A stretch of 64,000 nucleotides of DNA. It comes from a virus (taxonomy: Duplodnaviria > Caudoviricetes). Positions within the stretch are counted from its first letter, which is position 1; every line of letters begins with the position of its first letter. Location: the IMG/VR virus record IMGVR_UViG_3300014205_000002, positions 1 to 64,000 of that record. The stretch is one strand, 5' to 3'. Below are positions 1 through 64,000 of this stretch, one piece after another. The notes beneath the pieces are model-generated. The model had not been told where the DNA came from. It was given only the letters and a program-made list of their open reading frames with translations, and did no database searches. A program made the position numbers and the translations under genes.

Positions 1-1065
1 AACTTCCAGTTCTACAACGTGCGCTTCGGGCCCCAGGCCTTTGCGATGAAGATGGTCTTCAACCCCTACATGATCGTGGGTTACCCCTCGCTGATCCTCG
101 ATGACTCAGACGCGCGCTACCATCTGCTCGCGCACGTCCATGCGACGACCCACATCCTCACGCCGACCGACGCCTACACTCAGGCCACCATGACCCATGT
201 GCGCAACGCGCGCCATGAGAAGCTGATGCCCTACCGCGAGGCTCAGGACCAGTACTTCTTCTTCCACCTCACCGACGCCCACAAGTACCGGCTCGACACG
301 CCCAGCGGGCTCACGAAGTACCAGAAGCTACTCAAGAGCCAGAACCCGCCACTCTACGCCAAGAGCTTCGTGCCCTGGGAGTTCCTCGATGTCGAGAGCA
401 AACTCCCGCCGCCCTTCATCTTCCATGGCGGCTTCGGTCTGAATGCGAAGAACGAGCGCGACTTCTCATGGTACGCGAGGCTCCTGGGGTTCGTTCAGGA
501 CAACGGCGCGCCGAACCCCAACTTTGAGGACGGCGACTTCATCTTCGCCGAGAACCCGATCATCAACTTTGCCGAGGACGCCGACTTCGACCTCGCGACT
601 GGGGCCAGCTCCGCTGCGGCCGTGAAGCTAAACATCGACACGCGCACAGCGCTCACGCGCGTGTACCGACGCATCCAGCGGGTCGGACAGAATGACCCGA
701 GCCGCTCCCAGGCGAGCCTGGTGGCCTTCGACCTCGACGGCGAGGAGCCCGAGACCCAGCCCGCCGTGTTCTCGCCGGCGGAGACCCTGGCGAAACTCTC
801 GGCCGCCACGGCGGCGGTCAACAAGGGTCTCAAGGCGGCGCTCAACCCCGGCACGCCCTTTACGCCCGGGCAGAAAGTCGAGCACGAGATCCCCTCGCCC
901 GATACCCCGCCCGAGCGCATCAAGGTCTACACCATTCCGCCCACCTTTGACGCCAAAGGCGTCCAGACCGACAAGGGCAAGCTCATGCCGTTCGATACAG
1001 CCATTCAGGCTCGGGTGCTCGCGCACACGGCCAAGTGCCGCAACCGTGAGGCCGTGATCGGCTAG
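1..1065 (+). CDS. hypothetical protein, 5'-truncated (possibly baseplate/tail related)
   Basis: Frame is open from base 1 to TAG at 1063-1065 with GC3-rich codon usage; no clear motif. Confidence 0.6.
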   Translation, partial: NFQFYNVRFGPQAFAMKMVFNPYMIVGYPSLILDDSDARYHLLAHVHATTHILTPTDAYTQATMTHVRNARHEKLMPYREAQDQYFFFHLTDAHKYRLDTPSGLTKYQKLLKSQNPPLYAKSFVPWEFLDVESKLPPPFIFHGGFGLNAKNERDFSWYARLLGFVQDNGAPNPNFEDGDFIFAENPIINFAEDADFDLATGASSAAAVKLNIDTRTALTRVYRRIQRVGQNDPSRSQASLVAFDLDGEEPETQPAVFSPAETLAKLSAATAAVNKGLKAALNPGTPFTPGQKVEHEIPSPDTPPERIKVYTIPPTFDAKGVQTDKGKLMPFDTAIQARVLAHTAKCRNREAVIG

Positions 1066-1417
1066 GCCGCACCACGACCTCGCGCTGCAAGAACGTGTCA
1101 AGTTGGGGTACGCGGTACACGGCCACGAGCAGATCGTCAGCCTGGAATAGTTGACTGACCAACTGCCGGTGGGGGCCGCCATAGCGCGCCGCTATCAGTG
1201 GACATTCGCTCCAAGCGGTGTAGCGACGATACTGCCCAGGGTCGTCTGGATACTCGTTCCGCCAGAGGCGCAGAGGCAGCTGGCCGGGCAGCAGGCCTGC
1301 GTAAATGTGGGGGTGAGCGTCGAAGAAGGCAGCGCATGCGTCATGGACGTCACCCCCGACGACCCAGCGCTCAAGCCAGGCGATCGCCTCGGGCGCGATC
1401 AATCGTGCCACAGGCAT
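983..1417 (-). CDS. putative ADP-ribosyltransferase-like protein
   Basis: LRLWR...YTAWSE...QREVVV resembles the R / S-x-S / Q-x-E layout of small phage ART-fold proteins; last gene of an overlapping minus-strand run; start uncertain. Confidence 0.4.
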   Translation of the reverse strand: MPVARLIAPEAIAWLERWVVGGDVHDACAAFFDAHPHIYAGLLPGQLPLRLWRNEYPDDPGQYRRYTAWSECPLIAARYGGPHRQLVSQLFQADDLLVAVYRVPQLDTFLQREVVVRPSRSRPHGCGTWPCARAPEPEWLYRTA

Positions 1418-1737
1418 TGCGGATCCGCGCATATGCGGCCCGCGTGCAGCTCCACGAAGTCTCGCGGCAACGGGATGACTTCGAGCGCTGCGACCTCGAA
1501 GTCCTGGCCCTCGTCCTCGGGGCAAAGGTAGTCGACGTCGAGGTAGTAGTGGATGTCCAGCGCCAGGTTGTGCAGGCTGCTACCGCCACCCTCGCGCAGG
1601 TAGTAGTTCGTTGCCTGGACGAAGGTCGGGAAGTCCCCGTCGGTTGGGTTGCCGTGGAGCGGCCGAACCAGGTGGTAGTCCACGCCGGCCAGGCGCAGAT
1701 GCAGCTGGGCGGCGTAGGGCTTGCGCGCCTGCGTCAC
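1399..1737 (-). CDS. hypothetical protein
   Basis: GTG start overlaps the upstream stop (GTGA coupling). Confidence 0.55.
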   Translation of the reverse strand: MTQARKPYAAQLHLRLAGVDYHLVRPLHGNPTDGDFPTFVQATNYYLREGGGSSLHNLALDIHYYLDVDYLCPEDEGQDFEVAALEVIPLPRDFVELHAGRICADPQCLWHD

Positions 1738-2153
1738 GGGGTTTTGTCGGCCACGAGCGTGAGGACGGGCTGCCTCACCTCGGCGTAGAGGGCCTCGGCA
1801 AAGGGCACGGGCAGCCAGATGCGCGTCGGCCCCACGATCAGCGCGGCCGTGGGCGGCAGGGTGGTGTCCCCGGTCGCGTCGTGGTATTCCTTTGCGAAGA
1901 TGACCAGGCTGGCATTGAGCGGCCGGCAGCCGCGATTGCCATTGGCGTCCTCGCGGAACTCGGCGCGCAGCCACACGCGCTCGTCGCTGACGTGACGCTC
2001 TGGGTCGGGCTTGAAGCAGCCCTGCGTGTAGGGCGAGAGCGAGGCCTGCGCACGCCCCCCGACATCGACCGTGAGCTTGTACTCGTCGCGCTCCGCCTGG
2101 TGGGTGATGCCGAAGGTCGCCCCCTCGATCGTTGGGCTGCACATTTCCCTCAT
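1734..2153 (-). CDS. hypothetical protein
   Basis: ATGA coupling to the upstream gene; MREMCSPTIEG... Confidence 0.55.
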   Translation of the reverse strand: MREMCSPTIEGATFGITHQAERDEYKLTVDVGGRAQASLSPYTQGCFKPDPERHVSDERVWLRAEFREDANGNRGCRPLNASLVIFAKEYHDATGDTTLPPTAALIVGPTRIWLPVPFAEALYAEVRQPVLTLVADKTP

Positions 2154-2482
2154 GGGTCGCAGGTACAGGTTCCGGGGGCGTGCTGCTGGTAGGGGCAGCA
2201 GGTATGCACCTCGTGCTCGCCTGGCGATCGCTCGGAGGGTCGCAGGCATCCCCGGCATGGGCCAATGCTGCGTTGGGCCCAGCGCAGATCGCGCGCGTAG
2301 GCGAGCACGTAATGAATGGGCAGCAGCATGCATAGGAGCAGTGGCAGGGCCGCCCAAGGGCCTGGTGCCGGCAGCCAGCCGAAACCAGCCCCGATCACGG
2401 CGACGATGGTCCCGAGGGGAGCGAGGAAAGAGACGGCAATGTTGCGCTCGGCGGCGCGCAGTCGACGTTCGTATAGCAGCAT
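2150..2482 (-). CDS. small membrane protein
   Basis: Two hydrophobic segments; start overlaps the upstream stop. Confidence 0.55.
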   Translation of the reverse strand: MLLYERRLRAAERNIAVSFLAPLGTIVAVIGAGFGWLPAPGPWAALPLLLCMLLPIHYVLAYARDLRWAQRSIGPCRGCLRPSERSPGEHEVHTCCPYQQHAPGTCTCDP

Positions 2483-2832
2483 CAGAGGGCCAGCGCCTTT
2501 CGGAAGACGGCCAGCGGCACGGGGCCGGTGAGCGCCTGTGTCAACAGGGGGATGGTAAGCGGCGAGCAGACGGAGAGGAAGCGAGGTGTCCTCATGCCGT
2601 TCGCCAGCTCCACCATCGCGGTGAAGTCGTCGATGGTTCGGTGGTGCTGATTCAGCGTGTCGCTGTTCTCGACCACGGGCCAGTAGAACACGAGACAGGG
2701 GCCATCGGGATTGGACTGGTCGATCGAGGGGCCGTGCGTCATATAGAGCGCCCCCGACTTCACATGGAGGTACATACCCGCGCGCACACGCTCGCGGGCG
2801 CTGGTCAGGCGGTGGATCGTCTCCGAATTCAT
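2482..2832 (-). CDS. DUF1653-like protein
   Basis: GMYLHVKSGALY...LVFY...RTIDDF...PRF pattern; GAGG upstream of ATG 2832. Confidence 0.55.
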   Translation of the reverse strand: MNSETIHRLTSARERVRAGMYLHVKSGALYMTHGPSIDQSNPDGPCLVFYWPVVENSDTLNQHHRTIDDFTAMVELANGMRTPRFLSVCSPLTIPLLTQALTGPVPLAVFRKALAL

Positions 2833-2849
2833 CGCGTTCCTCTCAGAGC

Positions 2850-2880
2850 AAAACCCCTGGTGCCAGGGGCTCCAGGGGTT
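2850..2880 (-). terminator. putative intrinsic terminator
   Basis: Minus strand CCCCTGG-CA-CCAGGGG followed by TTTT. Confidence 0.45.
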
Positions 2881-2884
2881 CCGT

Positions 2885-3395
2885 CGTGGTGTGGGAATGC
2901 CGATATTTCCTAGCGGGAGGCCGGTAAAGGCCAGAACCGTCGGCACCTAAACCCATCAAGCTTTCGCCCGAAGTCACCAGGTGCGCCTACATTTACTGAG
3001 TTGAGCCGTGAGGCCCATCAGTCCGGTCAGTGCGTTGACCGGGTGTCCGGTGTCACCAGGGGTGTGGGCCCCAAGCTCTCCCAGTTCGCTCTCGCAGCCC
3101 GTTTCAAGGGGGCAACGAGAGTCCCCAGTAAAGGGGTCGAGTGGGAGTCCGGCGTCGACTGAGTCAAGAGGTGGGCCGATATGACACACCGAGCGAGACC
3201 CAGGAGAGCTGGCCCGAGGGCCGTAACCGGAAACCGGACTTCGACGCGGCGGTTAGACCACCGTATCGCGGACAACCTCGGCAAGGAGGTGGCCCGACCA
3301 CAGGGCCCGAAAGCCCGGTGATTGCGACGGAGTGTTTCCCTTGCGGGCAGCGCCGCCGTCGATGAAGACAGGTTAACCCGAAGTTATCGGAGTCG
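2885..3395 (+). ncRNA. candidate large structured non-coding RNA, unclassified
   Basis: ~500-nt gap without a credible ORF, with more than 10 hairpins and long-range helices; G-U pairs favour the + strand. Confidence 0.5.
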
Positions 3396-3977
3396 TCAAG
3401 TGGTAATACCAAGTTCTCGGCAAATTTCTTTGTGGATATTGGTGTGTGTGCGCCGAGACTGGCGCGCCATGTTTATCGTGGCCCCCGTTCCCCCGCCTCC
3501 TCCATTCCAGCACACGATCAGATGGTCGGTCCGCTTCACGATCTCGCGGTTGCGGGCCATATAGCCGGGGGTGCCGCGCGTCGTCGAGACGATCACGGTC
3601 TGGTCGGCGCGCTTACGCAGCGACCAGTACAGCCGCCAGAGCGGATCGTTCTCGATGTCCGCGGCGGTGATGTCGCGTGGATGCTTGCCAGTGTACCAGC
3701 CGAACTCGTTCTCGGGTGTCAACTCATGGCCCTCAAAAGGCACCATGGCGACCAGCTGGATGTCACACCCCTCCTGATCGCGCAGCTTGAGGACGGCCCC
3801 GGCGAACATCATGTCAAAGCCGTTACCGAAGCCCGAATACGCGATCGTTGGGCCTTTCCAGGCACGCAGCCGTGTGGCAACGTACTCCACCGCCGGAACC
3901 CATAAGCGGGGATCCCGGATGTGACCCAACTTGCTGGGTCGATGCCCTGTACAGCCTAGTCTTGCGCGCAGAACCAT
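3396..3977 (-). CDS. SLOG-family (YspA/DUF1273-like) protein
   Basis: CTGHRP, SGFGNGFD, YMARNREIV, GTGATINMA motifs. Confidence 0.85.
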   Translation of the reverse strand: MVLRARLGCTGHRPSKLGHIRDPRLWVPAVEYVATRLRAWKGPTIAYSGFGNGFDMMFAGAVLKLRDQEGCDIQLVAMVPFEGHELTPENEFGWYTGKHPRDITAADIENDPLWRLYWSLRKRADQTVIVSTTRGTPGYMARNREIVKRTDHLIVCWNGGGGGTGATINMARQSRRTHTNIHKEICRELGITT

Positions 3978-3998
3978 ACAAGCAGTATATCACGCCAG

Positions 3999-4009
3999 TT
4001 GGTCGGTCC
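3999..4009 (-). promoter_or_regulatory. GG[AT]CCGACCAA operator-like motif
   Basis: GGACCGACCAA in the divergent intergenic gap; recurs at 53826, 61429 and 63565. Confidence 0.45.
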
Positions 4010-4019
4010 AGGTTTCGAC

Positions 4020-4025
4020 TATAAT
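4020..4025 (+). promoter_or_regulatory. TATAAT promoter element for the sigma/RNAP operon
   Basis: CTATAATG about 32 nt upstream of ATG 4058, which has a GGAGG RBS. Confidence 0.55.
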
Positions 4026-4057
4026 GATCGTGGACGTAAATGCTCATGGAGGACGTC

Positions 4058-4933
4058 ATGGCCGCACCCGTACACCCCGCTGTCGCGGCCCTCAGTCGCC
4101 TTGAGAAGCAGTCCGCACGCGACCAGCCCTACGTCTACCATGAGAATGGCAAGCGTCAGAGCGAGCTGTACCAGGCGCACGTCGACAAGGCGCGATCGAT
4201 GCGCCGTCGCCCGCTGGGCTCTGGGCACGTCGCCAACATTATGCGCGATCCACGCTACCAGGTCACCTCCGAGAAGCACGGTCCCAGCGAGGGTCGCTTC
4301 ACCGTTGGCGGTGCAGCCCTCGGCGCGGCTGCGACCACCGCGGGGGCGCTCGCGCTTGGCCGCACACCTTTGCGCAGCATCCAGGTTGAAGCGTTACTGG
4401 TCGCTCCGACCATGGGTGCGCTCGCCGGAGCTGCGGCCGGCCGCGCGCTCTCTGGTGCTCCCTCCAAGATGCGCGGCGAGTGGGCGACGGCGGTCGATCG
4501 CAACCGGCCCGGCACCGACGGCCGGCCGCGGGTGCCGCATGTCGACCCTAGGCCCTACCTCAAGAGCGACAAGCCGATCGAGCGCGAGTACGGCCAGTAC
4601 ATGATGGGCGAAGAGGCACCGGTCGATCGCCAGCACTTCGGTCGGGCGATCGGCGACGACGCTTACATTCACCGCATCGAGGAGATTGGCGGCGTCGAGG
4701 GAAAGAACCGCGCGGCAATGGGTCACGCCACGGCCATCGGGGCCGCTGCCGGCACCTATGCGGGGCTGGCCGCCGCCTTCAAAGGTGGTCCTGCTGGCGC
4801 TGCACTCGGGGTCGGCCTGCCGATCGCGGGGATGCTGGCCGGTCACATGGCGGGCAAGGCCATGGGGCAGGATGCTGGCAGCCGTGACGCAGAGCTGCGC
4901 GCGGCGATCGCGCGCACATCGAAAGCGATCTAG
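4058..4933 (+). CDS. glycine-zipper protein, putative internal head protein
   Basis: GGAGG at 4048-4052; two G/A-rich hydrophobic hairpins; LEKQSA near the N-terminus. Confidence 0.65.
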   Translation: MAAPVHPAVAALSRLEKQSARDQPYVYHENGKRQSELYQAHVDKARSMRRRPLGSGHVANIMRDPRYQVTSEKHGPSEGRFTVGGAALGAAATTAGALALGRTPLRSIQVEALLVAPTMGALAGAAAGRALSGAPSKMRGEWATAVDRNRPGTDGRPRVPHVDPRPYLKSDKPIEREYGQYMMGEEAPVDRQHFGRAIGDDAYIHRIEEIGGVEGKNRAAMGHATAIGAAAGTYAGLAAAFKGGPAGAALGVGLPIAGMLAGHMAGKAMGQDAGSRDAELRAAIARTSKAI

Positions 4934-4936
4934 CCC

Positions 4937-5647
4937 ATGGCGATCGCGTTGTGGCAGGCTTGGGATCAGGATCGCAGGACCGAGCGCCTGCGGCCCCTGC
5001 TGGCTGCGCACGCCACACTGATCGACCACGAGATCGGTCGCTGGGCGGGCTCGGGGCTGCCACCGGTGGCCTTGCGCGCGGAGGCGCGGAGGCTGACGCT
5101 CAACGCCTACAGGTCATTCGATCCCAGCAAGGGCGCGAACGTTGGAACCCATGTCGTCAACCATCTGCGCGGCCTCGACGCCTACGTCAGCCAGCACCGC
5201 GACCCCGTGCGCTTACCAGTCGAGCAGGCCCGAGTGGCGGACAAGGTCTACCGCGCGAAGCGGGAGCTGGAACTGGAGCTCGGACGCGAGGCGACGGTCG
5301 GCGAGGTGCGCGAGCGCGCGGGGGTCGGCAGCATCAACCTGGGCAACCTAGGGCGGCAGCAGGCTCGGCTGTACTCGCAGAACGAGGCCAGCGGCTACGA
5401 GCAGCCCGTGCGCGAGGACCTCACGCATGACGAACTCGTGCGCGACTTTCTGTATCACGACCTCACGCCGCGCCAACAGCTAGTGTTTGACCACATCACC
5501 GGCGGCAACGATCGCGAGGAGCTCGGCACTGTGGCGATCGCCGAGCGCTTGAACATGACCCCTGGGCGCGTGAGCGCCATCCGCAACCAGATCCGCACCA
5601 AGGCCGAGGGCTACCGCCTCGCCGTCAACAACCTGATGGAGGCTTAA
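4937..5647 (+). CDS. sigma70-family RNA polymerase sigma factor (FliA/WhiG-like architecture)
   Basis: Region 2 AYRSFDPSKGANVGTH, region 3 ELGREATVGEV, region 4 HTH LTPRQQLV...IAERLNMTPGRVSAI. Confidence 0.85.
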   Translation: MAIALWQAWDQDRRTERLRPLLAAHATLIDHEIGRWAGSGLPPVALRAEARRLTLNAYRSFDPSKGANVGTHVVNHLRGLDAYVSQHRDPVRLPVEQARVADKVYRAKRELELELGREATVGEVRERAGVGSINLGNLGRQQARLYSQNEASGYEQPVREDLTHDELVRDFLYHDLTPRQQLVFDHITGGNDREELGTVAIAERLNMTPGRVSAIRNQIRTKAEGYRLAVNNLMEA

Positions 5648-5649
5648 GC

Positions 5650-7107
5650 ATGAACGCGAAGGTACTGGGCGGTGCTGCGATCGGGGCGGTGGCTGGCGGG
5701 GCTTTTGGTTTAGGCCATGACCGAATGATCCCTGGCGCTCTGGCGGGCGCGGCGCTCGGGGCGATCGCTGGTGCGGGGGCGGCTAAGCTCCTGCGCAAGC
5801 CCCCGCCAAAGCGAACCTCCGCCTTCGTGCAGAATGCTGACAACGTTAGCGATGACCATGTCTTTGAAAATGGCGTGAGGGTCGATCGCGATGGACCCAC
5901 AGGGGATGCGACAGAACAAGGCACGCGAGTATTCAATCACCATGTACGTATCGGCAGAAAAGGCAGAGAGCTTCATAGGTCCAGTAATTCACGTATCGCC
6001 CACCATGGTGACGACATCTTTGTGAACGTTAGAAACCAGGAACTGGATGTCGTCGGGAGGGGCATGAGCACGAGTTACGCCACGACCATTCACGATGCGT
6101 TCCATTCCGACGACGTCGTGGACGACATAGTCAGCCACGCCGCTCAGCTCGGCCGCACCATCTCCCCTGAGCATCAAGACGAGATCCGCGGCGTGCTACG
6201 TCGGTTCGATCGAAAGAAGAAAGAGGCATCCATGCGTCCCTATGACCTATTTCTCAAGACACTGGAGGCTGAGGCATCCACCAAGTCGGCGCTAGGGCCC
6301 GACATAGCCGAGGCTGCCATGCACTTCGCTCGGGGCGTTGGTCACAACGCGAGCGGCATTGCTACCAAGGTCAAGAATTCTGTCGGTCGACATGTTGACG
6401 ACATCAAGGGTCGGATCGCCGAGTCGACAGCAGAGCGCATCGCAGGCCAAGCCGCCCCCCACATCCAGGGCCTAATCAGTCCCGAGGGCGTGGGGCGTAT
6501 GGTCGAGCAGCCGGGCGTGAAGAACCTGATCCGCGAGCATGTGGCCGAGGCGGCGGTCAGCCCGCTCGACCTGCTATTCGGCAAGCGCAAGACAGCCTCC
6601 GTTTCCGCTTGCGAGACGCGCTCCTACGACCTTTTCATGAGTCAGTTTGAGCTGAGCAAGAGCGCAAGCGCGCGCAACGCGGCGATCGACCGTCATGGCT
6701 TTGCGCCGACCGGTCCCGTGTTCGCGGCTAGGGAGCGCGCGCCCGTTGGCGAGAACGTCCGCGAGACCACGCAGGCATCGACGCCGATCTCGATGGCCCA
6801 GGCTACCAGGTACGACGAGAAGCAGGCGAACGCCTTACTCAAGGGCCTGGGTGGCGGCTTCTTGCTCGGAGCTGGCGGCGTGGCCGCGGCCGACAAGCTG
6901 AGCGACAACAAGCAGAAGGCCACCGCGGACATCCTGCGCTCGAAGGCCACCTACAACCGCAACCGTATTCGCTACCAGCAGACGTTCCAGAAGCTCGCGC
7001 CAGCGGCCCAGCGCGAGATCCTCAAGTCCTATGACGCCTATGCGGGCTCGGTCGCCCAGGGGGCCGAAGAGGGCCTCTACCCGGTGAGCGGGGCCTCGTT
7101 GTTCTGA
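5650..7107 (+). CDS. multi-module putative internal head protein
   Basis: Gly-zipper N-terminus; internal MRPYDLF and RSYDLF tags flanked by KEAS/KSA and KTAS/KSAS. Confidence 0.7.
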   Translation: MNAKVLGGAAIGAVAGGAFGLGHDRMIPGALAGAALGAIAGAGAAKLLRKPPPKRTSAFVQNADNVSDDHVFENGVRVDRDGPTGDATEQGTRVFNHHVRIGRKGRELHRSSNSRIAHHGDDIFVNVRNQELDVVGRGMSTSYATTIHDAFHSDDVVDDIVSHAAQLGRTISPEHQDEIRGVLRRFDRKKKEASMRPYDLFLKTLEAEASTKSALGPDIAEAAMHFARGVGHNASGIATKVKNSVGRHVDDIKGRIAESTAERIAGQAAPHIQGLISPEGVGRMVEQPGVKNLIREHVAEAAVSPLDLLFGKRKTASVSACETRSYDLFMSQFELSKSASARNAAIDRHGFAPTGPVFAARERAPVGENVRETTQASTPISMAQATRYDEKQANALLKGLGGGFLLGAGGVAAADKLSDNKQKATADILRSKATYNRNRIRYQQTFQKLAPAAQREILKSYDAYAGSVAQGAEEGLYPVSGASLF

Positions 7108-9305
7108 TGGATACCCGGCATGTCTTTGAGCGCTCGTTTGACGCGCTGATGCAGAACCCGCGCGCGAACGACTCCGCGATCCGTCGCCAGGTGCTGGGGG
7201 AGTTCGAGGACATCCCCCAGCCCGCTAAGCCGCCCGAGGGCAAGGCCGACTACCCCAAGGCGATCGGCCCTGATGAGGCGCTGCATCGCGTCATGGCGAG
7301 CAAGAACCATCAGCACAACCTTTCTGCGATGCCGCCCGCCGAGCGCAAACAGTGGATGGACATGTACGCCCACCGCTGGCTGGAAGGTCGGCACTTCACC
7401 CTGGTCGACCTGGCCCTGGAAAAGCTCGACCGCAAGGCCTTCGACCTCGACGAGCAGAAGGTCCAGAGCCTGGTCGACAAGCCGCCGAAGGACGACGGCA
7501 ACTTCCCGATCGTCAGCGGCTTTGATAAGAACGAGGGAGCCGAGCACGTCATCCTGGATGGCAACCACCGGGCCGAGGCGGCGATTCGCCGGGGAGACAA
7601 GACCATGCGCGCCTATGTTCGCGACGACCTGATCGAGGGCGGTGGCGCGTTTGCCGAGACCTGCGCCAAGGTCGCCTTCGACTTCCTCAAGGGCCTGGTG
7701 CCCGCCGCCAAAGCCCACATCAACTACATCGCCGCGACTGCTGGCGAGGCCCGCGCCCATGAGGTCGCGGACCTTGCGCACCACATCGTTGAGGGGCGCA
7801 AGAACCGCAAGGACAAGCGGGTTAAACTCAACGACGTCCTGGCCGTCCACCGCCAGGCCATGCTGAGCAAGAACGCCGCGCTCCTGCAAGCCGAGGACCT
7901 CGACGCCATGGCCGGCAAGGCTGACCTCCTGCGAGAGGTCGAGGCAATTCATGGGGGATGCGTGGCGGACCATGCCGCAGAGCTGGCGGGCGATGGCCCA
8001 GTCACGCGCGAGCATATCCAGACGGCCTGCTTCGCGAAAGCCGATGCGCCCAAGCCTGGCGAGAAGGGCTACTCGGACTACTTCTCCCGCGTCCTGAAAG
8101 AGAAGCTCGGCCAGAGCGAGAAGACAGCCGCGCTATTTGATCTGCCCGGCGTGGCTGAAGAACGCCAGCACCATGCTGACGACATTCGCCGCCATGCCGA
8201 AGCTTTAATCGCCTCTGATGCCAAATTCAAGGGGCACACGGCCGAGGTGGACGCAAACCCAGTGCGCATCCTCGGACTGTGGCACAGTCGCAAGCCGCGC
8301 TACTTTATTGACGTCAACATCAAGGATCCGGAGGGGAAGGCCATAACCGCCCCCGCTGGCGACGTCATTCAGCCAGGCCTTTCACTCACAATCGATCCCG
8401 ACAAGAGCTATCTGGATGGACTTAGCATTGCACCAGGGTTTCATGGGCGCGGCTATGGTGCGGCGTTGATGGGGATCTCCGAACGTCTGGCTTCCGATTC
8501 GGGCACCAAGCGCATCGGCGCGCATTCCGTCAACCCGATCTCCGCGCGCATGGCGCTCGGGGCTGGCTACCAGGTAGTAGGTCGACCAGAGGTGAAGGCA
8601 GAGCACATTCATATCGAGCGTGACAAGGGCCAAGAGTGGGACCTGGAGCGTCCAAACACCAGTCGCGGGCCGATTGGCCATGTGAGCGAAGGCCGCGAGA
8701 ATCCGTTCTCCTTGCTCACGCCCATCCGGAACCACTGGGGGCGCACGGCGGAAAAAGCGGCCGCAGACGACAGCGAGCGCCCCACCGTGTTCCTCGGCGG
8801 CAAGGTCTCTGGGCCTGACGGCAACTGGCGCAAGTCGATCGCCGACGGCATCCGCGACGCCGGCTGGGATGCCATCGACCCGAAGAAGAAGACCTGGACG
8901 CCCGAGAAGGACATCTACAAGGAGGTCGAGGGCATGCTCAATGCTGACCTGGTGGTATTCCATGAAGGCGGTACCTTCACGAAGCGTGAGAAAAAGCTCC
9001 TAGACGCTGTGGGCAAGCCCTACACCGAGGTCGATACCCCCGACGAGGTGCGCGAGCTCGTGGGCGACCCAGCGACCGCAGGCATGCTCGCCAAGGCCGC
9101 CTTCAATGCATCCTTGATCGTCGATCCGATCCGAAAGTTTACGCCCTCGGTATTCCCCCAAGACGCATTCGGTCACCCCATCACCAGCCTGCGCGCGGCC
9201 GCCGCCGGGGACAGCGCCATGCTGATCCTGCTGCGGCGCATCCGCGAGAACCCTGCCGACTTCCATGGCATCATCGCCCTGAACGCGATGCTCGCCGCCC
9301 GCTAA
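7107..9305 (+). CDS. polyvalent protein: ParB/Srx-like + GNAT acetyltransferase + nucleoside 2-deoxyribosyltransferase-like domains
   Basis: ILDGNHRAEAA (ParB-like); IAPGFHGRGYGAALM (GNAT motif A); VFLGG...WR...IDP...EVEGMLNADLVVF (NDT-like). Confidence 0.75.
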   Translation: MDTRHVFERSFDALMQNPRANDSAIRRQVLGEFEDIPQPAKPPEGKADYPKAIGPDEALHRVMASKNHQHNLSAMPPAERKQWMDMYAHRWLEGRHFTLVDLALEKLDRKAFDLDEQKVQSLVDKPPKDDGNFPIVSGFDKNEGAEHVILDGNHRAEAAIRRGDKTMRAYVRDDLIEGGGAFAETCAKVAFDFLKGLVPAAKAHINYIAATAGEARAHEVADLAHHIVEGRKNRKDKRVKLNDVLAVHRQAMLSKNAALLQAEDLDAMAGKADLLREVEAIHGGCVADHAAELAGDGPVTREHIQTACFAKADAPKPGEKGYSDYFSRVLKEKLGQSEKTAALFDLPGVAEERQHHADDIRRHAEALIASDAKFKGHTAEVDANPVRILGLWHSRKPRYFIDVNIKDPEGKAITAPAGDVIQPGLSLTIDPDKSYLDGLSIAPGFHGRGYGAALMGISERLASDSGTKRIGAHSVNPISARMALGAGYQVVGRPEVKAEHIHIERDKGQEWDLERPNTSRGPIGHVSEGRENPFSLLTPIRNHWGRTAEKAAADDSERPTVFLGGKVSGPDGNWRKSIADGIRDAGWDAIDPKKKTWTPEKDIYKEVEGMLNADLVVFHEGGTFTKREKKLLDAVGKPYTEVDTPDEVRELVGDPATAGMLAKAAFNASLIVDPIRKFTPSVFPQDAFGHPITSLRAAAAGDSAMLILLRRIRENPADFHGIIALNAMLAAR

Positions 9306-9315
9306 GGAGTAGCCC

Positions 9316-9888
9316 GTGAACCAGCACATCTCGCCCTACCGGGCCTTCTTGAACCACGCGATGGCCGGCCACAACATGGCCCCGCCGACGGTGCCGTTCG
9401 ACCACCAAGAGTCGGTCAGCAACCAGGACAGCACGGCGATCGCCAGGCTCCTGCCCGTCGTCGACGACGTCATCCTCGCGGGCGGGCGTATCGCCAAAGG
9501 ACTCGTGAAGATGAAGTTCGCCAAGGTCGACGAAGCGAGTGGGCTTCCAGAGGTGGTCGCGCACCCTTACCGGCATGCGCTGCCAAAAGAGCTGATCGGT
9601 GGTGCGGCTGCGACTCTCGTTGGCGCGACGCCTTTCGGTATGTGGGCGGGCCGGGCCATGGCCGCGCGCGATCACTCGCGTGCGATCCGTGGAATGGGCG
9701 ACAAGGCGAACGATCTGCCGACGAGCGTTCGCCACCCCTACGCCGTCCAGACCGCGCTCGACTTTGCGGTGACACCGTTGCTCTCAGGCCTCGCCGCATC
9801 CGTGATTCACCGCGGCGAGAAGCAGGACTATGTCGCCGATCAGCAGCGGCTGGAGAAGTCCAAGGCTGCCTACCAGCTGTACGCATAA
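9316..9888 (+). CDS. glycine-zipper protein, paralogue of 52738-53241
   Basis: AAGGAG RBS and GTG start; ISPYRAF tag-like segment; HPY...GGAAA...HSRAI...VRHPY. Confidence 0.65.
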   Translation: MNQHISPYRAFLNHAMAGHNMAPPTVPFDHQESVSNQDSTAIARLLPVVDDVILAGGRIAKGLVKMKFAKVDEASGLPEVVAHPYRHALPKELIGGAAATLVGATPFGMWAGRAMAARDHSRAIRGMGDKANDLPTSVRHPYAVQTALDFAVTPLLSGLAASVIHRGEKQDYVADQQRLEKSKAAYQLYA

Positions 9889-9897
9889 GGAGCCCCG

Positions 9898-12800
9898 ATG
9901 CGCACACCCCAAGAAGTCCACGCGGCCGTCATCGAGCAGGTCAAGGAAGGCCTCAAGACCGCCTTCCCGATCGGCACGGTGAACCGCCAGCTCCACCTCG
10001 TGGATGTCCATGTCGACGAGCAGGCGTCACACGACGACTACGAGAGCCAGAAGATCGCAATCATGGGCAGCAAGACCTGGGGCGCGCCGATGTCAGCGAC
10101 CGTCGAGCTGCGCGACGCCGCGGGCCGGGCCATCGACCAGAAGAAGGTGCGCCTGGGCCTGCTGCCCACCGTGACCAACCGGCACACCTACATCGTCAAC
10201 GGCAAGGAGTACCAGGTCAGCCACCAGCAGCGGCTGCGCTCGGGCGTCTACACGAAGCTCAACCGCCTGGGTGAGCCCGTCGCCGACTTCAACCTCGCCA
10301 AGGGCCGCAACTTCTCGGTGGTGCTTGATCCGGCGTCGAGCCGCTTCGACCTCAAGTACGCGAACACCCACGTGCCGCTCTATCCCGTCGTCAAGCATGT
10401 CTTCGGCTACCCCAGTCTGGGGATGGGTGACGAGAGCTTCAATACGCCCATGAGCGAGGAGCAAGAGTTCACGGCGCTGCGCACGCTGCATGCGGAGGTG
10501 CTCGCGGGCAAGCCCGTGCCCGAGGAGAACGGCGCGCTGGTGAGCAGCCTCAAGGAGGCCTTCGGTAAGACCATGCTCGACAGCGCGATCACAGAGAAGA
10601 CGCTGGGCACGGGCCACACCATCGTAAACGGCGACGCCCTGATCGACGCCGCGCACCAGGTGCTGCGCATCCATCGCGGCGAGGTCGCGCCGACGACCAA
10701 GGAACAGATGGCCTACGCGGAGATCCATGGCGTCGAGGATCTCCTGCGCGAGCGCCTGGAGAAGAACCGCTTCGCGATCGCGGGCAAGGTCCGGCGCACG
10801 CTCGATCGCGCGCAGAAGGTCGGCGAGGTCAACCTCCAGTCGGCGGTCCAGCCTCTGCTGACGGGCTTCTTCACGCAGAGCGCGCTCTCCAGCAACCCCG
10901 TTCAGGTGAACCCGTTGGAGATGCGCGAAAACGCCTACAAGATCACCCGCCTTGGCGAGGGCGGCATCTCCGACACCAACGCCATTCCCACAGAGGTCCG
11001 AAACGTCCACCCGAGCCAGGCGGGATTCATCGACCCTGTGAGGACGCCCGACAACGCCCGGGCAGGCATCGACGTGCGCGCAGGCCTGGGCGTCACCAAG
11101 CGTGGCAAGCAGCTCGTCGCGACGGTCGTGGACGCGCGCACCGGCGACAAGGTGCAGCACACGCCCGTGGAGTTGTTCGACAAGGTCGTCGCCCATGACG
11201 CCGAGTCCGCCGAGGATGGTCGCATCCGGGCGATTCACCGCGGCAAGCTCGTGAGCGTGCGCCCCGACCAGGTGGACTTCCACATCCCCACCGAGCAGAT
11301 GTTCACGGTCTCGACCGCCATGGTGCCGTTCGTGCCGAACTCGCATGCGCACCGCGTCGCCATGGGCGCGAAGATGTTGGGCCAGGCGCTCTCGCTGACG
11401 GATCGCGAAGCCCCGATCGTCGACACCAATCACTCGGACGAGAGCCTCAAGGGCATCCTGCCGGTGGCTCCGGTTGCGGGCCTGGTCCGGGCGATCGCCC
11501 AGGGGCACCTGGTGATCGCCGGCGAAGACGGCAAAGACCACCGGGTCAACTTCCCCCACGAGTTCCCGCTCAACGGCGGCAGCTACCTGCACACCGATCT
11601 GCATGTGAAGGCGGGCGACCAGGTGACGGCGGGCCAGGTGCTCGGCGACAGCAACTTCTCGAAGGATGGCCGCATCGCGCTCGGCAAGAACCTGCACGTG
11701 GCCTACATCCCATACAAGGGTCTGAACTACGAGGACGGCCTGGTCTTGACCGAGTCTGGCGCGCGCAAGCTCACGAGCAACCACCTCCACACCGAGGAGT
11801 TGGAACTCGACGGGCGGACCATGCACGACATCGAGAAGTACCGCGCGCACTTCCCCGGCGCGCTCGGCCGCGACCAGGTGGCGAAGCTCGACGCCAAGGG
11901 CGTGGTTCGCGTCGGACAGACCCTGTCGGCGGGCGACCCGATCATGGCGGTACTGCGCCAGCGGCCGCAGAACCCTGAGCAGCTCGTGCTCGGCAAGGTC
12001 CATAAGTCGCTCGCGGAGCCCTACAAGGACGACTCAATCACCTGGGACAAGACCTACGACGGCCGGGTCACCGCGGTCCACCATGACGGATCCAACATCA
12101 AGGTCACCGTCGAGGCTCAGGCACCCGCCCAGGTCGGCGACAAGCTCTGTGGCCGTTATGGCAACAAGGGGGTTGTGACAGCAATCATCTCCGACGACCA
12201 CGCGCCCCACACCGCGGACGGCAAGGTGCCGGATCTGCTGATTAACCCGGCCGGCCTGATCTCGCGCATGAACAACGGCCAAATCTACGAGGTCGTGGTC
12301 GGTCGCGCGCTCCAGAAGCTTGGCATCCCCAGCCGGCGCTTCGATCAGTTCGGCAAGGGTGACACGCATGAGCAGGTCACGCGCCTGGTCGAAGCCGCGG
12401 GATCGGGTGACGGCGACGAGATGTTCGACCCCGACACCAAGCGATCGATCGGTCACGTCATGAACGGCCCGATGTATGTGCTCAAGCTGTTTAAGCAGGC
12501 CGAGAGCGGGTTCAGCGCGCGCGCCGGCGGCGAGTACGATCTGGATCTCAGGCCGGCCAAGGGCGGCACCGAGGGTGCGAAGTCGGTGGGCCACCTCGAC
12601 TTTTTCGGCCTGCTCGCGCACGGTTCCAAGAACCTGCTGCGGGAGGCGGCAACCTACAAGGCTGAGCGGAACCCCGAGGTGGTGGCCCAGATGTGGCGAG
12701 GGGCTCCTTTGCCTCCACCTAAGCCCACCTTCGCTTACCGCAAGTTCGAGGCGATGCTCAAGGGCATGGGCGTGAACGTCGCCAAGGACGGCTCCAAGAT

Positions 12801-15765
12801 GACGCTCCTGCCGATGACCGACAAGGATGTCCTGGCCGTTTCGTCTGGGGCCATCACCAAGCCGTTGATGGTAAACGCGAAGCCCGACCCTGTCACCAAC
12901 CTGCCATTCCGACCCGAGGAGGGCGGCATCTTCGACCCAGTCGCCACCGGCGGCCTGGTCGGCAATCGCTGGAGCCACATCCCTCTGGCCGAGGGCGTGG
13001 TCAACCCCATGTTCGCGAAGCCCGCGCGCACGATCCTCGGCCTGGGCAAACAGGAGTTCGAGGAGATGCTCGCCCGCGAGGGCGCGCATGGGATCGGCCA
13101 GCGCCTCGACGCGATCGACCCCGCCGCTCGGATCGGCGTGCTCCAGCGCGAGCTCGTGAACACCAATGCGGTCGCGCGCAGGGACACGATCCACAAGCAG
13201 ATCAAGTACCTGTCGGCCCTGGAGCGCAACGGCCTGCGACCGAAGGAAGCCTACATCCTGAACCATCTGCCGGTGATCCCGCCGTCGATGCGTCCAGTCT
13301 ACCCGGACGCCAACACGGGCGACCTCGTGACCTCCGATGCGAACCAGCTCTACCAGCACTTGCTGATGATCAACGAGCAGCTCGCGAAGCACACCGCCGA
13401 CGGCGATCCGGACATGGTGCGCGAGCTGCGCCAGGGCCTGCACGAGGCGGTCTCGCGCGTGCAAGGCCTGGACGCGACGACGGCGGCCGCCTCGGGCGAA
13501 CGTGAACCCCAGGGCTTCCTGCGGGTGATCGCCGGCGCGCGAGCGAAGGATGGCTTCTTCCAGAGCAAGCTGATCTCCCGCCGGCAGGACATCGCTGGCC
13601 GCGGCGTCGCCGTGCCGAGCCCCACGCTCGGGCTCGACCAGATCGGGCTGCCCGAGGACATGGCCTGGAAGCTCTACCGCAACCACGCGATGGGTGAACT
13701 CTCGCGCGCGGGCGTGCCGCTCAAGGATGCAGCCAAGGACGTCGCCGAGCGGACCGATCGCGCGAAGAAGGCCTTGGAGGCGTCGATGAATGCGAGCCCC
13801 GCGATCATGACGCGCGCACCCAGCCTGCATCGCTTCAACGTCCAGGCGTTCAAGCCGCAGCTGGTCGCGGGCAAGTCGATCGAGGTCAACACCCTGATCC
13901 ACAAGGGATTTAACCTTGACCACGATGGTGATTGCTGTCTGGGAACAGTGGTTATAGCGCGCAAATCGGCCGATTTTGAGTTGACAAATTCCACATTTAA
14001 TCGCACACTGAATTCGTCGCCCAAAATAATGGCCGGGGGTGTCGCGATGTTGCTCAAAGAATCTTATGTGCCGGTGGTGAGTGGCTACACGTACGAGGTT
14101 GTCGATCTCGCTGACTTCCCACGCCTGGAAGACACCAAACGCACTAAGGAGAACGGCAACTCGTTCTACGACGTGCCGGAGGGCATCCATGTGTTCGCCT
14201 ACGACCCCGCCGATGGCCGAATTAAGCTGTTCCCGGTAACGGAGTACAGCGTTCACCCCAACCTCCAAATGGTGAAGGTGACCACCCGTTCTGGTCGCAC
14301 GGTGGATTGTTCCGAGGATCACTCGCTCTATGGCATCGATCCCCGGACGCTCGTCGTTCAAAAAATGAAGCCGCCTGAGTCATTGGGCTGCCTGATTCCT
14401 CGCCCGCGCAAGGTGACGACGACTGAGTCCGTGAGCACGATCCCGATGGGCACGAAGCACAACGCGAACGAAGGTCACGCCGGTCGTTACGTGATCGCCG
14501 ATCACCTGGAGCTAGATCTTGAGTCTGGCTGGTTTATCGGCGCTATGGCGGGGGATGGATACGCTTCACGGGAGGGTGGCCGGCTTGGTTTCTGTAACGT
14601 CGCGCAGCCCACTTTCGATCGCATCAAGGAGTTCCTGCTCATTCGTGTCTGCGCTGGGTTGTCCTTCTCGGAGCATGACAACCCCCACGACTTCGACGGC
14701 CATGCATGTTTCAGTCGCAAATTGCACTGGACGAGCAAGTCGCTCAATGCCTTCGTGGCGGAGCAGATCGGCCAGGACTCCGAGAACAAGCACCTTCCGA
14801 CTTACTGGATCGCCTCACCCGAGTCATTCCGCTGGGGCCTATTGGCTGGCCTGCTCGATACGGACGGCCGCGTGATGAAGACCGTCGCCCAAGGTGGCCG
14901 GAAAATAAACTGGCACGTGGGCTACGACTCGAAGAGCGAGCAACTCATTGACGAGGTATTGATGCTCTGCTCGACGCTCGGCGTTCGCGCTACCAAACGC
15001 GCCTATAAGAACAAGAAGGGCCTAGCCTACTATCAGGCAGCCATGTCGGTGACGGACGTCCGCACGTACGCGAATAAGATCCTGCTTTCGACGCCCGCCA
15101 AGGCCGGGGCCCTCTTGGAGATGGTGGCTGCATCGCCGGAGAACCAGTCCACGCATGACACGATCCCGGTGCCGCGCGAGCTGGCCCTCGCGCTCAGGAA
15201 GACCTTCGGTGCTCCGCGGGATGCCGACGGTCGCCACAAGAGTCTCTACATCTTAATCGACAAGGCTACGAAGAAGGGCGGCATGAACCGCGACACAGCC
15301 AAGGAAGTCATCCGTCGCATCGGCGATGCTCGTGTGGGTGAGATGCCGCTCGGTGCGCGTTGGCTCACGATCGTCAACACCGACGAGACGCTCTGGGACG
15401 AGGTCGTCAAGATCGAAAAGAGCGAGTCCGGCGTGACCGCCTACGATATGACCGTTCCAGGCTCCTGGACTTTTATGCTCGCCAACGGCCTGGTTGTCCA
15501 GGATTGCGTAACCATCCATGTGCCCGTCACGCCCGAGGGCGCGAGCGACGCGTTCCAGATGTTGCCCTCGAACAACCTGTACGCGACCCTGAATGGCGCG
15601 CCCGTGCATGTGCCGACGCAGGAGACTATTATGGGTCTCTACAAGGTGACGAGCGTTGGCCACAAGCCTCCTGTCGCCAAGTTCGCTTCCCGCGCGGATG
15701 CGGTCGCCGCCTATCAGCGTGGCGAAGTGCGCGTCCACGACCCGATCGAGATCCTGGAGGGCTGA
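9898..15765 (+). CDS. rpoBC: DNA-directed RNA polymerase, beta subunit fused to the N-terminal half of beta', intein-containing
   Basis: beta motifs GDKLCGRYGNKG, NPAGLISRMNNGQ, GPMYVLKL; beta' motifs LPVIPPSMRP, TSDANQLY, RAPSLHR, catalytic NLDHDGD. Confidence 0.95.
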   Translation: MRTPQEVHAAVIEQVKEGLKTAFPIGTVNRQLHLVDVHVDEQASHDDYESQKIAIMGSKTWGAPMSATVELRDAAGRAIDQKKVRLGLLPTVTNRHTYIVNGKEYQVSHQQRLRSGVYTKLNRLGEPVADFNLAKGRNFSVVLDPASSRFDLKYANTHVPLYPVVKHVFGYPSLGMGDESFNTPMSEEQEFTALRTLHAEVLAGKPVPEENGALVSSLKEAFGKTMLDSAITEKTLGTGHTIVNGDALIDAAHQVLRIHRGEVAPTTKEQMAYAEIHGVEDLLRERLEKNRFAIAGKVRRTLDRAQKVGEVNLQSAVQPLLTGFFTQSALSSNPVQVNPLEMRENAYKITRLGEGGISDTNAIPTEVRNVHPSQAGFIDPVRTPDNARAGIDVRAGLGVTKRGKQLVATVVDARTGDKVQHTPVELFDKVVAHDAESAEDGRIRAIHRGKLVSVRPDQVDFHIPTEQMFTVSTAMVPFVPNSHAHRVAMGAKMLGQALSLTDREAPIVDTNHSDESLKGILPVAPVAGLVRAIAQGHLVIAGEDGKDHRVNFPHEFPLNGGSYLHTDLHVKAGDQVTAGQVLGDSNFSKDGRIALGKNLHVAYIPYKGLNYEDGLVLTESGARKLTSNHLHTEELELDGRTMHDIEKYRAHFPGALGRDQVAKLDAKGVVRVGQTLSAGDPIMAVLRQRPQNPEQLVLGKVHKSLAEPYKDDSITWDKTYDGRVTAVHHDGSNIKVTVEAQAPAQVGDKLCGRYGNKGVVTAIISDDHAPHTADGKVPDLLINPAGLISRMNNGQIYEVVVGRALQKLGIPSRRFDQFGKGDTHEQVTRLVEAAGSGDGDEMFDPDTKRSIGHVMNGPMYVLKLFKQAESGFSARAGGEYDLDLRPAKGGTEGAKSVGHLDFFGLLAHGSKNLLREAATYKAERNPEVVAQMWRGAPLPPPKPTFAYRKFEAMLKGMGVNVAKDGSKMTLLPMTDKDVLAVSSGAITKPLMVNAKPDPVTNLPFRPEEGGIFDPVATGGLVGNRWSHIPLAEGVVNPMFAKPARTILGLGKQEFEEMLAREGAHGIGQRLDAIDPAARIGVLQRELVNTNAVARRDTIHKQIKYLSALERNGLRPKEAYILNHLPVIPPSMRPVYPDANTGDLVTSDANQLYQHLLMINEQLAKHTADGDPDMVRELRQGLHEAVSRVQGLDATTAAASGEREPQGFLRVIAGARAKDGFFQSKLISRRQDIAGRGVAVPSPTLGLDQIGLPEDMAWKLYRNHAMGELSRAGVPLKDAAKDVAERTDRAKKALEASMNASPAIMTRAPSLHRFNVQAFKPQLVAGKSIEVNTLIHKGFNLDHDGDCCLGTVVIARKSADFELTNSTFNRTLNSSPKIMAGGVAMLLKESYVPVVSGYTYEVVDLADFPRLEDTKRTKENGNSFYDVPEGIHVFAYDPADGRIKLFPVTEYSVHPNLQMVKVTTRSGRTVDCSEDHSLYGIDPRTLVVQKMKPPESLGCLIPRPRKVTTTESVSTIPMGTKHNANEGHAGRYVIADHLELDLESGWFIGAMAGDGYASREGGRLGFCNVAQPTFDRIKEFLLIRVCAGLSFSEHDNPHDFDGHACFSRKLHWTSKSLNAFVAEQIGQDSENKHLPTYWIASPESFRWGLLAGLLDTDGRVMKTVAQGGRKINWHVGYDSKSEQLIDEVLMLCSTLGVRATKRAYKNKKGLAYYQAAMSVTDVRTYANKILLSTPAKAGALLEMVAASPENQSTHDTIPVPRELALALRKTFGAPRDADGRHKSLYILIDKATKKGGMNRDTAKEVIRRIGDARVGEMPLGARWLTIVNTDETLWDEVVKIEKSESGVTAYDMTVPGSWTFMLANGLVVQDCVTIHVPVTPEGASDAFQMLPSNNLYATLNGAPVHVPTQETIMGLYKVTSVGHKPPVAKFASRADAVAAYQRGEVRVHDPIEILEG
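13933..15504 (+). mobile_element. intein (524 aa) with LAGLIDADG homing endonuclease
   Basis: Starts with Cys after DHDGD; block B CSEDH; GAMAGDG and LAGLLDTDG; block F/G YDMTV...LANGLVVQD then Cys; removal gives DHDGD-CVTIHVP, matching cellular DFDGD-QMAVHVP. Confidence 0.9.
13981..14009 (+). promoter_or_regulatory. possible sigma70-type promoter inside the intein
   Basis: TTGACA-17 nt-CACACT in an AT-rich insert, upstream of GGGGGTG and in-frame ATG 14047. Confidence 0.35.
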
Positions 15766-16001
15766 TGCTCCATAACCTGTTTTCCGTGCCCCAGGCCGTC
15801 AGCACCGCGCAGGCGCGCGGGCAGTCGCACACCGACGGCATCCTGACCTGCTCGGGCTGTAGTCTGGTCAGTCCAAAGGTCCAGATCCCCACCGGCAGTC
15901 TGCCCGAGAGCGAGTGGAAGGGGTACGCCCTGCGCTTTACGGGATGGATCGACGACTGTCCGGCGTGCGAGGCCAAGAAGGCTGCTGGCCGGGCGCTATA
16001 A
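15765..16001 (+). CDS. small zinc-finger protein
   Basis: TGATG coupling to the RNAP stop; CSGC...CPAC. Confidence 0.6.
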   Translation: MLHNLFSVPQAVSTAQARGQSHTDGILTCSGCSLVSPKVQIPTGSLPESEWKGYALRFTGWIDDCPACEAKKAAGRAL

Positions 16002-16003
16002 TA
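15997..16003 (+). promoter_or_regulatory. TATAATA phage promoter
   Basis: GCTATAATACCC about 30 nt upstream of ATG 16034. Confidence 0.7.
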
Positions 16004-16033
16004 CCCTTGCCCGTTCACGAGGAGCTACCGCTT

Positions 16034-16780
16034 ATGCGTCCCTACGACCTGTTCATCAAGGAAGCCGCGGGCGGCATGGTGCCCTTCGACGGGGTCTTCG
16101 CCTTCCAGCAGCTGCGCAAGATGCGCGAGGGTGTCGGCGCGGCGCGGGGCATTCACCAGGGTCGCGTGCTGCGCGCGGGCGGCGTTGGTGCGGTCGTCGG
16201 CGGCGTCGGAGCAGCGGGCGCGGGTGCTGTCCACGATCACCACCAGGGCCAGGAGGTCACGCTTGGTCAGACCGCCTTGCGGGCCGCCGAGGGCGCGTTC
16301 ATCGGTGGCGCAGCCGGCGCGGGCGGCAAGGCCGTGCTCGATCTCGGGCGTCAGGGGGCTGCGGCGGGCGCGCGAATGGCGGCGGACGCCGTGGAGGCAA
16401 CCAAACGAACAGCCAGACCCCACAGCTACGTGATGCCCACGGGGCACGCTATCGAAGTCGTGAAGGTGGATACCGATGCCGCCCATCAGGCGTTCCACAA
16501 CATCCGGACGAACCCCGACATCGCGGCGATCGGCGACTTCGAGGGCCGGTACGGGCGCAAGGCGATGGCCCAGACGCTCCACCCCGACCACCTGGCGCAC
16601 GCAGGCATCGACGAGGCCGACCAGACGCGCATCAACCGCGCCTACCAGCTCTACAACGGCATAGGCGGAAACGCTGGCTCCTCGCTCAGCAAGGAGGTCG
16701 AAAGCAGGTTCGATGCGGCCTCTGGGGCGGCCCGCCTGTTTGCGGTGAAGATGGACCAGGCCCAAGAAGGCCTGTTCTAG
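16034..16780 (+). CDS. glycine-zipper putative internal head protein
   Basis: GAGGAG RBS; starts MRPYDLFIKEAA; G/A-rich hairpin. Confidence 0.7.
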   Translation: MRPYDLFIKEAAGGMVPFDGVFAFQQLRKMREGVGAARGIHQGRVLRAGGVGAVVGGVGAAGAGAVHDHHQGQEVTLGQTALRAAEGAFIGGAAGAGGKAVLDLGRQGAAAGARMAADAVEATKRTARPHSYVMPTGHAIEVVKVDTDAAHQAFHNIRTNPDIAAIGDFEGRYGRKAMAQTLHPDHLAHAGIDEADQTRINRAYQLYNGIGGNAGSSLSKEVESRFDAASGAARLFAVKMDQAQEGLF

Positions 16781-16781
16781 G

Positions 16782-18350
16782 ATGCGGGCCTGCGATCTGT
16801 TCTACGAGTTGTCGAAAGCCGGCGCTCTCAAAGAAGACTTCAAGCTGCGGCCGCACCAGCAAGTGGCGATCGACAAGCTGCTCGCCAACAAGGGCTCGCT
16901 ACTGATCGCCCATGGGCCGGGCACGGGTAAGACACCGACGAGCTCCGCGGCGATCGAGGTGATGCGCGAGAAGGGCATGGCCGGCAAGGCACTGATCGTC
17001 ACGCCCGCGAACTTGCGCGATAACTTCCTCGACGGCGGCATCCACAAGTTTACGACCAGCAAGGGCATCCGGCTTGGCCCCAAGGGCGAGGCCGGCTCGC
17101 ACCACATCGACCAGGCGACGATTCCGGACGCCGACAGCTATGTGGTTTCGGTCGAGATGTTCCGCAAGGATCCGCACAAGTACCTCGATCGCACTGGGGC
17201 CGACACCATCGTCTGGGACGAGGTCCACAAGCTGCGCGACACCGGCTCCAGTAACTACGCTGCGGCGATGGCGGTCCGCTCGCGCGTGAAGAACTTCGTG
17301 GGCCTCACGGGCACGCCAGTCATGAATCACCCGCGCGACATCGTACCGATCCTCGACGTGATCACCAACAAGAGCCATGGCCTTTCCGGAAAGGGCTCCG
17401 ATACCTTCGACAAGCGCTACATCGGCAGCGAGGTCAAGCGCGTCGGCCCGCTCGCCATGTTCGGCATCGGCCGCAAGGAAAAGCACACAGTCTTCCATCG
17501 CCAGCACGAACTCAAGGCGCTGCTCGGCAATGTCGTCCATCACGTCTCGACCGAGGATGTAGCTGCGGACATGCCCAAGAAGAAGGTTGTCGACGTCGAC
17601 GTGGAAATGAGCAAGCCTCAGCACAAGCTCTACAACTTCGCGATGCAGAAGGTCGATCCGATCACGCGCTGGAAGATCCGAAACAACTTACCAGTCAACA
17701 CGCGCGAAGCACAGCACGTCTTTTCGATGATCACCCAGGCCAGGCAGGCATCAAACTCCCTGCATGTGCTCGACAGCACCTACGACGCAGCGCGCTCGGC
17801 CGAGGACACCCCCAAGAGCCGGCGCGTGCTCGACGATGTCCATGAGCACCTGGGCAAGAACCCCACGCACAAGGCGATCGTCTACACCAACATGGTGCGA
17901 GGTGGCGTCGACCAGATGGTCGCCGGCCTCAAGTCGCGTGGGCACGATCCCGGTGTATTCATCGGCGCTCAGCAGATCAGCAAGAAGGAGCGCGCCCAGC
18001 ACGTCGAGGACTACCTCGCCGGCCGCAAGCGCGTGATGGTGATCAACACGGCGGGCACCGAGGGACTAAACCTGCCGGGGACGACGCTGCATGCGACCCT
18101 CGACGGCCATTTCAACCCTGCGGTGATGGAGCAAGCCGAGGCCCGTGGGATCCGTGCGGGCTCGCCGGTCAAGGAGGTCGAGGTTCGGCGCTACCGCAGC
18201 CTCGTACCGAAACCATTCGGTGTGCCCTTCCTGCCTCGCGAGACCTCGACCGATCAGTGGATCCACGGTATCGCCGACCGCAAGGAAACGCTCAACAAGA
18301 AGTTCATGGGGCTCATGAAGTCGGCGGCGCTATCCGGTGTCCGCCAGTAG
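16782..18350 (+). CDS. SNF2-family helicase/ATPase
   Basis: LRPHQ, HGPGTGKT, DEVH, LTGTPVMN, AGTEGLNL, FNPAVMEQAEARGIR. Confidence 0.9.
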   Translation: MRACDLFYELSKAGALKEDFKLRPHQQVAIDKLLANKGSLLIAHGPGTGKTPTSSAAIEVMREKGMAGKALIVTPANLRDNFLDGGIHKFTTSKGIRLGPKGEAGSHHIDQATIPDADSYVVSVEMFRKDPHKYLDRTGADTIVWDEVHKLRDTGSSNYAAAMAVRSRVKNFVGLTGTPVMNHPRDIVPILDVITNKSHGLSGKGSDTFDKRYIGSEVKRVGPLAMFGIGRKEKHTVFHRQHELKALLGNVVHHVSTEDVAADMPKKKVVDVDVEMSKPQHKLYNFAMQKVDPITRWKIRNNLPVNTREAQHVFSMITQARQASNSLHVLDSTYDAARSAEDTPKSRRVLDDVHEHLGKNPTHKAIVYTNMVRGGVDQMVAGLKSRGHDPGVFIGAQQISKKERAQHVEDYLAGRKRVMVINTAGTEGLNLPGTTLHATLDGHFNPAVMEQAEARGIRAGSPVKEVEVRRYRSLVPKPFGVPFLPRETSTDQWIHGIADRKETLNKKFMGLMKSAALSGVRQ

Positions 18351-18361
18351 GCGAGCTAGCT

Positions 18362-18481
18362 ATGAACCGGCGTCAGACGTTCGCGAAACTCATTGGCGTC
18401 CTGCGTCGACTGGCCGCCAGGTTGCGCGGGCGTGGCGGCGGGGCCACCGGCGGCATCATCAGCAACAACGGAGCATCGTAA
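18362..18481 (+). CDS. 39-aa basic peptide ending TGGIISNNGAS
   Basis: ATG 18362; its TAA overlaps the next ATG; C-terminus shared with the next ORF. Confidence 0.55.
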   Translation: MNRRQTFAKLIGVLRRLAARLRGRGGGATGGIISNNGAS

Positions 18482-18636
18482 TGAACAAGCAAGCTTTGCT
18501 TACTGGAGAGGCCGCGGAGGCCGTCGCCAAGCTCAAGGCTCTCAAGGTCGGCCAGATCGCCGCATCGGCTGCGCGCAAGATCCTGGCTCCGCGAGCGGGT
18601 ACGGGCGGCGTCATCAGCAACAACGGGGCCTCATAA
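18446..18636 (+). repeat. 36-nt imperfect direct repeat (18446-18481 and 18601-18636)
   Basis: accggcggcatcatcagcaacaacggagcatcgtaa vs acgggcggcgtcatcagcaacaacggggcctcataa. Confidence 0.8.
18481..18636 (+). CDS. 51-aa peptide ending TGGVISNNGAS
   Basis: TAATG coupling; same C-terminal motif encoded with different synonymous codons. Confidence 0.6.
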   Translation: MNKQALLTGEAAEAVAKLKALKVGQIAASAARKILAPRAGTGGVISNNGAS

Positions 18637-18639
18637 CCC

Positions 18640-19017
18640 ATGGCGAACCCTGTCTACGCCCAGTCCCGTGAACGCGATCAGCACCGCTGCCAGTTCCCGC
18701 TCGATGCCGATCACCGCGGCGACAGCTGGCGCAAGTGCGGCTCGAACAAGGAGCTGGCATCCCACCATCGCCAGATTCGCGGACAGGGCGGGCAAGACAC
18801 CCTCGACAACCTGATCTCGCTCTGTAAGCACCATCACGACTGGTGCCATACGCACCCCGAGCAGGCGGCCCAGCTCGGCCTGATCGTCATGATGGTAGAC
18901 GGACGCTACGACACGAGCCGCCACCACTGGATGGACGACCAGATCCCCGAGGACGGCCACTTCGCCGACGAGGACCAGGTGTTCGCCGGGCAGGATCCGC
19001 CGCCGCTGGTATGGTAA
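18640..19017 (+). CDS. HNH endonuclease
   Basis: RDQHRCQ...CG...HHRQIRGQGG...NLISLCKHHH. Confidence 0.85.
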   Translation: MANPVYAQSRERDQHRCQFPLDADHRGDSWRKCGSNKELASHHRQIRGQGGQDTLDNLISLCKHHHDWCHTHPEQAAQLGLIVMMVDGRYDTSRHHWMDDQIPEDGHFADEDQVFAGQDPPPLVW

Positions 19018-19019
19018 TC

Positions 19020-19030
19020 TGGTCAGACCA
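19020..19030. promoter_or_regulatory. palindromic TGGTC-A-GACCA operator-like site
   Basis: Perfect palindrome in the gap before the AGGAG RBS of 19050. Confidence 0.45.
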
Positions 19031-19049
19031 AGCGACCAGGAGACCACTC

Positions 19050-19733
19050 ATGCCCATACCCCCGTTGCCTCCGCTGCTGATGCCCGCACCAGAGCCGCTG
19101 TTCATCCCCGATCCGGAGCCGGATGCACGGTTGGAGCTTCCGCCCGTCCGTTCCATGCAGCCGGTGCTGATCGAGGCGGGGTTCTGGCTACAGGGGCAGT
19201 TCTCCGACGAGCAGTTGCTCAGTCAGATCGTCTATCTGCTCAAGCACAACCGCAAGCGCATCGGCCTGGTCCAGCAGGCCATGAGTGGCGAGCTCGCCTG
19301 TGACGACGGTGCGCTGCTCGCGCGCCAGCTCTCCTGGCTCGACTCCAACCTGTACTTCATCGGCCAGCTCGTGAGCGATGCGAACATGCTGCTGGATCTG
19401 GCCGAGAACCACTTCCGGGTGCCCTCGGGGCGCAGCGTTCTATGCACCGACGCCGAGGGTCGGCTGATTCCCGCCGGCGGCAAGGGTCGGGCGGTCGACC
19501 CCGAGAACGTCGACCCCGAGAAGGACAAGAAGTTTGAGCCGAAGTGGCAGACCCTGACCGACCACGATCGCAAGGGCGAATTGGCGGCGAAGTGCGTGCC
19601 GTTTCGACGGCTTCGCGACGAGTACCAGGCACTCGCGACCGCGATGGAGAGCCGGATGTACCTCGGCAAGGATGTCTTGCGCGACATCTCCTCGCGCGTG
19701 CGCGCCGCCGGCATGGGAGATCAGCGCCATTGA
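19050..19733 (+). CDS. hypothetical protein, Pro-rich N-terminus
   Basis: AGGAG RBS; helical composition. Confidence 0.65.
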   Translation: MPIPPLPPLLMPAPEPLFIPDPEPDARLELPPVRSMQPVLIEAGFWLQGQFSDEQLLSQIVYLLKHNRKRIGLVQQAMSGELACDDGALLARQLSWLDSNLYFIGQLVSDANMLLDLAENHFRVPSGRSVLCTDAEGRLIPAGGKGRAVDPENVDPEKDKKFEPKWQTLTDHDRKGELAAKCVPFRRLRDEYQALATAMESRMYLGKDVLRDISSRVRAAGMGDQRH

Positions 19734-19816
19734 GCGATCCGGGAAGCCTTTGCGAAACGCCATATCATAACTCCAGGGGTGGCCCAATCGTAGATGGGGA
19801 CGAGGCCTTGGAGAAA

Positions 19817-20068
19817 ATGGCGACCAAGTGTTACGCATACATCCTGGAAGGCATGACCGAGGCCGACCGAATCAGGCTTCACGAGATGATTCTCGCGGAG
19901 AAGCTGATCGCGAAGGCCGCGAGTCTCCAGACGTCCCGCGACAGCACTGGCCGCATGGTCCATAAGATGGAGGTGGTCGTCGACACAAAGACCACGCTCC
20001 AGTACATCGTGGACACCTTCTACACGGCCACGGATCGGGCGCTCGCGCCGGTGGAGTACCGCGGATGA
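19817..20068 (+). CDS. hypothetical protein
   Basis: GGAG RBS; ATGA coupling to the beta' C-terminal gene. Confidence 0.55.
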   Translation: MATKCYAYILEGMTEADRIRLHEMILAEKLIAKAASLQTSRDSTGRMVHKMEVVVDTKTTLQYIVDTFYTATDRALAPVEYRG

Positions 20069-21915
20069 TCACGACCGTCGGCGAGATCATGCTGCATGAG
20101 GCCTTGCCCGAGAACGTTCGCCCGACGGGCCCGATGAACAAGGGCGGCCTCTCCAAGCTGCTGCGTGCGGTCGCCGATCTGCATCCGAAGGACTACGGCA
20201 CGATCGTCGGGGCCATCAAGACGATCGGCAACCACGCGGCCTACGAGTCCGGCACCTCCTTTACCCTGGCCGACTTCAAGCCGCATGCAGCCGCGCGTGA
20301 CGCCGCCTTCGCCGCCCATCAGCCCGAACTCGACGCCCTGCATGCCGTGACCGATGCGACGCCGGCGCTCCAGCACGATCCCGCCCACCAGGGCCGGGTC
20401 GCGAGCGTCCACGCGCGCATCGAGGAGCACGTCAACCAGGGCGTCGCCCAGCGCATCCACGACGCCCCCAACGACTTGACGGCCTGGGTTGCCTCGGGAG
20501 CCCGTGGCGACGCCGCCACGGCCCGCCAGATGGTCGCGATGGCAGGCATGAACATCGACGTGACCAACAAGCTCGTACCCGGCATCGCCCGGCGCTCGTT
20601 TTCCGAGGGCCTCAGCCCGATCGACTTCCACATTCACGCCAACGGCGCGCGCCGGGGCGTCGTCAACACCTACACGAGCGTGCGCGAGCCCGGAGCCTTC
20701 GCCAAGGAGTTGAACACGCTGACGATGGACATGGTCGTGACCCAGGCCGACTGCGGCACCACCCAGGGCGTCGTCCTGCCGCCGGGGCACCCCGACGCCC
20801 TGGATCGCTGCCTCGCGCAAGACGTGCCAGGCATCGCGCACCGCAACGACATCTGGACGCCGGCGCTGGCCGAGGCCGCAAAGAAGCTGAACGGCACCAA
20901 GCCCGCCTTCCGCTCGCCGCTACACTGCCAGGCCCACGAGGGCGTCTGCGCGCGCTGCTACGGCCTGAATGAGGCCGGGCGCATGCCGCCCGTGGGCGAG
21001 CATGTGGGGCTGCGCGCAAGCCAGGCGCTGACCGAGCCCTTGACTCAGCTCGCATTGAATACCAAGCACACCGGCGGCGTCGTGGGCGCGGGCAAGAGTC
21101 CCTTCCAGCAGATCATGCAGGTCATGCACGCGCCGAAGAACTTCTCGGGCGTGGCGGTGCTTGCCCAGCGCGATGGCCCGGTCAAAGCGATCGAAGCTGC
21201 GGCCGCCGGCGGCTCACACGTGACGATCGGCGACGTGCGTCACTACGTCGCACCCGATCGCCAGCTCCAGGTGAAACTGGGTGACGTATTGCGCCGCGGA
21301 TCCGTACTGACGGACGGCACGCCGCACCCGGCCGAGGTCGTGCAGCACATGGGCATGGAGGCCGGCCGGGCCTACTTCGCGGGCAAACTCCAGCAGCTGT
21401 ACGGCGACGCCGGAATCCGCGGGCACGGCAAGATCTTCGAGACGATCGCCCGCTCCGTACTGAACCTCGGCCAGGTCGTGCATGCGGGCGACAGCGAGTT
21501 GATGCCCGGCGAGGTCGTGAACTGGAACTCCGTGGCCGCCCAGGTGGACGCCGCGCGCATTCAGACGGTGCCGATCGCCCAGGCCCAGGGGCGCATTCTC
21601 GCCTCGCCCGCAGGCAATCTCGACCGCTACCAGGTGGTCTCACCGAAGGCTGCGGGCGACCTCCAGCGCAAGGGCGTGAATCAGGTGCATGTCTACGCGC
21701 CCGACGCCCTGGTGATCAAACCGATGATGCTTGGCACCGAGCGTGCGGCCATGCACAAGGGCGACTGGATGGCCTCGCTCGGTTACCGCTTCATCGGCAG
21801 CCAGTTCAAGGAGAACGTCGCGGCCGCGGCCAGCGCAGACATCCACAGCTGGAACCCAATTGCGGCTTATGCCTACGGCGCTGAGTTCGGCCGCGGAGCC
21901 GAGGGGAGGTACTGA
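20065..21915 (+). CDS. rpoC: DNA-directed RNA polymerase beta' subunit, C-terminal part
   Basis: TTVGEIML, SGARG, SFSEGLS...GARRG (bridge helix region), DCGT, RSPLHC...VCARCYG, QALTEPLTQLALNTKHTGG (trigger loop). Confidence 0.92.
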   Translation: MITTVGEIMLHEALPENVRPTGPMNKGGLSKLLRAVADLHPKDYGTIVGAIKTIGNHAAYESGTSFTLADFKPHAAARDAAFAAHQPELDALHAVTDATPALQHDPAHQGRVASVHARIEEHVNQGVAQRIHDAPNDLTAWVASGARGDAATARQMVAMAGMNIDVTNKLVPGIARRSFSEGLSPIDFHIHANGARRGVVNTYTSVREPGAFAKELNTLTMDMVVTQADCGTTQGVVLPPGHPDALDRCLAQDVPGIAHRNDIWTPALAEAAKKLNGTKPAFRSPLHCQAHEGVCARCYGLNEAGRMPPVGEHVGLRASQALTEPLTQLALNTKHTGGVVGAGKSPFQQIMQVMHAPKNFSGVAVLAQRDGPVKAIEAAAAGGSHVTIGDVRHYVAPDRQLQVKLGDVLRRGSVLTDGTPHPAEVVQHMGMEAGRAYFAGKLQQLYGDAGIRGHGKIFETIARSVLNLGQVVHAGDSELMPGEVVNWNSVAAQVDAARIQTVPIAQAQGRILASPAGNLDRYQVVSPKAAGDLQRKGVNQVHVYAPDALVIKPMMLGTERAAMHKGDWMASLGYRFIGSQFKENVAAAASADIHSWNPIAAYAYGAEFGRGAEGRY

Positions 21916-22673
21916 TGTCGGAGTCGAACGCGATCATCGCCAACCAGGGCCTGTCGATCCCCGAGAACCCCGATGCGTTCGGGCCGCGGATCGACTCCGA
22001 GTTCGCCCAGAGCGGCCCGCGCAATGTGGTCCAGCGCGCGGCCGACGTCAAGTCGACGAGCTTTGAGACGCTCGCGATCTACTTCAAGATCGCCGCCATG
22101 AGCATCATTCAGACCCACCTGGAAGACGACGAGATCTTCCGCTTTATCCCCGGAAACCCCAAGGACTCCGGCTGCGTGATCACGACGGCCTACAACCGCA
22201 AGACCATTGAGGCCCGTGACCACAAGCCCCTGATCGCGGTGATCGGCCAGGGCATGCAGCCGCAGGAGGTGGTGCTGCGCAACGCCATCAAGGGCGCTGA
22301 GAACGTTGGTCCGATGCGTGAGGAGCGCGGCGTGGTCTGCACGCTGGGCGTGCGGGTGGCGATCATCCACCACAACCCCAACATCACGGACATGCTGGGC
22401 GGCTTCATTCAGGCCTGGCTCGCCGCCGACTCCCAGCTCATGCGCGAGATGTTCAAGTTCCAGAAGATCCACATGCCTGCGCTCTCGCCGACCGGGGCCG
22501 TCGAGGAGTTGCCCGACGTATTCAGCTGCAACGTGACCCTGAATGCCGAGGCGATCCCGCGGTGGATCCAGACCAAGGATCAGCGCATCATTCGGCGCAT
22601 CTACGGCACGATCAACGCGAACATGGGCGCGCTGGTGCAGGAGTTCATCTTGCCGACAGACGCCCCCGGCTGA
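21915..22673 (+). CDS. hypothetical protein, possibly tail completion/terminator-like
   Basis: Coupled to the rpoC fragment; alpha/beta pattern only. Confidence 0.5.
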   Translation: MSESNAIIANQGLSIPENPDAFGPRIDSEFAQSGPRNVVQRAADVKSTSFETLAIYFKIAAMSIIQTHLEDDEIFRFIPGNPKDSGCVITTAYNRKTIEARDHKPLIAVIGQGMQPQEVVLRNAIKGAENVGPMREERGVVCTLGVRVAIIHHNPNITDMLGGFIQAWLAADSQLMREMFKFQKIHMPALSPTGAVEELPDVFSCNVTLNAEAIPRWIQTKDQRIIRRIYGTINANMGALVQEFILPTDAPG

Positions 22674-22909
22674 TGGCGGGCCGACCTGGGATGCTCCGCT
22701 ACAGGCGGGCGCGCACGCGAGAGCCGGGCTTCCGGGGCCGCAAGTGTCCCGACTGCAAGCAGTTTTTGCCGAACGCACGCAAGCTCGACTACTGCACGCC
22801 CTGTTTCAATCAGCGCAAGATCGCGATGGGGCGCAGGGAACAGGAACGCGATCCACGCTGGCTCGGGCCCGAGGCCGCAGGGTTGCTGCGCGCGTGCGCC
22901 TGGCGCTAG
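22673..22909 (+). CDS. small zinc-finger protein
   Basis: TGATG coupling; CPDC...CTPC. Confidence 0.5.
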   Translation: MAGRPGMLRYRRARTREPGFRGRKCPDCKQFLPNARKLDYCTPCFNQRKIAMGRREQERDPRWLGPEAAGLLRACAWR

Positions 22910-23553
22910 AAGCGCAGTCCGGTCGCCACGAAAGTGCCCGAGCCGCCGGCGAACCCGCCGTACATACCAGCGCCGAAGAACCACTTGCCGCCGGTTGCCG
23001 CCATCACGCCGGCCTGCTGACCGTTCGCCTCGATGTCGAGCGACAACTCCATCGCGTGGACCTCCTTCGGTAGCACGCCCCAGCGGTCGAGCGTACCCAG
23101 GGGCTTGCCGCGCAGCAACTGAATGTCGCCTGCGAGCACGCCAGGCACGGTCGCGAGCATCACGCCGAAGCGGGCATGTCGAATGACCTCAGAGACCTCG
23201 GGGTCGATCGCCACGACAATCGGCTGGGGCGTCACCACCGGAGCCGTCGCCTTGGTGGCCTGGTCGAGCGTGATCGTGATCACCTCGTCCTCCTGGGCGG
23301 GCGTGAGCGAGGCGATCGCGCCTGGGCTCGCGTCGGGCAGGATCCGCGTGCGCTTGATCACGACCGTTGCCGTCTGCTTGGCCTCGGCAGTGGCAACGGG
23401 CGGCGACACCGAGGGGTTCGGGGCCGGTCCAAAGGTCGGTAAGGGCTGCTGCGGCCGCACGGGGTCCGGAAAGAGGTAGCTGCTGAGCAGACCGCCGACG
23501 ATCAGAAGGGCGACGAGGGCGGCCAGGATCGACAGCCAGGAGAACTTGGGCAT
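22906..23553 (-). CDS. membrane-anchored protein, possible spanin-like lysis protein
   Basis: N-terminal TM helix, Pro/Thr linker, C-terminal amphipathic beta strands ending in Phe; downstream of the holin. Confidence 0.5.
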   Translation of the reverse strand: MPKFSWLSILAALVALLIVGGLLSSYLFPDPVRPQQPLPTFGPAPNPSVSPPVATAEAKQTATVVIKRTRILPDASPGAIASLTPAQEDEVITITLDQATKATAPVVTPQPIVVAIDPEVSEVIRHARFGVMLATVPGVLAGDIQLLRGKPLGTLDRWGVLPKEVHAMELSLDIEANGQQAGVMAATGGKWFFGAGMYGGFAGGSGTFVATGLRF

Positions 23554-23560
23554 GAGAACC

Positions 23561-24142
23561 TCAAAGGAAGGGGTAGGGGGTGGGCTTGGGCACCAGGCGC
23601 TTGCCGTACCACTTGAAGAAGAGGTCCTCGACGGGCCCCTCGATGCGCTGGAGGCCGTTGGCGTCGAAGATAAAGTGGCCGTCGGCCGCAGTCTCGATCA
23701 GCACGCTCTCGTGGAAATACAGCCAGCAGGGGGCCTTCGCCCGCACGTTCGCCACGAGGTCGACGAGCGCGGCAAGAATGCTCGGGTAACACCAGACCAC
23801 CATCTGGATCCGCGTGACGCCAGGGATGGAGCTGGCGGCCGCATAACCGAAGGCGGCAAAGTCATCGCAATCGCACTCGATCGGCCAGGGTTGGCCCTCG
23901 CCGTCGAAGTCAATTTCCTGGTTGCGTGTCGCCACGAAGTGGATCGCCTCGGGGTGTGTGTAGCGATCATCAAGGCCGCCCAGGGCGTCGGGCACATACA
24001 CCATGTTCGCGGTCCGGTAGTTTTCAAGCTCCGCGAGCGACGCGAAGCCGGGCAACTCCCGGCGAAACTGGAGCCTCGCGCGCTCGCGGCTGCGCCAACC
24101 CTTGGCGATCATCCAGCTCTTGACGAGCAGGCTCAACAGCAC
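23561..24142 (-). CDS. transglutaminase/papain-like Cys-His-Asp protein
   Basis: CDCDDFA...FHESV...IFDAN; start uncertain. Confidence 0.55.
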   Translation of the reverse strand: MLLSLLVKSWMIAKGWRSRERARLQFRRELPGFASLAELENYRTANMVYVPDALGGLDDRYTHPEAIHFVATRNQEIDFDGEGQPWPIECDCDDFAAFGYAAASSIPGVTRIQMVVWCYPSILAALVDLVANVRAKAPCWLYFHESVLIETAADGHFIFDANGLQRIEGPVEDLFFKWYGKRLVPKPTPYPFL

Positions 24143-24146
24143 GGCG

Positions 24147-24773
24147 CTACCCCCCCATGGGGCCGACGGGCCCGGTCGCATTCGGGTCCGACGGAGCGTC
24201 CGGCCCTGTCGTGGGCGGCAGGCTCGGGACGTCTCCCATGGGCACAGGGTTCGCGCCCATCATGAACGGCGTCGGGAACTTTCCGGTCGTGAGGTAGGTC
24301 CGGATCGAGTCGAAGATGGCGAGCTGGCGCACGTCGAAGGGCAGGGTGCCGGCGTCGTAGAGGTTCTCGGCGATGCTCCAGAGTTCCCACAGTGCCATCA
24401 TGAACAGGACGCTCTTGAAGCCCCAAGTGTCGCCCATCAGGGGCACGGTGCAGGATCCGGCGATGTAGAGGATCATGTAGTCGCGCAGCTTGGGGAAGCC
24501 TTTCTCGCGCATCTGCCGACTGGTGAACGGTCGGCCCTGCTTCTTGCAGGCTTGCATCTTGGTGTACCAGTCGATCAGGCAGAGCATGAACAACGCGCCG
24601 ATCGAGATCAGGTGATCCGGTAGGCCGGCAGCGACCTTCACGAGCGCCTGGCTGACGAGTGCTGAGGCCGCGACCATGATCGGCTTCTCGCGAACCAGGT
24701 GCATCAGGTAGGAACTGTTCGCGATCAGTTGCTCGGCGCTGTGCTGGAGGTCGGTGCCGGTCTTATTCATCAT
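24147..24773 (-). CDS. phage holin (holin_4_1-like)
   Basis: LIDWYT...TSRQMREKG..K...ELWSIAENL with TM helices; AGGAG RBS. Confidence 0.8.
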   Translation of the reverse strand: MMNKTGTDLQHSAEQLIANSSYLMHLVREKPIMVAASALVSQALVKVAAGLPDHLISIGALFMLCLIDWYTKMQACKKQGRPFTSRQMREKGFPKLRDYMILYIAGSCTVPLMGDTWGFKSVLFMMALWELWSIAENLYDAGTLPFDVRQLAIFDSIRTYLTTGKFPTPFMMGANPVPMGDVPSLPPTTGPDAPSDPNATGPVGPMGG

Positions 24774-24808
24774 GGCGTCTCCTGCGCACTATCGGGTGTG
24801 GCTGAGAC

Positions 24809-24815
24809 TATTATA
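24809..24815 (-). promoter_or_regulatory. TATAATA phage promoter
   Basis: CCTATAATAG about 35 nt upstream of the holin start. Confidence 0.7.
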
Positions 24816-24847
24816 GGTTTCAGCGAGCGCCGCCCATTCCAGGCAAC

Positions 24848-25474
24848 TCAGGCAACCATTGGCGGACAAGATGTAAGCCAGCGTGGCGACCATTCAAGGC
24901 GACTGACGGCTACACCCCGGTCGTTCAACGGACCGCGCAGATCGAAGGGCAACGTGTCGCGATCCTGGACGCCCGGCGCAGCGTCGAAATTGGTGCCGGT
25001 TTGCTGACCCGCACGCAGGTAGCCCATGCCGATCGTCTCTGAGCAGACCTTGCGCCGACCGTCCTGGCTGACGTCGTTGTCCATGCCGGGACGCGCGCGC
25101 CTGCCGAGTGGATAGCCGATCACAATCTCCGCGAGCCGGAAGTAGCCATAGCCCTCGCCCAGATGGCCTCGGATCCAGGCGATCGCGGCGTCGACGGTGG
25201 CGGCATCCGTCAGTGGCCGCCAGACCTCATAGTTCTGGAGGTCATAGGCGTCGATCTCAACAAGGCCCACCAGATGGTTCTCCATGAACCGCACCTGGTG
25301 CCCCTGGTAGATGCCGTACGCCAGATCCGTGAAGTCGGAGGTGTAGGGGATGCCAGGCACCACCTCGCTGATGATCGCCGCATGCGGGAAGGGATGCTTC
25401 GTCACCAACTCCGCAAGGAAGCACCAGGGCTCCCCCTGGCACTGGACGAGGATGTCACCTTTTTCGTAGCGCAT
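24848..25474 (-). CDS. permuted papain-like NlpC/P60 (YiiX/YaeF-like) enzyme
   Basis: GDILV...HAAI...GEGY...VCSE with His before Cys. Confidence 0.75.
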   Translation of the reverse strand: MRYEKGDILVQCQGEPWCFLAELVTKHPFPHAAIISEVVPGIPYTSDFTDLAYGIYQGHQVRFMENHLVGLVEIDAYDLQNYEVWRPLTDAATVDAAIAWIRGHLGEGYGYFRLAEIVIGYPLGRRARPGMDNDVSQDGRRKVCSETIGMGYLRAGQQTGTNFDAAPGVQDRDTLPFDLRGPLNDRGVAVSRLEWSPRWLTSCPPMVA

Positions 25475-25510
25475 CGCGATCCTCTTTCTCTCGGTGGGGC
25501 TCCGGGGCGA

Positions 25511-26578
25511 CTAGAAGGTGCGGATGTTCATGCCGATGTGGGTAGCGTTGGCATAAGTGGTGCCGGTGACGCGCTCCGTAGTCTCAAGCTCGATCTCGAT
25601 GCGCTGACTGTAGCGGGAGTCCACGACGATCGAGCAGGTTCTCGCATAGTCGAAGACCCAGGAGCCGTCGACGTCCGTGTAGTTGGCTAGCCGCTGGAAC
25701 TCGGCCGGGGTGTTGTAGACGAAGTCCTTCACGACATACATGCCCGTGTAATAGCCTCCTGTTGGCTCAGGTAGGCCCATGGTCTGCGCGATGTCGGCTG
25801 TGAGCATGGTCGGCACGCCGCCCACGAGGTAATAGCCATCGTAGTATCCTGGGCCAGGCGCAGGCAGACCCTTCGCCTGCGCGAGCGCCGCGGTGAGCGC
25901 GGAGTGGAAGCGGAAGTGGAGCGCGCTAGCGATCTGGGCCGTTGCCTGGGCTGCGACCTTGGTCTGGTTGATCTTGATCTTGTAGCCGTAATAGGGCTCG
26001 ATTACCACGAGGCTGTTGGTGACAACCACACTGTCGGAGACGCGTTTCCAGTCGCCGTCCGGATCCTGCGGGTTCTGAGCGTCTTGCGGGAAGTAGGTGA
26101 TGTAGTTGGGGTCGTTCACGGGATTGGTGCCATCGCCGATCTTCCAGTAGCCAGGCTTTTCCCGACCGTTCGGCATGTAGAGGTAGACGATCGTCTCGTC
26201 GTTGGCGTTCTTCCAGCGGAAGTTGACGTCGTCGTAAGGCAGCACTGCGCCGGCGGGCCGGTGGTTACGGAAGCCATGAGTGCGGCAGTCCCAGGTGCTC
26301 TTGTTCGCCCAGTCCATGACCGGCGCGAAGCGCACCTCCTCCATCTCCACGGACGCATCCAGCAATCCCGTGTCGATCAGGGCGGGCTTAGCCTTGTTGA
26401 TGTAATCGCTCTCGCTCTCGTCTAGGTCGCAAAAGCGCAGGATGCCGTCAACCCGAATGGCGAAGCGCCACTGAGTGCCGAATGGATCGATCTTGCCGCC
26501 TTGCGGGATCAAGTCGAGGTCGCTACGCAGCGCCAGGAGTTTGTCGATGCCGATGGGAATGCTTATGGGGTTGCTCAT
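25511..26578 (-). CDS. hypothetical virion-associated protein
   Basis: Long ORF in the fibre cluster; aromatic/Pro-rich. Confidence 0.6.
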   Translation of the reverse strand: MSNPISIPIGIDKLLALRSDLDLIPQGGKIDPFGTQWRFAIRVDGILRFCDLDESESDYINKAKPALIDTGLLDASVEMEEVRFAPVMDWANKSTWDCRTHGFRNHRPAGAVLPYDDVNFRWKNANDETIVYLYMPNGREKPGYWKIGDGTNPVNDPNYITYFPQDAQNPQDPDGDWKRVSDSVVVTNSLVVIEPYYGYKIKINQTKVAAQATAQIASALHFRFHSALTAALAQAKGLPAPGPGYYDGYYLVGGVPTMLTADIAQTMGLPEPTGGYYTGMYVVKDFVYNTPAEFQRLANYTDVDGSWVFDYARTCSIVVDSRYSQRIEIELETTERVTGTTYANATHIGMNIRTF

Positions 26579-26582
26579 GGGG

Positions 26583-27968
26583 CTACCAATCCTCATACCA
26601 GCGGGAACCGAAGCGGATCGTGCTGGTGCCGCCGCTCAGGTTGGTGACCATTACGGCGAAGGTGTCGCCTGGAGTCAGGATCACGTTTCCCCAGTCTGCG
26701 GGGACCGTGTCGGAGCGGCCCTGGGAAGCGACCAGTACCGACATCAGCTCGATTCCGCCGGTGACGGTCACGCCGCTGGTCGCATCGATCTCGCAGGCGG
26801 TCTCGCCAGTTGCCATGCCTGAGGGCGTCACATAGTTCTGCGCGCTGCCACCGAAGGTCGGGTTCATGACCATCTGGACGTCGACATCCTTGGACGCTGT
26901 CAGCGTGTCGATCCCCTGCATCATGCAGCGGATGGCGTTGAAGCTCGCGGTATCCTTGTGGCGAATCGTCATCACATACTGTGGCGCGGTTGTGCTTGCG
27001 AGCGCGTAAGCACCAATAGTGTGGCTGACCAGGCGCTGGTAGGGTGCGTAATTGCCCAATACCGAGAAGGCTCGCCCGCCGATCACCAGCGAGAATGCGG
27101 TGGTCGCGGTGCCATTGCTCGTACGAACACGCAAGGGCATGTTCGGGTTCTGGGTGTTGAGCGCGCCATCGGTTTTGTAACGGTGGACCACGACCTTACG
27201 CTGCCGGCCGGAGTCGTCTTGAATGAGCATCGTCCACTCCACGATGCCGTAGCCGAAGTAGGTGAGGTCAATGACGAAGACGTTTCCGAGGCTCATGGTG
27301 AGCATGACACCCGAGTGCGTGGTGCCGTCGATCTTGTCGACGTTCCAGTCGGCCTGGCTGATCTTGGTCTTCACGCCGGCGGACTGGTGAAAGACATAGA
27401 CGCCGGCGGGCTCGACGCCGAAGCCGAAGCCATCGTTGTCGTCGAAATAGCCCCACTCGCCGAACTGCTGTCCCACAGGGACGGTCGGCATCCGGCAGGA
27501 GACCTCCGCCATCGCACCGAGCCCACAGACGTAGCTGCCGCGCTCGCGCGAGCGAAGATCCGCCGTGGAGTTCGCCTGGGCTCCGGTGGTCACGACGTAC
27601 TCGGCGTTGACCTGACTCACGCTACCGCCGCTGGCGACCGTGACCTTGTCACGCACTGCGGAGAGCGGGAAGCGCGAGAGCAAGGAAATGAGGGTCGACT
27701 TCCCGGCAATCGGAACCTCGCCGTGCTGGGTGAACAGCGACTTGTGCAGATGGTGGAGCTCATGACTCAGCGTCGAGAGGTGGCCGAGGATGCCAACTCC
27801 GCCAGCGTCGATCACCTCCTTGGTGACGACCTGGCCGTTGGCCGTGACGAGCTGCGCGAGTTTCGCGATCGCATCGGCGTCGGTGGTCTTGAGCTCGTTG
27901 TTCGCGCTGCTCTGGATCGGCAGCCCGTTGGGGCCGAGAAGCCTGACAGCGCCTTCAAACAGTTGCAT
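26583..27968 (-). CDS. putative virion structural protein, beta-rich
   Basis: EWGYFDDNDGFGF, QADWNVDKIDG; GAGGAG RBS. Confidence 0.7.
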   Translation of the reverse strand: MQLFEGAVRLLGPNGLPIQSSANNELKTTDADAIAKLAQLVTANGQVVTKEVIDAGGVGILGHLSTLSHELHHLHKSLFTQHGEVPIAGKSTLISLLSRFPLSAVRDKVTVASGGSVSQVNAEYVVTTGAQANSTADLRSRERGSYVCGLGAMAEVSCRMPTVPVGQQFGEWGYFDDNDGFGFGVEPAGVYVFHQSAGVKTKISQADWNVDKIDGTTHSGVMLTMSLGNVFVIDLTYFGYGIVEWTMLIQDDSGRQRKVVVHRYKTDGALNTQNPNMPLRVRTSNGTATTAFSLVIGGRAFSVLGNYAPYQRLVSHTIGAYALASTTAPQYVMTIRHKDTASFNAIRCMMQGIDTLTASKDVDVQMVMNPTFGGSAQNYVTPSGMATGETACEIDATSGVTVTGGIELMSVLVASQGRSDTVPADWGNVILTPGDTFAVMVTNLSGGTSTIRFGSRWYEDW

Positions 27969-27977
27969 GGGGGCTCC

Positions 27978-28298
27978 TCAGGTGACGGCGATCGCCGAGC
28001 TGACGATCAGGCCGTTGCCGTCGCGGGTGAAAGTTTCGGTCTCGGTGAAGGTGCGACCATGGCCCGTGTAGACACGCGTTTCAACCGTAATCGCTTGCGT
28101 GGTGCCGTCTCGCGTCCAACTGGTGGTCACCGTATAGACAACTCCGTCGGGCGCGGCCTGGGAGCGCACGATCTGGGACAGGTTGCCGTTCACGTCGCGG
28201 GTCACGCCGGTGATCGGCATGCGCAGGAGGTCGGCATCCGTGATCGAACGATCACGGATGTCCGTCGAGTCCTTCTTGTGGGCTCCCTCCAGCGGCAT
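27978..28298 (-). CDS. small protein with YD-repeat-like beta hairpins
   Basis: TRDVNGNL...FTRDGNGLI. Confidence 0.65.
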   Translation of the reverse strand: MPLEGAHKKDSTDIRDRSITDADLLRMPITGVTRDVNGNLSQIVRSQAAPDGVVYTVTTSWTRDGTTQAITVETRVYTGHGRTFTETETFTRDGNGLIVSSAIAVT

Positions 28299-28312
28299 GC
28301 TTGATCCTCAGG

Positions 28313-29977
28313 CTAGAGCGAGAACCACTTGAGCTGGATGCGATCGTCTTCTTCCAACGGATCCGTGGGATCGAAGTAGAAGCGGACCACCGTGGCCGAT
28401 TCCTCGGTGTAGGCGCGACCGAGTTCTTCCACCGAGCCGTTGTAGAACACCGTCATCATGTCCTGGCCGACCTCGTAGGTCTGAGCGCCCGGCAGCGTGA
28501 TCGCGATGTAGCGCAGCGCGCCGTCGACGGTGGCGTTGTCGATGTCCGCCTGGACCAACACCTTGACGTAGGTGCGGTTGCGGCTGGCGTTCAGGCGACG
28601 CACCACCGACTCGACCGCCTCCTGGCCGTCGGTGACGAGCGTGACGCCGTCCACGAGGGTCAAGGGGTTGTTGGTGTTGTCGTAGGTGATGTTCGCGAGC
28701 GGGTGGGCCGTTGCTGAGGCCGCATGGGCGTTCAGCGCGGCTTCGACGTCATAGACCTTCTGGTCGAGCTCGACGAGCGCCAGGTGGTCGTCGACCACGC
28801 CGGTGACGATGGTCGCGTTCGTGGTCACCCGCCCGAGCTTCGCGATCAGGCTGAGGTCGCCGGGGTAAGCGGCACCCTGCTGGGCACCGCCGGCGGCGTC
28901 GACCCACAGGTAGGTGGTGGTGTTCGCCGGCACGGCCTGCGAGGTGAGCGTGCGCACGAAGCGATCGCCCTTCACGTAGGCGGTCATCGCGGCGATGCTG
29001 ACGTTCAGGCCAGCTCCGGCGGAGAGCAGGCCACTCAGGCCGAGCACGCCGTTCGAGCGCAGCTCGTCGGTGTAGGTCTTGAGGGAGGTCGAGCCCGCGA
29101 GCGACACCGCGTCGATGTTGCTCTGGAGCTGGTTGAGCGCGGTCGTCAGCAGGCCACTGTCGGTGAAGCCGCTGATGTTCACGTCCACGTGACAATCGAC
29201 GTCCGAGGTGTCGTGGCGATCCGACGTGGCCGCGATGTGATCGATCAGGCGCAGTACGACGCTCTTGCCGTTGGCGAAGGGATCGGAGAACACGCCCGTG
29301 TTGGTCAGGGTGATGCCGAGGTCGCTCGCGAGCTGAGCCAGGTCGTTGTGCTCGGAGATGTCGACCGAGCCAGGCGCACTGACGATCGCCTTGCCCTGAT
29401 CTTCCAGCAGCGAGGAGCTGCCGGTGACCCAGTGCTTGTAGAAGACGTAGGCGGTGACTGTGGCCCCGAACGAGTAGGCGGCCTCGACGCCCGCCGGCGC
29501 GTGGTAGAACGTCACCGTCCAGACACCGAGCGCGTGCGTCAGACGGCCGTAGATCTCATTGCCGTTCACGTCTGCGATCGAGTCGGAGCCTGTGGGTTGG
29601 CCGCTCGGACCCTTCTGGCGCAGCAGGACCTTGTTGTCGGGTGCGTAGACGACGGCACCCAGATTCGACCAGGTGCGCGTGCCCGCGTTGTAGGTTGGCA
29701 CGGCCGTCGACGGGTTGACGCCCGCGAAGTCCGCCGTGACGATCGTGGAGCCAGCTGCGGGCAGGACCTTCGTGTCGCCGCCGATCAGCGGGTATACGGC
29801 GCGCTTCTGCGTGTCGAGCAGGGCCGTGGCGAAGGCTGCGTTCGTCTTGAGGAACGACAGCGTCGCGTCCAGCACCTTGTCATCGGTGATCGACTGGGCA
29901 GCGTACAGGGGGTTGGTGATGCTACCAACCTTGACCTGGAGATGGGCGACCTTCTTATTTAGCAACGTCTGACTCAT
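28313..29977 (-). CDS. putative tail fibre/appendage protein
   Basis: Coiled-coil stretches plus a C-terminal beta module; paralogous to 34328-35461. Confidence 0.7.
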   Translation of the reverse strand: MSQTLLNKKVAHLQVKVGSITNPLYAAQSITDDKVLDATLSFLKTNAAFATALLDTQKRAVYPLIGGDTKVLPAAGSTIVTADFAGVNPSTAVPTYNAGTRTWSNLGAVVYAPDNKVLLRQKGPSGQPTGSDSIADVNGNEIYGRLTHALGVWTVTFYHAPAGVEAAYSFGATVTAYVFYKHWVTGSSSLLEDQGKAIVSAPGSVDISEHNDLAQLASDLGITLTNTGVFSDPFANGKSVVLRLIDHIAATSDRHDTSDVDCHVDVNISGFTDSGLLTTALNQLQSNIDAVSLAGSTSLKTYTDELRSNGVLGLSGLLSAGAGLNVSIAAMTAYVKGDRFVRTLTSQAVPANTTTYLWVDAAGGAQQGAAYPGDLSLIAKLGRVTTNATIVTGVVDDHLALVELDQKVYDVEAALNAHAASATAHPLANITYDNTNNPLTLVDGVTLVTDGQEAVESVVRRLNASRNRTYVKVLVQADIDNATVDGALRYIAITLPGAQTYEVGQDMMTVFYNGSVEELGRAYTEESATVVRFYFDPTDPLEEDDRIQLKWFSL

Positions 29978-30009
29978 TGTATCCTCCGCTCCTCATGGGG
30001 TTTCAGGGC

Positions 30010-30318
30010 TCACGCGTAGATGTAGTTGACCAGGATCACCCAGCCGCTGGGCAGTTGTTCACGCAGGGTGAAGATTCCAGCTCCTGGATCGGTCTCCTGG
30101 TAACAAGGGGGACTTTCACGGTGGACACCCTCTTCACCCTGGGGCGCGGCCCCAATGTAGACCTCAAGGGTGCCAGGCAGGTAAAGGTCGTGGGGGACAC
30201 GGTAGACGAGGCGGCCGATGAATTCCTCGGGGGTGACCATGCCGCTGTGGCTGTGCCCGTTCGTCTGGGGGGGCGGAGGCGGGGGCGATGGCGGCACGCC
30301 GATGCGGGTGATGCGCAT
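30010..30318 (-). CDS. small structural protein (shared fibre beta module)
   Basis: YLPGTLEVYIG...YQE...VILVNY resembles the C-terminal modules of neighbouring genes. Confidence 0.6.
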   Translation of the reverse strand: MRITRIGVPPSPPPPPPQTNGHSHSGMVTPEEFIGRLVYRVPHDLYLPGTLEVYIGAAPQGEEGVHRESPPCYQETDPGAGIFTLREQLPSGWVILVNYIYA

Positions 30319-30767
30319 CAGAGCTTCCTGCCTCGAACCTGGAGTTTGACCCGATCCGTGCCGGTCCCGCCGATCACGATCTGATCCTCTGCACCGAGTG
30401 TGAGCGGTCCGTCGATGACGAACTGGGTGCCGATGAAGTCGACCTCCTCGGCGATCTTGAAGATCTCTCCGCCCATGCGGATTCCGACGTAGAAGGTCTT
30501 GGGGTCTTGGCTCTCGACGTATTCGGCGGGCGCGCCGGGGACGTCCTTGAGGAACTTGAGCGCAATGATCGTGGCTTCCCAGGGCCCTTCAAAGGCCGTC
30601 TCATACTCCAGCGCGCCCGACTGGAGTTCGTGGGTTGTGCCACCCTTGTAGACCGTCGGCGTGACCTGGATAGCCAGGACCCGCAGAACGAGCTGTAGGT
30701 TGGTCGGGTCACTCGGAGCCAGGGCTTGCGTCAGCCGTTCCAAGTTCACCTGGTCGAGTTCCGCCAT
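30318..30767 (-). CDS. hypothetical structural protein
   Basis: GAGGGG RBS; downstream of TATAATA. Confidence 0.65.
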   Translation of the reverse strand: MAELDQVNLERLTQALAPSDPTNLQLVLRVLAIQVTPTVYKGGTTHELQSGALEYETAFEGPWEATIIALKFLKDVPGAPAEYVESQDPKTFYVGIRMGGEIFKIAEEVDFIGTQFVIDGPLTLGAEDQIVIGGTGTDRVKLQVRGRKL

Positions 30768-30790
30768 GCGGTCCCCTCACGCTCTCTGGG

Positions 30791-30811
30791 GCTTCCGAGG
30801 TTATTATAGGG
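30791..30811 (-). promoter_or_regulatory. extended TATAATA promoter CCCTATAATAACCTCGGAAGC
   Basis: Identical 21-mer at 39551-39571; near-copies around 61483 and 47352. Confidence 0.8.
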
Positions 30812-30826
30812 TCAAGTCCAAAGCGC

Positions 30827-30854
30827 TCCGGCCCCACCAATAGGCGGGGCCGGA
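30827..30854 (-). terminator. putative terminator hairpin
   Basis: TCCGGCCCCGCC-TATT-GGTGGGGCCGGA after the 30866 stop; weak U tract. Confidence 0.45.
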
Positions 30855-30865
30855 TGCGGAGCTGG

Positions 30866-31249
30866 CTACGTCTTGGCGGACGCCTTCTCTTTGGTTGGCT
30901 GATCGAGCGTAGCGTCGAACTCGGCGTGCAGGAACCTCATGATCGTCTCGACCACCGGCTCGTCTGGGTTGCCGCGCAAGTCGAAGAAGGCGTCGAGCGT
31001 CTCGGCTCGCAGGTTGGCCGTGGCGAAGTTCCGGCGCTTCTGAAAGCCGAAGGCGGACGTCGTCTTGCCTTCGACGACGGAAAAGGTGACTTTACCCTCG
31101 AATGGATCGAGAGCCAATTGCTGGATGCGTAGTTCACCCTTGACCTCGTCGCGCATCGTGCGTACGGGGCGCTTCTTTACCGGGGCCTCGCCGGCGGCGT
31201 CTTGGGCACCGATAGGGGCGACGGGATCGGTTCCAGATTCAGGTTTCAT
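30866..31249 (-). CDS. hypothetical protein
   Basis: AAGGAG RBS. Confidence 0.7.
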   Translation of the reverse strand: MKPESGTDPVAPIGAQDAAGEAPVKKRPVRTMRDEVKGELRIQQLALDPFEGKVTFSVVEGKTTSAFGFQKRRNFATANLRAETLDAFFDLRGNPDEPVVETIMRFLHAEFDATLDQPTKEKASAKT

Positions 31250-31355
31250 CGGGACTCCTTCTCAATGTGGATGCGCACCCTGGCATGATACCAGGATGCG
31301 CATGGTGTTGCGGTCGACAGTGGGCTGTTCCGAATGACGCTTGGTTAACCGCGGC

Positions 31356-31652
31356 TTACGCGACGGCGACACCGTCAATCGTGCTCACGGGCGTATCGCC
31401 TCCTGCGGTTGGCCCAAGCAGCAGCACCTGAATGCCGTCGATCACGACGCGGTTCCCGGTTGACTCCATCACTGGCGCTAGTTCGGTGCCCGTGTTGGTC
31501 ACGGCATTCTGCCAGGACTTCACGGCTTGTCCTTGCTCGCGCGTAACCTCGACCGCAGAGGCACCGGCGAGAATGGCCTGCCAATCGATAGCATCATGGC
31601 GGGAATTGACAAGAAAACGCGCAGAGACTGGGGTGTCCTGAATAATAATCAC
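31356..31652 (-). CDS. small protein, possible fibre chaperone
   Basis: AAGGAG RBS; follows the large beta-rich gene and shares its lower-GC character. Confidence 0.55.
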   Translation of the reverse strand: MIIIQDTPVSARFLVNSRHDAIDWQAILAGASAVEVTREQGQAVKSWQNAVTNTGTELAPVMESTGNRVVIDGIQVLLLGPTAGGDTPVSTIDGVAVA

Positions 31653-31663
31653 GTTCTACTCCT

Positions 31664-33544
31664 TTATGGGGTGACGATTTCCCACTGACCGTTGACGCCA
31701 ACGATCAGCAGCTTGGTTGCAGCGGCGATGGCCTGCACAGGGTTGTCGATGACCGTATCGACCACGCCATTGCCCACGAAGGTTCCGAAGTCTGTACGGC
31801 TACGCTTCTCGACATAGGCCCCTGTCGGGTAGTACCAGCCTGCCGCATTGCCGTAGATCACGCCGTTGGTGCGGCGCTCCTGGCCGGTGGCACCCTGCAA
31901 CATGAACTGACCGTTCTCTGTGCCGACCTCCTCGTCTGTGGCGTCATTCTTGTTGAAGTAGCTACCCAGCTTGGTGGCCGTGGGGGCCTCAATGGCAAGC
32001 GACGGCAGCCCCGTGCTCGGCAGCCACGTCAACTGGTGCGCCAGCGCCCCGTAGCCCGTATCTGTGCCAGGGATATTGGTGTTGTCCACGGCAATTGAGG
32101 GTGTCCCGCCCGCGACATGTGAAAAGTGCGTCTGGTGCAAGCGTGCGCGCCCGTTGGTGTCGAGACAGATGGCGTATAGCGCCATCGTGCGGTCGGAGCC
32201 GGCCGCCTCGTCGGCGATGCCAAAGATGGCAGGCGCTACGTTAGCCTGTCCTGCGATGGTTGTTGCGGCAGCATCCATGACCTTACCCAGCGTGGTGAGT
32301 GAGCCAAGCAGTGTTCCGGCTGGCCCGACCACCACCGTGAGGTGTTCAAACGTATTGACCGACGGGGCGGTGGAGTTCCCGTTACAGGTATGCATGAATA
32401 GATAGAGACGGCCGCCCTGCCCACGCACAGCACGCACCCTCGCGAAATAGTCATTTACGTAGGTCGTGCGGTAGGCCGCAAGCGGCGTCTGATCCAACTG
32501 GGCGGCAAGAATGATCGTGGCGACGGTTACGGTGCCGCTGATGTTGTGAACCGTGACGGCCCCGGTGTTGAGCTGGGCTGCGCCAGAGTTTACGTTCGAC
32601 GTATCAACAGTCACGAGGTAGTCGATACCGGCAAAGCCCATCACCTTCTTGCCCGAGACGGTCGAACGCCCATTCACCACTGTCGGGATCAGGCGCGTCA
32701 GGCTACGCACACGGAAGTCGCCATCTGCACTTCCACTCATGAGGTCGATCACAAGGGACGTACAGCCGCCGGGGGTCGTGAGCCCGCTACCCGCCGGTAT
32801 TGCCCCCATGGCAATGCGGACCATGCTCTTGCCGCTACTGTAGTTAGCTTGATAAGCGGCATGCATGTAGGCATAACCAGAGACGTTAAAACTCTCGACA
32901 CCGGTGTAGATGGCGGTCTGTACGCCTGTCTCAATGTCCAGCAACATGGTTGTGCTGTCGATCGTGTTCCCGAAGATCATGATCGCCTTGCCGTCGCCAA
33001 GAGGGATTGCCCGCGCCGTCTGGCTTGACGAGTTGAGTACATTTAGGGCGTTGGTACCCCACCAGACAAGTGGCTCAGGCTCGGCGAAGCTCGGACTGCC
33101 GTTGCCTGCTGCGCTCCCAGCGATATCGATCAGCACGCCCGTCACGATGCCATAGGCGACCCCGGACGCCGATCCGCTGTACCTGTTCACAGCGGTCACG
33201 GCGATAGACTCGCCAGCAGCGAAATTCAGGTCAACCGGAATCGTCATGTTCCCCGCGTTTGTCGTTGATGCGTCCGTGCTGGTCGGGGTGTTATCCATGG
33301 ATGACGCAGGCGACAGGAATACCGTTTCACCATTGATATACAAGGCGGCATTTTGAAGGTTGCCGGCATTTACGGTATCCATGAACGCCGTCACGGTGCG
33401 AATCGCGAGCACCTTGCCAGCCGGAACAACGTAGGTCTCGCCCTGCTGGATCGAGACGAGTGCGCCTCCGACAGGGACTTGACCCGAGTTGACGACGGCG
33501 GTCAGATTGCTGGTGGACGCGCCACCGATATTGACTGAAGGCAT
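31664..33544 (-). CDS. putative receptor-binding/fibre protein
   Basis: 626 aa, G/T/S/N/V-rich; atypical AT-richer codons; AAGGAG RBS. Confidence 0.65.
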   Translation of the reverse strand: MPSVNIGGASTSNLTAVVNSGQVPVGGALVSIQQGETYVVPAGKVLAIRTVTAFMDTVNAGNLQNAALYINGETVFLSPASSMDNTPTSTDASTTNAGNMTIPVDLNFAAGESIAVTAVNRYSGSASGVAYGIVTGVLIDIAGSAAGNGSPSFAEPEPLVWWGTNALNVLNSSSQTARAIPLGDGKAIMIFGNTIDSTTMLLDIETGVQTAIYTGVESFNVSGYAYMHAAYQANYSSGKSMVRIAMGAIPAGSGLTTPGGCTSLVIDLMSGSADGDFRVRSLTRLIPTVVNGRSTVSGKKVMGFAGIDYLVTVDTSNVNSGAAQLNTGAVTVHNISGTVTVATIILAAQLDQTPLAAYRTTYVNDYFARVRAVRGQGGRLYLFMHTCNGNSTAPSVNTFEHLTVVVGPAGTLLGSLTTLGKVMDAAATTIAGQANVAPAIFGIADEAAGSDRTMALYAICLDTNGRARLHQTHFSHVAGGTPSIAVDNTNIPGTDTGYGALAHQLTWLPSTGLPSLAIEAPTATKLGSYFNKNDATDEEVGTENGQFMLQGATGQERRTNGVIYGNAAGWYYPTGAYVEKRSRTDFGTFVGNGVVDTVIDNPVQAIAAATKLLIVGVNGQWEIVTP

Positions 33545-33558
33545 CTCTATACTCCTTG

Positions 33559-34302
33559 TTATTCGTAGGCTTCGCAGCGAAGGTCGGCTGCTCCAGCGGG
33601 AGCGGAAGTAATCTTGAGCGCGAGGAGTTCACCCGCCGCGATGGCGTCGCCAGCTCGTGCAATCTCCGTGGAAGCAACTCCACCATTACATGCAAGCGTG
33701 CCTGAGAACAACAGTGTCTGAGCGCCGCCTGCGACCACTTTGTAGACGTCAAAGCCGATCGTGCCGGAGGCCGGCGTGGCCCAGCTTGTGACGGCGAAGC
33801 CGCACAGGGTTCGTGCGCGCCGGACTCGCTTGGAGTCTACGAATAGACCTACGAAGCCATCCAAGTATCCGGTTGCGAGGAAGTCTACGAACGGTAGATC
33901 GCCCATGTTTTCGACCTCCGCGAGGTCGCCGTTTCCATCGCGCTTGGCGATCGCACCTGCGGTCGCGGCCGTGGCCGGCGCTGCTCCCTGGAGGGTCTGC
34001 GCGTCGGTGCCATTCGAGGTGAGCGGCTTCCATGCGCTGATCGGAGCCCCCCGCCAGACGTAGCCGACGGGGTTGTCCGAGCCATCGGAGTCGAGGACGA
34101 TCACCCAGTCTCCGTCGGAGAGGCCCGAGAGCGCGTTTCGAGCCGTGAGGGTGGCGACCTTGCCCTTGTAGTCGCGGCGCAGATCGAGGTACGTCTGCAC
34201 GTTCGCAGACGCGCCCCCGGTCGCGTCGTTGATCTCGTTGGCGGGGAAGCCTTGGACGCGCCGCCAGGGCAACGTCCAAACGCGGGAATCTCCAAACGGC
34301 AT
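33559..34302 (-). CDS. putative tail fibre protein
   Basis: YKGKVATLTARNAL...GDWVIV; DAQTLQG; IAKRDGNGD fibre-type motifs. Confidence 0.7.
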   Translation of the reverse strand: MPFGDSRVWTLPWRRVQGFPANEINDATGGASANVQTYLDLRRDYKGKVATLTARNALSGLSDGDWVIVLDSDGSDNPVGYVWRGAPISAWKPLTSNGTDAQTLQGAAPATAATAGAIAKRDGNGDLAEVENMGDLPFVDFLATGYLDGFVGLFVDSKRVRRARTLCGFAVTSWATPASGTIGFDVYKVVAGGAQTLLFSGTLACNGGVASTEIARAGDAIAAGELLALKITSAPAGAADLRCEAYE

Positions 34303-34327
34303 GAGGGGCTCTCCTTCGGCTCAGGGC

Positions 34328-35461
34328 TTACTTGCGGTAGCTGATGCGGTGCGTTTCGCCGGCGATCGGCTCGTAGCCAGCGACGTACGTCAACACCGTG
34401 CCCGCGACCGAGTAGTGAACGCCCGACACCAGCGAAAGGCCGTAGGCTTCGAGGTGCGTACTCCCCGCGAGAGGGGTGAACGCCAGGGAGAAGACCAGGG
34501 TGGCCGCCGCGATCACGCCACCGGGCGTCTCGTTGTCGACGATCACGCCGTTCGCGGCGTTGTTCGCCTCCAGTGCATCGAGGCGACCGTCCAGCGCGAC
34601 GTTGATCAGGTTGAGGTTATTGTCGAGCTTGCCGATCGCAACCAGCAGGGTGTCGTTGTCGGCGACGAAGGTGTTGAATGCGTAGTTGTTCGGGGTCGCG
34701 GCAGTGATGCCGGTGCGCGCGAACAGATCGGCGGTCTGGGTGCTGCGCGTCGAGATCTCCGAGGTGAGCGAGCCCTGGGTCGTGAACAGCTGTTGGTCAA
34801 TCTTGTCGATCGCCGCGATCAGCGTGTCGCCATCAACGATATAGCGGTTGTTCGCGTAGCCGTTGGTCGCGCCCTCGACAATGCCGGCTTTTGAGTAGAT
34901 CTCAGCGATGTCCGCGAGCATCTCGGCCTCGCGTTCGGTGAAGTCCAGGCCCTGGAACTTCTTGCGGGAACGGATCTGCGAGAGTGCCGTCAAGCTCAGG
35001 CGGCTCGGCAACTCGACGACGCCGATCGTTGCGCCCATCGTGCCGGTGTTCCAGGCCACGGCTGCGGGGGCCGCTGTGGTCATGTCCAGCACGTCGTGGA
35101 CGGTGACGGTGTAGACGTAAGGGCCCGTGCCCGCGACGCTGGTCACGCGACCCCAGACCGGACGAGCGTTGGGCCCGATGATCGGGTCGCCGTTCGCCGT
35201 CACGAGGCCGACGTTGGCGTACTCCTTGACGGTCTCGTTCGCGGCTACCACGATGCCGGCTGCGGCCGGGCCGGAAGAGGACGCGGTCGCATCGGATACC
35301 GTGAAGGTCGTCTGCGCGGTGACGGGTGACGTGACGGCCGCCTTCTCCAGCGGGCCGACCTCGAAGATGCGGTTGAGGATCTCGTCCATCGCCACGGCCT
35401 TGAGGACGCCGATGGGAACCGAATCGGGAAGAAGGCGGTGACCGCCGAGCAAGCCTGCCAT
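34328..35461 (-). CDS. putative fibre/appendage protein with internal repeat
   Basis: YANNRYIVDGDTLIAAIDKIDQQL and YAFNTFVADNDTLLVAIGKLDNNL. Confidence 0.7.
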   Translation of the reverse strand: MAGLLGGHRLLPDSVPIGVLKAVAMDEILNRIFEVGPLEKAAVTSPVTAQTTFTVSDATASSSGPAAAGIVVAANETVKEYANVGLVTANGDPIIGPNARPVWGRVTSVAGTGPYVYTVTVHDVLDMTTAAPAAVAWNTGTMGATIGVVELPSRLSLTALSQIRSRKKFQGLDFTEREAEMLADIAEIYSKAGIVEGATNGYANNRYIVDGDTLIAAIDKIDQQLFTTQGSLTSEISTRSTQTADLFARTGITAATPNNYAFNTFVADNDTLLVAIGKLDNNLNLINVALDGRLDALEANNAANGVIVDNETPGGVIAAATLVFSLAFTPLAGSTHLEAYGLSLVSGVHYSVAGTVLTYVAGYEPIAGETHRISYRK

Positions 35462-35494
35462 GATGGAATCTCCTTGTGGAAGAGGGTCGGGGAA

Positions 35495-36493
35495 CTAGTT
35501 GCGCCAGAGGTATTGAACGAAGACCTGTTCCCCCACGATCGGCTTCTGGCCGGGGAGAATCGTGATGGTGTTGTTGATCCAGGTGAAATGCTCGTTCGGA
35601 TGCAATTCCAGGGTGCCGGCGACGAAGACGCGCGGCACGGTGCCGGTGTCGATGTCGTGGGCGAGGGTAAACGTGCCGTTGCCGTTGAAGCCGTCGGTCG
35701 AGTCGACGACGCCGGCCGCTGGCTGGGTGGCGATGAAAAGATCGAGCTGGGATACGACCGTGCTCTGGTCGTCGGATCCGCGCTGGAACTCGATAATCTC
35801 GACGACCTCGCCGGCCTCGCGGGGCTCGGTGAACTCGATCTGGGTAGCAGAAAGCTCCTCCCAGTGGACGCCCTTGCTCTGAATCAGGCCGCCGGAACTA
35901 ACCAGCAGATGGTGGATGCCGGTCTGGTAAGGCTCCGGCAGGGTGATCACGGTCTCGCCGCCCAGCATCGTCTGCGGCGGATGCACCTTGATGCGGGCCG
36001 CCTGGAGGTCGAGCGTCGCCAGCGCGCCGGTGATCGCCGAGAGCTGGGTCGCGATGTCGTAGCCGTCGACCTGGTTGAGGTTGCCGTTGATGTTGACGTT
36101 GCCGTTGATGGTGACGGTGCCGTCCTCGTCGACGGCGAACAGATCGGTGATGCCGGCGTTCGAGCGAATAAAGAAGCGCGTGCCAGTCTGGTTGGCGTTG
36201 CGATCGAGCATGACCCCGAAGCCCTGGGTGGACTCGAACACGATGTCCACGTCGCCAGCTCCGACGACGGTGCCGGCGGTCAGGCCGCCGGTGATCTCGA
36301 CGTCGCCGATGATCTTGAGCGCGCCGCCGGTCTCAAGATCCCCGTCCCCGTTGAGCCGCACGAGCATCCCCGCAGATGCGGCCGTGCCTAGGATGGCCGG
36401 AGTCGCCACCTTGAGACCGTGGACCTCCTCGGCGTCAGTCATGACCCGGTGGATGTGGTTCAGCGTGTAGACTTCCAGTTCGACTTCCAGCAT
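35495..36493 (-). CDS. putative fibre/appendage protein
   Basis: Repeat unit shared with 36504-39128; two C-terminal beta modules. Confidence 0.7.
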   Translation of the reverse strand: MLEVELEVYTLNHIHRVMTDAEEVHGLKVATPAILGTAASAGMLVRLNGDGDLETGGALKIIGDVEITGGLTAGTVVGAGDVDIVFESTQGFGVMLDRNANQTGTRFFIRSNAGITDLFAVDEDGTVTINGNVNINGNLNQVDGYDIATQLSAITGALATLDLQAARIKVHPPQTMLGGETVITLPEPYQTGIHHLLVSSGGLIQSKGVHWEELSATQIEFTEPREAGEVVEIIEFQRGSDDQSTVVSQLDLFIATQPAAGVVDSTDGFNGNGTFTLAHDIDTGTVPRVFVAGTLELHPNEHFTWINNTITILPGQKPIVGEQVFVQYLWRN

Positions 36494-36503
36494 CGTTTCT
36501 CTC

Positions 36504-39128
36504 CTACGCCACGTTCTTGTCGCAGCCGATCAGCTCGCCGTTGACGTCGTAGCTGAAACTCTCGGTGATGGTCCTGCCGCCGATGGTCGTCACCCGCGTC
36601 GCCACCCGATTGAGTGGGCCATAGGTGTAGGTGCGCTGCCGAACTTGCGTCACCCCGTCGCTGACCGTGGCCGTTGCTATCCGGCCCTGGGGATCCTTGG
36701 CGACCACCGTGCTGCGCGTGTCGATCGCCGCAACGATCGCCTTGAGGTAGGCCACGTCGGTCCCCGCATCGCCCAGATGAACGTCGCCGGCCAGCGTGGT
36801 CTCGCCGTCGATCACGATGTCGCCGGCGACGAAGGTGTCGCCGTTCTCGTAGACGGCGAACAGATCGAAGGAATCAACGCCGTCCTTGCGGATGGCGAAC
36901 CGACCGTCGGTCCCTGTGTCGTCGGCATCGAGCATGACGATCGCGTGGCGCTGTGTGTGCAGGCGCGTGTCGCTGCCGACGAAGTGCAGGTAGTGGTTGG
37001 TGAGGTTGCGCCCCACGAAGTGGTCCTGGCCGTTGACGACGTTGCCCGCATGGGTCAGCCCGCCGTACAACGTCATCCCAAGCGTGTCGAGTACGGCGAC
37101 GGTGTCGCCCTCGCTGCGCAGATGCAAGGCCCCGCCGACGAGGCCGATGGTCCAGGTGAAGTCGGCGTTGTCGCTCTCGACGAGCTGGAGGTGGTCGGCG
37201 AGCCCGCGCAGGATCGCGGGCCCCGTGACGTCGAGGCCGTCGCCGAAGGTGCCCTTGCCGGCCATCTCCGCATCACCCTGCTCGGTCACGAAGAAGACGT
37301 CGACGTCGCCTCCGTTGCGCACGATGAAGCGCGCCGTGTCGGGGGTGATCAGCTCGTCGTCGTCGAGGTCGATCACCACCGCGCGATTCGAGGTCAGATA
37401 CAGATCGCCGCCGGAGCCGGAGGCCGAGAGCGAGCGCGCGAACATGAGCCCGTCTGGCGTGACGTAGAACAGATCGTCGCCGCCGGAGTCGCGCAGATGG
37501 ATCGGGTTGCGCGTCTGGCCTGCGGCCGCGTCGATCACGAGGCCCGCATCGGCTGCGAGGCCGAGCGATAGACCGCCCGCTCCAGGGTCGACTAGGCTGG
37601 TAAGTGAACCCCCGAGCCGGAGGCCCTTGGCGTGGATCTCCTGCGCGTTGCTCGCCCAGTCGCGCACGGTCAGCGGCGACTGGGCGAACATCGAGCCCGA
37701 GAACTTGTGCGATCCCAGAACCTCCAGCGTGCCGTCTTCCTTGAGCGTGAAGATCCGCGTGCCGACGCCGTTATTTACCGCGAACTCGGCGATGCCGTTG
37801 TTGTTCGCGTCGAGGTTGATGATCAGGCCATGGCGGCTCGTGACGGTGAAGTCATCCTCGCCAGTGTCGTCCTGGACGATGCCTGAGCGGACCGTCAGCG
37901 CGCCGTCGAGCGTCAGGCCACCGGTGGCCATGTCGAAGGTGGCGCGCACGGCGGGAACGCCCGTCGCGTCGATCAGCTGGAGCAGATTGTCTTGCAGACG
38001 TGCGCGCACCTTGCGGGTGGACGCGACAGAGTCGGTGTCCTCCCAGACCAGGCCCGGCGTCGCACCCTGGAGCGTAAGTTCACCCTGGGCCGTCAGTGCG
38101 CCGTCGCGGGAAACCACGACCATTCCGTTAAAGAGGTCGACGGAGCCTGCGGTGGCGGCGTTCTCGCGCTGGAGGTAGAGCGCGGAGCTGGCGGCCGCCC
38201 GGATGGACAGGTCGGACGCATCGGCGACAATCGCCGGATCAGCGCCCGTGAAGACGAGGTTGTCTCCCTCGACCCAGAAGTCGCCGGCGACGCCCATGCC
38301 GTGGCTCGCGCGCCAGCGATCGAGGCCCTCCATCCACATAAAGGAGGCCGTCGCCTGGTTGCCGCGGTTGATCTCGACGCCGGCGTCTTCGGTGGGTGGG
38401 TTGAGCGCTGGCAGATCGCTGTTCAGCGTGATCAGGTTGTCGCCGATCAGGAGCTGCTGCGTCTCGATCTGCGTGACCTGTCCGTTACTGATGAACAGCT
38501 GACCGTTGACGACCACGTCGCTGTTGAATGTTGAGGTGCCCTCGACATTCAACATGCCGAGGATGTGGACGTCGCTCGCGAACTCGGCCAGGCCGCCGAA
38601 CGCGACCCCCGCCTCAAAGACAGTCCTGGTCGCCACCCGGATGGTGGGATCGGCGGGCGTGTAGGAGAGCGAGTCATAGTCCCACTCGCCGACGACCAGC
38701 TCGGTCGCCGGGTGCAAGTAGCCGGCCTTGTCGCGCACGGCGAGCTCGCCCGTCACGTCCACGACCAGATACTGGTTGACGACGCCGAACTCTTCCTCCC
38801 AGCCAATCCAGCTCACGCGGCGGCCAAGCTGATAAGCCGCGCCGCCGGTCAGCGCGATCCGGCGGGTGACGACATTCACGGGGCCGTCGAAGGCCTCGAT
38901 CACGAAGCGATCGGCGTACAGCTCCCGATTGGAGGCGACCAGCGCAACGTCGATGTTGCGCCGACCGTCATCCAACCTGGAGAATAGCCCCTTGTAGAGG
39001 CTCTGGCGCTGATTAAAAGTATCGGCGTCGACGCGCTCGCCGTCGGCGTAGTCCAGCAGATCCATCGGATCGCCGTACGCGCGGTTATCAAGCTCGTCGA
39101 TGTAGGTCTGCTGGTCGGTGGTGTACAT
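36504..39128 (-). CDS. long tail fibre protein
   Basis: IGDNLITLN...DAGVEINRG fibre motif; three LD..RF..F.V.E.G repeats; YD-like C-terminus. Confidence 0.75.
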   Translation of the reverse strand: MYTTDQQTYIDELDNRAYGDPMDLLDYADGERVDADTFNQRQSLYKGLFSRLDDGRRNIDVALVASNRELYADRFVIEAFDGPVNVVTRRIALTGGAAYQLGRRVSWIGWEEEFGVVNQYLVVDVTGELAVRDKAGYLHPATELVVGEWDYDSLSYTPADPTIRVATRTVFEAGVAFGGLAEFASDVHILGMLNVEGTSTFNSDVVVNGQLFISNGQVTQIETQQLLIGDNLITLNSDLPALNPPTEDAGVEINRGNQATASFMWMEGLDRWRASHGMGVAGDFWVEGDNLVFTGADPAIVADASDLSIRAAASSALYLQRENAATAGSVDLFNGMVVVSRDGALTAQGELTLQGATPGLVWEDTDSVASTRKVRARLQDNLLQLIDATGVPAVRATFDMATGGLTLDGALTVRSGIVQDDTGEDDFTVTSRHGLIINLDANNNGIAEFAVNNGVGTRIFTLKEDGTLEVLGSHKFSGSMFAQSPLTVRDWASNAQEIHAKGLRLGGSLTSLVDPGAGGLSLGLAADAGLVIDAAAGQTRNPIHLRDSGGDDLFYVTPDGLMFARSLSASGSGGDLYLTSNRAVVIDLDDDELITPDTARFIVRNGGDVDVFFVTEQGDAEMAGKGTFGDGLDVTGPAILRGLADHLQLVESDNADFTWTIGLVGGALHLRSEGDTVAVLDTLGMTLYGGLTHAGNVVNGQDHFVGRNLTNHYLHFVGSDTRLHTQRHAIVMLDADDTGTDGRFAIRKDGVDSFDLFAVYENGDTFVAGDIVIDGETTLAGDVHLGDAGTDVAYLKAIVAAIDTRSTVVAKDPQGRIATATVSDGVTQVRQRTYTYGPLNRVATRVTTIGGRTITESFSYDVNGELIGCDKNVA

Positions 39129-39137
39129 GCGCGACCT

Positions 39138-39536
39138 CTACGAAACGCCCCTGGAGACCGACTGGATCTCCAGAGTGTTGCCGACGTAGATGAATGTGTC
39201 CTCAATGGCCTTGCCGCCGATCAGGACCGTGCGCTGACCCACCCGGCCGAGGGCGTCGAGGGCGTAGCTCTTGTCCTTGATGACGTCGAGCCCATCCTTC
39301 TCGGTGAGGCCGGTGAGGCGGGCGTTGCCGTCGAATACCAGCGAGCGCTGGCGGGTGTCGGCGCTCTCGCTGGCCGCGATCAACAGCAGGACGTCGTTGT
39401 CCTCGGTGCCGAGGGTCGGCGGCGGATCGCCCACGGCTGGATCGGCGAAGACCAGGCCGCCGACGTTGAAAAGCGTCTGGCCTTGGCAGTCCAGCGGTTC
39501 GTCGATATTCAGCTGCTTGGAACGAATGCCACTCAC
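39138..39536 (-). CDS. small protein with YD-like C-terminal module
   Basis: GGAGG RBS and GTG start; C-terminus similar to that of 36504-39128. Confidence 0.65.
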   Translation of the reverse strand: MSGIRSKQLNIDEPLDCQGQTLFNVGGLVFADPAVGDPPPTLGTEDNDVLLLIAASESADTRQRSLVFDGNARLTGLTEKDGLDVIKDKSYALDALGRVGQRTVLIGGKAIEDTFIYVGNTLEIQSVSRGVS

Positions 39537-39550
39537 GGCGCGCCTCCCCT

Positions 39551-39571
39551 GCTTCCGAGGTTATTATAGGG
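39551..39571 (-). promoter_or_regulatory. extended TATAATA promoter heading the fibre operon
   Basis: Identical to 30791-30811. Confidence 0.8.
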
Positions 39572-39596
39572 AGGCGGCGGGAACGTTCACGGGCGG

Positions 39597-40064
39597 CTAG
39601 AACGCCTTGTCCATCACGATCCGCTGGAGCACGGTGGCGCTCTGGTAGTAGCCACCGGGGCTGACGATTACCACGAGCTGAAAGTTGTTCGTCAGTAGCG
39701 GCATCTCGCCCGGCCCGAAGACCCGCGTCGACAGATCGACATAGCTCTTGGTCAACTCGTAGCTGAGGCCCTGGCCTTCCAGCACGACCTTGAGCAGGGT
39801 GAGATCGTAGGGGTAGGTCACGGCGGGGAAGGTGATGCGCCCATCAACCAGGGAAAGCGCGTCCACCGAGAGCCGATCGGCCTCGGTGACGATCGCCGAC
39901 GACTTGACCTGCACCTCCTCGCCCAGGCCGAAGTGCAGGTAGCGGCGATCGCTGAGCACCTGGATGATCGCCTTGACGCTGGCCGACATCGTGCGCGAGA
40001 AGTTCATCTTCTGTTCGGCATGGCCGAGCATGTTCAGCATCAGGGTTTGGAAAAACTCGAACAT
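39597..40064 (-). CDS. hypothetical protein
   Basis: GGAGG RBS at the end of the upstream gene. Confidence 0.65.
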   Translation of the reverse strand: MFEFFQTLMLNMLGHAEQKMNFSRTMSASVKAIIQVLSDRRYLHFGLGEEVQVKSSAIVTEADRLSVDALSLVDGRITFPAVTYPYDLTLLKVVLEGQGLSYELTKSYVDLSTRVFGPGEMPLLTNNFQLVVIVSPGGYYQSATVLQRIVMDKAF

Positions 40065-40067
40065 CGG

Positions 40068-40628
40068 CTAGTCCTCCAGGGACGCGAGGTAGAGGGCGGC
40101 GGCGTACTTGAGCCGGGGTTGGCCCGGCGGCAGATCGGGCGTGGGTGATTCCGGCGGCAGCGGCGAGGGCGCGGCTTTGGGCGCGACCATGTCGACGACG
40201 CTCTTGATGCCGAGGGCATTCCCGCCGATCACCAGCGCCCGCTGAGGGGTGATCACGCTGGGGCGCTTCGTGTTCACGCCGAGCACGCTCAGGGGCAGCT
40301 TCGCGAGCCCCGGCAGCTTTGACGCATCCATCGGGATCCCCAGGCCCGAGCCGAAGTCCTTGTCGAGAAAGCGCTCGACGGCACCCTCGCCCTTCGCGCC
40401 ACTCAGCGAGACCTTGCGGCCCGCATTGTAGATGCGCTGGGACATCTGTGAACGCAGGCCGTTTCCGTTGAAGCGGCTACCGGTCCGTCCCAGGCCGAGT
40501 CCGACGGCGCGACCCAGCATCTTGATTCCACCGCCGACGATACCGGCGAGGCCCGGCGCGCCGGCGATGCCTGCGGCAATCTGGGCGACCCCCCCCAGCA
40601 GCGCAGCTTTTTCCAGATTCTCGTTCAT
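40068..40628 (-). CDS. glycine-zipper putative internal head protein
   Basis: MNENLEKAA at the N-terminus and LKYAAA at the C-terminus; G/A-rich helices. Confidence 0.65.
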   Translation of the reverse strand: MNENLEKAALLGGVAQIAAGIAGAPGLAGIVGGGIKMLGRAVGLGLGRTGSRFNGNGLRSQMSQRIYNAGRKVSLSGAKGEGAVERFLDKDFGSGLGIPMDASKLPGLAKLPLSVLGVNTKRPSVITPQRALVIGGNALGIKSVVDMVAPKAAPSPLPPESPTPDLPPGQPRLKYAAALYLASLED

Positions 40629-41704
40629 GCGGTGATCCTCGCCTTTCTCAACAGGATTGCCAGAACAGCATCGGCGATGCGACCGCTGACGGCGGCCCTG
40701 GTCTCAAGCTCGCCGTCCCGCCCGCGCTGCACATAGAAGCGCGGAAGATCCAGCAGGTGGTGGTAGGCCCAGTCGACCAGGTCGTAGGGCACCTCGAAGA
40801 TCTGGGCGATCGCCGCCCCGACCACGGCGCGATCGAGGGCCAAGCGCAGGGGCTCCCCCTCGCGCAGCTCAATTGACAGAATGTGGCCCTCGACAGACGC
40901 CCCCGTGATGCGCTCGGCGAGCTTGGTCTCGATCGCCTTGTAGAACTCGCCCTCGCGGCGGTAGATCGAGAAGTCGTCGGGCAGGTACGGCGAGAAGTCG
41001 AGCCCGGTCTCCGCCCGGATGCGCTGAATCACCGCCATGCGCTGGAGTGAGACCATCGGTGTGATCAGCGCAGTGAAGCGCCCAGCCACGACGGAGACGC
41101 CCAGGTTGTCGTTGTGCATCCGTACGACCACCTGGGTGACGTACTCGACCACCGGCAGGCCGTCTATCTCGACGTTCAGGCCGAAGCGGGCGAGGGCAAT
41201 CATCTGCTCGACCCAGGCGGGATCGGTGCCCTTCACGTTGACGATCGGCGTCGCGCGCCGAATGGCCTTGATCATCCAGGGCCGCATCTCCGAGATGGCG
41301 ATCACGTTGCCATGCTTCATGACGAACTCCTCGTCGTCCGTCAGGACCATGCTCGGATGCTTGCGCTTGAGGCGATCGCCCCCGAAGACGCCGCCCTGTC
41401 GCCTGGAGCGTGAGCCCGCGAGCAGCACGCGCTTGCGCGCGGAGAGGCCGCCTTCGTCCTTGAAACCGACGATCCGGATGTGCGAGAGCTCGCCGTGCTC
41501 GCCCAGATAGGGGAAGACCGCGCCGGGGAACTCCGGCAGCGCACGCACCAGGGTGGGGCCGCAGTTCTGCTCGCCGAAATGCCGGCTGGCATACCAGCCG
41601 ACATCCAGTGCATCCGCATAGGCGTAGCCGGCCAGGCAGTCAGGATGGTACTCCTTGACCACCTCTACCGTGCGCCGCCAAAGCGTGTGGACGGGATTCT
41701 TCAT
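40625..41704 (-). CDS. hypothetical protein, faint primase/TOPRIM-like resemblance
   Basis: VFPY..HG...GVFG...MVLTDDE; canonical catalytic motifs not clear. Confidence 0.55.
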   Translation of the reverse strand: MKNPVHTLWRRTVEVVKEYHPDCLAGYAYADALDVGWYASRHFGEQNCGPTLVRALPEFPGAVFPYLGEHGELSHIRIVGFKDEGGLSARKRVLLAGSRSRRQGGVFGGDRLKRKHPSMVLTDDEEFVMKHGNVIAISEMRPWMIKAIRRATPIVNVKGTDPAWVEQMIALARFGLNVEIDGLPVVEYVTQVVVRMHNDNLGVSVVAGRFTALITPMVSLQRMAVIQRIRAETGLDFSPYLPDDFSIYRREGEFYKAIETKLAERITGASVEGHILSIELREGEPLRLALDRAVVGAAIAQIFEVPYDLVDWAYHHLLDLPRFYVQRGRDGELETRAAVSGRIADAVLAILLRKARITA

Positions 41705-41765
41705 GCGGGACTACCGGGTAGACGAGCGTGGGCGATCGGTACTACCATAGTGGATGCACCACGGG

Positions 41766-41772
41766 TATTATA
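41766..41772 (-). promoter_or_regulatory. TATAATA phage promoter
   Basis: GTATAATACCC about 60 nt upstream of 41704. Confidence 0.6.
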
Positions 41773-41795
41773 CGTCTGGAAGGCGGTGACCCCGC

Positions 41796-42254
41796 ATGCC
41801 CTACGACGAAACCGGCTACGATCTGTATCTCGTCACCCGCGCGAAGGCCCCCGAACCCCCCGGTCGCCTTGCGGTCATTGCGATGGGCGGCCTGGATGCG
41901 TATGGCGAGACCGTCGTTCAGCATGTAGAAGAGGTGGATCGCCCCACGCTCCTGCTCGCTCAGTACGAAGCGGCGATCGTGGGGCTTGAGCAGGCGGTGC
42001 GCCGCGGCGCACAGATTGTCGAGCTGCTTGTCGACTCGCCCGTTCTGCTGGCCCAGTACCTCTCGACGGAGACGCCGGCCGATCCAAGCGTCGCCAAGGC
42101 GCTCATTCGGCTGCGCTGGCTCGCCCGCGGATTCAACAAGCTCGTAGTGAGCGCGAATCCCGCCCCCGACACCCCCCACGGCGTGCCCGCGCACCTGATC
42201 GACTTCTGTCGCGTCAAGCGCCAGGAGCAGGATGCGGCCGTCCTAGCCCCCTAG
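41796..42254 (+). CDS. RNase H-like protein, degenerate
   Basis: AQYEAAIVGLEQA...LLVDSPVLLAQ. Confidence 0.55.
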   Translation: MPYDETGYDLYLVTRAKAPEPPGRLAVIAMGGLDAYGETVVQHVEEVDRPTLLLAQYEAAIVGLEQAVRRGAQIVELLVDSPVLLAQYLSTETPADPSVAKALIRLRWLARGFNKLVVSANPAPDTPHGVPAHLIDFCRVKRQEQDAAVLAP

Positions 42255-42263
42255 GAGATCCGA

Positions 42264-42749
42264 GTGAACAGCTACCACATCACGAGCAAAGGCACCGCCG
42301 CGACCACCGAGATCACGGTATTCTCCAAGGCGGACGGCGGGATCGAGTCGATGGCGATCCCGTCTGGCAACCTCCAGGGCCTGCGCCTGGCGGTAACGTC
42401 TGAGGTCGATCGCCCGATTCTGGAAGTCTTCTTCATCGGCAACGGTCAGATCGGTGCCGACGGCCGGATCGCGAAGTTGGTCGGCCTCAACCCCCACGAC
42501 ACCCTGGACTTCTCGCTCGAAGTCGAGAAGGACGGCCAGACCTACCTCGCCGTGGTCGCGAGCGATGAATACTCGCTGCGCATCGACGGCGTGACCGTGC
42601 TCGACTCGCGCAAGAAAAACGGCGGGTTCGCGCTGAATCTCTCGGCCGACGGCTTCGGGGTCGAGTTCGCGACCTTCTTCAATCTGGTGGCTCCGGCCCC
42701 GGGCGATGCGATCGCGCAGCCCCCGCAGCCTGCGGGTGCCGGCGCATGA
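42264..42749 (+). CDS. hypothetical protein
   Basis: AGGAG RBS and GTG start. Confidence 0.65.
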   Translation: MNSYHITSKGTAATTEITVFSKADGGIESMAIPSGNLQGLRLAVTSEVDRPILEVFFIGNGQIGADGRIAKLVGLNPHDTLDFSLEVEKDGQTYLAVVASDEYSLRIDGVTVLDSRKKNGGFALNLSADGFGVEFATFFNLVAPAPGDAIAQPPQPAGAGA

Positions 42750-43444
42750 GCATCAAGACCCTGACGCCACACTACCCGACCCTCGACGCCTCGGACCTCT
42801 TTCGCCGACAGGCGACGGTCCCATTTATCGGCATGTCGATCGGCCTCAAGGCGGCTAACAAGCAGCGCCATGAGGCCGCCGGCGCGCCTGTCGCGGTGTG
42901 CTTCCACTGGAGCGCTGGCGACTGGGACGACGTCTACGACGACTACCGGTTCGGCGTGGTCTGGAACAACGTCAGTCGCCAGACCGGCCTAATCAAGACG
43001 CTCGACTGGAAAGAGAAAGAGCAGGCCGTCTGGGGTCGCAACACGGGCGTCGTGAATATTGGCTTCGCTGGCATGATGGATGCGTATCAGGACGCCGCAA
43101 GCAACCTGGTCACAGGTCCGCGCCCGCTCAACACCGACATGATCACGCTCGGAGCCCTGATCGGGGCAGAGGTCTGTGCGTGGAAGCGCATCGATCCGCG
43201 CGCCAAGATCACGGTGCCTGAGAAGCGCCCGAACGCGGACATGACCCAGCTGATTCCGACCGGCCGCATGATCAAGGTGCCGACCGTATGGGATCACGCT
43301 GGCTGGGCCAAGGTCGACGGCTACGCCCGCCATCGCTGGGACATCCATAAGTACCAGCCCGAGGTCAATAAGAGGCTCTTGGAGTTCTACGACGAACTCA
43401 AGGCCCGCACCCGCCAGTTTCAGTTTGAGACATTCCTGAAATGA
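42746..43444 (+). CDS. N-acetylmuramoyl-L-alanine amidase (amidase_2-like), putative endolysin
   Basis: FHWSAG...WGRNTGVVNIG...DH...RWD. Confidence 0.7.
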   Translation: MSIKTLTPHYPTLDASDLFRRQATVPFIGMSIGLKAANKQRHEAAGAPVAVCFHWSAGDWDDVYDDYRFGVVWNNVSRQTGLIKTLDWKEKEQAVWGRNTGVVNIGFAGMMDAYQDAASNLVTGPRPLNTDMITLGALIGAEVCAWKRIDPRAKITVPEKRPNADMTQLIPTGRMIKVPTVWDHAGWAKVDGYARHRWDIHKYQPEVNKRLLEFYDELKARTRQFQFETFLK

Positions 43445-43517
43445 TGACCAAGGACGGCAAGCTGCGCTGCCCCTGCTGCGCCAGCGATCAGGTGAACGTG
43501 ATCGGCGACGCGGCCAC

Positions 43518-44126
43518 GTGTCAGCCGTGTCTACACGTATGGACAATCTCATGAGTGCCTGGAGTTGGTGGCTGCGCTGCCTGGGTCTCGTTGGCTACAT
43601 GGCGTTCGTGTTCGCGATCGCGCCGGCCAGCGCGACCGCGGCCCGGCCGATCCACAGCAGCGGCGTCGTGATCGATACGGTCGCAATGGGCGTACATGAC
43701 GGCGACACCTTCACGATCAACCTCTACGGTCTGGTCGATCATGTCCGGCTCTGGGGCGTGGATGCGCCGGAGCTGGCTCAGGCTCCCTGGGGGAAGCGTG
43801 CGCGCGACAAGCTGGCCGCGCTCGTTGGTCGCCAGGGCGTCCGGGTCGAGGTGCGCAGCGCGGCTCGACCTCGGGACGGCTACGGGCGCATCCTCGCACT
43901 GGTGTACCTGCCGGACGGCACCTGCGTGCAGCACGAGCTTCTGAGGGAAGGCCTCGCGCTCACCGCCGACTACGGGGACGCGCTCCCCACCTGGGACACC
44001 ATGTGCCTGCTGGAAGACTCGGCCAAGCGCTTACGTAAGGGGGTATGGGGCGATCCCTTGTTCGTGGTCCCCAAGGCCTACCGCCGCAACCACGGCGTCG
44101 GCCGCCTCGTGGGTGGCAACCACTAG
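43518..44126 (+). CDS. thermonuclease (SNase-like) with N-terminal hydrophobic segment
   Basis: DGDT, VRLWGVDAPE, DGYGRILA, LLREGLA, KGVWG; start uncertain. Confidence 0.9.
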   Translation: MSAVSTRMDNLMSAWSWWLRCLGLVGYMAFVFAIAPASATAARPIHSSGVVIDTVAMGVHDGDTFTINLYGLVDHVRLWGVDAPELAQAPWGKRARDKLAALVGRQGVRVEVRSAARPRDGYGRILALVYLPDGTCVQHELLREGLALTADYGDALPTWDTMCLLEDSAKRLRKGVWGDPLFVVPKAYRRNHGVGRLVGGNH

Positions 44127-44384
44127 GCTCTCGGGGACCGCATGAACCTGGACGGTCGCGAGGTCGTCGCTGAGGTAAGCCAGCAGAAGCGCCAGTTCCC
44201 TGAGTGCCGTCTTCGCGGTCTCGATATGAACGGGGTCTACCAGAACCGGTAGACCCCGTTCAGCCAGGTACGCGCGGAAGGTCTCGACGTCGGAGACCGT
44301 GTTGACCAACTCCAGATAGCAGCCATTCATGCTGTGACGCAAGAAGGTTTCGCTCTTGGGGTTGAAGATGTGTTCTTTGTTCAT
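44031..44384 (-). CDS. hypothetical protein
   Basis: GAGG RBS; 3' end overlaps the convergent nuclease gene. Confidence 0.45.
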   Translation of the reverse strand: MNKEHIFNPKSETFLRHSMNGCYLELVNTVSDVETFRAYLAERGLPVLVDPVHIETAKTALRELALLLAYLSDDLATVQVHAVPESLVVATHEAADAVVAAVGLGDHEQGIAPYPLT

Positions 44385-44411
44385 GGTGCCTCGTGGGTTA
44401 AGTCATCCGCG

Positions 44412-44420
44412 TGTTATGAT
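44412..44420 (+). promoter_or_regulatory. extended -10 promoter (TGnTATGAT), probably leaderless
   Basis: TGTTATGAT is followed 6 nt later by ATG 44427; no SD. Confidence 0.5.
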
Positions 44421-44426
44421 GTCGTC

Positions 44427-45191
44427 ATGATTGACGACGAGACCATCATCAAGGCCTACCTGTCAGGCCTGAGCATCCTGGACACGGCGCGCGAGACCGG
44501 CGCGTCCAAGTGGATGGTTGAGAAAACATTGAAGGCTGCGGGCGTGATGCGCGGTCTCTCCGAGCAATATGCCACCGGTGCATCCGCCTCCGGGAAATTG
44601 ATCGGCCGACCAGCGAAAGAGTTGCCGGAGGGCACCCTGGAAGAGATGCTGCGGCTTTACGATGGCGGCAAGAGCGCCAAGGCGATCGCAAAAGTGATTG
44701 GGATCGATCACCACCGGGCCACGGATATCATTCGTGAAGCAAAGGGCCTGACGTCCTTAAAGAAAGGGGGTTACGGGTGTGGCGGCCTCAAGCCCGGCGC
44801 GATCAAGCGCAAGGCTGTCGGTGGCGATCTGCGCCAGTGCGCCGACTGCAAAGTCGAGAAGCCGTTGGGAGAGTTCAGGAAAAACGGAACGCGCGTCGGT
44901 GGTCTCGCTATTTACTGCAAGCCTTGTTTCTCTGAACGCAGTAAATGGGTTGGCATGAAAGCACTCTACGGCGTCTCGCGAGAGCAGTTTGAAGACATGC
45001 TGCGGAAGCAAGAAGGCGTCTGCGCAATATGCCATAAGCCATGCAACTCAAAGCGCCGGCTATCGATCGATCATTGCCATGCGACCGGGAGAATAAGGGG
45101 ACTGCTTTGCATTAACTGTAACCATGGTCTCGGCCACTTTAAAGACAGTGTTGAATTATTAACAAATGCGCGCGACTATCTATCAGTGTGA
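44427..45191 (+). CDS. endonuclease VII-family (His-Me) putative homing endonuclease with N-terminal HTHs
   Basis: CADC...YCKPC; QEGVCAIC...IDHCHATGRIRGLLCINCNHGLGHFKD. Confidence 0.85.
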   Translation: MIDDETIIKAYLSGLSILDTARETGASKWMVEKTLKAAGVMRGLSEQYATGASASGKLIGRPAKELPEGTLEEMLRLYDGGKSAKAIAKVIGIDHHRATDIIREAKGLTSLKKGGYGCGGLKPGAIKRKAVGGDLRQCADCKVEKPLGEFRKNGTRVGGLAIYCKPCFSERSKWVGMKALYGVSREQFEDMLRKQEGVCAICHKPCNSKRRLSIDHCHATGRIRGLLCINCNHGLGHFKDSVELLTNARDYLSV

Positions 45192-45194
45192 AGG

Positions 45195-46805
45195 TTAAAT
45201 CTTTCCTGTTCGATGTAAAGTAAGAATTAAATTTGCGTACACTGCACAGTGAGCGAAATCGTCCGGGCTATCATCTGAATGGTCGTATTTAAACTTATCA
45301 TTGTTGTTTCTGTCTTCGATCGGTTCTTCTCTGATACACAGAATCATATCCGCGAACAACTTGAAGAACGACCAATGTGGAAACCAGTATTTCAGCGTGC
45401 GCATCTTCGTGAACGTCTCGCTCATGGCTTTCGTTCTATTGACCTTCCAGAGCCGCGAGTTCGGATCCCAGTGGGTCAGTTCATGCTGCTCGGAGACGTA
45501 CATGAACATGTGAACCGGCATCTTGATCTTCGCCTTGAGCAGCTCAGACTGGAGCAGGCCCGCACCCCAGTCGACGCCCACGTGGGTGACGCAGAAGTCC
45601 CGGATCTTGAGGGCGATCTCGTCGATCTGCTGGAAGAGGTCGGGGTTCGTAAACTTGTGGATGTAGATGGCCTGGAGCCTGTCGTCTCGGGTCAGCCCCC
45701 AGATGGCGAGCACGGTGAACGAGCGCCTGGCGGTCAGGCCCCAGTCGACAGTGGCGTAGATCGCAAGGAAGTCGTCGCGGCCCGGCATGAAGTAGTCGTA
45801 TGGCTCGAATTCGGGCTCGCAGCAGGCCTTGAGGTGATCCTCGTCGAGGATCGAGATACCGGAGCCCGCCGCCTGGCCCATCACCTCATTCAAGAACGTG
45901 ATGTTGTCGGCGTTGTGCAGCTTCCAACAGATCTTTGCCCACTTCTCCTCGTACTCGGTGTGACCGGGCATGATGATCTGCGGAATGCGGAAGCCGATCC
46001 ACTCCTGATCGAGCCCGGCCATCGCGCGCCAGTAGCCGGCCCGTACGTCGCAGACGGCCTTGCAGCGCTTGCAGCAGAAGCCCTTGAGCTGGATGTTCTC
46101 GATCGCCGGTAGGTTGTGGTGACCGCTCGGACAGATCACGATCCACTCGCACTGGCTGGAGCGCCGGAAGGTCTCCTCTAGCACGTTGCCCTTGGTCTTG
46201 GCCGTGCCCGTGCGCAGGATAAATTGCATGTCCGGCTTCTGGCCCGAGAGCGACTCCTCGACGATCGCGAGGTCATCGCTGACCATGTCCTGAACTTCGT
46301 CTTCAAGGATGCGGTTGGCCGACAGGCCGCGCAGGCTTTCTAGCTGGGAGGTCGCGCCGAAGTACATGACCGAGCCGTTGACGAAGCTGCGGTCGGTGAC
46401 GTTCTTGCGGCAGTTGTTGTCGACCCACCAGTTCTTCACGTCCGGCGAGGCGATGATCTTGCCGATATTCTGCGAGTAGCGGCGCATCTGCATCAGCGAC
46501 GGCAGGACGGCGATCGACTCCCAGTGATGCGAGCCGAGACACTCGGCGGTCTGGAAGTTCCGGGCCGTGACCGACTTGCCGACCTGACGCCCCGAGCAGA
46601 TCACGGTGTACTTCGCGCTGACGTTGTAGATGTCGGCGAACGGCGGATGCTCGTCCAGCGAAAAGCTTTCGCCCTTCAACTTGAACATCGACTCGGCGAT
46701 CGTTTGCTTGTTCGTGATGATGATCTGGCGACCATCCTGGTCAGTCGAGACCAGGGCCGGCCGGCCGTGTTCGTCGCGTATCAGAACCGGCGTGGATGCA
46801 CCCAT
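45195..46805 (-). CDS. terL: terminase large subunit
   Basis: Walker A GRQVGKS, LRGLSA, Walker B DEVQD, GTAK, nuclease VDWG and DDFAH; AGGGAG RBS. Confidence 0.85.
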   Translation of the reverse strand: MGASTPVLIRDEHGRPALVSTDQDGRQIIITNKQTIAESMFKLKGESFSLDEHPPFADIYNVSAKYTVICSGRQVGKSVTARNFQTAECLGSHHWESIAVLPSLMQMRRYSQNIGKIIASPDVKNWWVDNNCRKNVTDRSFVNGSVMYFGATSQLESLRGLSANRILEDEVQDMVSDDLAIVEESLSGQKPDMQFILRTGTAKTKGNVLEETFRRSSQCEWIVICPSGHHNLPAIENIQLKGFCCKRCKAVCDVRAGYWRAMAGLDQEWIGFRIPQIIMPGHTEYEEKWAKICWKLHNADNITFLNEVMGQAAGSGISILDEDHLKACCEPEFEPYDYFMPGRDDFLAIYATVDWGLTARRSFTVLAIWGLTRDDRLQAIYIHKFTNPDLFQQIDEIALKIRDFCVTHVGVDWGAGLLQSELLKAKIKMPVHMFMYVSEQHELTHWDPNSRLWKVNRTKAMSETFTKMRTLKYWFPHWSFFKLFADMILCIREEPIEDRNNNDKFKYDHSDDSPDDFAHCAVYANLILTLHRTGKI

Positions 46806-46881
46806 GGGGCTCCCTTGTAGATGCGCCTCCGAAGTGGTAGCTTGGTACTGCCAGTTTAGCATACGAGCAGGAGGAACCCCC

Positions 46882-47328
46882 ATGGGATTCGAGCTTCCGA
46901 CCGTCCAGGGCCCGCGCAATCGCACCGGCGAGCTCAAGCCCAATGGTCTTTTCGTCAGGCAGCATGCCAAGTCTCGCGTCAACGAGACGATCCCCTACGA
47001 GAACATCAAACGTGTGATCGGCACGGACAAGGACCTCGAAGTGATCTTTCACGACGGCGTCATCGACCCCGAGACGCAGGCGGTACGCAAGCCGATCGTC
47101 TTTGCGATCATGGAAGGCTCCAGTCACCAGATTCTTGACATGGAGAAGTTCATCGAGGGCTACGTGCTCGCGCAGAACCGCGGCAAGATGGACGAGCACG
47201 GCGAGGCGATCGTCGGCATCATCACGCAGCGCGCCAGTGCGCTGGAGAAGGAAGTGGTCTCGCCGTGGCCCGAGTTCGACATGGATCGCGTGCAGAACCG
47301 CCTCGACAACGCGTTCAGCTTCGCCTAG
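46882..47328 (+). CDS. hypothetical protein
   Basis: AGGAGG RBS; divergent from terL. Confidence 0.65.
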   Translation: MGFELPTVQGPRNRTGELKPNGLFVRQHAKSRVNETIPYENIKRVIGTDKDLEVIFHDGVIDPETQAVRKPIVFAIMEGSSHQILDMEKFIEGYVLAQNRGKMDEHGEAIVGIITQRASALEKEVVSPWPEFDMDRVQNRLDNAFSFA

Positions 47329-47351
47329 GGCGACTCGTTTCCCAGGCCCCC

Positions 47352-47358
47352 TATAATA
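47352..47358 (+). promoter_or_regulatory. TATAATA promoter heading the head operon
   Basis: CCCTATAATACCCTCGGA. Confidence 0.75.
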
Positions 47359-47398
47359 CCCTCGGACATCGACATGTCGGCCCCGAGGTGAGAGTGGC

Positions 47399-48160
47399 AT
47401 GAACAACATCCGACCCGATCTGGACGCCATGGCCCGCGAGATTGCATCCGCGCCACTTGCATCCAACCGTGACCTTGAGGACGCGATCACCAAGATCGCG
47501 TCCGAGCGGGGTCTGTCGGCCGGGGTGATTCAGGCGCTCACGCCGCTGGTGAACCGGCATGTATACAAGCGCGCGATGCTCGATGGGCGCAAGGACGAGT
47601 CTCCGCTCGCCGACGCCGGGGCGATCTTGCACCGGATGCGCCCCGCTGCCACCAAGTCCGCCGCAGCGACCGCAGCTCCCACGGGCTTCGGCTCGGGCGG
47701 CATCGGCGTCGGCGGACAGTTCTCGGGCGCACCCAAGCCGCTCAATGTCGGCCCGATGATGACGGCCAAGTACGCGAGCCAGGAGCGCGGCCTGGAGACG
47801 GAAGTCAAGGGCTTGAACGCCCAGGTTCGCCAGGGCAAGCAAGAGATGATCGGCCTCGCCAAGTTCGCGCGGCAGGTCGGCCTGGTCGGCACCGCTGGCT
47901 TCGACGACCTGATCGCAGCCCAGCCGGAGTACGCGCAGTCGCTCATGCGCGAAGCGGTTGAGAAGTGTGCGGCCACGGTGTGGCCGTACTCGCCCGAGCA
48001 GCTCAAGCTCTACCTGCCCACCGCGATCGCGCAGATCGAGAAGATGGCGGCGATCGCGGGCTCGATTCACGACTCCGAGGTCGCGATCCTCGACGCCAAG
48101 GAAAAGCTCGACCATGTCCGTGCGGAGTTGGGCGTGTTTCGTGGAGGGTATCGCCTGTGA
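47399..48160 (+). CDS. putative prohead core protein
   Basis: Six K-x-A sites; helical composition. Confidence 0.65.
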   Translation: MNNIRPDLDAMAREIASAPLASNRDLEDAITKIASERGLSAGVIQALTPLVNRHVYKRAMLDGRKDESPLADAGAILHRMRPAATKSAAATAAPTGFGSGGIGVGGQFSGAPKPLNVGPMMTAKYASQERGLETEVKGLNAQVRQGKQEMIGLAKFARQVGLVGTAGFDDLIAAQPEYAQSLMREAVEKCAATVWPYSPEQLKLYLPTAIAQIEKMAAIAGSIHDSEVAILDAKEKLDHVRAELGVFRGGYRL

Positions 48161-48594
48161 GCTTCAACAAGGAAGCCTTCTGGGATCGCATTGCCGCTGG
48201 CGTCAAGGCTACGCTCAGTCAGCCAAAGATGCAGACCCAACTCGCGGTAGCGGCCGGCGTTGGCGCATTCGGTCTCGGCCAGATGGCCATGGGTCGGCTC
48301 GCCGAGCATCGCTCCTACAATCAGATGCTCGATCTCTACCCCGAGCTCAAGCGCGAGAACCCCGAGCAGGTCAAGCTCTACTTCGACACGATCCGCTCCT
48401 CCGCCCCCGGGCTCGCGAGGCAGCCGCTGGTCGCGGGCTCCGTGGTCAAGCGACTGGTGAACTTCGGCGGATTCGATCATGCCGTCTACAAGGATCTCCT
48501 CTCCGCCCAGAGCGTCATCAACGGTAACTCGGGCCACTTCGGCGAGCAGTTGCTGGGCCTCAACAAGACCGTCAACTCAATGCTCTCTCCCTAG
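48157..48594 (+). CDS. putative head-associated protein with one hydrophobic helix
   Basis: GTGA coupling and GGAGG RBS; NKEAFW near the start. Confidence 0.65.
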   Translation: MSFNKEAFWDRIAAGVKATLSQPKMQTQLAVAAGVGAFGLGQMAMGRLAEHRSYNQMLDLYPELKRENPEQVKLYFDTIRSSAPGLARQPLVAGSVVKRLVNFGGFDHAVYKDLLSAQSVINGNSGHFGEQLLGLNKTVNSMLSP

Positions 48595-48630
48595 CGTCCG
48601 CATCCCCAAAGCCCACCCACCCGGTCTCCC

Positions 48631-48637
48631 TATAATA
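48631..48637 (+). promoter_or_regulatory. TATAATA phage promoter
   Basis: CCCTATAATAC about 32 nt before ATG 48670. Confidence 0.75.
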
Positions 48638-48669
48638 CGGGTAGACAAGCGTCCACTCAGGAGGAAACC

Positions 48670-49152
48670 ATGTCCGCATTTGATCTGTTCATGACGATCC
48701 AGAATAAGAAGGCGAACGAAGCCGTCGGTGCCGGCTCCGTCGGCAACGGTCCCCAGAACATGGGGATGCAGGATTCTGACCCAGCCACCGCAACCAACAG
48801 CGCCCTCTCGGCCCAGCGCGCCGCAGCCTCGGCCGCACCGGTCGGCGTCGGCCTGGAGCCGGACGGCGGCATGGGCACAAACAAGTCTATCCCAACGGCG
48901 ATGCCTGGCCAGAACCTGTTCCAGGCCGTCGAGCAGGCTGCCGCCACCGGCAAGGTCGCCACGATCGTCGAGTACGCCAAGGGGTTCGCCGAACAGTGCA
49001 TGAATGTCAACATGCAGAACTACGCGAACACCAAGTCGGCATCGAGCGCCGAGCAAAACGCCTGGTTCGACAAGCTGGCTTCGAGCACGATCGAGGACGG
49101 CTACGAGATGGGCCGTCGTTTCGCGCTCCAGCGCCTGGCCGGCAAGGCGTAG
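48670..49152 (+). CDS. putative prohead core/internal protein
   Basis: AGGAGG RBS; MSAFDLF tag; KKA, KVA, KSAS, KLAS. Confidence 0.7.
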   Translation: MSAFDLFMTIQNKKANEAVGAGSVGNGPQNMGMQDSDPATATNSALSAQRAAASAAPVGVGLEPDGGMGTNKSIPTAMPGQNLFQAVEQAAATGKVATIVEYAKGFAEQCMNVNMQNYANTKSASSAEQNAWFDKLASSTIEDGYEMGRRFALQRLAGKA

Positions 49153-49169
49153 GCGTCAATCCGTCATGA

Positions 49170-49193
49170 GGGGCGGCGGGCAACCGCTGCCCC
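49170..49193 (+). other. GNRA-capped intergenic hairpin
   Basis: GGGGCGGCGG-GCAA-CCGCTGCCCC directly before the AGGAG RBS. Confidence 0.55.
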
Positions 49194-49206
49194 AGGAGTT
49201 TTCACG

Positions 49207-49860
49207 ATGCAGAAGCCCACGATCGGGGTCATCGCGCTCGCGGCGGCCGCCAAGGCCGCCAATGTCGGCGATCCCTACGATCAGATCGTCAACCCCGTCG
49301 CGAACACCGCTTCAACAGCGGCTCGCCATGCGGTGACGGGAGCTGGCATCGGGACCGGCCTCAGCACAGCCCTCGCGATTGCGACCAAGGGAAAGAAGAT
49401 CGGCATGCCCGGCATCGGCACCGCCGCCGTCGCCGGCGGCACGCTGGGCGGCATCTCCGGCGTGCATAATTCAAACCAGCATCGCCGCGAGGCCATGCTC
49501 CAGATGGGCATCCCCAAGATGGCCGGCCTGCTCGCGCTCGCAGCCACGGCCAAGAGCGCCGGCATGTGGGACGAGGCCGCCCGCGGCTGGAAGGCCTTCG
49601 ATTCGCGCCTCGTCCATGTGGGCACGGGTGTGCGCCGGGCGACGGAGATGGTCGGTGAAGGTCTTGAGAGCGTCGGGCGCGCCGGCACGGCGCTCAAGGG
49701 CGTGGGCGCGCAGATGAACGACCAGATCGCTGGCCGCATCGCCACCGGTGCCGCCTGGACACTGGGGATCGGTGCGGTCGCGAAGAACGTGGCCGAGCAG
49801 AAGATCCTCGACGAGCAGATCACCGCCCGCCGCCGCCAGGCTGCGGCCTACTACGGGTAG
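49207..49860 (+). CDS. glycine-zipper putative internal head protein
   Basis: Two LALAAxAKxA units each followed by G/A-rich helices. Confidence 0.65.
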   Translation: MQKPTIGVIALAAAAKAANVGDPYDQIVNPVANTASTAARHAVTGAGIGTGLSTALAIATKGKKIGMPGIGTAAVAGGTLGGISGVHNSNQHRREAMLQMGIPKMAGLLALAATAKSAGMWDEAARGWKAFDSRLVHVGTGVRRATEMVGEGLESVGRAGTALKGVGAQMNDQIAGRIATGAAWTLGIGAVAKNVAEQKILDEQITARRRQAAAYYG

Positions 49861-49866
49861 GCCGCC

Positions 49867-51252
49867 GTGGGCGAGTGGCAGGAAAAGATCATCCCATCGG
49901 GTGATCGCACATTCTTGAACGAGGGCGAGCAGCGCGTGACGCCGCTCGTGTCTTGCCACGGCCGCCTTGAGATCGACGATCGACGCGGGCGCACCAAGGT
50001 CGCCGCCGCCGAAGAGGCGCTTGAAGCCGCCGCCAAGATCACGCCGGTGGCCGGCCGCGTCTACATCCTAAACGTGGCGCTGGGCTCGTTTGAGTTCTGG
50101 GGCGACAACAACAACGGCGACGCCTTCCCCGAAGCCGGCCTCCTGGGCCTGCCACCGGCGGACGTGCCGATGTCGTTCTTCGACCGCCTCGCCGCACGCA
50201 TGAAGGGTAAGGACTGGGGGCACAAGACCTTCCTGAACGGCCACACCTTTGAGGAGCACCGGAACACCGATCCGTCACTCGCGATCGGCGGCATCGCAGG
50301 CACCTACTGGAACGATCGCATGCACCGCTGCGAGAACATCCTCTGGATCGACCGCAAGAAGGGTGCGAAGTGGGCCACCCGTATCGACGCCGGCGAGCCG
50401 GTCGGCACCTCAATGGCCTGCAAGATCCCCTTTGATCGCTGTTCGCGGTGCGGCAACCTCGCGGTCACCCGCGTGAGCTACTGCCAGCACCTCAAGCCGG
50501 GCATCAACTCCCAGAACCGTCACATCCTCGCGGACGGCCTGCGCGTGTGCATGATGAACGACTTCCCCTGGTTCTTCGACGACTCGATGGTCGAGAACCC
50601 CGCTGCCCCAGAGGCCCTGACGCTCATGAAGATCGCGAGTGCGCCCGCCGTCCCCGCCAAACGCGCCGAACTGACCAAGGACACGCCGGACCTCCCCAGC
50701 GACGTGATGGCCGACGAGGAGGCCCTGGCCCTCTATGACGCCGAACAGCGGCTGCCGATCGAAGCCCTCGCAAAGCTCGCGGGCCTCGGCCTGCCGTCGA
50801 TCCTGGAGGCCAGTGAACGACTAGGCATGGCGCTGCGCCCGAGTGAAGTCTTCGCCCTGCACTTCGGCCTCAAGTACGCCAGCGACGACACCATTGACCT
50901 CGATCGGCTCGCGGTGCGCCGCCCGGTTCGATACGATGACGTCGATCTCTCTGCGCTCAAGTCCGCAGGCCAGCCACTTGCCCCCAGCTGGGACTTTCGC
51001 AAGGTCGCGCGGGCCCAGGCGCTGCTGGCCCCCTTCGCGCCCAGCCGCTCCTATCTACCCGAGCACCTGGTCGGCCGGCTTGTCCGGCTCGCGAAGTCTG
51101 CCGCCAGACTTTCTCCGCCGATCATGAGCGAGCGCGCCGACAGCCAGCTCGCGATCTACCACGCGCTTTGCAAGCTCGCATCGGGTCGCGTCGGCGTCGC
51201 CAGGCCGAATGCGGCCGCGATCACGCGCCTGCTCGCCGAGGGGCCAGCATGA
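49867..51252 (+). CDS. putative prohead maturation protease with Zn finger
   Basis: NNNGDAF, EEH, TSMAC...CSRC...YCQH, DDSMVENPA; located upstream of the capsid genes. Confidence 0.7.
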   Translation: MGEWQEKIIPSGDRTFLNEGEQRVTPLVSCHGRLEIDDRRGRTKVAAAEEALEAAAKITPVAGRVYILNVALGSFEFWGDNNNGDAFPEAGLLGLPPADVPMSFFDRLAARMKGKDWGHKTFLNGHTFEEHRNTDPSLAIGGIAGTYWNDRMHRCENILWIDRKKGAKWATRIDAGEPVGTSMACKIPFDRCSRCGNLAVTRVSYCQHLKPGINSQNRHILADGLRVCMMNDFPWFFDDSMVENPAAPEALTLMKIASAPAVPAKRAELTKDTPDLPSDVMADEEALALYDAEQRLPIEALAKLAGLGLPSILEASERLGMALRPSEVFALHFGLKYASDDTIDLDRLAVRRPVRYDDVDLSALKSAGQPLAPSWDFRKVARAQALLAPFAPSRSYLPEHLVGRLVRLAKSAARLSPPIMSERADSQLAIYHALCKLASGRVGVARPNAAAITRLLAEGPA

Positions 51253-51551
51253 GCCGGCCCTACGACGCCTTCATGGCGCACATGAAGCGCGCCGCCGACG
51301 AGGAGGCCAGCCTGGCCGCCTACTTCCAGCGCAGCAAGGGCGAGCTGGCGCACAACGCCACCAGCAATGTTCTCTACGGACTCCTTAGCAACCCCCGCGG
51401 GGGCGGCCCGGTGTCCGTGATGGGGGCCAGCGCAGGGGGCGTCATCGACGGCCTGCTGTTCAAGCCCATGGTGGACGCCACCGCCCACGCGATCGGCAAG
51501 GGCCTGGCCCTGGTCGACCGCAACCGATCCCCGAAGCCAGACGCCCTATAA
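51249..51551 (+). CDS. small tagged putative internal head protein
   Basis: ATGA coupling; MSRPYDAFMAHMKRAA. Confidence 0.65.
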   Translation: MSRPYDAFMAHMKRAADEEASLAAYFQRSKGELAHNATSNVLYGLLSNPRGGGPVSVMGASAGGVIDGLLFKPMVDATAHAIGKGLALVDRNRSPKPDAL

Positions 51552-51553
51552 TA
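51547..51553 (+). promoter_or_regulatory. TATAATA phage promoter
   Basis: CCCTATAATACC, overlapping the upstream TAA. Confidence 0.75.
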
Positions 51554-51577
51554 CCTTCAAGGGAGGACACGACCGCC

Positions 51578-52063
51578 ATGACGACCCTCAATATCGAATC
51601 GCTGATCAATCAGATCACCACGAAGCGCGCCAGCGAGGATTCCGCCGCCGCCCCTGCGGCCCCTGCGCCCGCAGATACCAGCACCCCCCAGAAGCAGGCC
51701 TCGGTTGACCTCGGCACGCCCGAAGGTCTCAAAGCCAGCATCGACGCACTGTCGCCCGAGGTGAAGGCGGCCTGCATGGTCGAAGCGCTCACCATGCTCC
51801 AGGCCGACGACGCCCGCCTGGGCCTCGCCACCGCTGTCGGCGAGAAGTCCGCTGGTCAGACGGTCGACTTCCAGACGCTGACTGCCGAGGAGAAGGCATC
51901 GTTCGAGAATGCGTTCAACGACCACAGCGCCAAGCTTGCGTCGGAGAACCCAGACTACGCCCTGTTCCTGAATATCGAAGCCGTCAAGATGGCTTTCGAT
52001 CAGGGCGCAGAAGACGCCGAGCAGGAGGTCCTCAAGCGGGCCTCCGAGAAGACCGGCCAGTAG
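51578..52063 (+). CDS. putative scaffold/core protein
   Basis: GGAGG RBS; acidic; 7 of 10 Lys are in K-x-A. Confidence 0.7.
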   Translation: MTTLNIESLINQITTKRASEDSAAAPAAPAPADTSTPQKQASVDLGTPEGLKASIDALSPEVKAACMVEALTMLQADDARLGLATAVGEKSAGQTVDFQTLTAEEKASFENAFNDHSAKLASENPDYALFLNIEAVKMAFDQGAEDAEQEVLKRASEKTGQ

Positions 52064-52086
52064 GCCGGGCGCGAAGGAGAACCCCT

Positions 52087-52431
52087 ATGTCCGCTTTCGA
52101 TCAGTTTTTCAATGGCATCACCGCTGCGCCCGCAACGCCCGCCGTCAAACAGGCCGCCGAGACCCAGGTCAAAGTAGCCTTCGACTCGCCGGCGGAAGAG
52201 GCCTTCTGGGAGGGCCTCGCCAGTGGCGACAAGCAGGCGGCCCGCTCCGGCGACGACACCATCGCCGCCAAGGACCTGTTTGAGGACATCTTCGACCTCC
52301 ACACGACCAAGTTGGCGTCAACCAACCCCGAGTACGCCCATGTCCTGCGCGTCCTGGCCGTGAAAGAGGCCTTCGAGGCCGGGCACGACGAGACGATAGC
52401 CTCGGCTCAGGCCGTCGGCATCGTCCAGTAG
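52087..52431 (+). CDS. putative scaffold/core protein, paralogue of 51578-52063
   Basis: AAGGAG RBS; MSAFDQF tag; 5 of 6 Lys are in K-x-A. Confidence 0.7.
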   Translation: MSAFDQFFNGITAAPATPAVKQAAETQVKVAFDSPAEEAFWEGLASGDKQAARSGDDTIAAKDLFEDIFDLHTTKLASTNPEYAHVLRVLAVKEAFEAGHDETIASAQAVGIVQ

Positions 52432-52441
52432 GGGCGCGCCG

Positions 52442-52735
52442 ATGAAAACCTGGCAGACCGATGTCGACGACCTGCGAAAGCAGGCGTCTGACAAGATGCG
52501 GGAAGCCGCAGACATACTCGCGGTCGCCAGCCAGGAGAAGGCAGCGAGCCAGGACGAGTCCGATCGGGCGATCATCGACAAGAAGCTCGCCTCGATCTAC
52601 ACGAACCTGCTCTATGCGGATCTGGCGAAGACGGCAACCGAGGCCATCAAGTCGGCCAGGCAGATCCCCGCTGCCGCCCCCGGCATGGCCCATGCGGGCC
52701 TGGTCGCCCAGGCTCTACTCTTGAGGGCCGTCTAA
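52442..52735 (+). CDS. putative core protein
   Basis: MKTWQ start; 5 of 8 Lys are in K-x-A. Confidence 0.65.
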   Translation: MKTWQTDVDDLRKQASDKMREAADILAVASQEKAASQDESDRAIIDKKLASIYTNLLYADLAKTATEAIKSARQIPAAAPGMAHAGLVAQALLLRAV

Positions 52736-52737
52736 AC

Positions 52738-53241
52738 ATGGATCGCGCGACCAGTCACTGGCTCGCCAAGGCCGCCGAGGCACTCGCCCCGGCGGTCGAT
52801 CCTGCCTGCACGGCTGCCGACGCGCTGACGCTGATCGCCTACGGTGAGATCGCCAAGCGCGCGGCGATCGATCTCGGCAACGAGATCGAGCATCCTTTTA
52901 AGCGCTACTGGCTCCACCGGGTCGGCGGAGCCGCCGCAGGCGCTGCGGCCGGAGCTGGCGTATCAGCGCTTGCGGGCAGCCGAGGCCTGGCCCTGGTGCC
53001 CGGCGCGCTCGCCGGTGCATTCGTGGGTGAAAAGGGCGGGGAGATCAAGAGTCTCGCCAACCACGCCCGTGCGGTCGATGAACTGGAACTTTCGGGGCAC
53101 CATGTGCCGGATGCGGTACGCCATCCCCACCTCTATGGGACCGTGGCCCACCATGCGGCCGTTCGCGGAATGAAAGATCGCGTCGCAGCCGCCCAGGCGA
53201 TGATGCTGTCCGCCATGCCGATCGAGCCCCCAGCGCCATGA
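52738..53241 (+). CDS. glycine-zipper protein, paralogue of 9316-9888
   Basis: HPF...GGAAAG...HARAV...VRHPH. Confidence 0.65.
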   Translation: MDRATSHWLAKAAEALAPAVDPACTAADALTLIAYGEIAKRAAIDLGNEIEHPFKRYWLHRVGGAAAGAAAGAGVSALAGSRGLALVPGALAGAFVGEKGGEIKSLANHARAVDELELSGHHVPDAVRHPHLYGTVAHHAAVRGMKDRVAAAQAMMLSAMPIEPPAP

Positions 53242-54191
53242 TCAACCCGCAGATGCACCGTGCCATCGTCCGGCCCGAGAACAGCAGCCTGATCCTCGGG
53301 GGTCTGCATCACCTGGCGTCCGGTGCCGCCAAGCTTGTCGGCAAGGAACTGCCAAAGCATCTCGACCCCGCCGAACTGGGGGCCGCTGCCGCACGCGGGG
53401 CGGAGCGGATCGACTTCCATGCGGGACGTGCGGCCCAGTCGATCGCGCGCCACGCCGGCCTGGATGCGCATCTGCCCAAGGGGCTGTTCGCGCGCAGTGA
53501 ACAGGCCACTCTGTCGAGCAAGCGGATCCGCGCCCTGGGCGACGAAATAGACGGCCTGCGCACCACCGATGCGACCAAGGCTAAGGCCCTTGAGGACGAT
53601 CTGAATACGCTCGTGAAAACTCACTATAATAAGGGCGAGACCTTCCAGGGACTGCGGGACTTGGCGAGCGACGACTCATTCGCGGCAACGCTCCACAACG
53701 TGGAGGTGCCAAGCCTCACCGGCGAAGCCGGCAAGATGGTCAAGAACGTCGGAACCGACGTCGCCGCCATCTACGGAGCGGGTGAGATCACCGAGAAAGT
53801 TCGCCAGGCCCGTGCATCTGGTTCCGGACCGACCAATCTCCCATCGCGAGGGAAACCCGATATGACTGATTCCTACGCCAAGGCCGCGACCCTCATGAAA
53901 GAGGCCGCCGAGCTGTTTGATGCCGCATCCGTGAAGGAGCGTGCGTGCAAGCAGGCCCAGCAGCTCCTGGACGAGAGCGCGATCGATGCGGGGGAGTTCC
54001 CGAAGTATGCGGCACTGTTTGAAAAGCAGTCCGCGGAGGACGCCGACACGATGGTTGCGGGGATGCTCCGCGGCCATGCGGGCTCTAGCAAGAGCGCGAG
54101 TTTTGGTGATCCCGTTCCCATTTCCGATGCTCAGGCCGAAGGCGGCCAAGGCCGCTTTGAAGCCCTGTGTCGGTCGAAGGCCGGCCACTGA
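53238..54191 (+). CDS. putative scaffold protein, likely with an internal start at 53862
   Basis: ATGA coupling; the C-terminal 109 aa are helical and K-x-A rich with their own RBS. Confidence 0.6.
   Translation: MINPQMHRAIVRPENSSLILGGLHHLASGAAKLVGKELPKHLDPAELGAAAARGAERIDFHAGRAAQSIARHAGLDAHLPKGLFARSEQATLSSKRIRALGDEIDGLRTTDATKAKALEDDLNTLVKTHYNKGETFQGLRDLASDDSFAATLHNVEVPSLTGEAGKMVKNVGTDVAAIYGAGEITEKVRQARASGSGPTNLPSRGKPDMTDSYAKAATLMKEAAELFDAASVKERACKQAQQLLDESAIDAGEFPKYAALFEKQSAEDADTMVAGMLRGHAGSSKSASFGDPVPISDAQAEGGQGRFEALCRSKAGH
53826..53837 (+). promoter_or_regulatory. GG[AT]CCGACCAAT operator-like motif
   Basis: Upstream of in-frame ATG 53862; leader similar to 63565-63599. Confidence 0.45.
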
Positions 54192-54249
54192 CCCGCTCTA
54201 GCGAGCAACCCCACAACCCTGCATTCCCACTGATTCAAGGAGGACCCTG

Positions 54250-54801
54250 ATGTCTGCCATCAGCTTCGGCACCCCCGGCATGCCCAAGAAGACTTTCAAG
54301 GACGGCGGATTCGATCTGCTGACCTCGCCCCTCGCGAAGGTGCCCTGCAAGCTCGCGCCGTCGGCTCTCGTAGCCCCGCTCGCGATCAAGGATGGCCTGT
54401 TCGTCGCGCCTTCGGCGGTCGTCGGCGAGGAGGGCCACTTCGTACTGGCCTCGGACGCCGAGCGCTCGCTCTACCTGGTCTTCACCGGGAACACCCAGGT
54501 GATCCTCGGCAACCCGTTGCCGACGGACAACTACCCCGGCGAGGAGCGGACCGATACCGTCACCGGTATGCTCGGCTCCGTGGTCGGAATTTTCCCGGCT
54601 GATCGTCTGACGATCGGCCTCGTCGGCGGCGCTGCCGTCGCGCTGAGCACGTATGCCGCCAACTTGCCCCTCACGGTCAAGAACGGCAAGCTCTGCCCAG
54701 CCAACCACGGCACCAACACCGGCGAGCGGGTGGTGGCCTATGTCGAGTTCGATTCCGCCCAGATCGGCGACAACTCGATTCAGGTCCGGACGCTCGGCTA
54801 A
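54250..54801 (+). CDS. putative capsid decoration/cement protein
   Basis: AAGGAGG RBS; beta-rich 183 aa directly before the MCP. Confidence 0.55.
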   Translation: MSAISFGTPGMPKKTFKDGGFDLLTSPLAKVPCKLAPSALVAPLAIKDGLFVAPSAVVGEEGHFVLASDAERSLYLVFTGNTQVILGNPLPTDNYPGEERTDTVTGMLGSVVGIFPADRLTIGLVGGAAVALSTYAANLPLTVKNGKLCPANHGTNTGERVVAYVEFDSAQIGDNSIQVRTLG

Positions 54802-54831
54802 CCCCCCACCCGCATCAACAAGGAGACCGTG

Positions 54832-55785
54832 ATGTCTTTCGCGAATACCAGCGCATCCCCGAACCCCATGGATGCGCGCATGATGAACCAGGGCTTCCTG
54901 AACCTGGTCAAGGAAGGCCCCGACGGGGTCAAGCAAGCTGCAACGGGCATCAACGAGGACATCATCCTCACGACGCTCCGTGAAGACGGCATCGCGCGCC
55001 GCGTGATGCCCTTCGCCCCGATCACCGCAGATCAGCTCGTGGTGGACATCAATAATCCTGATGTCCCAATGACAACAGTACCAGTGGAACCCTCTTTTGG
55101 CGAGTATATCGCCATGGCCGTCGACTACATGCAGGCGTCGAAGGATCTCTGGTTCCGCACCCAGGTCGCTCCCGTCTACTTCAAGCCGATCAAGACGAAG
55201 ACCCTCAAGATGCACGAGGCGCAGCTCCTGGCGTCGCCTTTCCCCATCAAGACCTTCATCGAGTCGGTCGCGCGCAACGACATGCTCGCCGTCGAGGACC
55301 ACTTCCTGATCGGTGCCATCGAGCGCTGCGTCGCGAAGTACGCCGCGACGAACAACATCAGCTCGCTGGGCACCCTCGACAAGGACCACATCGCCGACGC
55401 CACGCAGGCGATGGTCAACAACCGCCTGTCTGCGGAGATGATTCTTGTCAATGAGGTAACTTACCTCGATATTTTGCGCTGGAAGTCCGATACGTACGGT
55501 AGCCATGTTGTCAAAGACCTGGTCGACTTCGGACCCAAGGGCGAGGCCCTCAAGTACAAGTCGTGGATGGGCTTCCGCTGGATCCTGACCAACAACCAGG
55601 ACATCATCGCGAAGGACACGCTCTACTACCTCCCCTCCCTCAAGTACCTCGGCATCGCGTACATGTTGGCGGATGCGGAACAGTGGATCGAGTACCGCGA
55701 CGGCGTGCTCAGCACGAACACCCGCGAGATCATCGGGCGCAACCTGGTGAACGCCCGTGCGCCGATCAAGCAGAACCTGACCTAA
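54832..55785 (+). CDS. major capsid protein (presumed HK97 fold)
   Basis: Position after protease/scaffold/decoration genes; LREDGIARRVMP, ILVNEVTYLDILRW; strong RBS; stem-loop follows. Confidence 0.75.
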   Translation: MSFANTSASPNPMDARMMNQGFLNLVKEGPDGVKQAATGINEDIILTTLREDGIARRVMPFAPITADQLVVDINNPDVPMTTVPVEPSFGEYIAMAVDYMQASKDLWFRTQVAPVYFKPIKTKTLKMHEAQLLASPFPIKTFIESVARNDMLAVEDHFLIGAIERCVAKYAATNNISSLGTLDKDHIADATQAMVNNRLSAEMILVNEVTYLDILRWKSDTYGSHVVKDLVDFGPKGEALKYKSWMGFRWILTNNQDIIAKDTLYYLPSLKYLGIAYMLADAEQWIEYRDGVLSTNTREIIGRNLVNARAPIKQNLT

Positions 55786-55795
55786 CGGGTCCGAC

Positions 55796-55829
55796 CGATG
55801 GGTCACGTGCTGAGGCGCGTGGCCCATCG
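55796..55829 (+). terminator. stem-loop after the MCP gene (attenuator or mRNA stabiliser)
   Basis: CGATGGGTCACGTGC-TGAG-GCGCGTGGCCCATCG. Confidence 0.6.
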
Positions 55830-55864
55830 TCTCTGCTGTCCTTTCAAGACAAGGAGTCTCTCTC

Positions 55865-56329
55865 ATGCGTGAGCGCGAACGCAATCAGAACCAGGTTTGG
55901 TTCGTCAAGAACCACACTGGTGGCGCAATTCAGGTTGCCAACAAGCAGATCCCAGGCCACCAGGAGGCTCCCGTGACGGAGAAACTCCTGCGCCCGTGGG
56001 ACGAAAGGGGCGGTCACCGGATGCGTGACGCCGGCAAGATCAGCTACCATGACAAGGCGTCCGAGCCGGATGAAAGCGTGACGGTGACAGCCACGACCGA
56101 CCCCGACGAGGACGAGAACCAGCGCCGCCGATCGGCCGAGGCCTCGATTGCCGCAGACGCCCAGCGGGATGCGGAGATGGCCGCCGAGAAGCGACGCGAA
56201 GAAGAACAACAGGCCGAAGCCGAGAAGAAGGCCGAAGCCGATCGGATCGAGGCCGAGAAAAAGGCCGAAGCCGAGAAGAAGGCCAAGACCGACGCCGAGG
56301 CCGAGAAGAAGTCCAACAGGGGCAAGTAG
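55865..56329 (+). CDS. hypothetical protein with EKKAEA low-complexity tail
   Basis: AAGGAG RBS; charged repeats. Confidence 0.7.
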   Translation: MRERERNQNQVWFVKNHTGGAIQVANKQIPGHQEAPVTEKLLRPWDERGGHRMRDAGKISYHDKASEPDESVTVTATTDPDEDENQRRRSAEASIAADAQRDAEMAAEKRREEEQQAEAEKKAEADRIEAEKKAEAEKKAKTDAEAEKKSNRGK

Positions 56330-56344
56330 CCCAGGCTGCTGCGG

Positions 56345-56380
56345 AGCGCCCCGCCGGTGACGGCGCGGGCGCTTCTTCGT
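56345..56380 (+). terminator. putative terminator
   Basis: AGCGCCCCGCCG-GTGA-CGGCG(C)GGGCGCT followed by TCTTCGT. Confidence 0.5.
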
Positions 56381-56427
56381 GTCCGAAGAAGTGAGCAAAC
56401 TTCGGACACCCTGCAAGGAGAGACGAC

Positions 56428-56889
56428 ATGGCCGCCAAAGACGACCTAATGGCGAATGACCCCGCCTGCGCGGTGACCGTCGAGCAGCTGCGCAGTCAGC
56501 TCCGCGACAGACCCCAGTTCAACGAGGTCTGGCCCGAGTGCTGGAGCGACGGCGATCTGGCAGGCTGCATCATCGACGCGATCGCCGATTTCAACGGCTC
56601 GCCGCCGATCGACACGGGCTTCGATCACCTCAACTTCCCCGACCGCAAGCTGCTCACGGACATGGCCGTCGTGCAGGCGCTGGAAGAGGTGATCATCTGG
56701 CATGCGCGCAACCAGAACTCGACGACCGACGCCGGCCTCCAGATCAACATCCACGAGCAGTGGCAGGGCCTCCAGGCCATCGTCGATCGCCTGACGCCGC
56801 GCATCGACAAGCGCGTCGCCGACAAGAAGAACCAGATCAACATCGCGCGCGGCTGGGGCGGCGTCCGCTCGCCGCTCTGGTATGGCTAG
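56428..56889 (+). CDS. putative head-tail adaptor (neck) protein
   Basis: LRSQLRD...WSDGDL...AIADFNGSPP; position after the MCP. Confidence 0.6.
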   Translation: MAAKDDLMANDPACAVTVEQLRSQLRDRPQFNEVWPECWSDGDLAGCIIDAIADFNGSPPIDTGFDHLNFPDRKLLTDMAVVQALEEVIIWHARNQNSTTDAGLQINIHEQWQGLQAIVDRLTPRIDKRVADKKNQINIARGWGGVRSPLWYG

Positions 56890-56928
56890 GCCCATGCGCG
56901 CCTCCATCCAGTCTTAGGAGGTCAGGTA

Positions 56929-57876
56929 GTGAGTCTGCGTCTGGACGTCCTGTTCGTGGGCGACGATCGAGTGGCGCTGCGCTGGCGGCTCCAGGACATC
57001 GTCTTCGCCCCGGTGAGCTACGCGCTCTTTCGTTCGGGGAACGCTGGGACCGGCTTTGAGCCCGTCGCCGAGGGCCTCGCCGTCGAGAGCTACCTCGACG
57101 GCATCGAGCTGCGCAGCAAGTTCAAGCCAGCCTTCTACCGGGTCGTCGCGACCATCGGCGCGGTGGTGGTCGAGAGCAATACCGTCGCCATCACCGCGCG
57201 CCCCAATGAGGATGTCCTGATGCTCCAGCGCCGCGAGCGCTGGAAGCTCGGGCGCTCCGAGGGTGCCCCGGCCATGCTCTACACGCGCCGGCGCTCGGGC
57301 CCCTTGTGTCCGGTCTGCGTGACCACGCGTGAGCAGGGTGCCTGGGACAACGACTGCCGGACCTGCTACGGCACGGGCCTGCGCCGCGGCTACTACCCGC
57401 CCTTGCCCATCTACGTGGCCCAGCAGAGCCTCGACCAGGAGGGCTCGAACATCACGGCCGAGCGCGTGATCGAGAGCAGCCCCGCGAACCTCTGGACCAG
57501 CAACTGGTCGATCATCAACCCCGAGGACGTGATCATCGAGATGACGCCGCCCAACCACGTCTGGATCGTCAACGGCGTGCAGCGCACGAGTCGACTGCGT
57601 GCGGGCGTGCGCCAGCTCCTGAACGCCAAGCCGGCCGACAAGGGTGGCGCGCTCCACCACCTGCCGATCCCTGACTTCCCGTTCCCCGATCGCTCAGAGG
57701 TCTTCTTCCAGGACCTCCAGGGCCAGGGGCGCGACTTCGACACCCTCTTCGCCGAAAGGATCCGCGTCTATGTTGAAAATATCCTGCCGGACGCTCCGGA
57801 TGGGCCCCAAGCTTACCAGCCTCCAGCTCCGCCAGTCGCTGGCCCCCGCAACCCCGACAGCGGGTTCTTCGCTTAG
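56929..57876 (+). CDS. putative neck/head-closure protein with Zn finger
   Basis: CPVC...CRTCYGTG..GYY; GGAGG RBS. Confidence 0.6.
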   Translation: MSLRLDVLFVGDDRVALRWRLQDIVFAPVSYALFRSGNAGTGFEPVAEGLAVESYLDGIELRSKFKPAFYRVVATIGAVVVESNTVAITARPNEDVLMLQRRERWKLGRSEGAPAMLYTRRRSGPLCPVCVTTREQGAWDNDCRTCYGTGLRRGYYPPLPIYVAQQSLDQEGSNITAERVIESSPANLWTSNWSIINPEDVIIEMTPPNHVWIVNGVQRTSRLRAGVRQLLNAKPADKGGALHHLPIPDFPFPDRSEVFFQDLQGQGRDFDTLFAERIRVYVENILPDAPDGPQAYQPPAPPVAGPRNPDSGFFA

Positions 57877-57888
57877 GCCTGCACTGGT

Positions 57889-58641
57889 TCAGGCGACGGC
57901 GTTGTTGCCTGTGCCCTGAATCGAGAACGACGCGCTGCCGCCTGGCCCCTGGGTCGGGCTGTCGATCGCGTCGTTGTTGGCCCCGACGTTGAAGGCCTGC
58001 TCACCGCCGACAGCGATCACCATGTTCTTCATGGGCACGATCCGCGAGAACGCGATCTGGCAGTACTCCATGATGATGATCTGGTCGGTGCTGATCGGCT
58101 TCGCGTGCTGGCCGATCATGCAGCGCTCCCAGTACTCGGCGCTGATGGGCTCCAGGTTCTCGGTCATCATGACCAGGTAGAGCCCGAACGGCACGTTGAG
58201 CAGATCCGAGTCGAGCCCGACCATCTGCCGGTAGGTCCACTGCCCGCCGGCGGGGTCGGAGTGGTATTTGGAGTCGAGGTTGTAGGCCCAGCGGTAGAGC
58301 ATGCCAACCAGGTTGGCGTCGCGGCCGAGCACCCGGTTGAGTGTGACGGCATGCTGAAAGGCCCCGCCGACGTAGCGGGTGTAGCGGTTGCCCAACTCCT
58401 TGATGCCTTGCAACTGGCGGGAGCTGGTTGGGTTCACGCTCGTGATCATGCCGATCGGCGTGATGAACTTCTGTAGCTCAAGGGCCGCCGGCACCGTCGG
58501 CGGCCCTGAGAACAGGAAGGTGTAGCCGGGCTGGGCGAGCTCTTGCGGTAGCTCGTCCTTCCACACGGCCTTCTCGAACGGATTCGCGTCCGAGATCGAC
58601 CGCATGGCGTCATACCGCAGCTGGTTGAGGAAGTTCGCCAC
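57889..58641 (-). CDS. putative tail tube protein 2
   Basis: Paralogue of 58657-59385; downstream of the sheath. Confidence 0.6.
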   Translation of the reverse strand: MANFLNQLRYDAMRSISDANPFEKAVWKDELPQELAQPGYTFLFSGPPTVPAALELQKFITPIGMITSVNPTSSRQLQGIKELGNRYTRYVGGAFQHAVTLNRVLGRDANLVGMLYRWAYNLDSKYHSDPAGGQWTYRQMVGLDSDLLNVPFGLYLVMMTENLEPISAEYWERCMIGQHAKPISTDQIIIMEYCQIAFSRIVPMKNMVIAVGGEQAFNVGANNDAIDSPTQGPGGSASFSIQGTGNNAVA

Positions 58642-58656
58642 GTGTGGGTCTCCTCG

Positions 58657-59385
58657 TTACGCGACGGTGCTGTTGCCCAGCTCCATGATGTACTCAATGT
58701 TGTGCAGATCGGCGACGTTGAGCGTGATCGTGTCGGCGGGGACCTTGCGGGTCACACGCATCGCGACCTGCTCGACGATCAGCGGGTTGCCGGCCTGGAC
58801 GGTCTTGCCCTTCTGGGCGATCAGGCAGCGCTCGTAGTACTCCTTGGAGACCACGTTGCCGCCGGCGGTCACGGTCACGAGCAGCATGCCGAACGGCACG
58901 CGGAACAGATCCGAGAACATGCTGGTGAGGTGCGCCTTGCCGGGGCCGTCCTTCTCGCCAGGTGCGAACATGAACTGGGTCGGCTTCTCGTTGAGCTTGG
59001 CGATCCAGGCGTACAGCGCATGGGGCAGGTTGGAGTGGTAGGTCAGCACGCGGCCCATCTGAGCCTGGGTCTGCGGGGTGCCGGCCGCCTGGCGCTCCAG
59101 CACCGAGCCCATCTCATTGAAGGGCACGATGCGCGGCACCTCGGTGTCGTTGAAGTTCTGCACCGCGCCGATCGGCACGAGCAGATCCGAGATGCTTTGC
59201 GCGTTCGCGCCGCCCGGGTTCAATACCGGCGGGCCCGAGAACAGGATCGTGGCCTCGCCACTGGCCACGTTGTTCGGGTCGTCGTCGAACTGGACCACGC
59301 GGTTCATGAAGTCGTAGTCGTTGACGCCGGTGGTAACGGGGTGCAGCAGGCCCTGGTTCTTGAGGAACTGGCTGATGGTCGTCAT
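58657..59385 (-). CDS. putative tail tube protein 1
   Basis: PIGAVQ...FNEMGS; directly after the sheath; AAGGAG RBS. Confidence 0.65.
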   Translation of the reverse strand: MTTISQFLKNQGLLHPVTTGVNDYDFMNRVVQFDDDPNNVASGEATILFSGPPVLNPGGANAQSISDLLVPIGAVQNFNDTEVPRIVPFNEMGSVLERQAAGTPQTQAQMGRVLTYHSNLPHALYAWIAKLNEKPTQFMFAPGEKDGPGKAHLTSMFSDLFRVPFGMLLVTVTAGGNVVSKEYYERCLIAQKGKTVQAGNPLIVEQVAMRVTRKVPADTITLNVADLHNIEYIMELGNSTVA

Positions 59386-59423
59386 CGTGGGTTATCTCCT
59401 TCTGCGGGGGAAAGTCCCGGGCC

Positions 59424-61370
59424 TTAGCCCAGGACCTCCACGGTGGCGCGGATGCGGTTGATGGGCGTCGGGATCTCGACGTCGGTGACGAGCCGGACGG
59501 CATCAGCCTCGAACTCGTCCTCGATCAGCTCCTTGATCACGCCCGAGATGATCGGCGAGCCGATGTTCGGGTAGCGAATCTTGAGCAGGCCCGAGTGGTA
59601 CCCGTCGATGTCGTTCTTCATGTCCGTCAGCGTGGCCGCGATGCGGTTGTACGGACCGATGTACTTCCCGAGTCGGGCCTTGAGGCCGATCGAGTAGAAG
59701 TCGAGCGTGCGGGTGATCGAGAGTTCTTGGCGCTGGACCGTCGAGTTGTCGGTGGTGGTCTGGATGTACATGGCCGGCAAGGAGGTGTCGGAGTCCTGGA
59801 CCACCAAAGCCGCGCCCGAGCCCGCGATCAGGCCCATCTGATCGTCGGTCCAGTAGCGCGAGGCGTAGCGCACGCGCTCAAAGCCGATCACCGCCAGGTT
59901 CGTGAAGCCCTGGTGGGGCGGGAAGCCAGCGCACATGCCGCCGTAGGCCGCGCACAGGTAGAAGCCCGGCAGGACCACGCCCGACGTCGCGCCGACCTGG
60001 GCTTCGACCTCGTGGTTGGGGATATAGACGATGCGGCGCGAGTTGATCGAGCTCGCGAGAGCTGCGATCGCATCGGCCTGGCCGTCCTTGTCGAGCACAC
60101 GGAAGACGCGCAGATCCACAAAGTCGTCGGCGAAGTCGACGGCCACGGTGTTGACCGTATCCTCGACGTAGACGCCCTCACCGACCTCGCCCAGGTACTT
60201 CGCGCTCTGGAGTTTGAGGGTGGTCTGGTTCTTGACCTCGGTGACGCGCCAGAAGCCCGCATGCGCGGGAGTGGACGTGGGGCTCGTGCCCGTGCGCAGG
60301 ATCGCCTCGATGAAGTCGCCCACGAGCACGCTGCCTGCGAAGTCGGCTACCGGCTGGGTGATCGTGACCTCGCCGGTGACGCGCTTGATCTTCGCGAGAT
60401 CCAGCTGGGAGACGACGAGCGACTCCCGCGGATGCGGGTAGTTCACAAAACCGATGCGGAACTTGCTCTTTTCGGGGGTCGAGAGCTGCTCGACGTGGGT
60501 CTTGAGGAAGCCGTGGATCGTGGGGTTCTGCGTGAGTAGCACGATGCAGTGGACCGGCTCGTTCTGCAAGAAGTCCAGCGCGGTGAGCCAGCCGATCGGG
60601 GTGTCCTCCTCGACCGCCATCGCGAGCACGGAACTCACGGTGTTGGCCTTGGCGAAGGCGGCACCCAGGGCGAGCGGGTTGTCGGTATTGGCCGCCATCA
60701 GCTTCGCCTCGATCTCGGTGGCGAGGTTGATGTTGGTGAGGCGGTTGGCGGTCAGCTGGCGGACCGCCTTGAACGTGATCAGCACCTCGCCGCGCAAGAC
60801 GGGCAGGGTGGTGATCAGGAGGCCGTTCGAGAGGGTCACGTCGTCAGCGCCGACCGTGTATGCGGTCGAGGGCAGCGTGGTATCTGCGGCCTTGCGCTCG
60901 ACGACGAAGGTCGCGGGCGTCGCGAACGGGATGTCGCGATCGAGCGTCACGACGGAGGCGGAGTCAACGCTCGTGACTTTCGCGCGGTAGGTGACGCCGC
61001 CCGAGGTTACGACCGCCTCGTCGCCGACGGCGACAGCCTTGGTCGTGAAGTCGTTGCCGCCAGCGGGCACGATCGTCATCTTGTCGCTTGCGAAGGTGCC
61101 GGTGATGGCCCCGCCGTCGAAGATCTCCAGAAACACCGCGCGCAGGCGCACGGCGACCGTGTCGGGCTCGACGACGGCTGCGACCTCGATGCCGGGGTAG
61201 GCGACCGTGAGGTCCGAACCCTTCGCATAGTCGCCCGCCACCGCCTGGCTCACCACCTGGCGGTTGATGCCCACCACGACGGTCGGCAACTCCGGCGTGG
61301 TCAGATTGGGGTTGGCCTCAAGGAAGATCTGCTGAATCTCCACTCCGGGCCGTACGATGCGACGGATCAT
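59424..61370 (-). CDS. tail sheath protein
   Basis: RPGVEIQ N-terminus; PHQGFTN, QELSITRTLDF, PTPINRI; GAGGAGG RBS. Confidence 0.85.
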   Translation of the reverse strand: MIRRIVRPGVEIQQIFLEANPNLTTPELPTVVVGINRQVVSQAVAGDYAKGSDLTVAYPGIEVAAVVEPDTVAVRLRAVFLEIFDGGAITGTFASDKMTIVPAGGNDFTTKAVAVGDEAVVTSGGVTYRAKVTSVDSASVVTLDRDIPFATPATFVVERKAADTTLPSTAYTVGADDVTLSNGLLITTLPVLRGEVLITFKAVRQLTANRLTNINLATEIEAKLMAANTDNPLALGAAFAKANTVSSVLAMAVEEDTPIGWLTALDFLQNEPVHCIVLLTQNPTIHGFLKTHVEQLSTPEKSKFRIGFVNYPHPRESLVVSQLDLAKIKRVTGEVTITQPVADFAGSVLVGDFIEAILRTGTSPTSTPAHAGFWRVTEVKNQTTLKLQSAKYLGEVGEGVYVEDTVNTVAVDFADDFVDLRVFRVLDKDGQADAIAALASSINSRRIVYIPNHEVEAQVGATSGVVLPGFYLCAAYGGMCAGFPPHQGFTNLAVIGFERVRYASRYWTDDQMGLIAGSGAALVVQDSDTSLPAMYIQTTTDNSTVQRQELSITRTLDFYSIGLKARLGKYIGPYNRIAATLTDMKNDIDGYHSGLLKIRYPNIGSPIISGVIKELIEDEFEADAVRLVTDVEIPTPINRIRATVEVLG

Positions 61371-61428
61371 GTCATCCTCCTCAAGAAGCGAAAGCGTTCT
61401 GTTATAATGGCCTGAGCCGGTTGGCACT

Positions 61429-61439
61429 TTGGTCGGTCC
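61429..61439 (-). promoter_or_regulatory. GGACCGACCAA operator-like motif
   Basis: Lies between the sheath promoter and the sheath start. Confidence 0.45.
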
Positions 61440-61482
61440 CACATCCGGGATGGGGCCACACGAAGCCAGCGCCTTTCGAGGT

Positions 61483-61489
61483 TATTATA
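61483..61489 (-). promoter_or_regulatory. TATAATA promoter of the sheath/tube operon
   Basis: CCCTATAATAACCTCGAAAG; faces an opposing TATAAT at 61403-61408. Confidence 0.75.
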
Positions 61490-61492
61490 GGG

Positions 61493-61960
61493 ATGCCAGA
61501 GAACGGTTCACCGATGACGCCCGAGGAGGCCAGCGCGCACCTCACGGCCGTGCTGTGCGCGGCGCGCGAAGAGGCCCCTGCGGCCTGGCGCGACATCTGC
61601 GTCTGCTTCGAGGCGGAGTTGAACGGGCTCGCCAAGCGCAAGATCTGGCTGGGTGGGTTCGTGATCGAATTGTTCGCGGATGCCATCCGGGTGCAGGTCC
61701 TCAGCGTGCTAGGCAAGAAGCCCGAAGGCTACAACCATCGCGGTATCTGGGCGGTCCTCTACACCCTGGCGATGCCGCGCGTGCTGCCGGTCCAGGCGGA
61801 TCCGTTCCGCATTTCAAGCATCCGCATCGCCCACGGCGAGGACCCCCAAGTTTCCTACGATCGCGGCTTCAAGATAGGCCTGCCTTTGAGCCTGACCGAG
61901 GCCTACGATCCGGATGCGTTCAAGAAGCTCGTGCAGACCCCGGAAGCCAGCTCTACATGA
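61493..61960 (+). CDS. hypothetical protein
   Basis: ATGA coupling to the sigma gene; start uncertain (61493 or 61514). Confidence 0.55.
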   Translation: MPENGSPMTPEEASAHLTAVLCAAREEAPAAWRDICVCFEAELNGLAKRKIWLGGFVIELFADAIRVQVLSVLGKKPEGYNHRGIWAVLYTLAMPRVLPVQADPFRISSIRIAHGEDPQVSYDRGFKIGLPLSLTEAYDPDAFKKLVQTPEASST

Positions 61961-62919
61961 GTGAGTGGGAGGACATGGAGGAAGCCGAAGCGCTTGAGGT
62001 GATCCTCGTGCCGGCCCGCGAAGTCGTCTTCCATGAGAAGGGCCTGAGGCTCTCGGCCAGCGAGGAGCGCGAGCTAATCCGACGCGCCCAGGCCGGCGAC
62101 AAGAAGGCGATGCAGATGCTACTGGATGCACATGCGCCCTTCGTCACGATCGTGATGCGCCAGTTCACAGTACCCTCCTGGGTGCCGCAGGAAGACATCC
62201 GCCAGGAGGGCCTATACGGCCTCATGGATGGGATCAAGCGCTTCGACCTGGTCAAGCGGAAGACGCGACTGCTCTCCTATGCCGCCTGGCGCATCCACAA
62301 GGCGCTCGTGAGCTACTTCGGCGAGATGGCCTACCCGGTCAAGATGCCATTCCCCGACGTCGTAAAATTAAAGAAGGTCATGAATCGGCTTGAGATGGGG
62401 CACTCCGCCGAGCCTGAGCTGGACGAGACCTTCGTCAACCACCAGCGACACCTGAACATGCTCTCCTTGCTCGGCGGCTGCCTGCCGCTCGGCTCGGACG
62501 GCTGCGGCGAGTACGTCTTCGGCACACCCGGTGAATCCGACACCCACGCCCATCGCTCCAGCCGCGAGTTCTCGGTGCCAGACCATGCGGACGCCGTCGT
62601 CGGCACGATGGTGATGGGGGCGATCATCGACTGCCTGCGCAAGCTGCCGCTCTCCGAAGGGTTGCTGCTCGGCCAGTACTACGGCATCTACGTCGCGAGT
62701 CAGCCCGTACCGATCAAGTATATCGCCGGCGAGGCCCCCAAGGCCACGGCGGACGGACGCATCGGGGCCGGCTGGAACGGATATGGAGTCCAGATCGGGG
62801 AGTCCTATAATAGTTGCAGCAAGCTCATACGGCAGGTCGAAGCGAAGTTCCGCCTGATGCTGCTGGAACACCTGGGCCGTATCTACGCCGACTACACGGG
62901 GAGAAGCCATGACGCCTGA
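61957..62919 (+). CDS. sigma70-family RNA polymerase sigma factor
   Basis: LSASEERELIRRAQAGD (region 1.2), EDIRQEGLYGLMDGIKRFD...LSYAAWRI (region 2); divergent region 4. Confidence 0.85.
   Translation: MSEWEDMEEAEALEVILVPAREVVFHEKGLRLSASEERELIRRAQAGDKKAMQMLLDAHAPFVTIVMRQFTVPSWVPQEDIRQEGLYGLMDGIKRFDLVKRKTRLLSYAAWRIHKALVSYFGEMAYPVKMPFPDVVKLKKVMNRLEMGHSAEPELDETFVNHQRHLNMLSLLGGCLPLGSDGCGEYVFGTPGESDTHAHRSSREFSVPDHADAVVGTMVMGAIIDCLRKLPLSEGLLLGQYYGIYVASQPVPIKYIAGEAPKATADGRIGAGWNGYGVQIGESYNSCSKLIRQVEAKFRLMLLEHLGRIYADYTGRSHDA
62806..62812 (+). promoter_or_regulatory. TATAATA promoter inside the sigma gene
   Basis: CCTATAATAG about 96 nt before 62909. Confidence 0.55.
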
Positions 62920-63562
62920 GAAGAACGACCCCTTCGCGTTCCTGGAAAAAGCACTCGCGGATGCGGCGTGCGGCGACGGCCCCCAGCTGGAGGTGCGTGT
63001 CCACGCCCCCGACCCCATTTTGCCCGCGACCCCCAATGTGGTACCGGTTCTCGCCGGGGAGTTGGTCTTCGCGGGCGACATCGACGACTACGCGATGGAC
63101 TACCCAGAGAAGGCCAAGGCCCCATGCATGGGCCGCGTCGAGATCAAGGCGATCGTCGACGACCCCGGTGCGCCCGATCACGGCCAGGTCGTCTCGCACG
63201 TCTTCTCAAACACCATCACCTTCGATGCGCGCGGCATCATGGCGCGCGCCCTCGCGGGCCTGGCCGAGGCCAAGATCACGACCGTCGGCTGGGGCTCCGA
63301 CAACACGCCGCCCGATCGCTCGAACACCCAGCTTGGCAACGAGCTGATCACCTCCGGCGTGATCGAGCCCGCATCGTTCCCGACGCCGGACTCGGTTGTA
63401 TTCTCCAGCACGCTCGCGCCCAACGTCGGCACCGGGCAGACCTACACAGAGGTCGGGCTCAAGAGCGCCGGCGGCGATCTATTCGCGCGCTTCACCTTCC
63501 CGCCACAGGAGAAGTTTCCGCGCTTGCGCCTGAGCGTCAACTGGCAGATCATCTTCATCTAA
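62909..63562 (+). CDS. putative baseplate/tail-collar protein
   Basis: NTIT...GWGSD.TPP...TQL...TEVGL...LFAR pattern. Confidence 0.65.
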   Translation: MTPEKNDPFAFLEKALADAACGDGPQLEVRVHAPDPILPATPNVVPVLAGELVFAGDIDDYAMDYPEKAKAPCMGRVEIKAIVDDPGAPDHGQVVSHVFSNTITFDARGIMARALAGLAEAKITTVGWGSDNTPPDRSNTQLGNELITSGVIEPASFPTPDSVVFSSTLAPNVGTGQTYTEVGLKSAGGDLFARFTFPPQEKFPRLRLSVNWQIIFI

Positions 63563-63564
63563 AC

Positions 63565-63576
63565 GGTCCGACCAAT
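63565..63576 (+). promoter_or_regulatory. GGTCCGACCAAT operator-like motif
   Basis: Intergenic, just after the stop at 63562. Confidence 0.45.
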
Positions 63577-63596
63577 CTTCCAATGAGGGAACCCCC

Positions 63597-64000
63597 ATGA
63601 TCCTCGGTACCTTCGGCATTTTCAGCGGCGGCGAGCTGACCAAGAACGCGCTCTCGACCTCGATCGATATCGCGCCGACGACCCTGCGCACCGAGGACGG
63701 CCGCAACGTCGGCTTCGGCCAGGGCGGGAGGCGAATTCAGGTGCGTTTCAATCGCCCCACGTTTGAGTGGCTGTCGACGCGCCCGTCGGATCTCGATGCG
63801 CCGATCTATGCGCTGGAGCTCGACGGCCAGGCGGGCTTTGCCTACATCGCATTCGATGCCGAGAGCACCAACGACATCATCGTGATCCCAGCTCCCCAGA
63901 CGAACTATGTGGTCTTCGCCAAGGTGAGCTGGCCCGTCGACGCAGCCTCGCTTGACGATCTGACGCTGACCTACGTCGAGCGCCAGGAGAGTCGCCTGCT
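63597..64000 (+). CDS. hypothetical protein, 3'-truncated
   Basis: GAGGG RBS; frame is open to the window end. Confidence 0.6.
   Translation, partial: MILGTFGIFSGGELTKNALSTSIDIAPTTLRTEDGRNVGFGQGGRRIQVRFNRPTFEWLSTRPSDLDAPIYALELDGQAGFAYIAFDAESTNDIIVIPAPQTNYVVFAKVSWPVDAASLDDLTLTYVERQESRL

Follow-up and report, generated by a model that had tools for sequence, protein, structure and literature searches.

A putative large structured RNA in a non-coding gap of a jumbo phage, linked to tRNA-Met in related lineages

A non-coding gap of 563 bases (2833-3395), located between two minus-strand genes of a jumbo phage, very probably contains a genuine structured RNA of minus sense. We favour, as the probable reading, that it is a stand-alone structured RNA derived from the leader of a tRNA-Met and acting in trans, the latter property being suggested by its genomic context. 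The DNA analysed here (hereafter the window, 64,000 nucleotides) corresponds to the first 64 kb of G000, a complete 208-kb virus record (208,264 bases), and has a G+C content of about 60-70%. The gap is bordered by the following genes:

3396-3977, minus strand: upstream gene of 193 amino acids (aa), SLOG/YpsA-like as a lead only, with its TGA stop at 3398-3396
2482-2832, minus strand: downstream gene of 116 aa, DUF1653-like as a weak lead, with its ATG at 2830-2832

Neither of the two proteins reached the Pfam threshold. The upstream protein, which carries a GGGGT motif, gave an Atlas feature score of 0.93 and a TM of 0.77 to YpsA/SLOG clusters, and the downstream protein gave an Atlas score of 0.87 and a TM of about 0.6. 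A preliminary description of this DNA, made from the letters of the sequence, had seen no credible gene in the gap, which was borne out by our analyses: the short open reading frames of the gap had no Pfam match, and no frame was conserved between the window and the related contig L002. The best six-frame similarity between both gaps (27-31%) was scattered over several frames and interrupted by stops, with the adjacent upstream protein being 66% identical.

Relatives of the locus were recovered in an 80-kb Logan contig (L002), in two ENA contigs (L011 and L012), and in a near-identical copy from a second sample (L003), in which the RNA is base-for-base identical to that of the window. The L011/L012 lineage was found by an exhaustive search with the downstream protein. 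The order SLOG/YpsA-like gene, RNA, DUF1653-like gene is kept in the window and L003, in L002, and in L011/L012, with flanking proteins that are 41-66% identical among the three lineages (upstream protein, 66% in L002 and 41% in L011; downstream homologs P0014 and P0015, 44-45%). The gaps align in blocks, of which the 5' domain is common to the three lineages and the 3' domain to the window and L002. A profile search of a set of 5.8 billion proteins returned only these three lineages. Further relatives were obtained neither by searching viral_contigs with each flanking protein by itself or with the beta'-like protein, nor by aligning both flanking proteins to viral_contigs, metagenome_contigs and genome_contigs. 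At the DNA level, blastn against the phage collection gave no match, and patterns of three DNA blocks had 0 matches in viral and metagenome contigs. Two other pattern matches were discarded, one in an AT-rich coding region (L004) that we attribute to chance, and the sole match in genome contigs (L015, an Acetobacterales MAG), which shows no further similarity and compares with about 16 matches expected by chance according to our own estimate. A covariance model of the 5' domain (R1) found only the four known copies, and no paralog when the phage genome was searched.

More distant relatives (L005-L010) were reached through homologs of the sigma factor, and neither blastn nor R1 detected a copy of the RNA in them. 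One of them, L008, whose sigma factor is 54% identical, contains on its minus strand (3256-4435) a stretch of about 1.18 kb that diverges from the sigma operon and in which no convincing gene is seen. This region includes a tRNA (42 bits with Rfam, called Cys by ARAGORN), a tRNA- or tmRNA-like 3' module that scored 15 bits with the tmRNA model, far below threshold, and a block of about 95 nt nearly identical to the sequence that follows the tRNA-Met of L007; an open reading frame of 235 aa on the opposite strand may be spurious. The 497 nt upstream of that tRNA were considered as a candidate copy and rejected, given a fold no better than chance (z-score of −1.5) and a homology that was not demonstrable.

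Comparison of the window with its relatives delimited the structured core and its parts:

2884-3363, minus strand: structured core of about 480 nt, with a fold z-score of −3.5 and a consensus z-score with L002 of −5.3
3242-3361, minus strand: 5' domain, from comparison with relatives, composed of P1/P1a (3325-3361), P2 (3299-3320), P3 (3269-3296) and P4 (3242-3268)
3045-3239, minus strand: central variable domain, from the alignment with L002, closed by P5 (3233-3239 with 3045-3051)
2995-3042, minus strand: hairpins P6 and P7, the loop ACGCAC of P6 (3023-3042) being identical in L002
2981-2989, minus strand: single-stranded conserved motif UAGGCGCAC, identical in the window and L002
2887-2979, minus strand: 3' domain, from comparison with L002, with P8-P13 and the internal loop CUAGGAAAUAU at 2903-2913

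Helices P1-P3 are kept in all three lineages, and the only four changes that distinguish P4 of the window from that of L002 all keep pairing through G-U. The central domain measures 195 nt in the window and 97 nt in L002, a difference of about 100 nt, and P5, P5a and P5c each show one compensatory double change between both sequences. Within the remainder of the core, P6 carries one double change from C-G to A-U and P11 one from G-C to A-U, while P9 is a hairpin of different sequence in the two lineages. The 3' domain also includes a block of 23 nt that is identical in the window and L002 and comprises the loop CUAGGAAAUAU; the sequence CUAGG was found in L011 as well. By eye, a loop containing GGAAA pairs with a strand about 40 nt upstream. 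Complementary targets for the conserved motifs were absent from the phage genome.

Much of this fold had already been noticed in the preliminary description, since the local helices that it listed are present at their coordinates (P1, P2, P3, P6, P7, P11 and P13), and its long-range helix AGCTCTCC/GGAGAGCT corresponds to P5b. Another long-range helix that it proposed, CGAAGTC/GACTTCG, stood in part: the sequences can indeed pair, but this pairing competes with the covarying helices P5 and P9. In RNA sense, it is a helix of 7 bp (CGAAGUC/GACUUCG) between 3237-3243 and 2969-2975, and L002 has a matching alternative of 5 bp (CGUUC/GAACG), in which the same position is changed in both partners. 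It could represent either an alternative conformer or a chance pairing.

Covariation between the window and L002 was recorded in a pair table of 16 helices and 91 base pairs, matched by hand. Nine pairs were changed on both sides and still paired (two in P2 and one each in P5, P5a, P5b, P5c, P6, P9 and P11), 12 were changed on one side and still paired, 62-63 were identical, and 7-8 were broken in one sequence, the last two counts depending on a single P5c index that was corrected by eye. For the 5' domain in the three lineages, 85.6% of the cells were paired, compared to 32-47% with slid partners; six pairs were changed on both sides, compared to 0-3 in the slid controls, and the covariation score was 0.378 whereas the controls did not exceed 0.149. 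These values have to be read in light of the little statistical power that three independent lineages provide for covariation, and of the fact that the full-length pair table is a hand alignment; P9 and P13 come out misaligned when MAFFT is used (A5). The preliminary description had proposed a multi-domain structured RNA of unknown class. The homologs collected from related phages support this proposal, with a fold conserved through compensatory changes in three lineages and, as detailed below, no match in Rfam.

Folding of the core (2884-3364) was stronger than that of dinucleotide-shuffled sequences. The minus strand had a z-score of −3.5, which none of 100 shuffles reached, and the plus strand one of −2.1, reached by 2 of 100; these values changed to −5.1 and −3.4, respectively, when the flanks were included. 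The RNAalifold consensus of the window and L002, evaluated against column-shuffled alignments, reached a z-score of −5.28 in minus sense (0 of 60 as good) and −1.22 in plus sense, the values for the 5' half being −3.69 and −0.26. Folded alone, L002 gave −3.5 in sense and −1.15 in antisense orientation, and L011 gave −2.1 and −1.2. The loops of P2 and P3 are UUCG in L002 and GUGA, a GNRA loop, in L011, and they read correctly in the minus sense only. In that sense, five G-U pairs are present in the conserved helices of the window and 10 in those of L002, and all of them turn into A-C mismatches on the plus strand; non-standard pairs in the window and L002 amount to 8 and 14 on the plus strand versus 3 and 5 on the minus strand. 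Because the consensus and single-sequence z-scores in three lineages, the UUCG and GNRA loops and the G-U pairs all coincide, and because the orientation of the downstream tRNA-Met in relatives and the conserved promoter and terminator (see below) agree with them, we conclude that the RNA is encoded by the minus strand, co-directional with both flanking genes and not antisense to them.

The opposite orientation had been preferred in the preliminary description, where the RNA was taken as antisense to its neighbours on account of G-U pairs that work on the plus strand. Such an RNA would agree with the folding of the plus strand, somewhat better than that of shuffled sequences both in the core and with flanks, and with a GUGUU/AGCGC helix that pairs on the plus strand only. 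We consider it extremely unlikely: that helix is absent from L002, the G-U pairs that are conserved belong to the minus sense, the plus-sense consensus fold does not surpass that of shuffled alignments (−1.2, and −0.3 for the 5' half), the antisense fold of L002 is similarly weak, and a consensus scan of the plus strand found neither promoter nor terminator. That the gap would be a non-functional spacer or a decayed gene remnant, with pairing due to high G+C, is also very unlikely. The G+C content of about 62% and the few lineages available would be compatible with this idea, but the dinucleotide-preserving shuffles account for G+C content, the 9 double and 12 single compensatory changes hold the helices together while the flanking proteins go down to 45-66% identity, the 23-nt block is invariant, and no remnants of a reading frame were seen in the gap.

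The signals that would define the transcript were read from the sequence as follows:

3394-3399, minus strand: −35 box TTGACG, containing the TGA stop (3398-3396) of the upstream gene
3370-3375, minus strand: −10 box TAACCT, 18 nt after the −35 box, with a 3/6 match to TATAAT
2850-2869, minus strand: terminator-like hairpin CCCCUG-GCAC-CAGGGG plus UUUU, with the next ATG 18 nt downstream
2850-3363, minus strand: proposed transcript of about 514 nt including the terminator, its ends predicted from promoter and terminator

Both the promoter and the terminator escaped a consensus scan, the former because of its weak −10 box. The layout of the promoter is nevertheless kept in four lineages: a TTGACN −35 box overlapping the stop codon is likewise seen in L002 and L011, L007 has TTGACC, the equivalents of the −10 box are TAATCT (L002), TAAATT (L011) and TAGATT (L007) at a spacing of 17-18 nt (TTGACA-17-TAAATT in L011 and TTGACC-17-TAGATT in L007), and the conserved RNA start lies 6 nt after the −10 box in each. 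The pattern TTGAC[AG]-N17-18-TAnnnT occurs at only three sites in the 208-kb genome. At the other end of the transcript (2854-2880), CCCCUGG is present twice before CCAGGGG, so that two mutually exclusive terminator hairpins are possible. L011 has a clear hairpin with a U-run as terminator after its tRNA, followed by an extended −10 promoter (TGCTATAAT) for the next gene, which argues that the RNA and the tRNA form a unit of their own. The hairpin found after the tRNA of L002 has no U-run, and read-through into the downstream genes is likely in that lineage.

A weak hint of expression came from a sediment metatranscriptome of another study, in which one contig of 248 nt, 98% identical, lies wholly within the RNA (3048-3295), with two of its differences falling in a proposed hairpin loop; this contig is single, of low depth and strandless, and may come from DNA carry-over. 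The same run contained no other contig on the 1.9 kb compared, including about 1.6 kb of flanks, an absence which does not count as evidence.

Three related lineages (L002, L011 and L007) carry a tRNA-Met at this locus. In L002 and L011/L012 it comes directly after the RNA, on the same strand, and in all three lineages the RNA or leader is placed between the promoter and the same-strand tRNA. The leader that precedes tRNA-Met is a hairpin of about 50 nt in L007 and extends to about 165 nt in L011 and about 365 nt in L002, and the window has an RNA of about 480 nt and no tRNA. ARAGORN detected no tRNA and no tmRNA either in the window or in the whole genome of 208,264 bases. On grounds of parsimony, the tRNA-Met would be ancestral and would have been lost in this phage as the leader became longer. 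The window has retained the promoter, the terminator, the helices and the invariant motifs, which argues for a function of the RNA that is independent of the tRNA. In the 3' domain of L002 (7630-7645), the sequence GGGUUCAAGU equals the T-arm sequence of the downstream tRNA-Met, and the window has GGGUUUAGGU instead; this match may reflect tRNA ancestry or be coincidental.

According to the reading that we favour, a sigma-70 promoter of host type, overlapping the stop of the SLOG-like gene, would start transcription near 3363. The transcript would then adopt the fold shown by the comparison of lineages, in which the 5' domain (P1-P4) and the 3' domain (P6-P13) are conserved and the central domain (P5) is variable, together with the invariant unpaired motifs, and would end at the hairpin and U-run at 2850-2869. 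Cleavage on the 5' side of tRNAs is the established function of RNase P. In the relatives, RNase P would cut the RNA-tRNA-Met precursor in this manner and release the RNA with a defined 3' end; in this phage, where the tRNA is gone and the RNA has presumably grown, the terminator would make the 3' end instead. The RNA may work in trans through its fold, as a scaffold, a decoy or an assembly, and its closest analogues would be the tRNA-adjacent RNAs GOLLD and ROOL.

Two readings in which the RNA serves a neighbouring gene were weighed against this one. It might be a cis-acting leader, resembling an attenuator or a riboswitch, that controls read-through into the DUF1653-like operon by means of the terminator at 2850-2869. 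The position of this hairpin, whose end is 18 nt away from the next ATG in an interval that lacks a promoter, the two alternative pairings offered by the repeated CCCCUGG, and the long-range helix that competes with P5 and P9 in a switch-like manner in both the window and L002 would fit such a control. We judge it unlikely, however, given that L002 and L011 have a complete tRNA-Met interposed between the RNA and the following gene, that L011 adds a terminator and a new extended −10 promoter after the tRNA, that an RNA of about 480 nt and 16 helices exceeds known attenuators by far, and that riboswitch and T-box models gave no match. The other reading takes the RNA as a mere elaborated 5' leader of the tRNA-Met precursor, concerned with its processing or stability and left over in this phage after loss of the tRNA. 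It draws on the RNA abutting tRNA-Met in L002 and L011, on the leader of L007, where just a 50-nt hairpin stands behind the same promoter, and on the lack of any tRNA throughout the 208-kb genome. Against it, and making it improbable in our opinion, the largest copy is the one that has no tRNA, and in this copy the promoter, the terminator and each of the conserved helices and motifs are still in place. The copy is, in addition, identical in a second sample (L003) and 98% identical in a third, whereas a relic would be expected to decay.

Known classes of RNA were compared with the gap by means of covariance models. A cmscan of the whole window against Rfam at the gathering threshold gave no match in the gap, so that no family accounts for it, and a relaxed search (E up to 10) of window positions 2750-3500 and of the L002 and L011 gaps returned nothing significant except the tRNA of the relatives; hits of C/D-box snoRNA models in the gap (E 1.7-4) were regarded as noise. 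The absence of tRNA, tmRNA and RNase P signatures noted in the preliminary description agrees with these results: ARAGORN found neither of the former two, the Rfam tmRNA model was unmatched in the gap, and so were the RNase P models at E up to 10, so that tmRNA and RNase P RNA were discarded as candidates. A group I or group II intron was rejected as well: no intron model matched, and instead of exons that join into one gene, the gap is bordered by two distinct genes, which have a stop codon and a ribosome-binding site plus ATG of their own and for each of which stand-alone homologs exist. A T-box or riboswitch leader was likewise rejected, with no model match and with a tRNA gene intervening in two of the three lineages. 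The models for GOLLD (RF01998; E up to 10) and ROOL (RF03087) had no match in the window, L002 or L011 gaps.

Small stable RNAs co-transcribed with phage tRNAs are known, for instance from the tRNA region of T4, and ordinary leaders of tRNA precursors are short and unstructured. As in such precursors, the RNA of the relatives shares its promoter with the tRNA and lies directly 5' of it, and RNase P would release it; unlike them, the present RNA is conserved, is built of up to 16 helices and is kept even where no tRNA exists. A comparable way of forming a 3' end is found in MALAT1/mascRNA, where RNase P cuts a long RNA at a tRNA-like element. The downstream tRNA would similarly define the 3' end of a structured non-coding RNA here, although MALAT1 is eukaryotic and nuclear, and in the phages the element is a true tRNA-Met whose processing is predicted.

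GOLLD is a large multi-domain RNA of phages and prophages, located near tRNA genes and composed of one conserved and one variable part; its member env-38 is found downstream of a Met-tRNA, and the linker of GOLLD can itself harbour tRNAs (bioRxiv 10.1101/2024.12.08.627333; PMC5737381). ROOL, which averages 581 nt and has many multistem junctions, also occurs in phages near tRNAs (PMC5737381), and cages composed of RNA only are formed by GOLLD as well as by ROOL (bioRxiv 10.1101/2024.12.08.627333; PMC5737381). The setting described here is GOLLD-like in that the RNA is located in a phage next to tRNA-Met in L002 and L011, though this tRNA is absent in the window. The likeness to GOLLD extends to a large multi-domain organization with a conserved and a variable part, but many GOLLD members exceed 800 nt, compared to about 480 nt in this case, and the present RNA precedes the tRNA. 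With ROOL it shares a similar size, many multistem junctions and a phage location near tRNAs; in contrast to ROOL, no conserved pseudoknots were identified in it, and it is known from three lineages only. We propose that it would constitute an unrelated new class of tRNA-linked large phage RNA and not a member of GOLLD or ROOL, because its sequence and fold are unrelated to theirs by the covariance-model tests, though context and scale are alike.

We also considered, with a rather low probability, that the RNA represents an undescribed class of large ornate phage RNAs with an activity of its own, reached by the gradual elaboration of a tRNA-Met leader and now independent of the tRNA. Such an RNA could form an RNA-only multimer or cage like those of GOLLD and ROOL, or could be a ribozyme or decoy directed at host translation or at the metabolism of tRNAs. 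The palindromic tetramers CUAG and GCGC, which are conserved and unpaired, might serve for self-association.

Non-coding RNAs of bacteria and phages that exceed about 400 nt and have conserved complex folds are rare, and the RNA described here would add a new, unrelated example of a large RNA in a tRNA-linked phage context. The apparent series formed by the 50-nt leader hairpin, the 165-nt and 365-nt leaders and the 480-nt RNA without tRNA outlines a possible route by which such RNAs arise, and offers a handle on why they are adjacent to tRNAs.

The phage genome encodes a multisubunit RNA polymerase and sigma factors of its own. The apparent use of a host-type promoter by a phage with its own RNA polymerase suggests an early role tied to the host. 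A second near-consensus promoter of host type (TTGACG-17-TACGAT) was observed on the minus strand of G000 at about 127,750-127,855, where a GC hairpin with a U-run comes about 35 nt after it, in what looks like a small RNA unit. Finally, the HIP1 octamer GCGATCGC occurs 120 times in G000, compared to about 7.5 occurrences expected from base composition, an enrichment that hints at a cyanobacterial host; the same octamer is also present in the promoter spacer of L011.

Follow-up and report, generated by a model that had tools for sequence, protein, structure and literature searches.

A recurrent N-terminal tag coupled to K-x-A sites in an uncultured 208-kb phage is a candidate capsid-targeting propeptide of the T4 type

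Results

Tagged genes in the window

The window analysed here comprises 64,000 nucleotides of an uncultured 208-kb phage known from metagenomes (269 predicted proteins, 63,129 residue positions). Five of its genes start with a tag of the form M-(x)-[RS]-[PA]-[YFC]-D-x-F-h, and two further copies (MRPYDLFL at 6232, RSYDLFM at 6619) are internal to ORF 5650-7107. The original prediction had taken these seven strong matches for one tag common to otherwise unrelated proteins, and all seven were found where it had placed them, on the plus strand and in coding frames. The tags and the neighbouring genes that bear on them are as follows:

6232..6291, plus strand: internal or alternative-start tag MRPYDLFLKTLEAEASTKSA (MRPYDLFL) inside ORF 5650-7107
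6616..6666, plus strand: second internal tag TRSYDLFMSQFELSKSA (RSYDLFM) in ORF 5650-7107, found by the relatives-only matrix
9316..9363, plus strand: degenerate tag MNQHISPYRAFL (ISPYRAFL), without K-x-A, start of a 190-aa protein directly upstream of the RNA polymerase gene
9898..15765, plus strand: fusion of RNA polymerase beta and N-terminal beta' with a LAGLIDADG intein (Pfam Rpb2 and Rpb1 domains)
16034..16069, plus strand: tag and K-x-A MRPYDLFIKEAA, start of a 248-aa glycine-zipper-like protein (gene 16034-16780)
16782..16826, plus strand: tag MRACDLFYELSKAGA (copy listed as MRACDLFYELSKAG), start of an SNF2 helicase (gene 16782-18350)
48670..48714, plus strand: tag and K-x-A MSAFDLFMTIQNKKA (MSAFDLFM), start of a 160-aa head-module protein (gene 48670-49152)
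49867..51252, plus strand: head maturation protease (phrog_18299, E 3e-4; AF2 model; structural match to T4 gp21)
51249..51293, plus strand: tag and K-x-A MSRPYDAFMAHMKRA (copy listed as MSRPYDAFMAHMKRAA), start of a 100-aa protein (gene 51249-51551)
52087..52155, plus strand: tag MSAFDQFF and first K-x-A (VKQA), start of a 114-aa core-like protein (gene 52087-52431)
54832..55785, plus strand: major capsid protein (phrog_2522; homology to Arash gp226)

The gene at 16782 was identified as an SNF2 helicase by Pfam PF00176, and no Pfam or PHROG family was found for the 248-aa protein at 16034. With the first 22 residues cut off, the tagged proteins had no similarity to each other, except that the 52087 protein is paralogous to the untagged 51578 protein. 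Every N-terminal copy is preceded by a Shine-Dalgarno-like site or by start/stop coupling; the start of the 51249 gene overlaps the stop codon of the protease gene (ATGA). Within ORF 5650-7107, K-E-A-S and an AAGAGG ribosome-binding-like site lie upstream of the 6232 tag, and the 6616 tag is flanked by K-T-A-S upstream and K-S-A-S downstream. Synonymous codons vary from copy to copy, indicating selection at the level of the peptide.

The tag is also present in some eight metagenomic relatives (53-69% GC), with the consensus [TRS]-P-[YF]-[DE]-x-[YF]-[MQL]. It stands at syntenic N-termini and is kept across relatives sharing just 30-55% identity, and 28 of 34 tags have their first aromatic at residue 4 or 5. 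Orthologues of the SNF2 helicase begin MRPYELFLAKTA and MYMTPYQCYLAKMGA, and those of the 48670 protein MTTPYDLYVDLLSKQA, MTTPFDVWMDSMNKQA and similar. The gp217 helicase of Arash, a cultured relative, is alignable only from residue 19, and the helicase tag is therefore an N-terminal extension. The tag stays at the extreme N-terminus while the domain architecture changes, standing on the helicase here and before a Nudix-helicase fusion in the relative G002. No such tag was found in Arash, its helicase included, and in the distant relative L016 no more than a degenerate version, on one protein (MRDAESFLIKQA), was seen.

The tag occurs far above chance

A genome-wide scan with a model of the tag, suggested in the original prediction, was run over all 63,129 positions with a matrix made solely from the relatives' tags. 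Seven of the twelve best matches fell in residues 1-8, which make up 3.4% of positions; the 51249 tag was the top match of the whole genome (20.2 bits) and the 6232 tag the second-best. This phage and a second one were the complete genomes scanned for tags. The strict core [PA][YFW][DE].[YFW], with the expectation taken from its internal rate, occurs within ten residues of the N-terminus in 6 proteins of this genome versus 0.43 expected (P 6e-6) and in 5 proteins of the second genome versus 0.38 expected (P 5e-5). Hence we conclude that the tag is real and far above chance. A resemblance due to chance or to shared ancestry (e.g. recently duplicated N-terminal exons), without function, would suit a short motif and the existence of a paralogue of the 52087 protein, but it conflicts with the N-terminal enrichment in both genomes (P ~1e-5 to 1e-6 each), with the conservation of the tag among such diverged relatives and with the differing synonymous codons of the copies. 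The matrix scan and the enrichment in two genomes refute this explanation in effect, and we give it next to no credence.

Distribution of tagged genes

Clear tags are confined to the head module and the RNA polymerase/helicase module in this complete genome, and the second complete genome has them in the same two modules plus one extra small-protein family. Products of the head-morphogenesis and RNA polymerase/helicase genes are the ones expected in the head, which lends indirect support to a head-loading role.

Three looser matches had been put forward as well, two of which are not tags. RSFDALM (7128..7148, plus strand) aligns inside a 793-aa G002 protein (~residue 500) and no K-x-A follows it. 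MKTWQ (52442..52456, plus strand) looks like the start of a T4 capsid-targeting sequence (CTS) and was rejected because its orthologues, which begin MSKWLSERD, MSFAPRDERL and MIGQDPVRER, keep neither the sequence nor the aromatic pair. The third, ISPYRAFL at 9316 (13.0 bits with the relatives-only matrix), is plausible by position alone, since the syntenic G002 gene begins MLTPYDAYMDQVKSAA (MLTPYDAYM); no sequence homology was detected between these two proteins. In a 186-aa protein of the window (40068-40628) the tag has been lost and L-E-K-A-A kept, while its orthologues are tagged.

The RNA polymerase encoded at 9898..15765 is 34-35% identical to Arash gp206. In mass spectrometry of Arash virions gp206 was more abundant than any other protein, and the virions also hold helicase and sigma homologues (PMC10585845). 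The Arash genes for RNA polymerase, helicase and sigma lie inside the head gene block. In the present phage no clear tag was found on either RNA polymerase subunit or on the sigma factor, whose Arash counterparts are the virion enzymes with the best documentation, so the tag is not the sole route into the head.

Several tagged genes are neighbours of the RNA polymerase genes, as might be expected if the tag were a short linear motif directed at a non-capsid hub (RNA polymerase or sigma, the sliding clamp or a host factor) and K-x-A were incidental; its h-x-x-aromatic-aromatic spacing also resembles a clamp box of the PIP type. However, the small proteins between the protease and the capsid gene are equally tagged, and neither the fixed placement at residues 4-5 nor the coupled K-x-A is expected of such motifs. 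We therefore consider this explanation improbable. A sliding-clamp box proper (QL[SD]LF or PIP-like) was rejected, as the tags do not begin with a conserved Gln and their carriers are mostly small proteins of the head module, not typical clamp clients of replication or repair.

K-x-A sites follow the tag and saturate core-like proteins

The claim that K-x-A usually follows the tag was confirmed: of 31 tagged proteins, 27 have one that begins between residues 8 and 30, versus 81 of 453 untagged ones (18%). In the proposed peptide the gap from tag to K-x-A is 4-6 residues, and the 248-aa (16034) and 100-aa (51249) proteins have their sole K-x-A directly after the tag. In the window and in G001 the helicase carries K-x-G-A instead. 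K-x-A also saturates core-like proteins that neighbour the protease. The protease and five neighbouring proteins are among the top seven of the 269 in K-x-A enrichment, and in the 52087 protein 5 of 6 Lys lie in K-x-A.

The carriers had been described as diverse cargo, but two of them, the 48670 and 52087 proteins, are K-x-A-rich and core-like instead. Because these two tagged proteins are saturated with K-x-A, the tag could be a core-assembly element rather than a cargo address: a helix for core assembly or protease recruitment that provides for ordered maturation or enzyme inactivity. Small core proteins and some enzymes would use such a propeptide to co-assemble or to dock on the protease, and it would not load just any protein. 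The coupling of tag and K-x-A (27/31) agrees with such a role, as does the long helical C-terminal domain of the protease, which could serve as a scaffold. Most K-x-A sites, however, have no tag before them (e.g. the 14 in the protein encoded at 73025-74185), so recognition by the protease does not require the tag; moreover, the helicase and large enzymes that bear it are unlikely core building blocks. On balance we regard a core-assembly or recruitment helix as rather unlikely.

The head protease is modelled as an assemblin

In the AF2 model, the protease consists of an assemblin-fold domain (~46-258), a disordered linker with K-x-A and a helical C-terminal domain. The best match of the model was T4 gp21 (5jbl_B; Z 9.2, rmsd 3.1, 129 residues aligned; VIA-align), and the VZV and PRV herpesvirus proteases were matched with Z 8.3 (VIA-align). 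The top Foldseek rows were all assemblins, with weak E-values of 0.07-0.3, and a profile search of PDB sequences gave no match. Residues H126, H131, S182 and H208 are invariant across 19 homologues and are candidates for the Ser-His-His catalytic residues of an assemblin. As modelled, the catalytic domain has the T4 gp21/herpesvirus assemblin fold. The lineage, which had been described as not T4-like, is therefore T4-like in one relevant respect.

Eleven of the 20 Lys of the protease lie in K-x-A, and K255-x-A257 and K265-x-A267 in the linker are invariant even in a 25%-identical homologue. In herpesvirus pUL26, a protease-scaffold protein with release and maturation sites, the assemblin domain ends at a site cleaved after Ala (P1), and a linker and a C-terminal part that is helical and scaffold-like come next. 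The window protease is built likewise, with the putative site I-M-K-[VI]-A-S at the end of the catalytic domain followed by linker and helical part, but this site has Lys at P3 where the herpesvirus sites have Val, Leu or Ile. We know of no N-terminal cargo tags in herpesviruses. The capsid protein, a small HK97-type protein of 317 aa, has a K-x-A ~35 residues from its N-terminus that is conserved in the homologue alignment.

Discussion

The nearest counterpart of the tag is the T4 CTS of IPI, IPII, IPIII and Alt, an N-terminal peptide of ~10 residues on unrelated head-internal proteins (Mullaney and Black 1996; PMC8442874, PMC5694885). T4 IPII and IPIII begin MKTYQEFIAE and IPI begins MKTFKEFTST, so that these starts, as the original prediction had it, share the aromatic-4/aromatic-7 spacing of the tag, along with Met-1 (PMC8442874). 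Both systems have an acidic residue between the aromatics, a head-protease site (here a predicted one) a few residues on, a protease of gp21/assemblin fold and core or core-like proteins saturated with their own cleavage motif, known or predicted; the T4 internal proteins are cut once, adjoining the CTS (PMC8442874). The 16034 copy MRPYDLFIKE matches 5/10 residues of MKTYQEFIAE, ten residues being too few for a homology test. The consensus differs, K-T-[YF]-x-E-F in T4 versus [TRS]-P-[YF]-[DE]-x-[YF]-h here, as does the cleavage code, [LI]-x-E versus a predicted K-x-A. Unlike in T4, a helicase and large multi-domain enzymes are among the carriers, there is a virion-type multisubunit RNA polymerase, and the capsid protein is a small one of HK97 type (317 aa).

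The system most likely works by analogy with the T4 CTS, with another consensus and another cleavage code, and we give about even chances to the reading that tag and K-x-A together form a cleavable propeptide of the T4 type that recruits proteins into the prohead core. The tag, probably a short amphipathic helix with two aromatics, would bind the scaffold or core or a component of the inner shell. Its carriers would be small core-like proteins of the head module as well as cargo for delivery together with the DNA, namely the SNF2 helicase and the glycine-zipper proteins and, in relatives, the Nudix-helicase fusion and a large polyvalent protein; the tag itself is directly seen on the proteins to which these core and cargo roles are ascribed. 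The assemblin-type protease would then cut at K-x-A, as the sequence pattern suggests, a single cut freeing the cargo of its tag and multiple cuts chopping up the K-x-A-saturated core proteins, as T4 gp21 does at [LI]-x-E.

Glycine-zipper-like, membrane-type segments in several tagged proteins and their neighbours could also point to an ejection or membrane signal, that is, an amphipathic helix used at infection, to leave through the tail or to enter the host membrane, and not in head assembly. Such a signal would be lost before ejection if K-x-A is cut in head maturation, and neither the helicase nor any of the core-like proteins is a membrane protein; we therefore think there is little prospect of this being the function. 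Returning to the cleavable propeptide, we entertain tentatively the possibility that it is a portable capsid address label with an origin common to that of the T4 CTS. If so, an N-terminal helix with aromatics 4 and 7 and an assemblin site would be an ancient pairing, present in T4-like phages and in the Arash-related jumbo lineage. The label would load an early-infection kit of helicase, Nudix and polyvalent enzymes and membrane-active ejection proteins, and tag plus K-x-A would be a rule by which proteins delivered with the DNA could be predicted or engineered.

To our knowledge, T4 is the only phage for which the entry of injected enzymes (RNA polymerases, anti-defence proteins) into the head is understood at the molecular level, with P1 understood in part, and we know of no consensus head-loading signal found in giant phages. 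If a short signal has a recognisable consensus and comes with a simple cleavage code, the packaged proteome of an uncultured clade could be predicted from sequence, and the signal would flag unknown proteins that act first in infection. It would also provide a second natural route for loading foreign proteins into capsids. In addition, protease fold and tag form tie an orphan lineage, Arash and relatives, to head assembly of the T4 type.

Two other systems invite comparison. The phiKZ/SPN3US-like giants are likewise jumbo phages, whose packaged proteins include a multisubunit RNA polymerase and numerous ejection proteins, and their gp21-like protease removes N-terminal propeptides thought to target the prohead; their paralogues gp53 and gp54 have an identical 15-residue N-terminus (PMC5694885, PMC10052503). 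Their propeptides differ from the tag in being mostly >100 residues long, having no common consensus and being cut at [SAG]-x-E, and no sequence relationship of the present phage to phiKZ-like phages was seen. In phage P1, a signal in the first 30 residues of DarB loads this large helicase/methyltransferase-type anti-restriction protein or a reporter into the capsid, but the Dar N-termini have no shared consensus and no known coupled cleavage site (PMC9024508). The window helicase matches DarB-like PHROGs weakly.

Gene modules of the phage genome

The parent record, of which the window forms the first 64 kb, comprises 208,264 bp with a GC content of 64%. Its polymerase module (4-22 kb) and its head module (45-56 kb), in which small unknown genes are interspersed among those for terminase, protease and capsid, hold the following features:

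4-22 kb, several unknown glycine-rich proteins
4937-5647, sigma-like factor, polymerase module
7107-9305, 732-aa protein with GNAT and nucleoside-deoxyribosyltransferase-like parts, polymerase module
9898-15765, RNA polymerase beta and N-terminal part of beta', a 1955-aa fusion with a LAGLIDADG intein
gene at 16782, SNF2 helicase
20065-21915, C-terminal part of beta'
45-56 kb, large terminase, head module
49867-51252, head protease
54832-55785, major capsid protein

The intein spans about 520 residues (13939-15502) directly after the catalytic N-L-D-H-D-G-D. It is lacking from the polymerase orthologues of two related phages, G002 and G003 (1431 and 1429 aa), and in another relative, L015, an intein sits in the large terminase instead. 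The 732-aa protein also has a ParB/Srx-like N-terminal region; this region (about 170 residues) and the C-terminal tail (about 70) can be aligned with the C-terminal portion of a G002 protein of 793 aa, which carries the peptide tag described below at its far N-terminus. Long Gly/Ala-rich, glycine-zipper-like segments occur in the polymerase-module proteins 4058-4933, 5650-7107, 9316-9888 and 16034-16780. Such segments are also a feature of membrane-active ejection proteins.

A common peptide tag in unrelated proteins

The original prediction had described a short peptide, M-[RS]-[PA]-[YF]-D-x-F, in otherwise unrelated proteins. All seven strong matches were found where it had placed them (16034, 16782, 48670, 51249, 52087 and internal copies at 6232 and 6619), on the plus strand and in coding frames. 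Five directly follow a start codon, each with a ribosome-binding-like site or translational coupling to the preceding gene. Once the first 22 residues were removed, the carriers were mutually unrelated, except that 52087 is a paralogue of its untagged neighbor 51578. Synonymous codons vary among the copies and therefore the conserved object is the peptide; a shared nucleotide-level element such as a translation-initiation region was rejected for this reason and because the peptide is kept in genomes of 53-69% GC. Both internal copies lie in ORF 5650-7107 and are flanked on both sides by K-x-A-S sites, as would be expected if once-separate tagged genes had fused into a polyprotein.

Chance placement was assessed with a position matrix built from the tags of relatives only, which was scanned over the full predicted proteome of the genome (63,129 positions). 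The sites at 51249, 6232, 9316, 16034, 48670 and 6619 were all among the 12 best matches, and 7 of these 12 fell among the eight N-terminal residues of a protein, a region making up 3.4% of positions. The strict core occurred in the first ten residues of six proteins (0.43 expected, P 6e-6) and, in G002, of five (0.38 expected, P 5e-5). In all five G002 proteins K-x-A follows the tag; these proteins are encoded in the polymerase and head modules or belong to one additional family, in which the tag has been lost from the window orthologue (40068-40628). This orthologue, a 186-aa glycine-rich protein on the minus strand, starts MNENLEKAAL; orthologues in five relatives have the tag at the start (MTTPYEAYE, MRPHEFYM, MNPYESYT, MSAYEAYL) followed by L-E-K-[EAS]-A; the window copy retains the K-x-A.

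Several look-alikes were set aside. Two segments that had been proposed as looser matches did not hold up: RSFDALM (7131) corresponds to a conserved segment in the interior of a relative's protein and MKTWQ (52442) is not conserved. We also rejected MPYDETGYDLYL at 41796, as the second aromatic is missing from its RNase H-like orthologue. The starts of the RNA polymerase (MRTPQE) and of sigma (MAIALWQAW) are tag-like but are conserved parts of these proteins with no K-x-A after them, and they were not counted. Beyond the window, a 392-aa protein near the portal (genome positions 77782-78960, minus strand; L020:9783-10961 in the locus numbering) starts MSEKPPVNPYEAF, again with no K-x-A after it. 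Four relatives retain its NPYEAF no more than loosely, and the N-termini of relatives show loose similarity only (PRNAFEHS, PRNPYQVH, KTAYDDH); it was therefore rejected as a tag, though it may be a decayed one.

Among the tagged proteins, only the helicase had a family in Pfam or PHROGs, and the portal-side proteins had none. An ESM Atlas structure search gave weak leads only, a glycine-zipper match for 16034-16780 and a P22 gp16-like cluster at 0.75.

Conservation of the tag in related phages

About eight related metagenomic phages, among them the second complete genome G002 (203.7 kb), were gathered via helicase, capsid, polymerase and protease. They span 53-69% GC, and their proteins share 30-60% identity with those of the window. 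Megablast of 4-19 kb against named phages gave no match, an IMG/VR search yielded no relative of the 248-aa protein (16034), and a metagenome scan with the capsid alignment returned three loci only, one of them a duplicate.

Syntenic proteins of the relatives begin with peptides of this kind, for example MTTPYEAFQ, MLTPYDAYM, MTTPWDAYQ, MRPYELFL, MRPYDVFL, MTTPFDVWM, MTPYELYM, MRPYEAYW and MSAYEAYL. A tag profile was drawn from 34 N-termini matching a permissive pattern, two of which are probably false positives. The first aromatic (Y in 23, F in 8) occupies position 4 or 5 in 28 of the 34 and is preceded by P (27) or A (7); D or E comes next, then a small or aliphatic residue, the second aromatic (Y in 22, F in 11) and M, Q or L. 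The G002 helicase has gained an N-terminal Nudix region and carries the tag in front of it, indicating that the tag remains at the very start of a protein that has changed.

In a distant relative (L016:88-1968; protease 25-34% identical), a 626-aa protein upstream of the C-terminal beta' part starts MRDAESFLIKQALQKRAF, a possible degenerate form of the tag that includes two K-x-A sites.

K-x-A motifs and the head protease

The K-x-A that had been said usually to follow the tag proved to be strongly associated with it, starting within residues 8-30 in 27/31 tagged versus 81/453 untagged proteins; its lysine lies mostly 4-6 residues past the second aromatic. Across the genome, K-x-A accounts for 12.8% of lysines. 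Of the 269 proteins, the seven with the highest enrichment are the protease (11/20 lysines), the neighboring products of 47399, 48670, 51578, 52087 and 52442, and a 386-aa protein that is encoded two genes away from the portal, beyond the window (genome positions 73025-74185, minus strand; L020:5026-6186). The last has the strongest enrichment of the genome (14/20 lysines, P 5e-9) and is a candidate for the major scaffold or core protein; Pfam and PHROG gave no family for it. In the capsid proteins one K-x-A is conserved at a distance of about 35 residues from the N-terminus, and in the tagged, cargo-like 248-aa and 100-aa proteins the sole K-x-A is directly behind the tag. The small acidic proteins of the head module (51578-52063, 52087-52431; L005:7131-8197 in a relative) form a paralogous family with a common C-terminal domain and variable N-termini, some PY-tagged and others beginning with a conserved helix, x-x-F-I-x-x-L-I-x-E-L, followed by K-x-A.

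In an AlphaFold model of the protease (mean pLDDT 73), residues 46-258 form a beta-rich domain that a disordered linker joins to a helical domain at the C-terminus. The top rows of a Foldseek search were all herpesvirus proteases and T4 gp21, with weak E-values; a second structural aligner gave Z 9.2 for T4 gp21 (129 residues, rmsd 3.1) and Z 8.3 for the VZV and PRV proteases, and no PDB sequence was matched by a profile of the protease family. The structural matches, a PHROG match and the His/Ser/His residues invariant in the family together make 49867-51252 a probable assemblin-type head protease.

The cleavage motif of herpesvirus assemblins is [VLI]-x-A|S, with the cut after Ala, and one such site, the release site, ends the catalytic domain. 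In the present protease family two K-x-A sites, I-M-K-[VI]-A-S and K-x-A-E-[IL], are conserved in the disordered linker after the catalytic domain, even in a 25%-identity homologue, and I-M-K-V-A-S resembles the herpesvirus release site in position and form. The gene is organized like herpesvirus pUL26: its assemblin domain is followed by a release-site-like I-M-K-I-A-S, after which a disordered linker leads to a helical domain. The latter (about 180 residues) contains eight further K-x-A sites, and the disordered N-terminus contains T-K-V-A-A.

The tag is thus a conserved N-terminal peptide that is restricted to certain gene modules and coupled to K-x-A, a motif enriched in head proteins, and the protease has an assemblin fold. 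The observation of the original prediction is confirmed and its capsid-targeting interpretation partly supported. We infer three further steps: cleavage at K-x-A, binding of a prohead component by the tag, and packaging of the tagged proteins. The best-supported reading, a cleavable capsid-targeting propeptide, is in our estimate evenly poised between true and false. A narrower propeptide for core assembly or protease docking appears rather unlikely, and the remaining probability is divided among other binding motifs, an ejection signal and chance. A complex prediction with the capsid protein, the protease and the tagged 100-aa protein gave no usable answer (score 0.00) and is uninformative either way.

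Comparison with known packaging systems

Among named phages, the orphan Salmonella phage Arash comes closest (polymerase 34-35% identical); it also has homologues of helicase, protease, capsid and portal. Inspection of Arash N-termini revealed no PY-type tag; its helicase is untagged and aligns to that of the window only from residue 19 of the latter, and several of its head proteins have K-x-A near the N-terminus. Candidate cleavage sites in Arash are V-K-E-A|G of the capsid protein, T-K-Q-A|A of gp222 and T-K-Q-A|S of gp223. Virion mass spectrometry of Arash detected polymerase subunits, helicase and sigma factor in particles, with more spectra from the polymerase than from any other protein, in a list of 116 proteins that may include some carry-over (PMC10585845).

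In T4, a cleaved and portable capsid-targeting sequence brings proteins into the scaffolding core (PMC8442874, PMC3012670, PMC5694885). The T4 record bore out the sequence given in the original prediction, with IPII and IPIII starting MKTYQEFIAE and IPI starting MKTFKEFTST. Common to this sequence and to our tag are the N-terminal Met, aromatics at 4 and 7 that enclose an acidic residue and precede a hydrophobic one, and a protease site (predicted here) a few residues on; the tag differs in its new consensus and new, predicted cleavage code, and occurs in an uncultured Arash-related lineage. Tag and K-x-A would together provide a clear, testable loading rule, readable from sequence and parallel to that of T4. 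Other known cases are SPN3US and phiKZ, with long propeptides, and P1 DarB, with a 30-residue N-terminal signal without consensus (PMC9024508).

Follow-up and report, generated by a model that had tools for sequence, protein, structure and literature searches.

Why would a phage string several unrelated enzyme-like modules into a single 732-aa chain, and what role do the short K-x-A motifs at their joints play? The gene that raises this question (P0001) lies in a 64,000-nucleotide window, the whole stretch of DNA analyzed, from an uncultured, metagenomic phage known as a 208-kb single contig classed as a virus record. The portal, capsid protein, protease, and RNA polymerase (RNAP) of this contig match those of Salmonella phage Arash, its nearest cultured relative (20–37% identity), and the source phage belongs to a different lineage from the SPN3US/phiKZ type. 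The start of P0001 overlaps the stop of the upstream gene (ATGA), and the gene is part of a tight same-strand row:

4040–4933 (+), ORF
4937–5647 (+), sigma-like gene
5650–7107 (+), ORF
7107–9305 (+), P0001, open frame of 732 aa (80.2 kDa), polyvalent protein
9316–9888 (+), ORF
9898–15765 (+), RNAP

Virion proteins detected in Arash include sigma and the beta and beta' subunits of RNAP (PMC10585845). Within P0001, the following modules and K-x-A sites were delimited:

7218–7634 (+), ParB/Srx-like module, aa 38–176, with DGNHR at aa 151–155
7668–7676 (+), K188-V-A190, just C-terminal to the ParB-like module
7677–7868 (+), helical segment, aa 191–254, also conserved in P0002, the closest relative; modeled as helices of low confidence
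7869–7877 (+), K255-N-A257, left edge of the segment that differs from P0002
7878–8120 (+), variable helical part, aa 258–338, including a small recurrent GGC-x-x-D module at aa 283–288
8070–8084 (+), tag-like YSDYF, aa 322–326, 13 residues before the next K-x-A
8121–8129 (+), K339-T-A341, ahead of the GNAT block, in a coil with pLDDT <50 (residues 334–349)
8130–8753 (+), GNAT acetyltransferase block, aa 342–549
8754–8762 (+), K550-A-A552, right edge of the variable segment
8772–9071 (+), nucleoside 2-deoxyribosyltransferase-like (NDT-like) module, aa 556–655, pLDDT above 90
9093–9101 (+), K663-A-A665, where the C-terminal tail starts
9102–9302 (+), C-terminal tail module, aa 666–732, with x-x-x-[VI]-P-V-D ... 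P-S-x-F-P-E/Q-D ... G-H-x-x-T-x-L-R-A

GNAT, NDT-like, and ParB/Srx-like modules, unrelated to one another, share one 732-aa ORF. The open frame and the order of modules agree with the first-pass annotation of this locus, which had described three enzyme modules; the GNAT and NDT-like assignments stood, and the ParB/Srx-like assignment is weak. GNAT identity is supported by a Pfam match above threshold (PF00583, Acetyltransf_1, aa 397–481: 23.8 bits, cut-off 20.7), by the acetyl-CoA motif GRGYGA at aa 447–452, and by Atlas feature and structure matches, which for residues about 349–521 were all GNATs. In the NDT-like module, PF15891 matched aa 559–619 under its 30-bit cut-off (26.8 bits, E 7e-6), and the model of residues 556–662 aligned with 6qai_B over 98 residues (Z 11.2, rmsd 2.5), the top nine fold-search rows all being NDT, MilB, or YtoQ. 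All aligned NDT-like members have E628, which lies in a T-x-x-E motif and is the putative counterpart of the catalytic Glu of the NDT fold.

The first module weakly resembles the ParB/Srx group. Copies of it occur in at least 15 other proteins, in N-terminal, central, or C-terminal position. Its D151-G-N-H-R155 motif is of the G-x-x-R active-site type of this superfamily; across 15 homologues the D, G, and H never vary, and three have another residue in place of the R. A profile built from the 15 homologues matched sulfiredoxins weakly (E 0.08–0.24), with DGNHR aligned with G-S/C-H-R; a few family members matched Pfam ddrB-ParB (PF18763) below the cut-off (E 0.003–0.005), and P0001 itself had no PF18763 match in the Pfam scan. 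The tail (aa 666–732) matched no known family and is the last module in all of its carriers. Pfam and PHROGs scans (E up to 1) revealed no peptidase family in P0001, and no embedded zincin-like metallopeptidase was detected. The middle of the structural model is poor (mean pLDDT 58; <50 for residues 414–546 of the GNAT block).

Comparison with P0002 showed that aa 29–261 (70% identity) and aa 555–730 (82%) of P0001 are retained in the relative, and that the intervening part of P0002 is unrelated and shorter. DNA homology between the two genes ends at gene nucleotide 765, which corresponds to aa 255 (K255-N-A), and starts again at aa 557, past K550-A-A. Both breakpoints lie 0–6 residues from a K-x-A, as do those in three neighboring genes. 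For example, ORF 4040–4933 terminates in S-K-A-I-stop where its relative has A-K-A-A followed by 261 further residues. The extra N-terminal module of ORF 5650–7107 ends in K-E-A directly ahead of the sequence that corresponds to the start of the relative, and an internal variable segment of the same ORF is flanked on both sides by K-S-A. Divergence of ORF 9316–9888 from its relative starts right past K-F-A.

Among homologues, dozens of distinct architectures, varying in module order and partners, contain the ParB-like or the NDT-like module. The junction behind the ParB-like module carries K-I-A, K-E-A, K-A-A, K-L-A, or K-Y-A in 7 of 12 homologues. In 19 proteins of the lineage (baseline 0.17 per window), a K-x-A precedes the NDT-like module in all seven homologues that carry it (7/7), and the tail starts with K-x-A-[F/Y] in 11/12. 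Inside modules, these 19 proteins contain 10 K-x-A motifs (32.5 expected), compared to 84 outside (50 expected). The Ala codons used at K-x-A sites vary, which indicates selection at the protein level. Two earlier claims, that P0001 is a mosaic polyvalent protein and that its domains are exchanged as cassettes, hold up in these comparisons, which support modules being swapped at K-x-A sites. Some homologues have a K-V-A within the ParB-like module, so that the motif alone is no proof of a cut, and the K-x-A sites ahead of the NDT-like module and at the tail start could perhaps be conserved as parts of the modules, not as cut sites.

Of the K-x-A sites in P0001, the four that the first-pass annotation named are real, K255-N-A257 had been missed, and the positions 8118 and 8751 assigned to two of them are those of the preceding E. 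The motif is not over-represented in the ORF (five seen, 6.6 expected). All five sites are located outside the domains defined without reference to the motif (476/732 residues), none being found inside a folded domain, the placement that the annotation had named as telling against its reading. When five sites were shuffled, all fell outside the domains in 13 of 2951 cases (p about 0.004). In the model, the sites occupy low-confidence inter-domain stretches, K188 and K255 sitting in predicted low-confidence helices. P0001 has no K-x-A before aa 188 and hence no cleavable N-terminal leader ending in a protease motif; such leaders, ending in K-x-A, are present in many homologues, neighboring genes, and head proteins. 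A tag-like S-F-D-A-L occurs at aa 10–14 of P0001.

What K-x-A may stand for is indicated by the structural genes of the same window:

47399–54191 (+), head-gene cluster, small proteins 3-fold enriched in K-x-A (background code, outside the polyprotein)
49867–51252 (+), prohead protease candidate, 461 aa, core at aa about 52–258
54931–54939 (+), K-Q-A at aa 35–37 of the major capsid protein candidate (ORF 54829–55785)

The head cluster contains 63 K-x-A motifs (21.3 expected), compared to a ratio of 1.00 in the remaining genome, and the control motifs A-x-K, K-A, K-x-x-A, R-x-A, and E-x-A all gave 0.6–1.1 in the cluster. The core of the protease candidate is flanked by K44-V-A46 and K255-I-A257, and its C-terminal part is studded with K-x-A. 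Across 25 protease homologues, K44/A46 is conserved in 25/25 and K255/A257 in 23/25, and the C-terminal parts contain 206 K-x-A motifs (53 expected). The modeled core (pLDDT 84) has the T4 gp21/herpes assemblin fold: it aligned with T4 gp21 (5jbl_A) over 129 residues (Z 9.8, rmsd 3.2), and the next 32 fold-search rows were all herpes assemblins (Z 5.2–9.2). H131 and S182, candidates for the catalytic His and Ser, are invariant in the 25 homologues. Three relatives and Arash gp226 retain, in the alignment, the K and A of the capsid-protein K-Q-A, and K-x-A is also enriched in gp220, gp222, gp223, and gp225, head proteins of Arash. Through head enrichment, bracketing of the protease core, the capsid N-terminus, and the gp21/assemblin fold, K-x-A behaves as the code of the 49867 protease, as had been suggested earlier, and is likely the recognition motif of the prohead protease in this phage clade. 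The residue that follows its Ala is mostly Ser or Ala, which resembles herpes assemblin sites, where the cut falls between Ala and Ser or Thr (PMC4498786). The protease probably cuts behind the Ala, leaving Ser, Ala, Gly, or Phe as the first residue of the downstream piece.

Because each joint of P0001 carries a K-x-A, which is likely a capsid-protease signal, loading of the chain into the capsid and its cleavage to separate enzymes are probable. We infer packaging, cleavage, injection, and enzymatic roles of the modules from this context, and regard the reading of P0001 as a polyvalent cargo protein cut in trans by the prohead protease as evenly balanced between true and false. The chain would consist, in order, of the ParB/Srx-like module, two helical segments, a recently acquired GNAT, an NDT-like nucleotide-glycosidase/transferase, and the conserved tail. 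Acetylation, nucleotide cleavage, and anti-defense, named in the first-pass annotation, would be putative roles of the released effectors. It would be made alongside the sigma factor and RNA polymerase of the same gene row, which are virion proteins in Arash, and would then enter the prohead, where the protease would cut it in trans at up to five sites into pieces of about 21.5, 7.4, 8.9, 22.9, 12.3, and 7.3 kDa that would exit the capsid with the DNA. Modules could be inserted, lost, or swapped without harm to their neighbors because the joints would be unstructured standard linkers. The missing N-terminal leader with a cut site counts against the proposed capsid entry.

Alternatively, P0001 may be packaged and injected largely as one chain, with at most the tail or one joint cut and the other K-x-A sites being unused relics of fused, tagged cargo genes. 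A history of fusion is visible in the row: the internal K-E-A and tag of the upstream gene coincide with the gene start of its relative, and the tag-like YSDYF followed by K-T-A stands ahead of the GNAT block. The helical prediction around K188 and K255 fits uncut joints, as do known precedents, given that no cleavage accompanies the delivery of N4 vRNAP or of several plasmid polyvalent proteins (PMC5512222) and that most SPN3US head proteins (42) are not cut by the prohead protease (PMC10052503). However, the junction motifs have been kept across long divergence while x and the flanks vary, suggesting present use, and K-x-A is depleted within modules. We consider delivery as one chain rather unlikely.

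It is unlikely that P0001 is a cytoplasmic multi-enzyme protein (e.g., for nucleotide/DNA metabolism or modification) in which K-x-A represents flexible Ala/Lys linkers that tolerate recombination. Such a role would accord with the absence of a leader bearing a cut site, with a K-x-A count at expectation, and with the fact that NDT-like, GNAT, and ParB-like enzymes also work in nucleotide and DNA metabolism, packaging being deduced from context. Against this reading, control motifs of equal composition are not enriched where K-x-A is, and K-x-A brackets the protease core and marks the capsid protein N-terminus. The gene also lies between those for sigma and RNAP, proteins that in Arash were detected in virions, its neighbors and homologues have head-type leaders, and the Pfam family closest to the first module, at weak scores, is ddrB-ParB, whose prototype, P1 DdrB, is a head protein (PMC9024508). 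Chance placement in an Ala- and Lys-rich protein is very unlikely, given the outside-domain placement, the breakpoints near sites in four genes of the row, and the junctions conserved among homologues, even though the number of sites in P0001 is below expectation and the extended motifs that look enriched were picked after the data had been seen.

The preferred reading, processing of packaged cargo at standard joints, was compared with known systems. Like the polyvalent proteins of phages (Iyer, Burroughs, Anand, de Souza, Aravind 2017; PMC5512222), P0001 is a phage-encoded mosaic of several unrelated conflict-type enzyme domains in one chain, and both include a ParB-superfamily module (a putative one in P0001), the weak best Pfam match here being ddrB-ParB, a family defined in that work. 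Processing was proposed there to proceed via an embedded zincin-like metallopeptidase, whereas P0001 would be cut in trans by the capsid protease. The word ‘deoxyribosyltransferase’ is absent from the text of PMC5512222, and the pairing of GNAT with an NDT-like module and the conserved tail were not taken from its catalogue. Phage P1 DdrB of the Dar antirestriction system (PMC5512222, PMC9024508) is a large, head-associated protein with a ParB-superfamily module, comparable to the putative one here, and undergoes processing before packaging or in its course, as proposed for P0001; the Pfam similarity is sub-threshold (E 0.003–0.005 for a few members, none for P0001). DdrB ends in a metallopeptidase domain, and both the protease and the site are different.

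T4 internal proteins IPI–III and Alt (PMC9026906) provide a precedent: they are directed to the prohead, a protease sharing the fold of the 49867 candidate trims them, and they are injected, with a cargo set that varies between related phages. Their N-terminal leaders are short, contain aromatic residues, and end in the protease motif; comparable leaders occur here in neighboring genes, head proteins, and homologues, but not in P0001. T4 gp21 cuts after Glu (L/I-x-E) and removes terminal propeptides of single-domain proteins, in contrast to K-x-A between modules of one chain. The SPN3US/phiKZ-type phages, whose ejection and inner-body proteins are processed by gp245/gp175 (PMC10052503), are likewise giant phages with a virion RNA polymerase, many packaged proteins, and one short protease motif common to capsid protein, protease self-processing, and cargo. 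That motif is A-x-E or S/A/G-x-E instead of K-x-A, and its known cuts yield N-terminal propeptides. Herpesvirus assemblin sites (PrV Y-L-Q-A/T, V-Q-A/S; PMC4498786) resemble K-x-A in having Ala before the cut and Ser/Thr/Ala after it, and assemblin shares with the 49867 candidate its fold (Z 7–9.2) and, presumably, release from its own C-terminal extension. They differ in that the residue three before the cut is hydrophobic, not Lys, and that the substrates are scaffold and protease only, with no enzyme cargo.

For the giant-phage clade extending from the metagenomic phage to Arash, we tentatively propose, somewhat short of even confidence, a gp21/assemblin-fold protease with a K-x-A specificity not previously described, the cut following Ala, which is the herpesvirus pattern, rather than Glu, which is that of T4/phiKZ. 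Its site would serve as a universal joint to build, cut, and evolve capsid cargo: GNAT, NDT-like, and ParB-like modules would be strung in polyproteins, released in the capsid, and injected, and effectors would be gained by insertion between joints. Were this so, the host would receive several independent enzymes from one gene as infection begins, and the capsid protease site would double as an evolutionary plug-in point for new counter-defense modules, which would account for the way in which giant phages vary the arsenal they inject. The proposal would also provide a new, testable protease specificity in a phage group of which one member, Arash, is in culture, and would suggest, as a design taken from nature, how one construct could load a capsid with several foreign proteins.

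The GNAT block had been described as richer in A/T-ending codons than its flanks, and this was confirmed (GC3 0.69 vs about 0.85). Third-position GC of aa 342–548 is 0.686, compared to 0.84–0.86 in every other segment (Fisher p 3e-6), and the first two codon positions show no change in GC. The dip in GC3 suggests that this block is a later arrival in P0001. Large protein database searches found no sequence relative of the block, and the combination of a sequence orphan with foreign codon usage provides a concrete case of recent module capture.

The window makes up the first 64 kb of one contig of 208,264 bp, recorded as viral, and only one sequencing run, a landfill metagenome that may be its source, matched it. 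The frame at 7107..9305 (+) is open and encodes a protein of 732 residues (P0001). It is part of a row of genes on one strand, separated by gaps of -1 to 10 bp:

4040-4933, + strand, upstream member of the row
4937-5647, same strand as P0001, sigma-70-like gene
5650-7107, + strand, row member directly upstream of P0001
9316-9888, + strand, row member directly downstream of P0001
9898-15765, + strand, RNA polymerase (RNAP) gene (1955 aa), beta fused to the N-terminal part of beta'

Among cultured phages, Salmonella phage Arash comes closest (identity of 35% for the RNAP, 37% for the protease, 26% for the portal, and 21% for the capsid protein), and its published virion proteome includes both RNAP subunits, beta and beta', as well as the sigma factor (PMC10585845); the protein coverage figures in Table 2 of that paper give no position of N-termini. 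Relatives from the closer clade (55-83% identity) are known only from metagenomes, as contigs. The RNAP ORF (9898-15765) combines Rpb2 domains 3 and 6 (beta) with Rpb1 domains 1 and 2 (beta' N-terminal part) and is interrupted by a LAGLIDADG intein (about aa 1448-1867), whose insertion point is apparently just past the catalytic D-x-D-G-D motif. Another beta'-like gene is located at 20065-21915.

The first-pass annotation assigned GNAT, NDT-like, and ParB/Srx-like domains to P0001; the first two stand, whereas the ParB/Srx link is weak. The GNAT domain is supported by a Pfam Acetyltransf_1 match (aa 397-481, score above the gathering threshold), by the acetyl-CoA motif GRGYGA (aa 447-452), and by the feature and structure neighbours in the Atlas, every one a GNAT, at residues about 349-521. 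The GNAT block alone (aa 340-552) had no match at E up to 0.001 in a word-index search, and an exhaustive phmmer search returned no relative spanning aa 262-554. The NDT-like region scored slightly under the cut-off of Pfam PF15891, is confidently modelled (pLDDT above 90), and, in a structural alignment (VIA) covering residues 556-662, best matched nucleoside 2-deoxyribosyltransferases, MilB, and YtoQ (6qai_B: Z 11.2, rmsd 2.5, 98 residues). E628 in its T-x-x-E motif is kept in every NDT-like member of the homologue alignment, in which some ParB-only fragments are misplaced onto NDT columns. The first module (aa 38-176, with DGNHR at 151-155) belongs to a clearly delimited family with 15 or more members; its profile matched sulfiredoxins at E 0.08-0.24 with the motif aligned, and a few members have sub-threshold ddrB-ParB matches, weakly suggesting a ParB/Srx-like domain. 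The C-terminal 67 residues make up a conserved tail module, which ends every protein that carries it and belongs to no known family (no Pfam match, no usable Atlas feature, structure rows below TM 0.5). A tblastn search of whole P0001 against 50,697 phage records gave no match, no paralogues of any P0001 module were found in the phage's own genome, and Foldseek with whole models of P0001 and the protease yielded nothing at E up to 0.001, the full-length P0001 model being weak (mean pLDDT 58, middle poor). A small helical module, with G-G-C-x-x-D at 7953-7970 (aa 283-288), a spacer of about 25 residues, and a T-x-x-D/H-h-x-x-A end, recurs in P0002, the closest relative's counterpart of P0001, and in the homologues P0004, P0011, P0014, P0016, and P0017.

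Across the genome, K-x-A exceeds expectation nowhere but in the head-gene cluster (47.4-54.2 kb) and one portal-adjacent gene (63 seen vs 21.3 expected), and its ratio in the other 221 genes is exactly 1.00. The control motifs A-x-K, K-A, A-K, K-x-x-A, R-x-A, and E-x-A all gave 0.6-1.1, ruling out a purely compositional origin in Ala/Lys-rich linkers. The top enrichment in the genome (14 vs 2.9 expected) is in a 386-aa protein at G000:C1:73025-74185 (-), beyond the window and by the portal gene (about 70484-72187); this protein may belong to the scaffold or core. The capsid protein candidate carries K-Q-A at aa 35-37, aligned to K-L-A, K-V-A, and K-V-A in three relatives (55-58% identity) and to K-E-A in gp226 (about aa 28) of Arash, whose head proteins gp220, gp222, gp223, and gp225 are likewise enriched. 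Ser or Ala mostly follows the Ala, and at 29 of 32 Arash sites a hydrophobic residue stands five positions ahead of the presumed cut. For the putative prohead protease (ORF 49867-51252), PHROG gave a weak hit among head maturation proteases, and the model is good (pLDDT 84); its core matches T4 gp21 (5jbl_A; Z 9.8, rmsd 3.2, 129 residues) and next 32 herpesvirus assemblin entries; phmmer against PDB sequences returned nothing but a chance zinc-ribbon match. Among 25 homologues, H131 and S182 are invariant, as are the K and A of the site just ahead of the core, the site just after it is kept in 23, and the C-terminal extensions contain 206 K-x-A (53 expected). Judging from these sequence patterns, K-x-A is a probable protease recognition code. 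An invariant D-x-C-x-x-C ... C-x-H cluster within the core (aa 190-208) looks like a zinc-binding insertion, and we know of none in T4 gp21 or herpes assemblins.

Cut sites are L/I-x-E in T4 and S/A/G-x-E in phiKZ. Giant-phage proteases of the gp21/assemblin fold are known to cut after Glu, at A-x-E in SPN3US (PMC10052503), whereas the presumed cut here is after Ala. The K-x-A site resembles that of herpes assemblins, which cut after Ala and before Ser or Thr (PMC4498786), but has Lys at the third position ahead of the presumed cut.

Comparisons of related proteins demonstrated that K-x-A joints are used as module-exchange points, in line with the first-pass proposal that domains move as cassettes. 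P0002 (574 aa) matches P0001 in gene neighbourhood (sigma, upstream gene, downstream gene, and RNAP) and shares 70% identity over aa 29-261 and 82% over aa 555-730, whereas the stretch in between is of unrelated sequence, without the GNAT. DNA homology stops at codon 255 and restarts at codon 557; therefore, the swapped segment is framed by K-x-A sites (K255-N-A and K550-A-A in P0001, K-R-A at both edges in the relative). The surplus of A/T-ending codons described for the GNAT block, which lies within the swapped segment, is real (GC3 0.686 vs 0.84-0.86 elsewhere, p 3e-6; GC at codon positions 1 and 2 unchanged) and fits a later acquisition. That the joints carry a recombination signal in the DNA itself was rejected: their Ala is encoded variously by GCC, GCG, GCA, and GCT, and it is the protein sequence that is conserved.

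Three neighbour genes obey the same breakpoint rule. ORF 4040-4933 ends in S-K-A-I, where its counterpart in the closest relative (L002:6938-8590) has A-K-A-A and 261 further residues, a candidate effector cassette without a Pfam match. In ORF 5650-7107, an additional N-terminal module finishes with K-E-A right before the relative's start residues, and an internal variable stretch is flanked by K-S-A at each end; in ORF 9316-9888, divergence begins right after K-F-A. All three are modular and cargo-like with Gly/Ala-rich hydrophobic stretches, and the closest relative's versions differ in length by whole modules. Across 19 lineage proteins, K-x-A occurs ahead of the NDT-like module in 7/7, at the tail start in 11/12, and after the ParB-like module in 7/12 (baseline 0.17 per window). 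The motif is depleted within modules (10 seen vs 32.5 expected) and enriched outside them (84 vs 50), and all four sites in a 793-aa protein of a complete relative (203.7 kb) are at module joints.

P0001 itself contains five K-x-A sites (K188, K255, K339, K550, and K663), one more than the four listed by the first-pass annotation. The bare motif is not enriched (5 seen vs 6.6 expected), and its signal in P0001 is positional, the motif taken alone being meaningless. With domain limits set without the motif (ParB by homology, GNAT by Atlas and Pfam, NDT by fold match; 476/732 residues), all five sites are outside domains. In the model, they are in low-confidence stretches between folded parts, with K188 and K255 in predicted, poorly supported helices.

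The most economical reading, to which we give about an even chance, is that P0001 is a polyprotein carried in the capsid and processed in trans: it would enter the capsid as cargo, and the capsid protease would cut it at the K-x-A joints. The packaged, protease-cut polyprotein first proposed is partly supported: the modular joints, the head-cluster code, and the gp21/assemblin fold stand; packaging and cutting we infer, the former from the gene row and Arash. P0001 may instead be packaged and mostly uncut, which we consider unlikely; some of its motifs may be unused fusion scars, and those beside the NDT and tail modules might be part of those modules. That P0001 is not packaged is similarly doubtful, even though it has no cleavable N-terminal leader, which many homologues and head proteins carry. 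Chance placement is very improbable, with all sites outside domains in just 13/2951 five-site shuffles. We grade the readings in this way because the case for packaging is indirect, the leader is absent, scars and module-owned motifs are possible, and the middle of the model is poor.

P0001 falls within known kinds, polyvalent proteins (Iyer et al., PMC5512222) and protease-processed capsid cargo, such as the T4 internal proteins with a targeting leader (PMC9026906). It differs in that it has no embedded peptidase and in that the site of the capsid protease would serve as its standard joint. What makes the finding interesting is the protease specificity, probably a new one, and the demonstrated exchange of modules at the joints.

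A strict tag, [YF][DE]x[FY] then K-x-A, has 7 matches genome-wide (1.75 expected); it was set aside as evidence for P0001, the YSDYF of which does not fit. Leader-like copies (R-P-Y-D-L-F, R-S-Y-D-L-F) followed by K-x-A are internal in the three neighbour genes. In distant Lys-rich NDT-like homologues (P0020-P0087), the helix ~17 residues ahead of the domain often starts with K/R-x-A-S; K-x-A, which may be either a cut site of other phage groups or a piece of the domain, is present there in 26/55 (baseline 0.12), and several proteins begin exactly at this motif.
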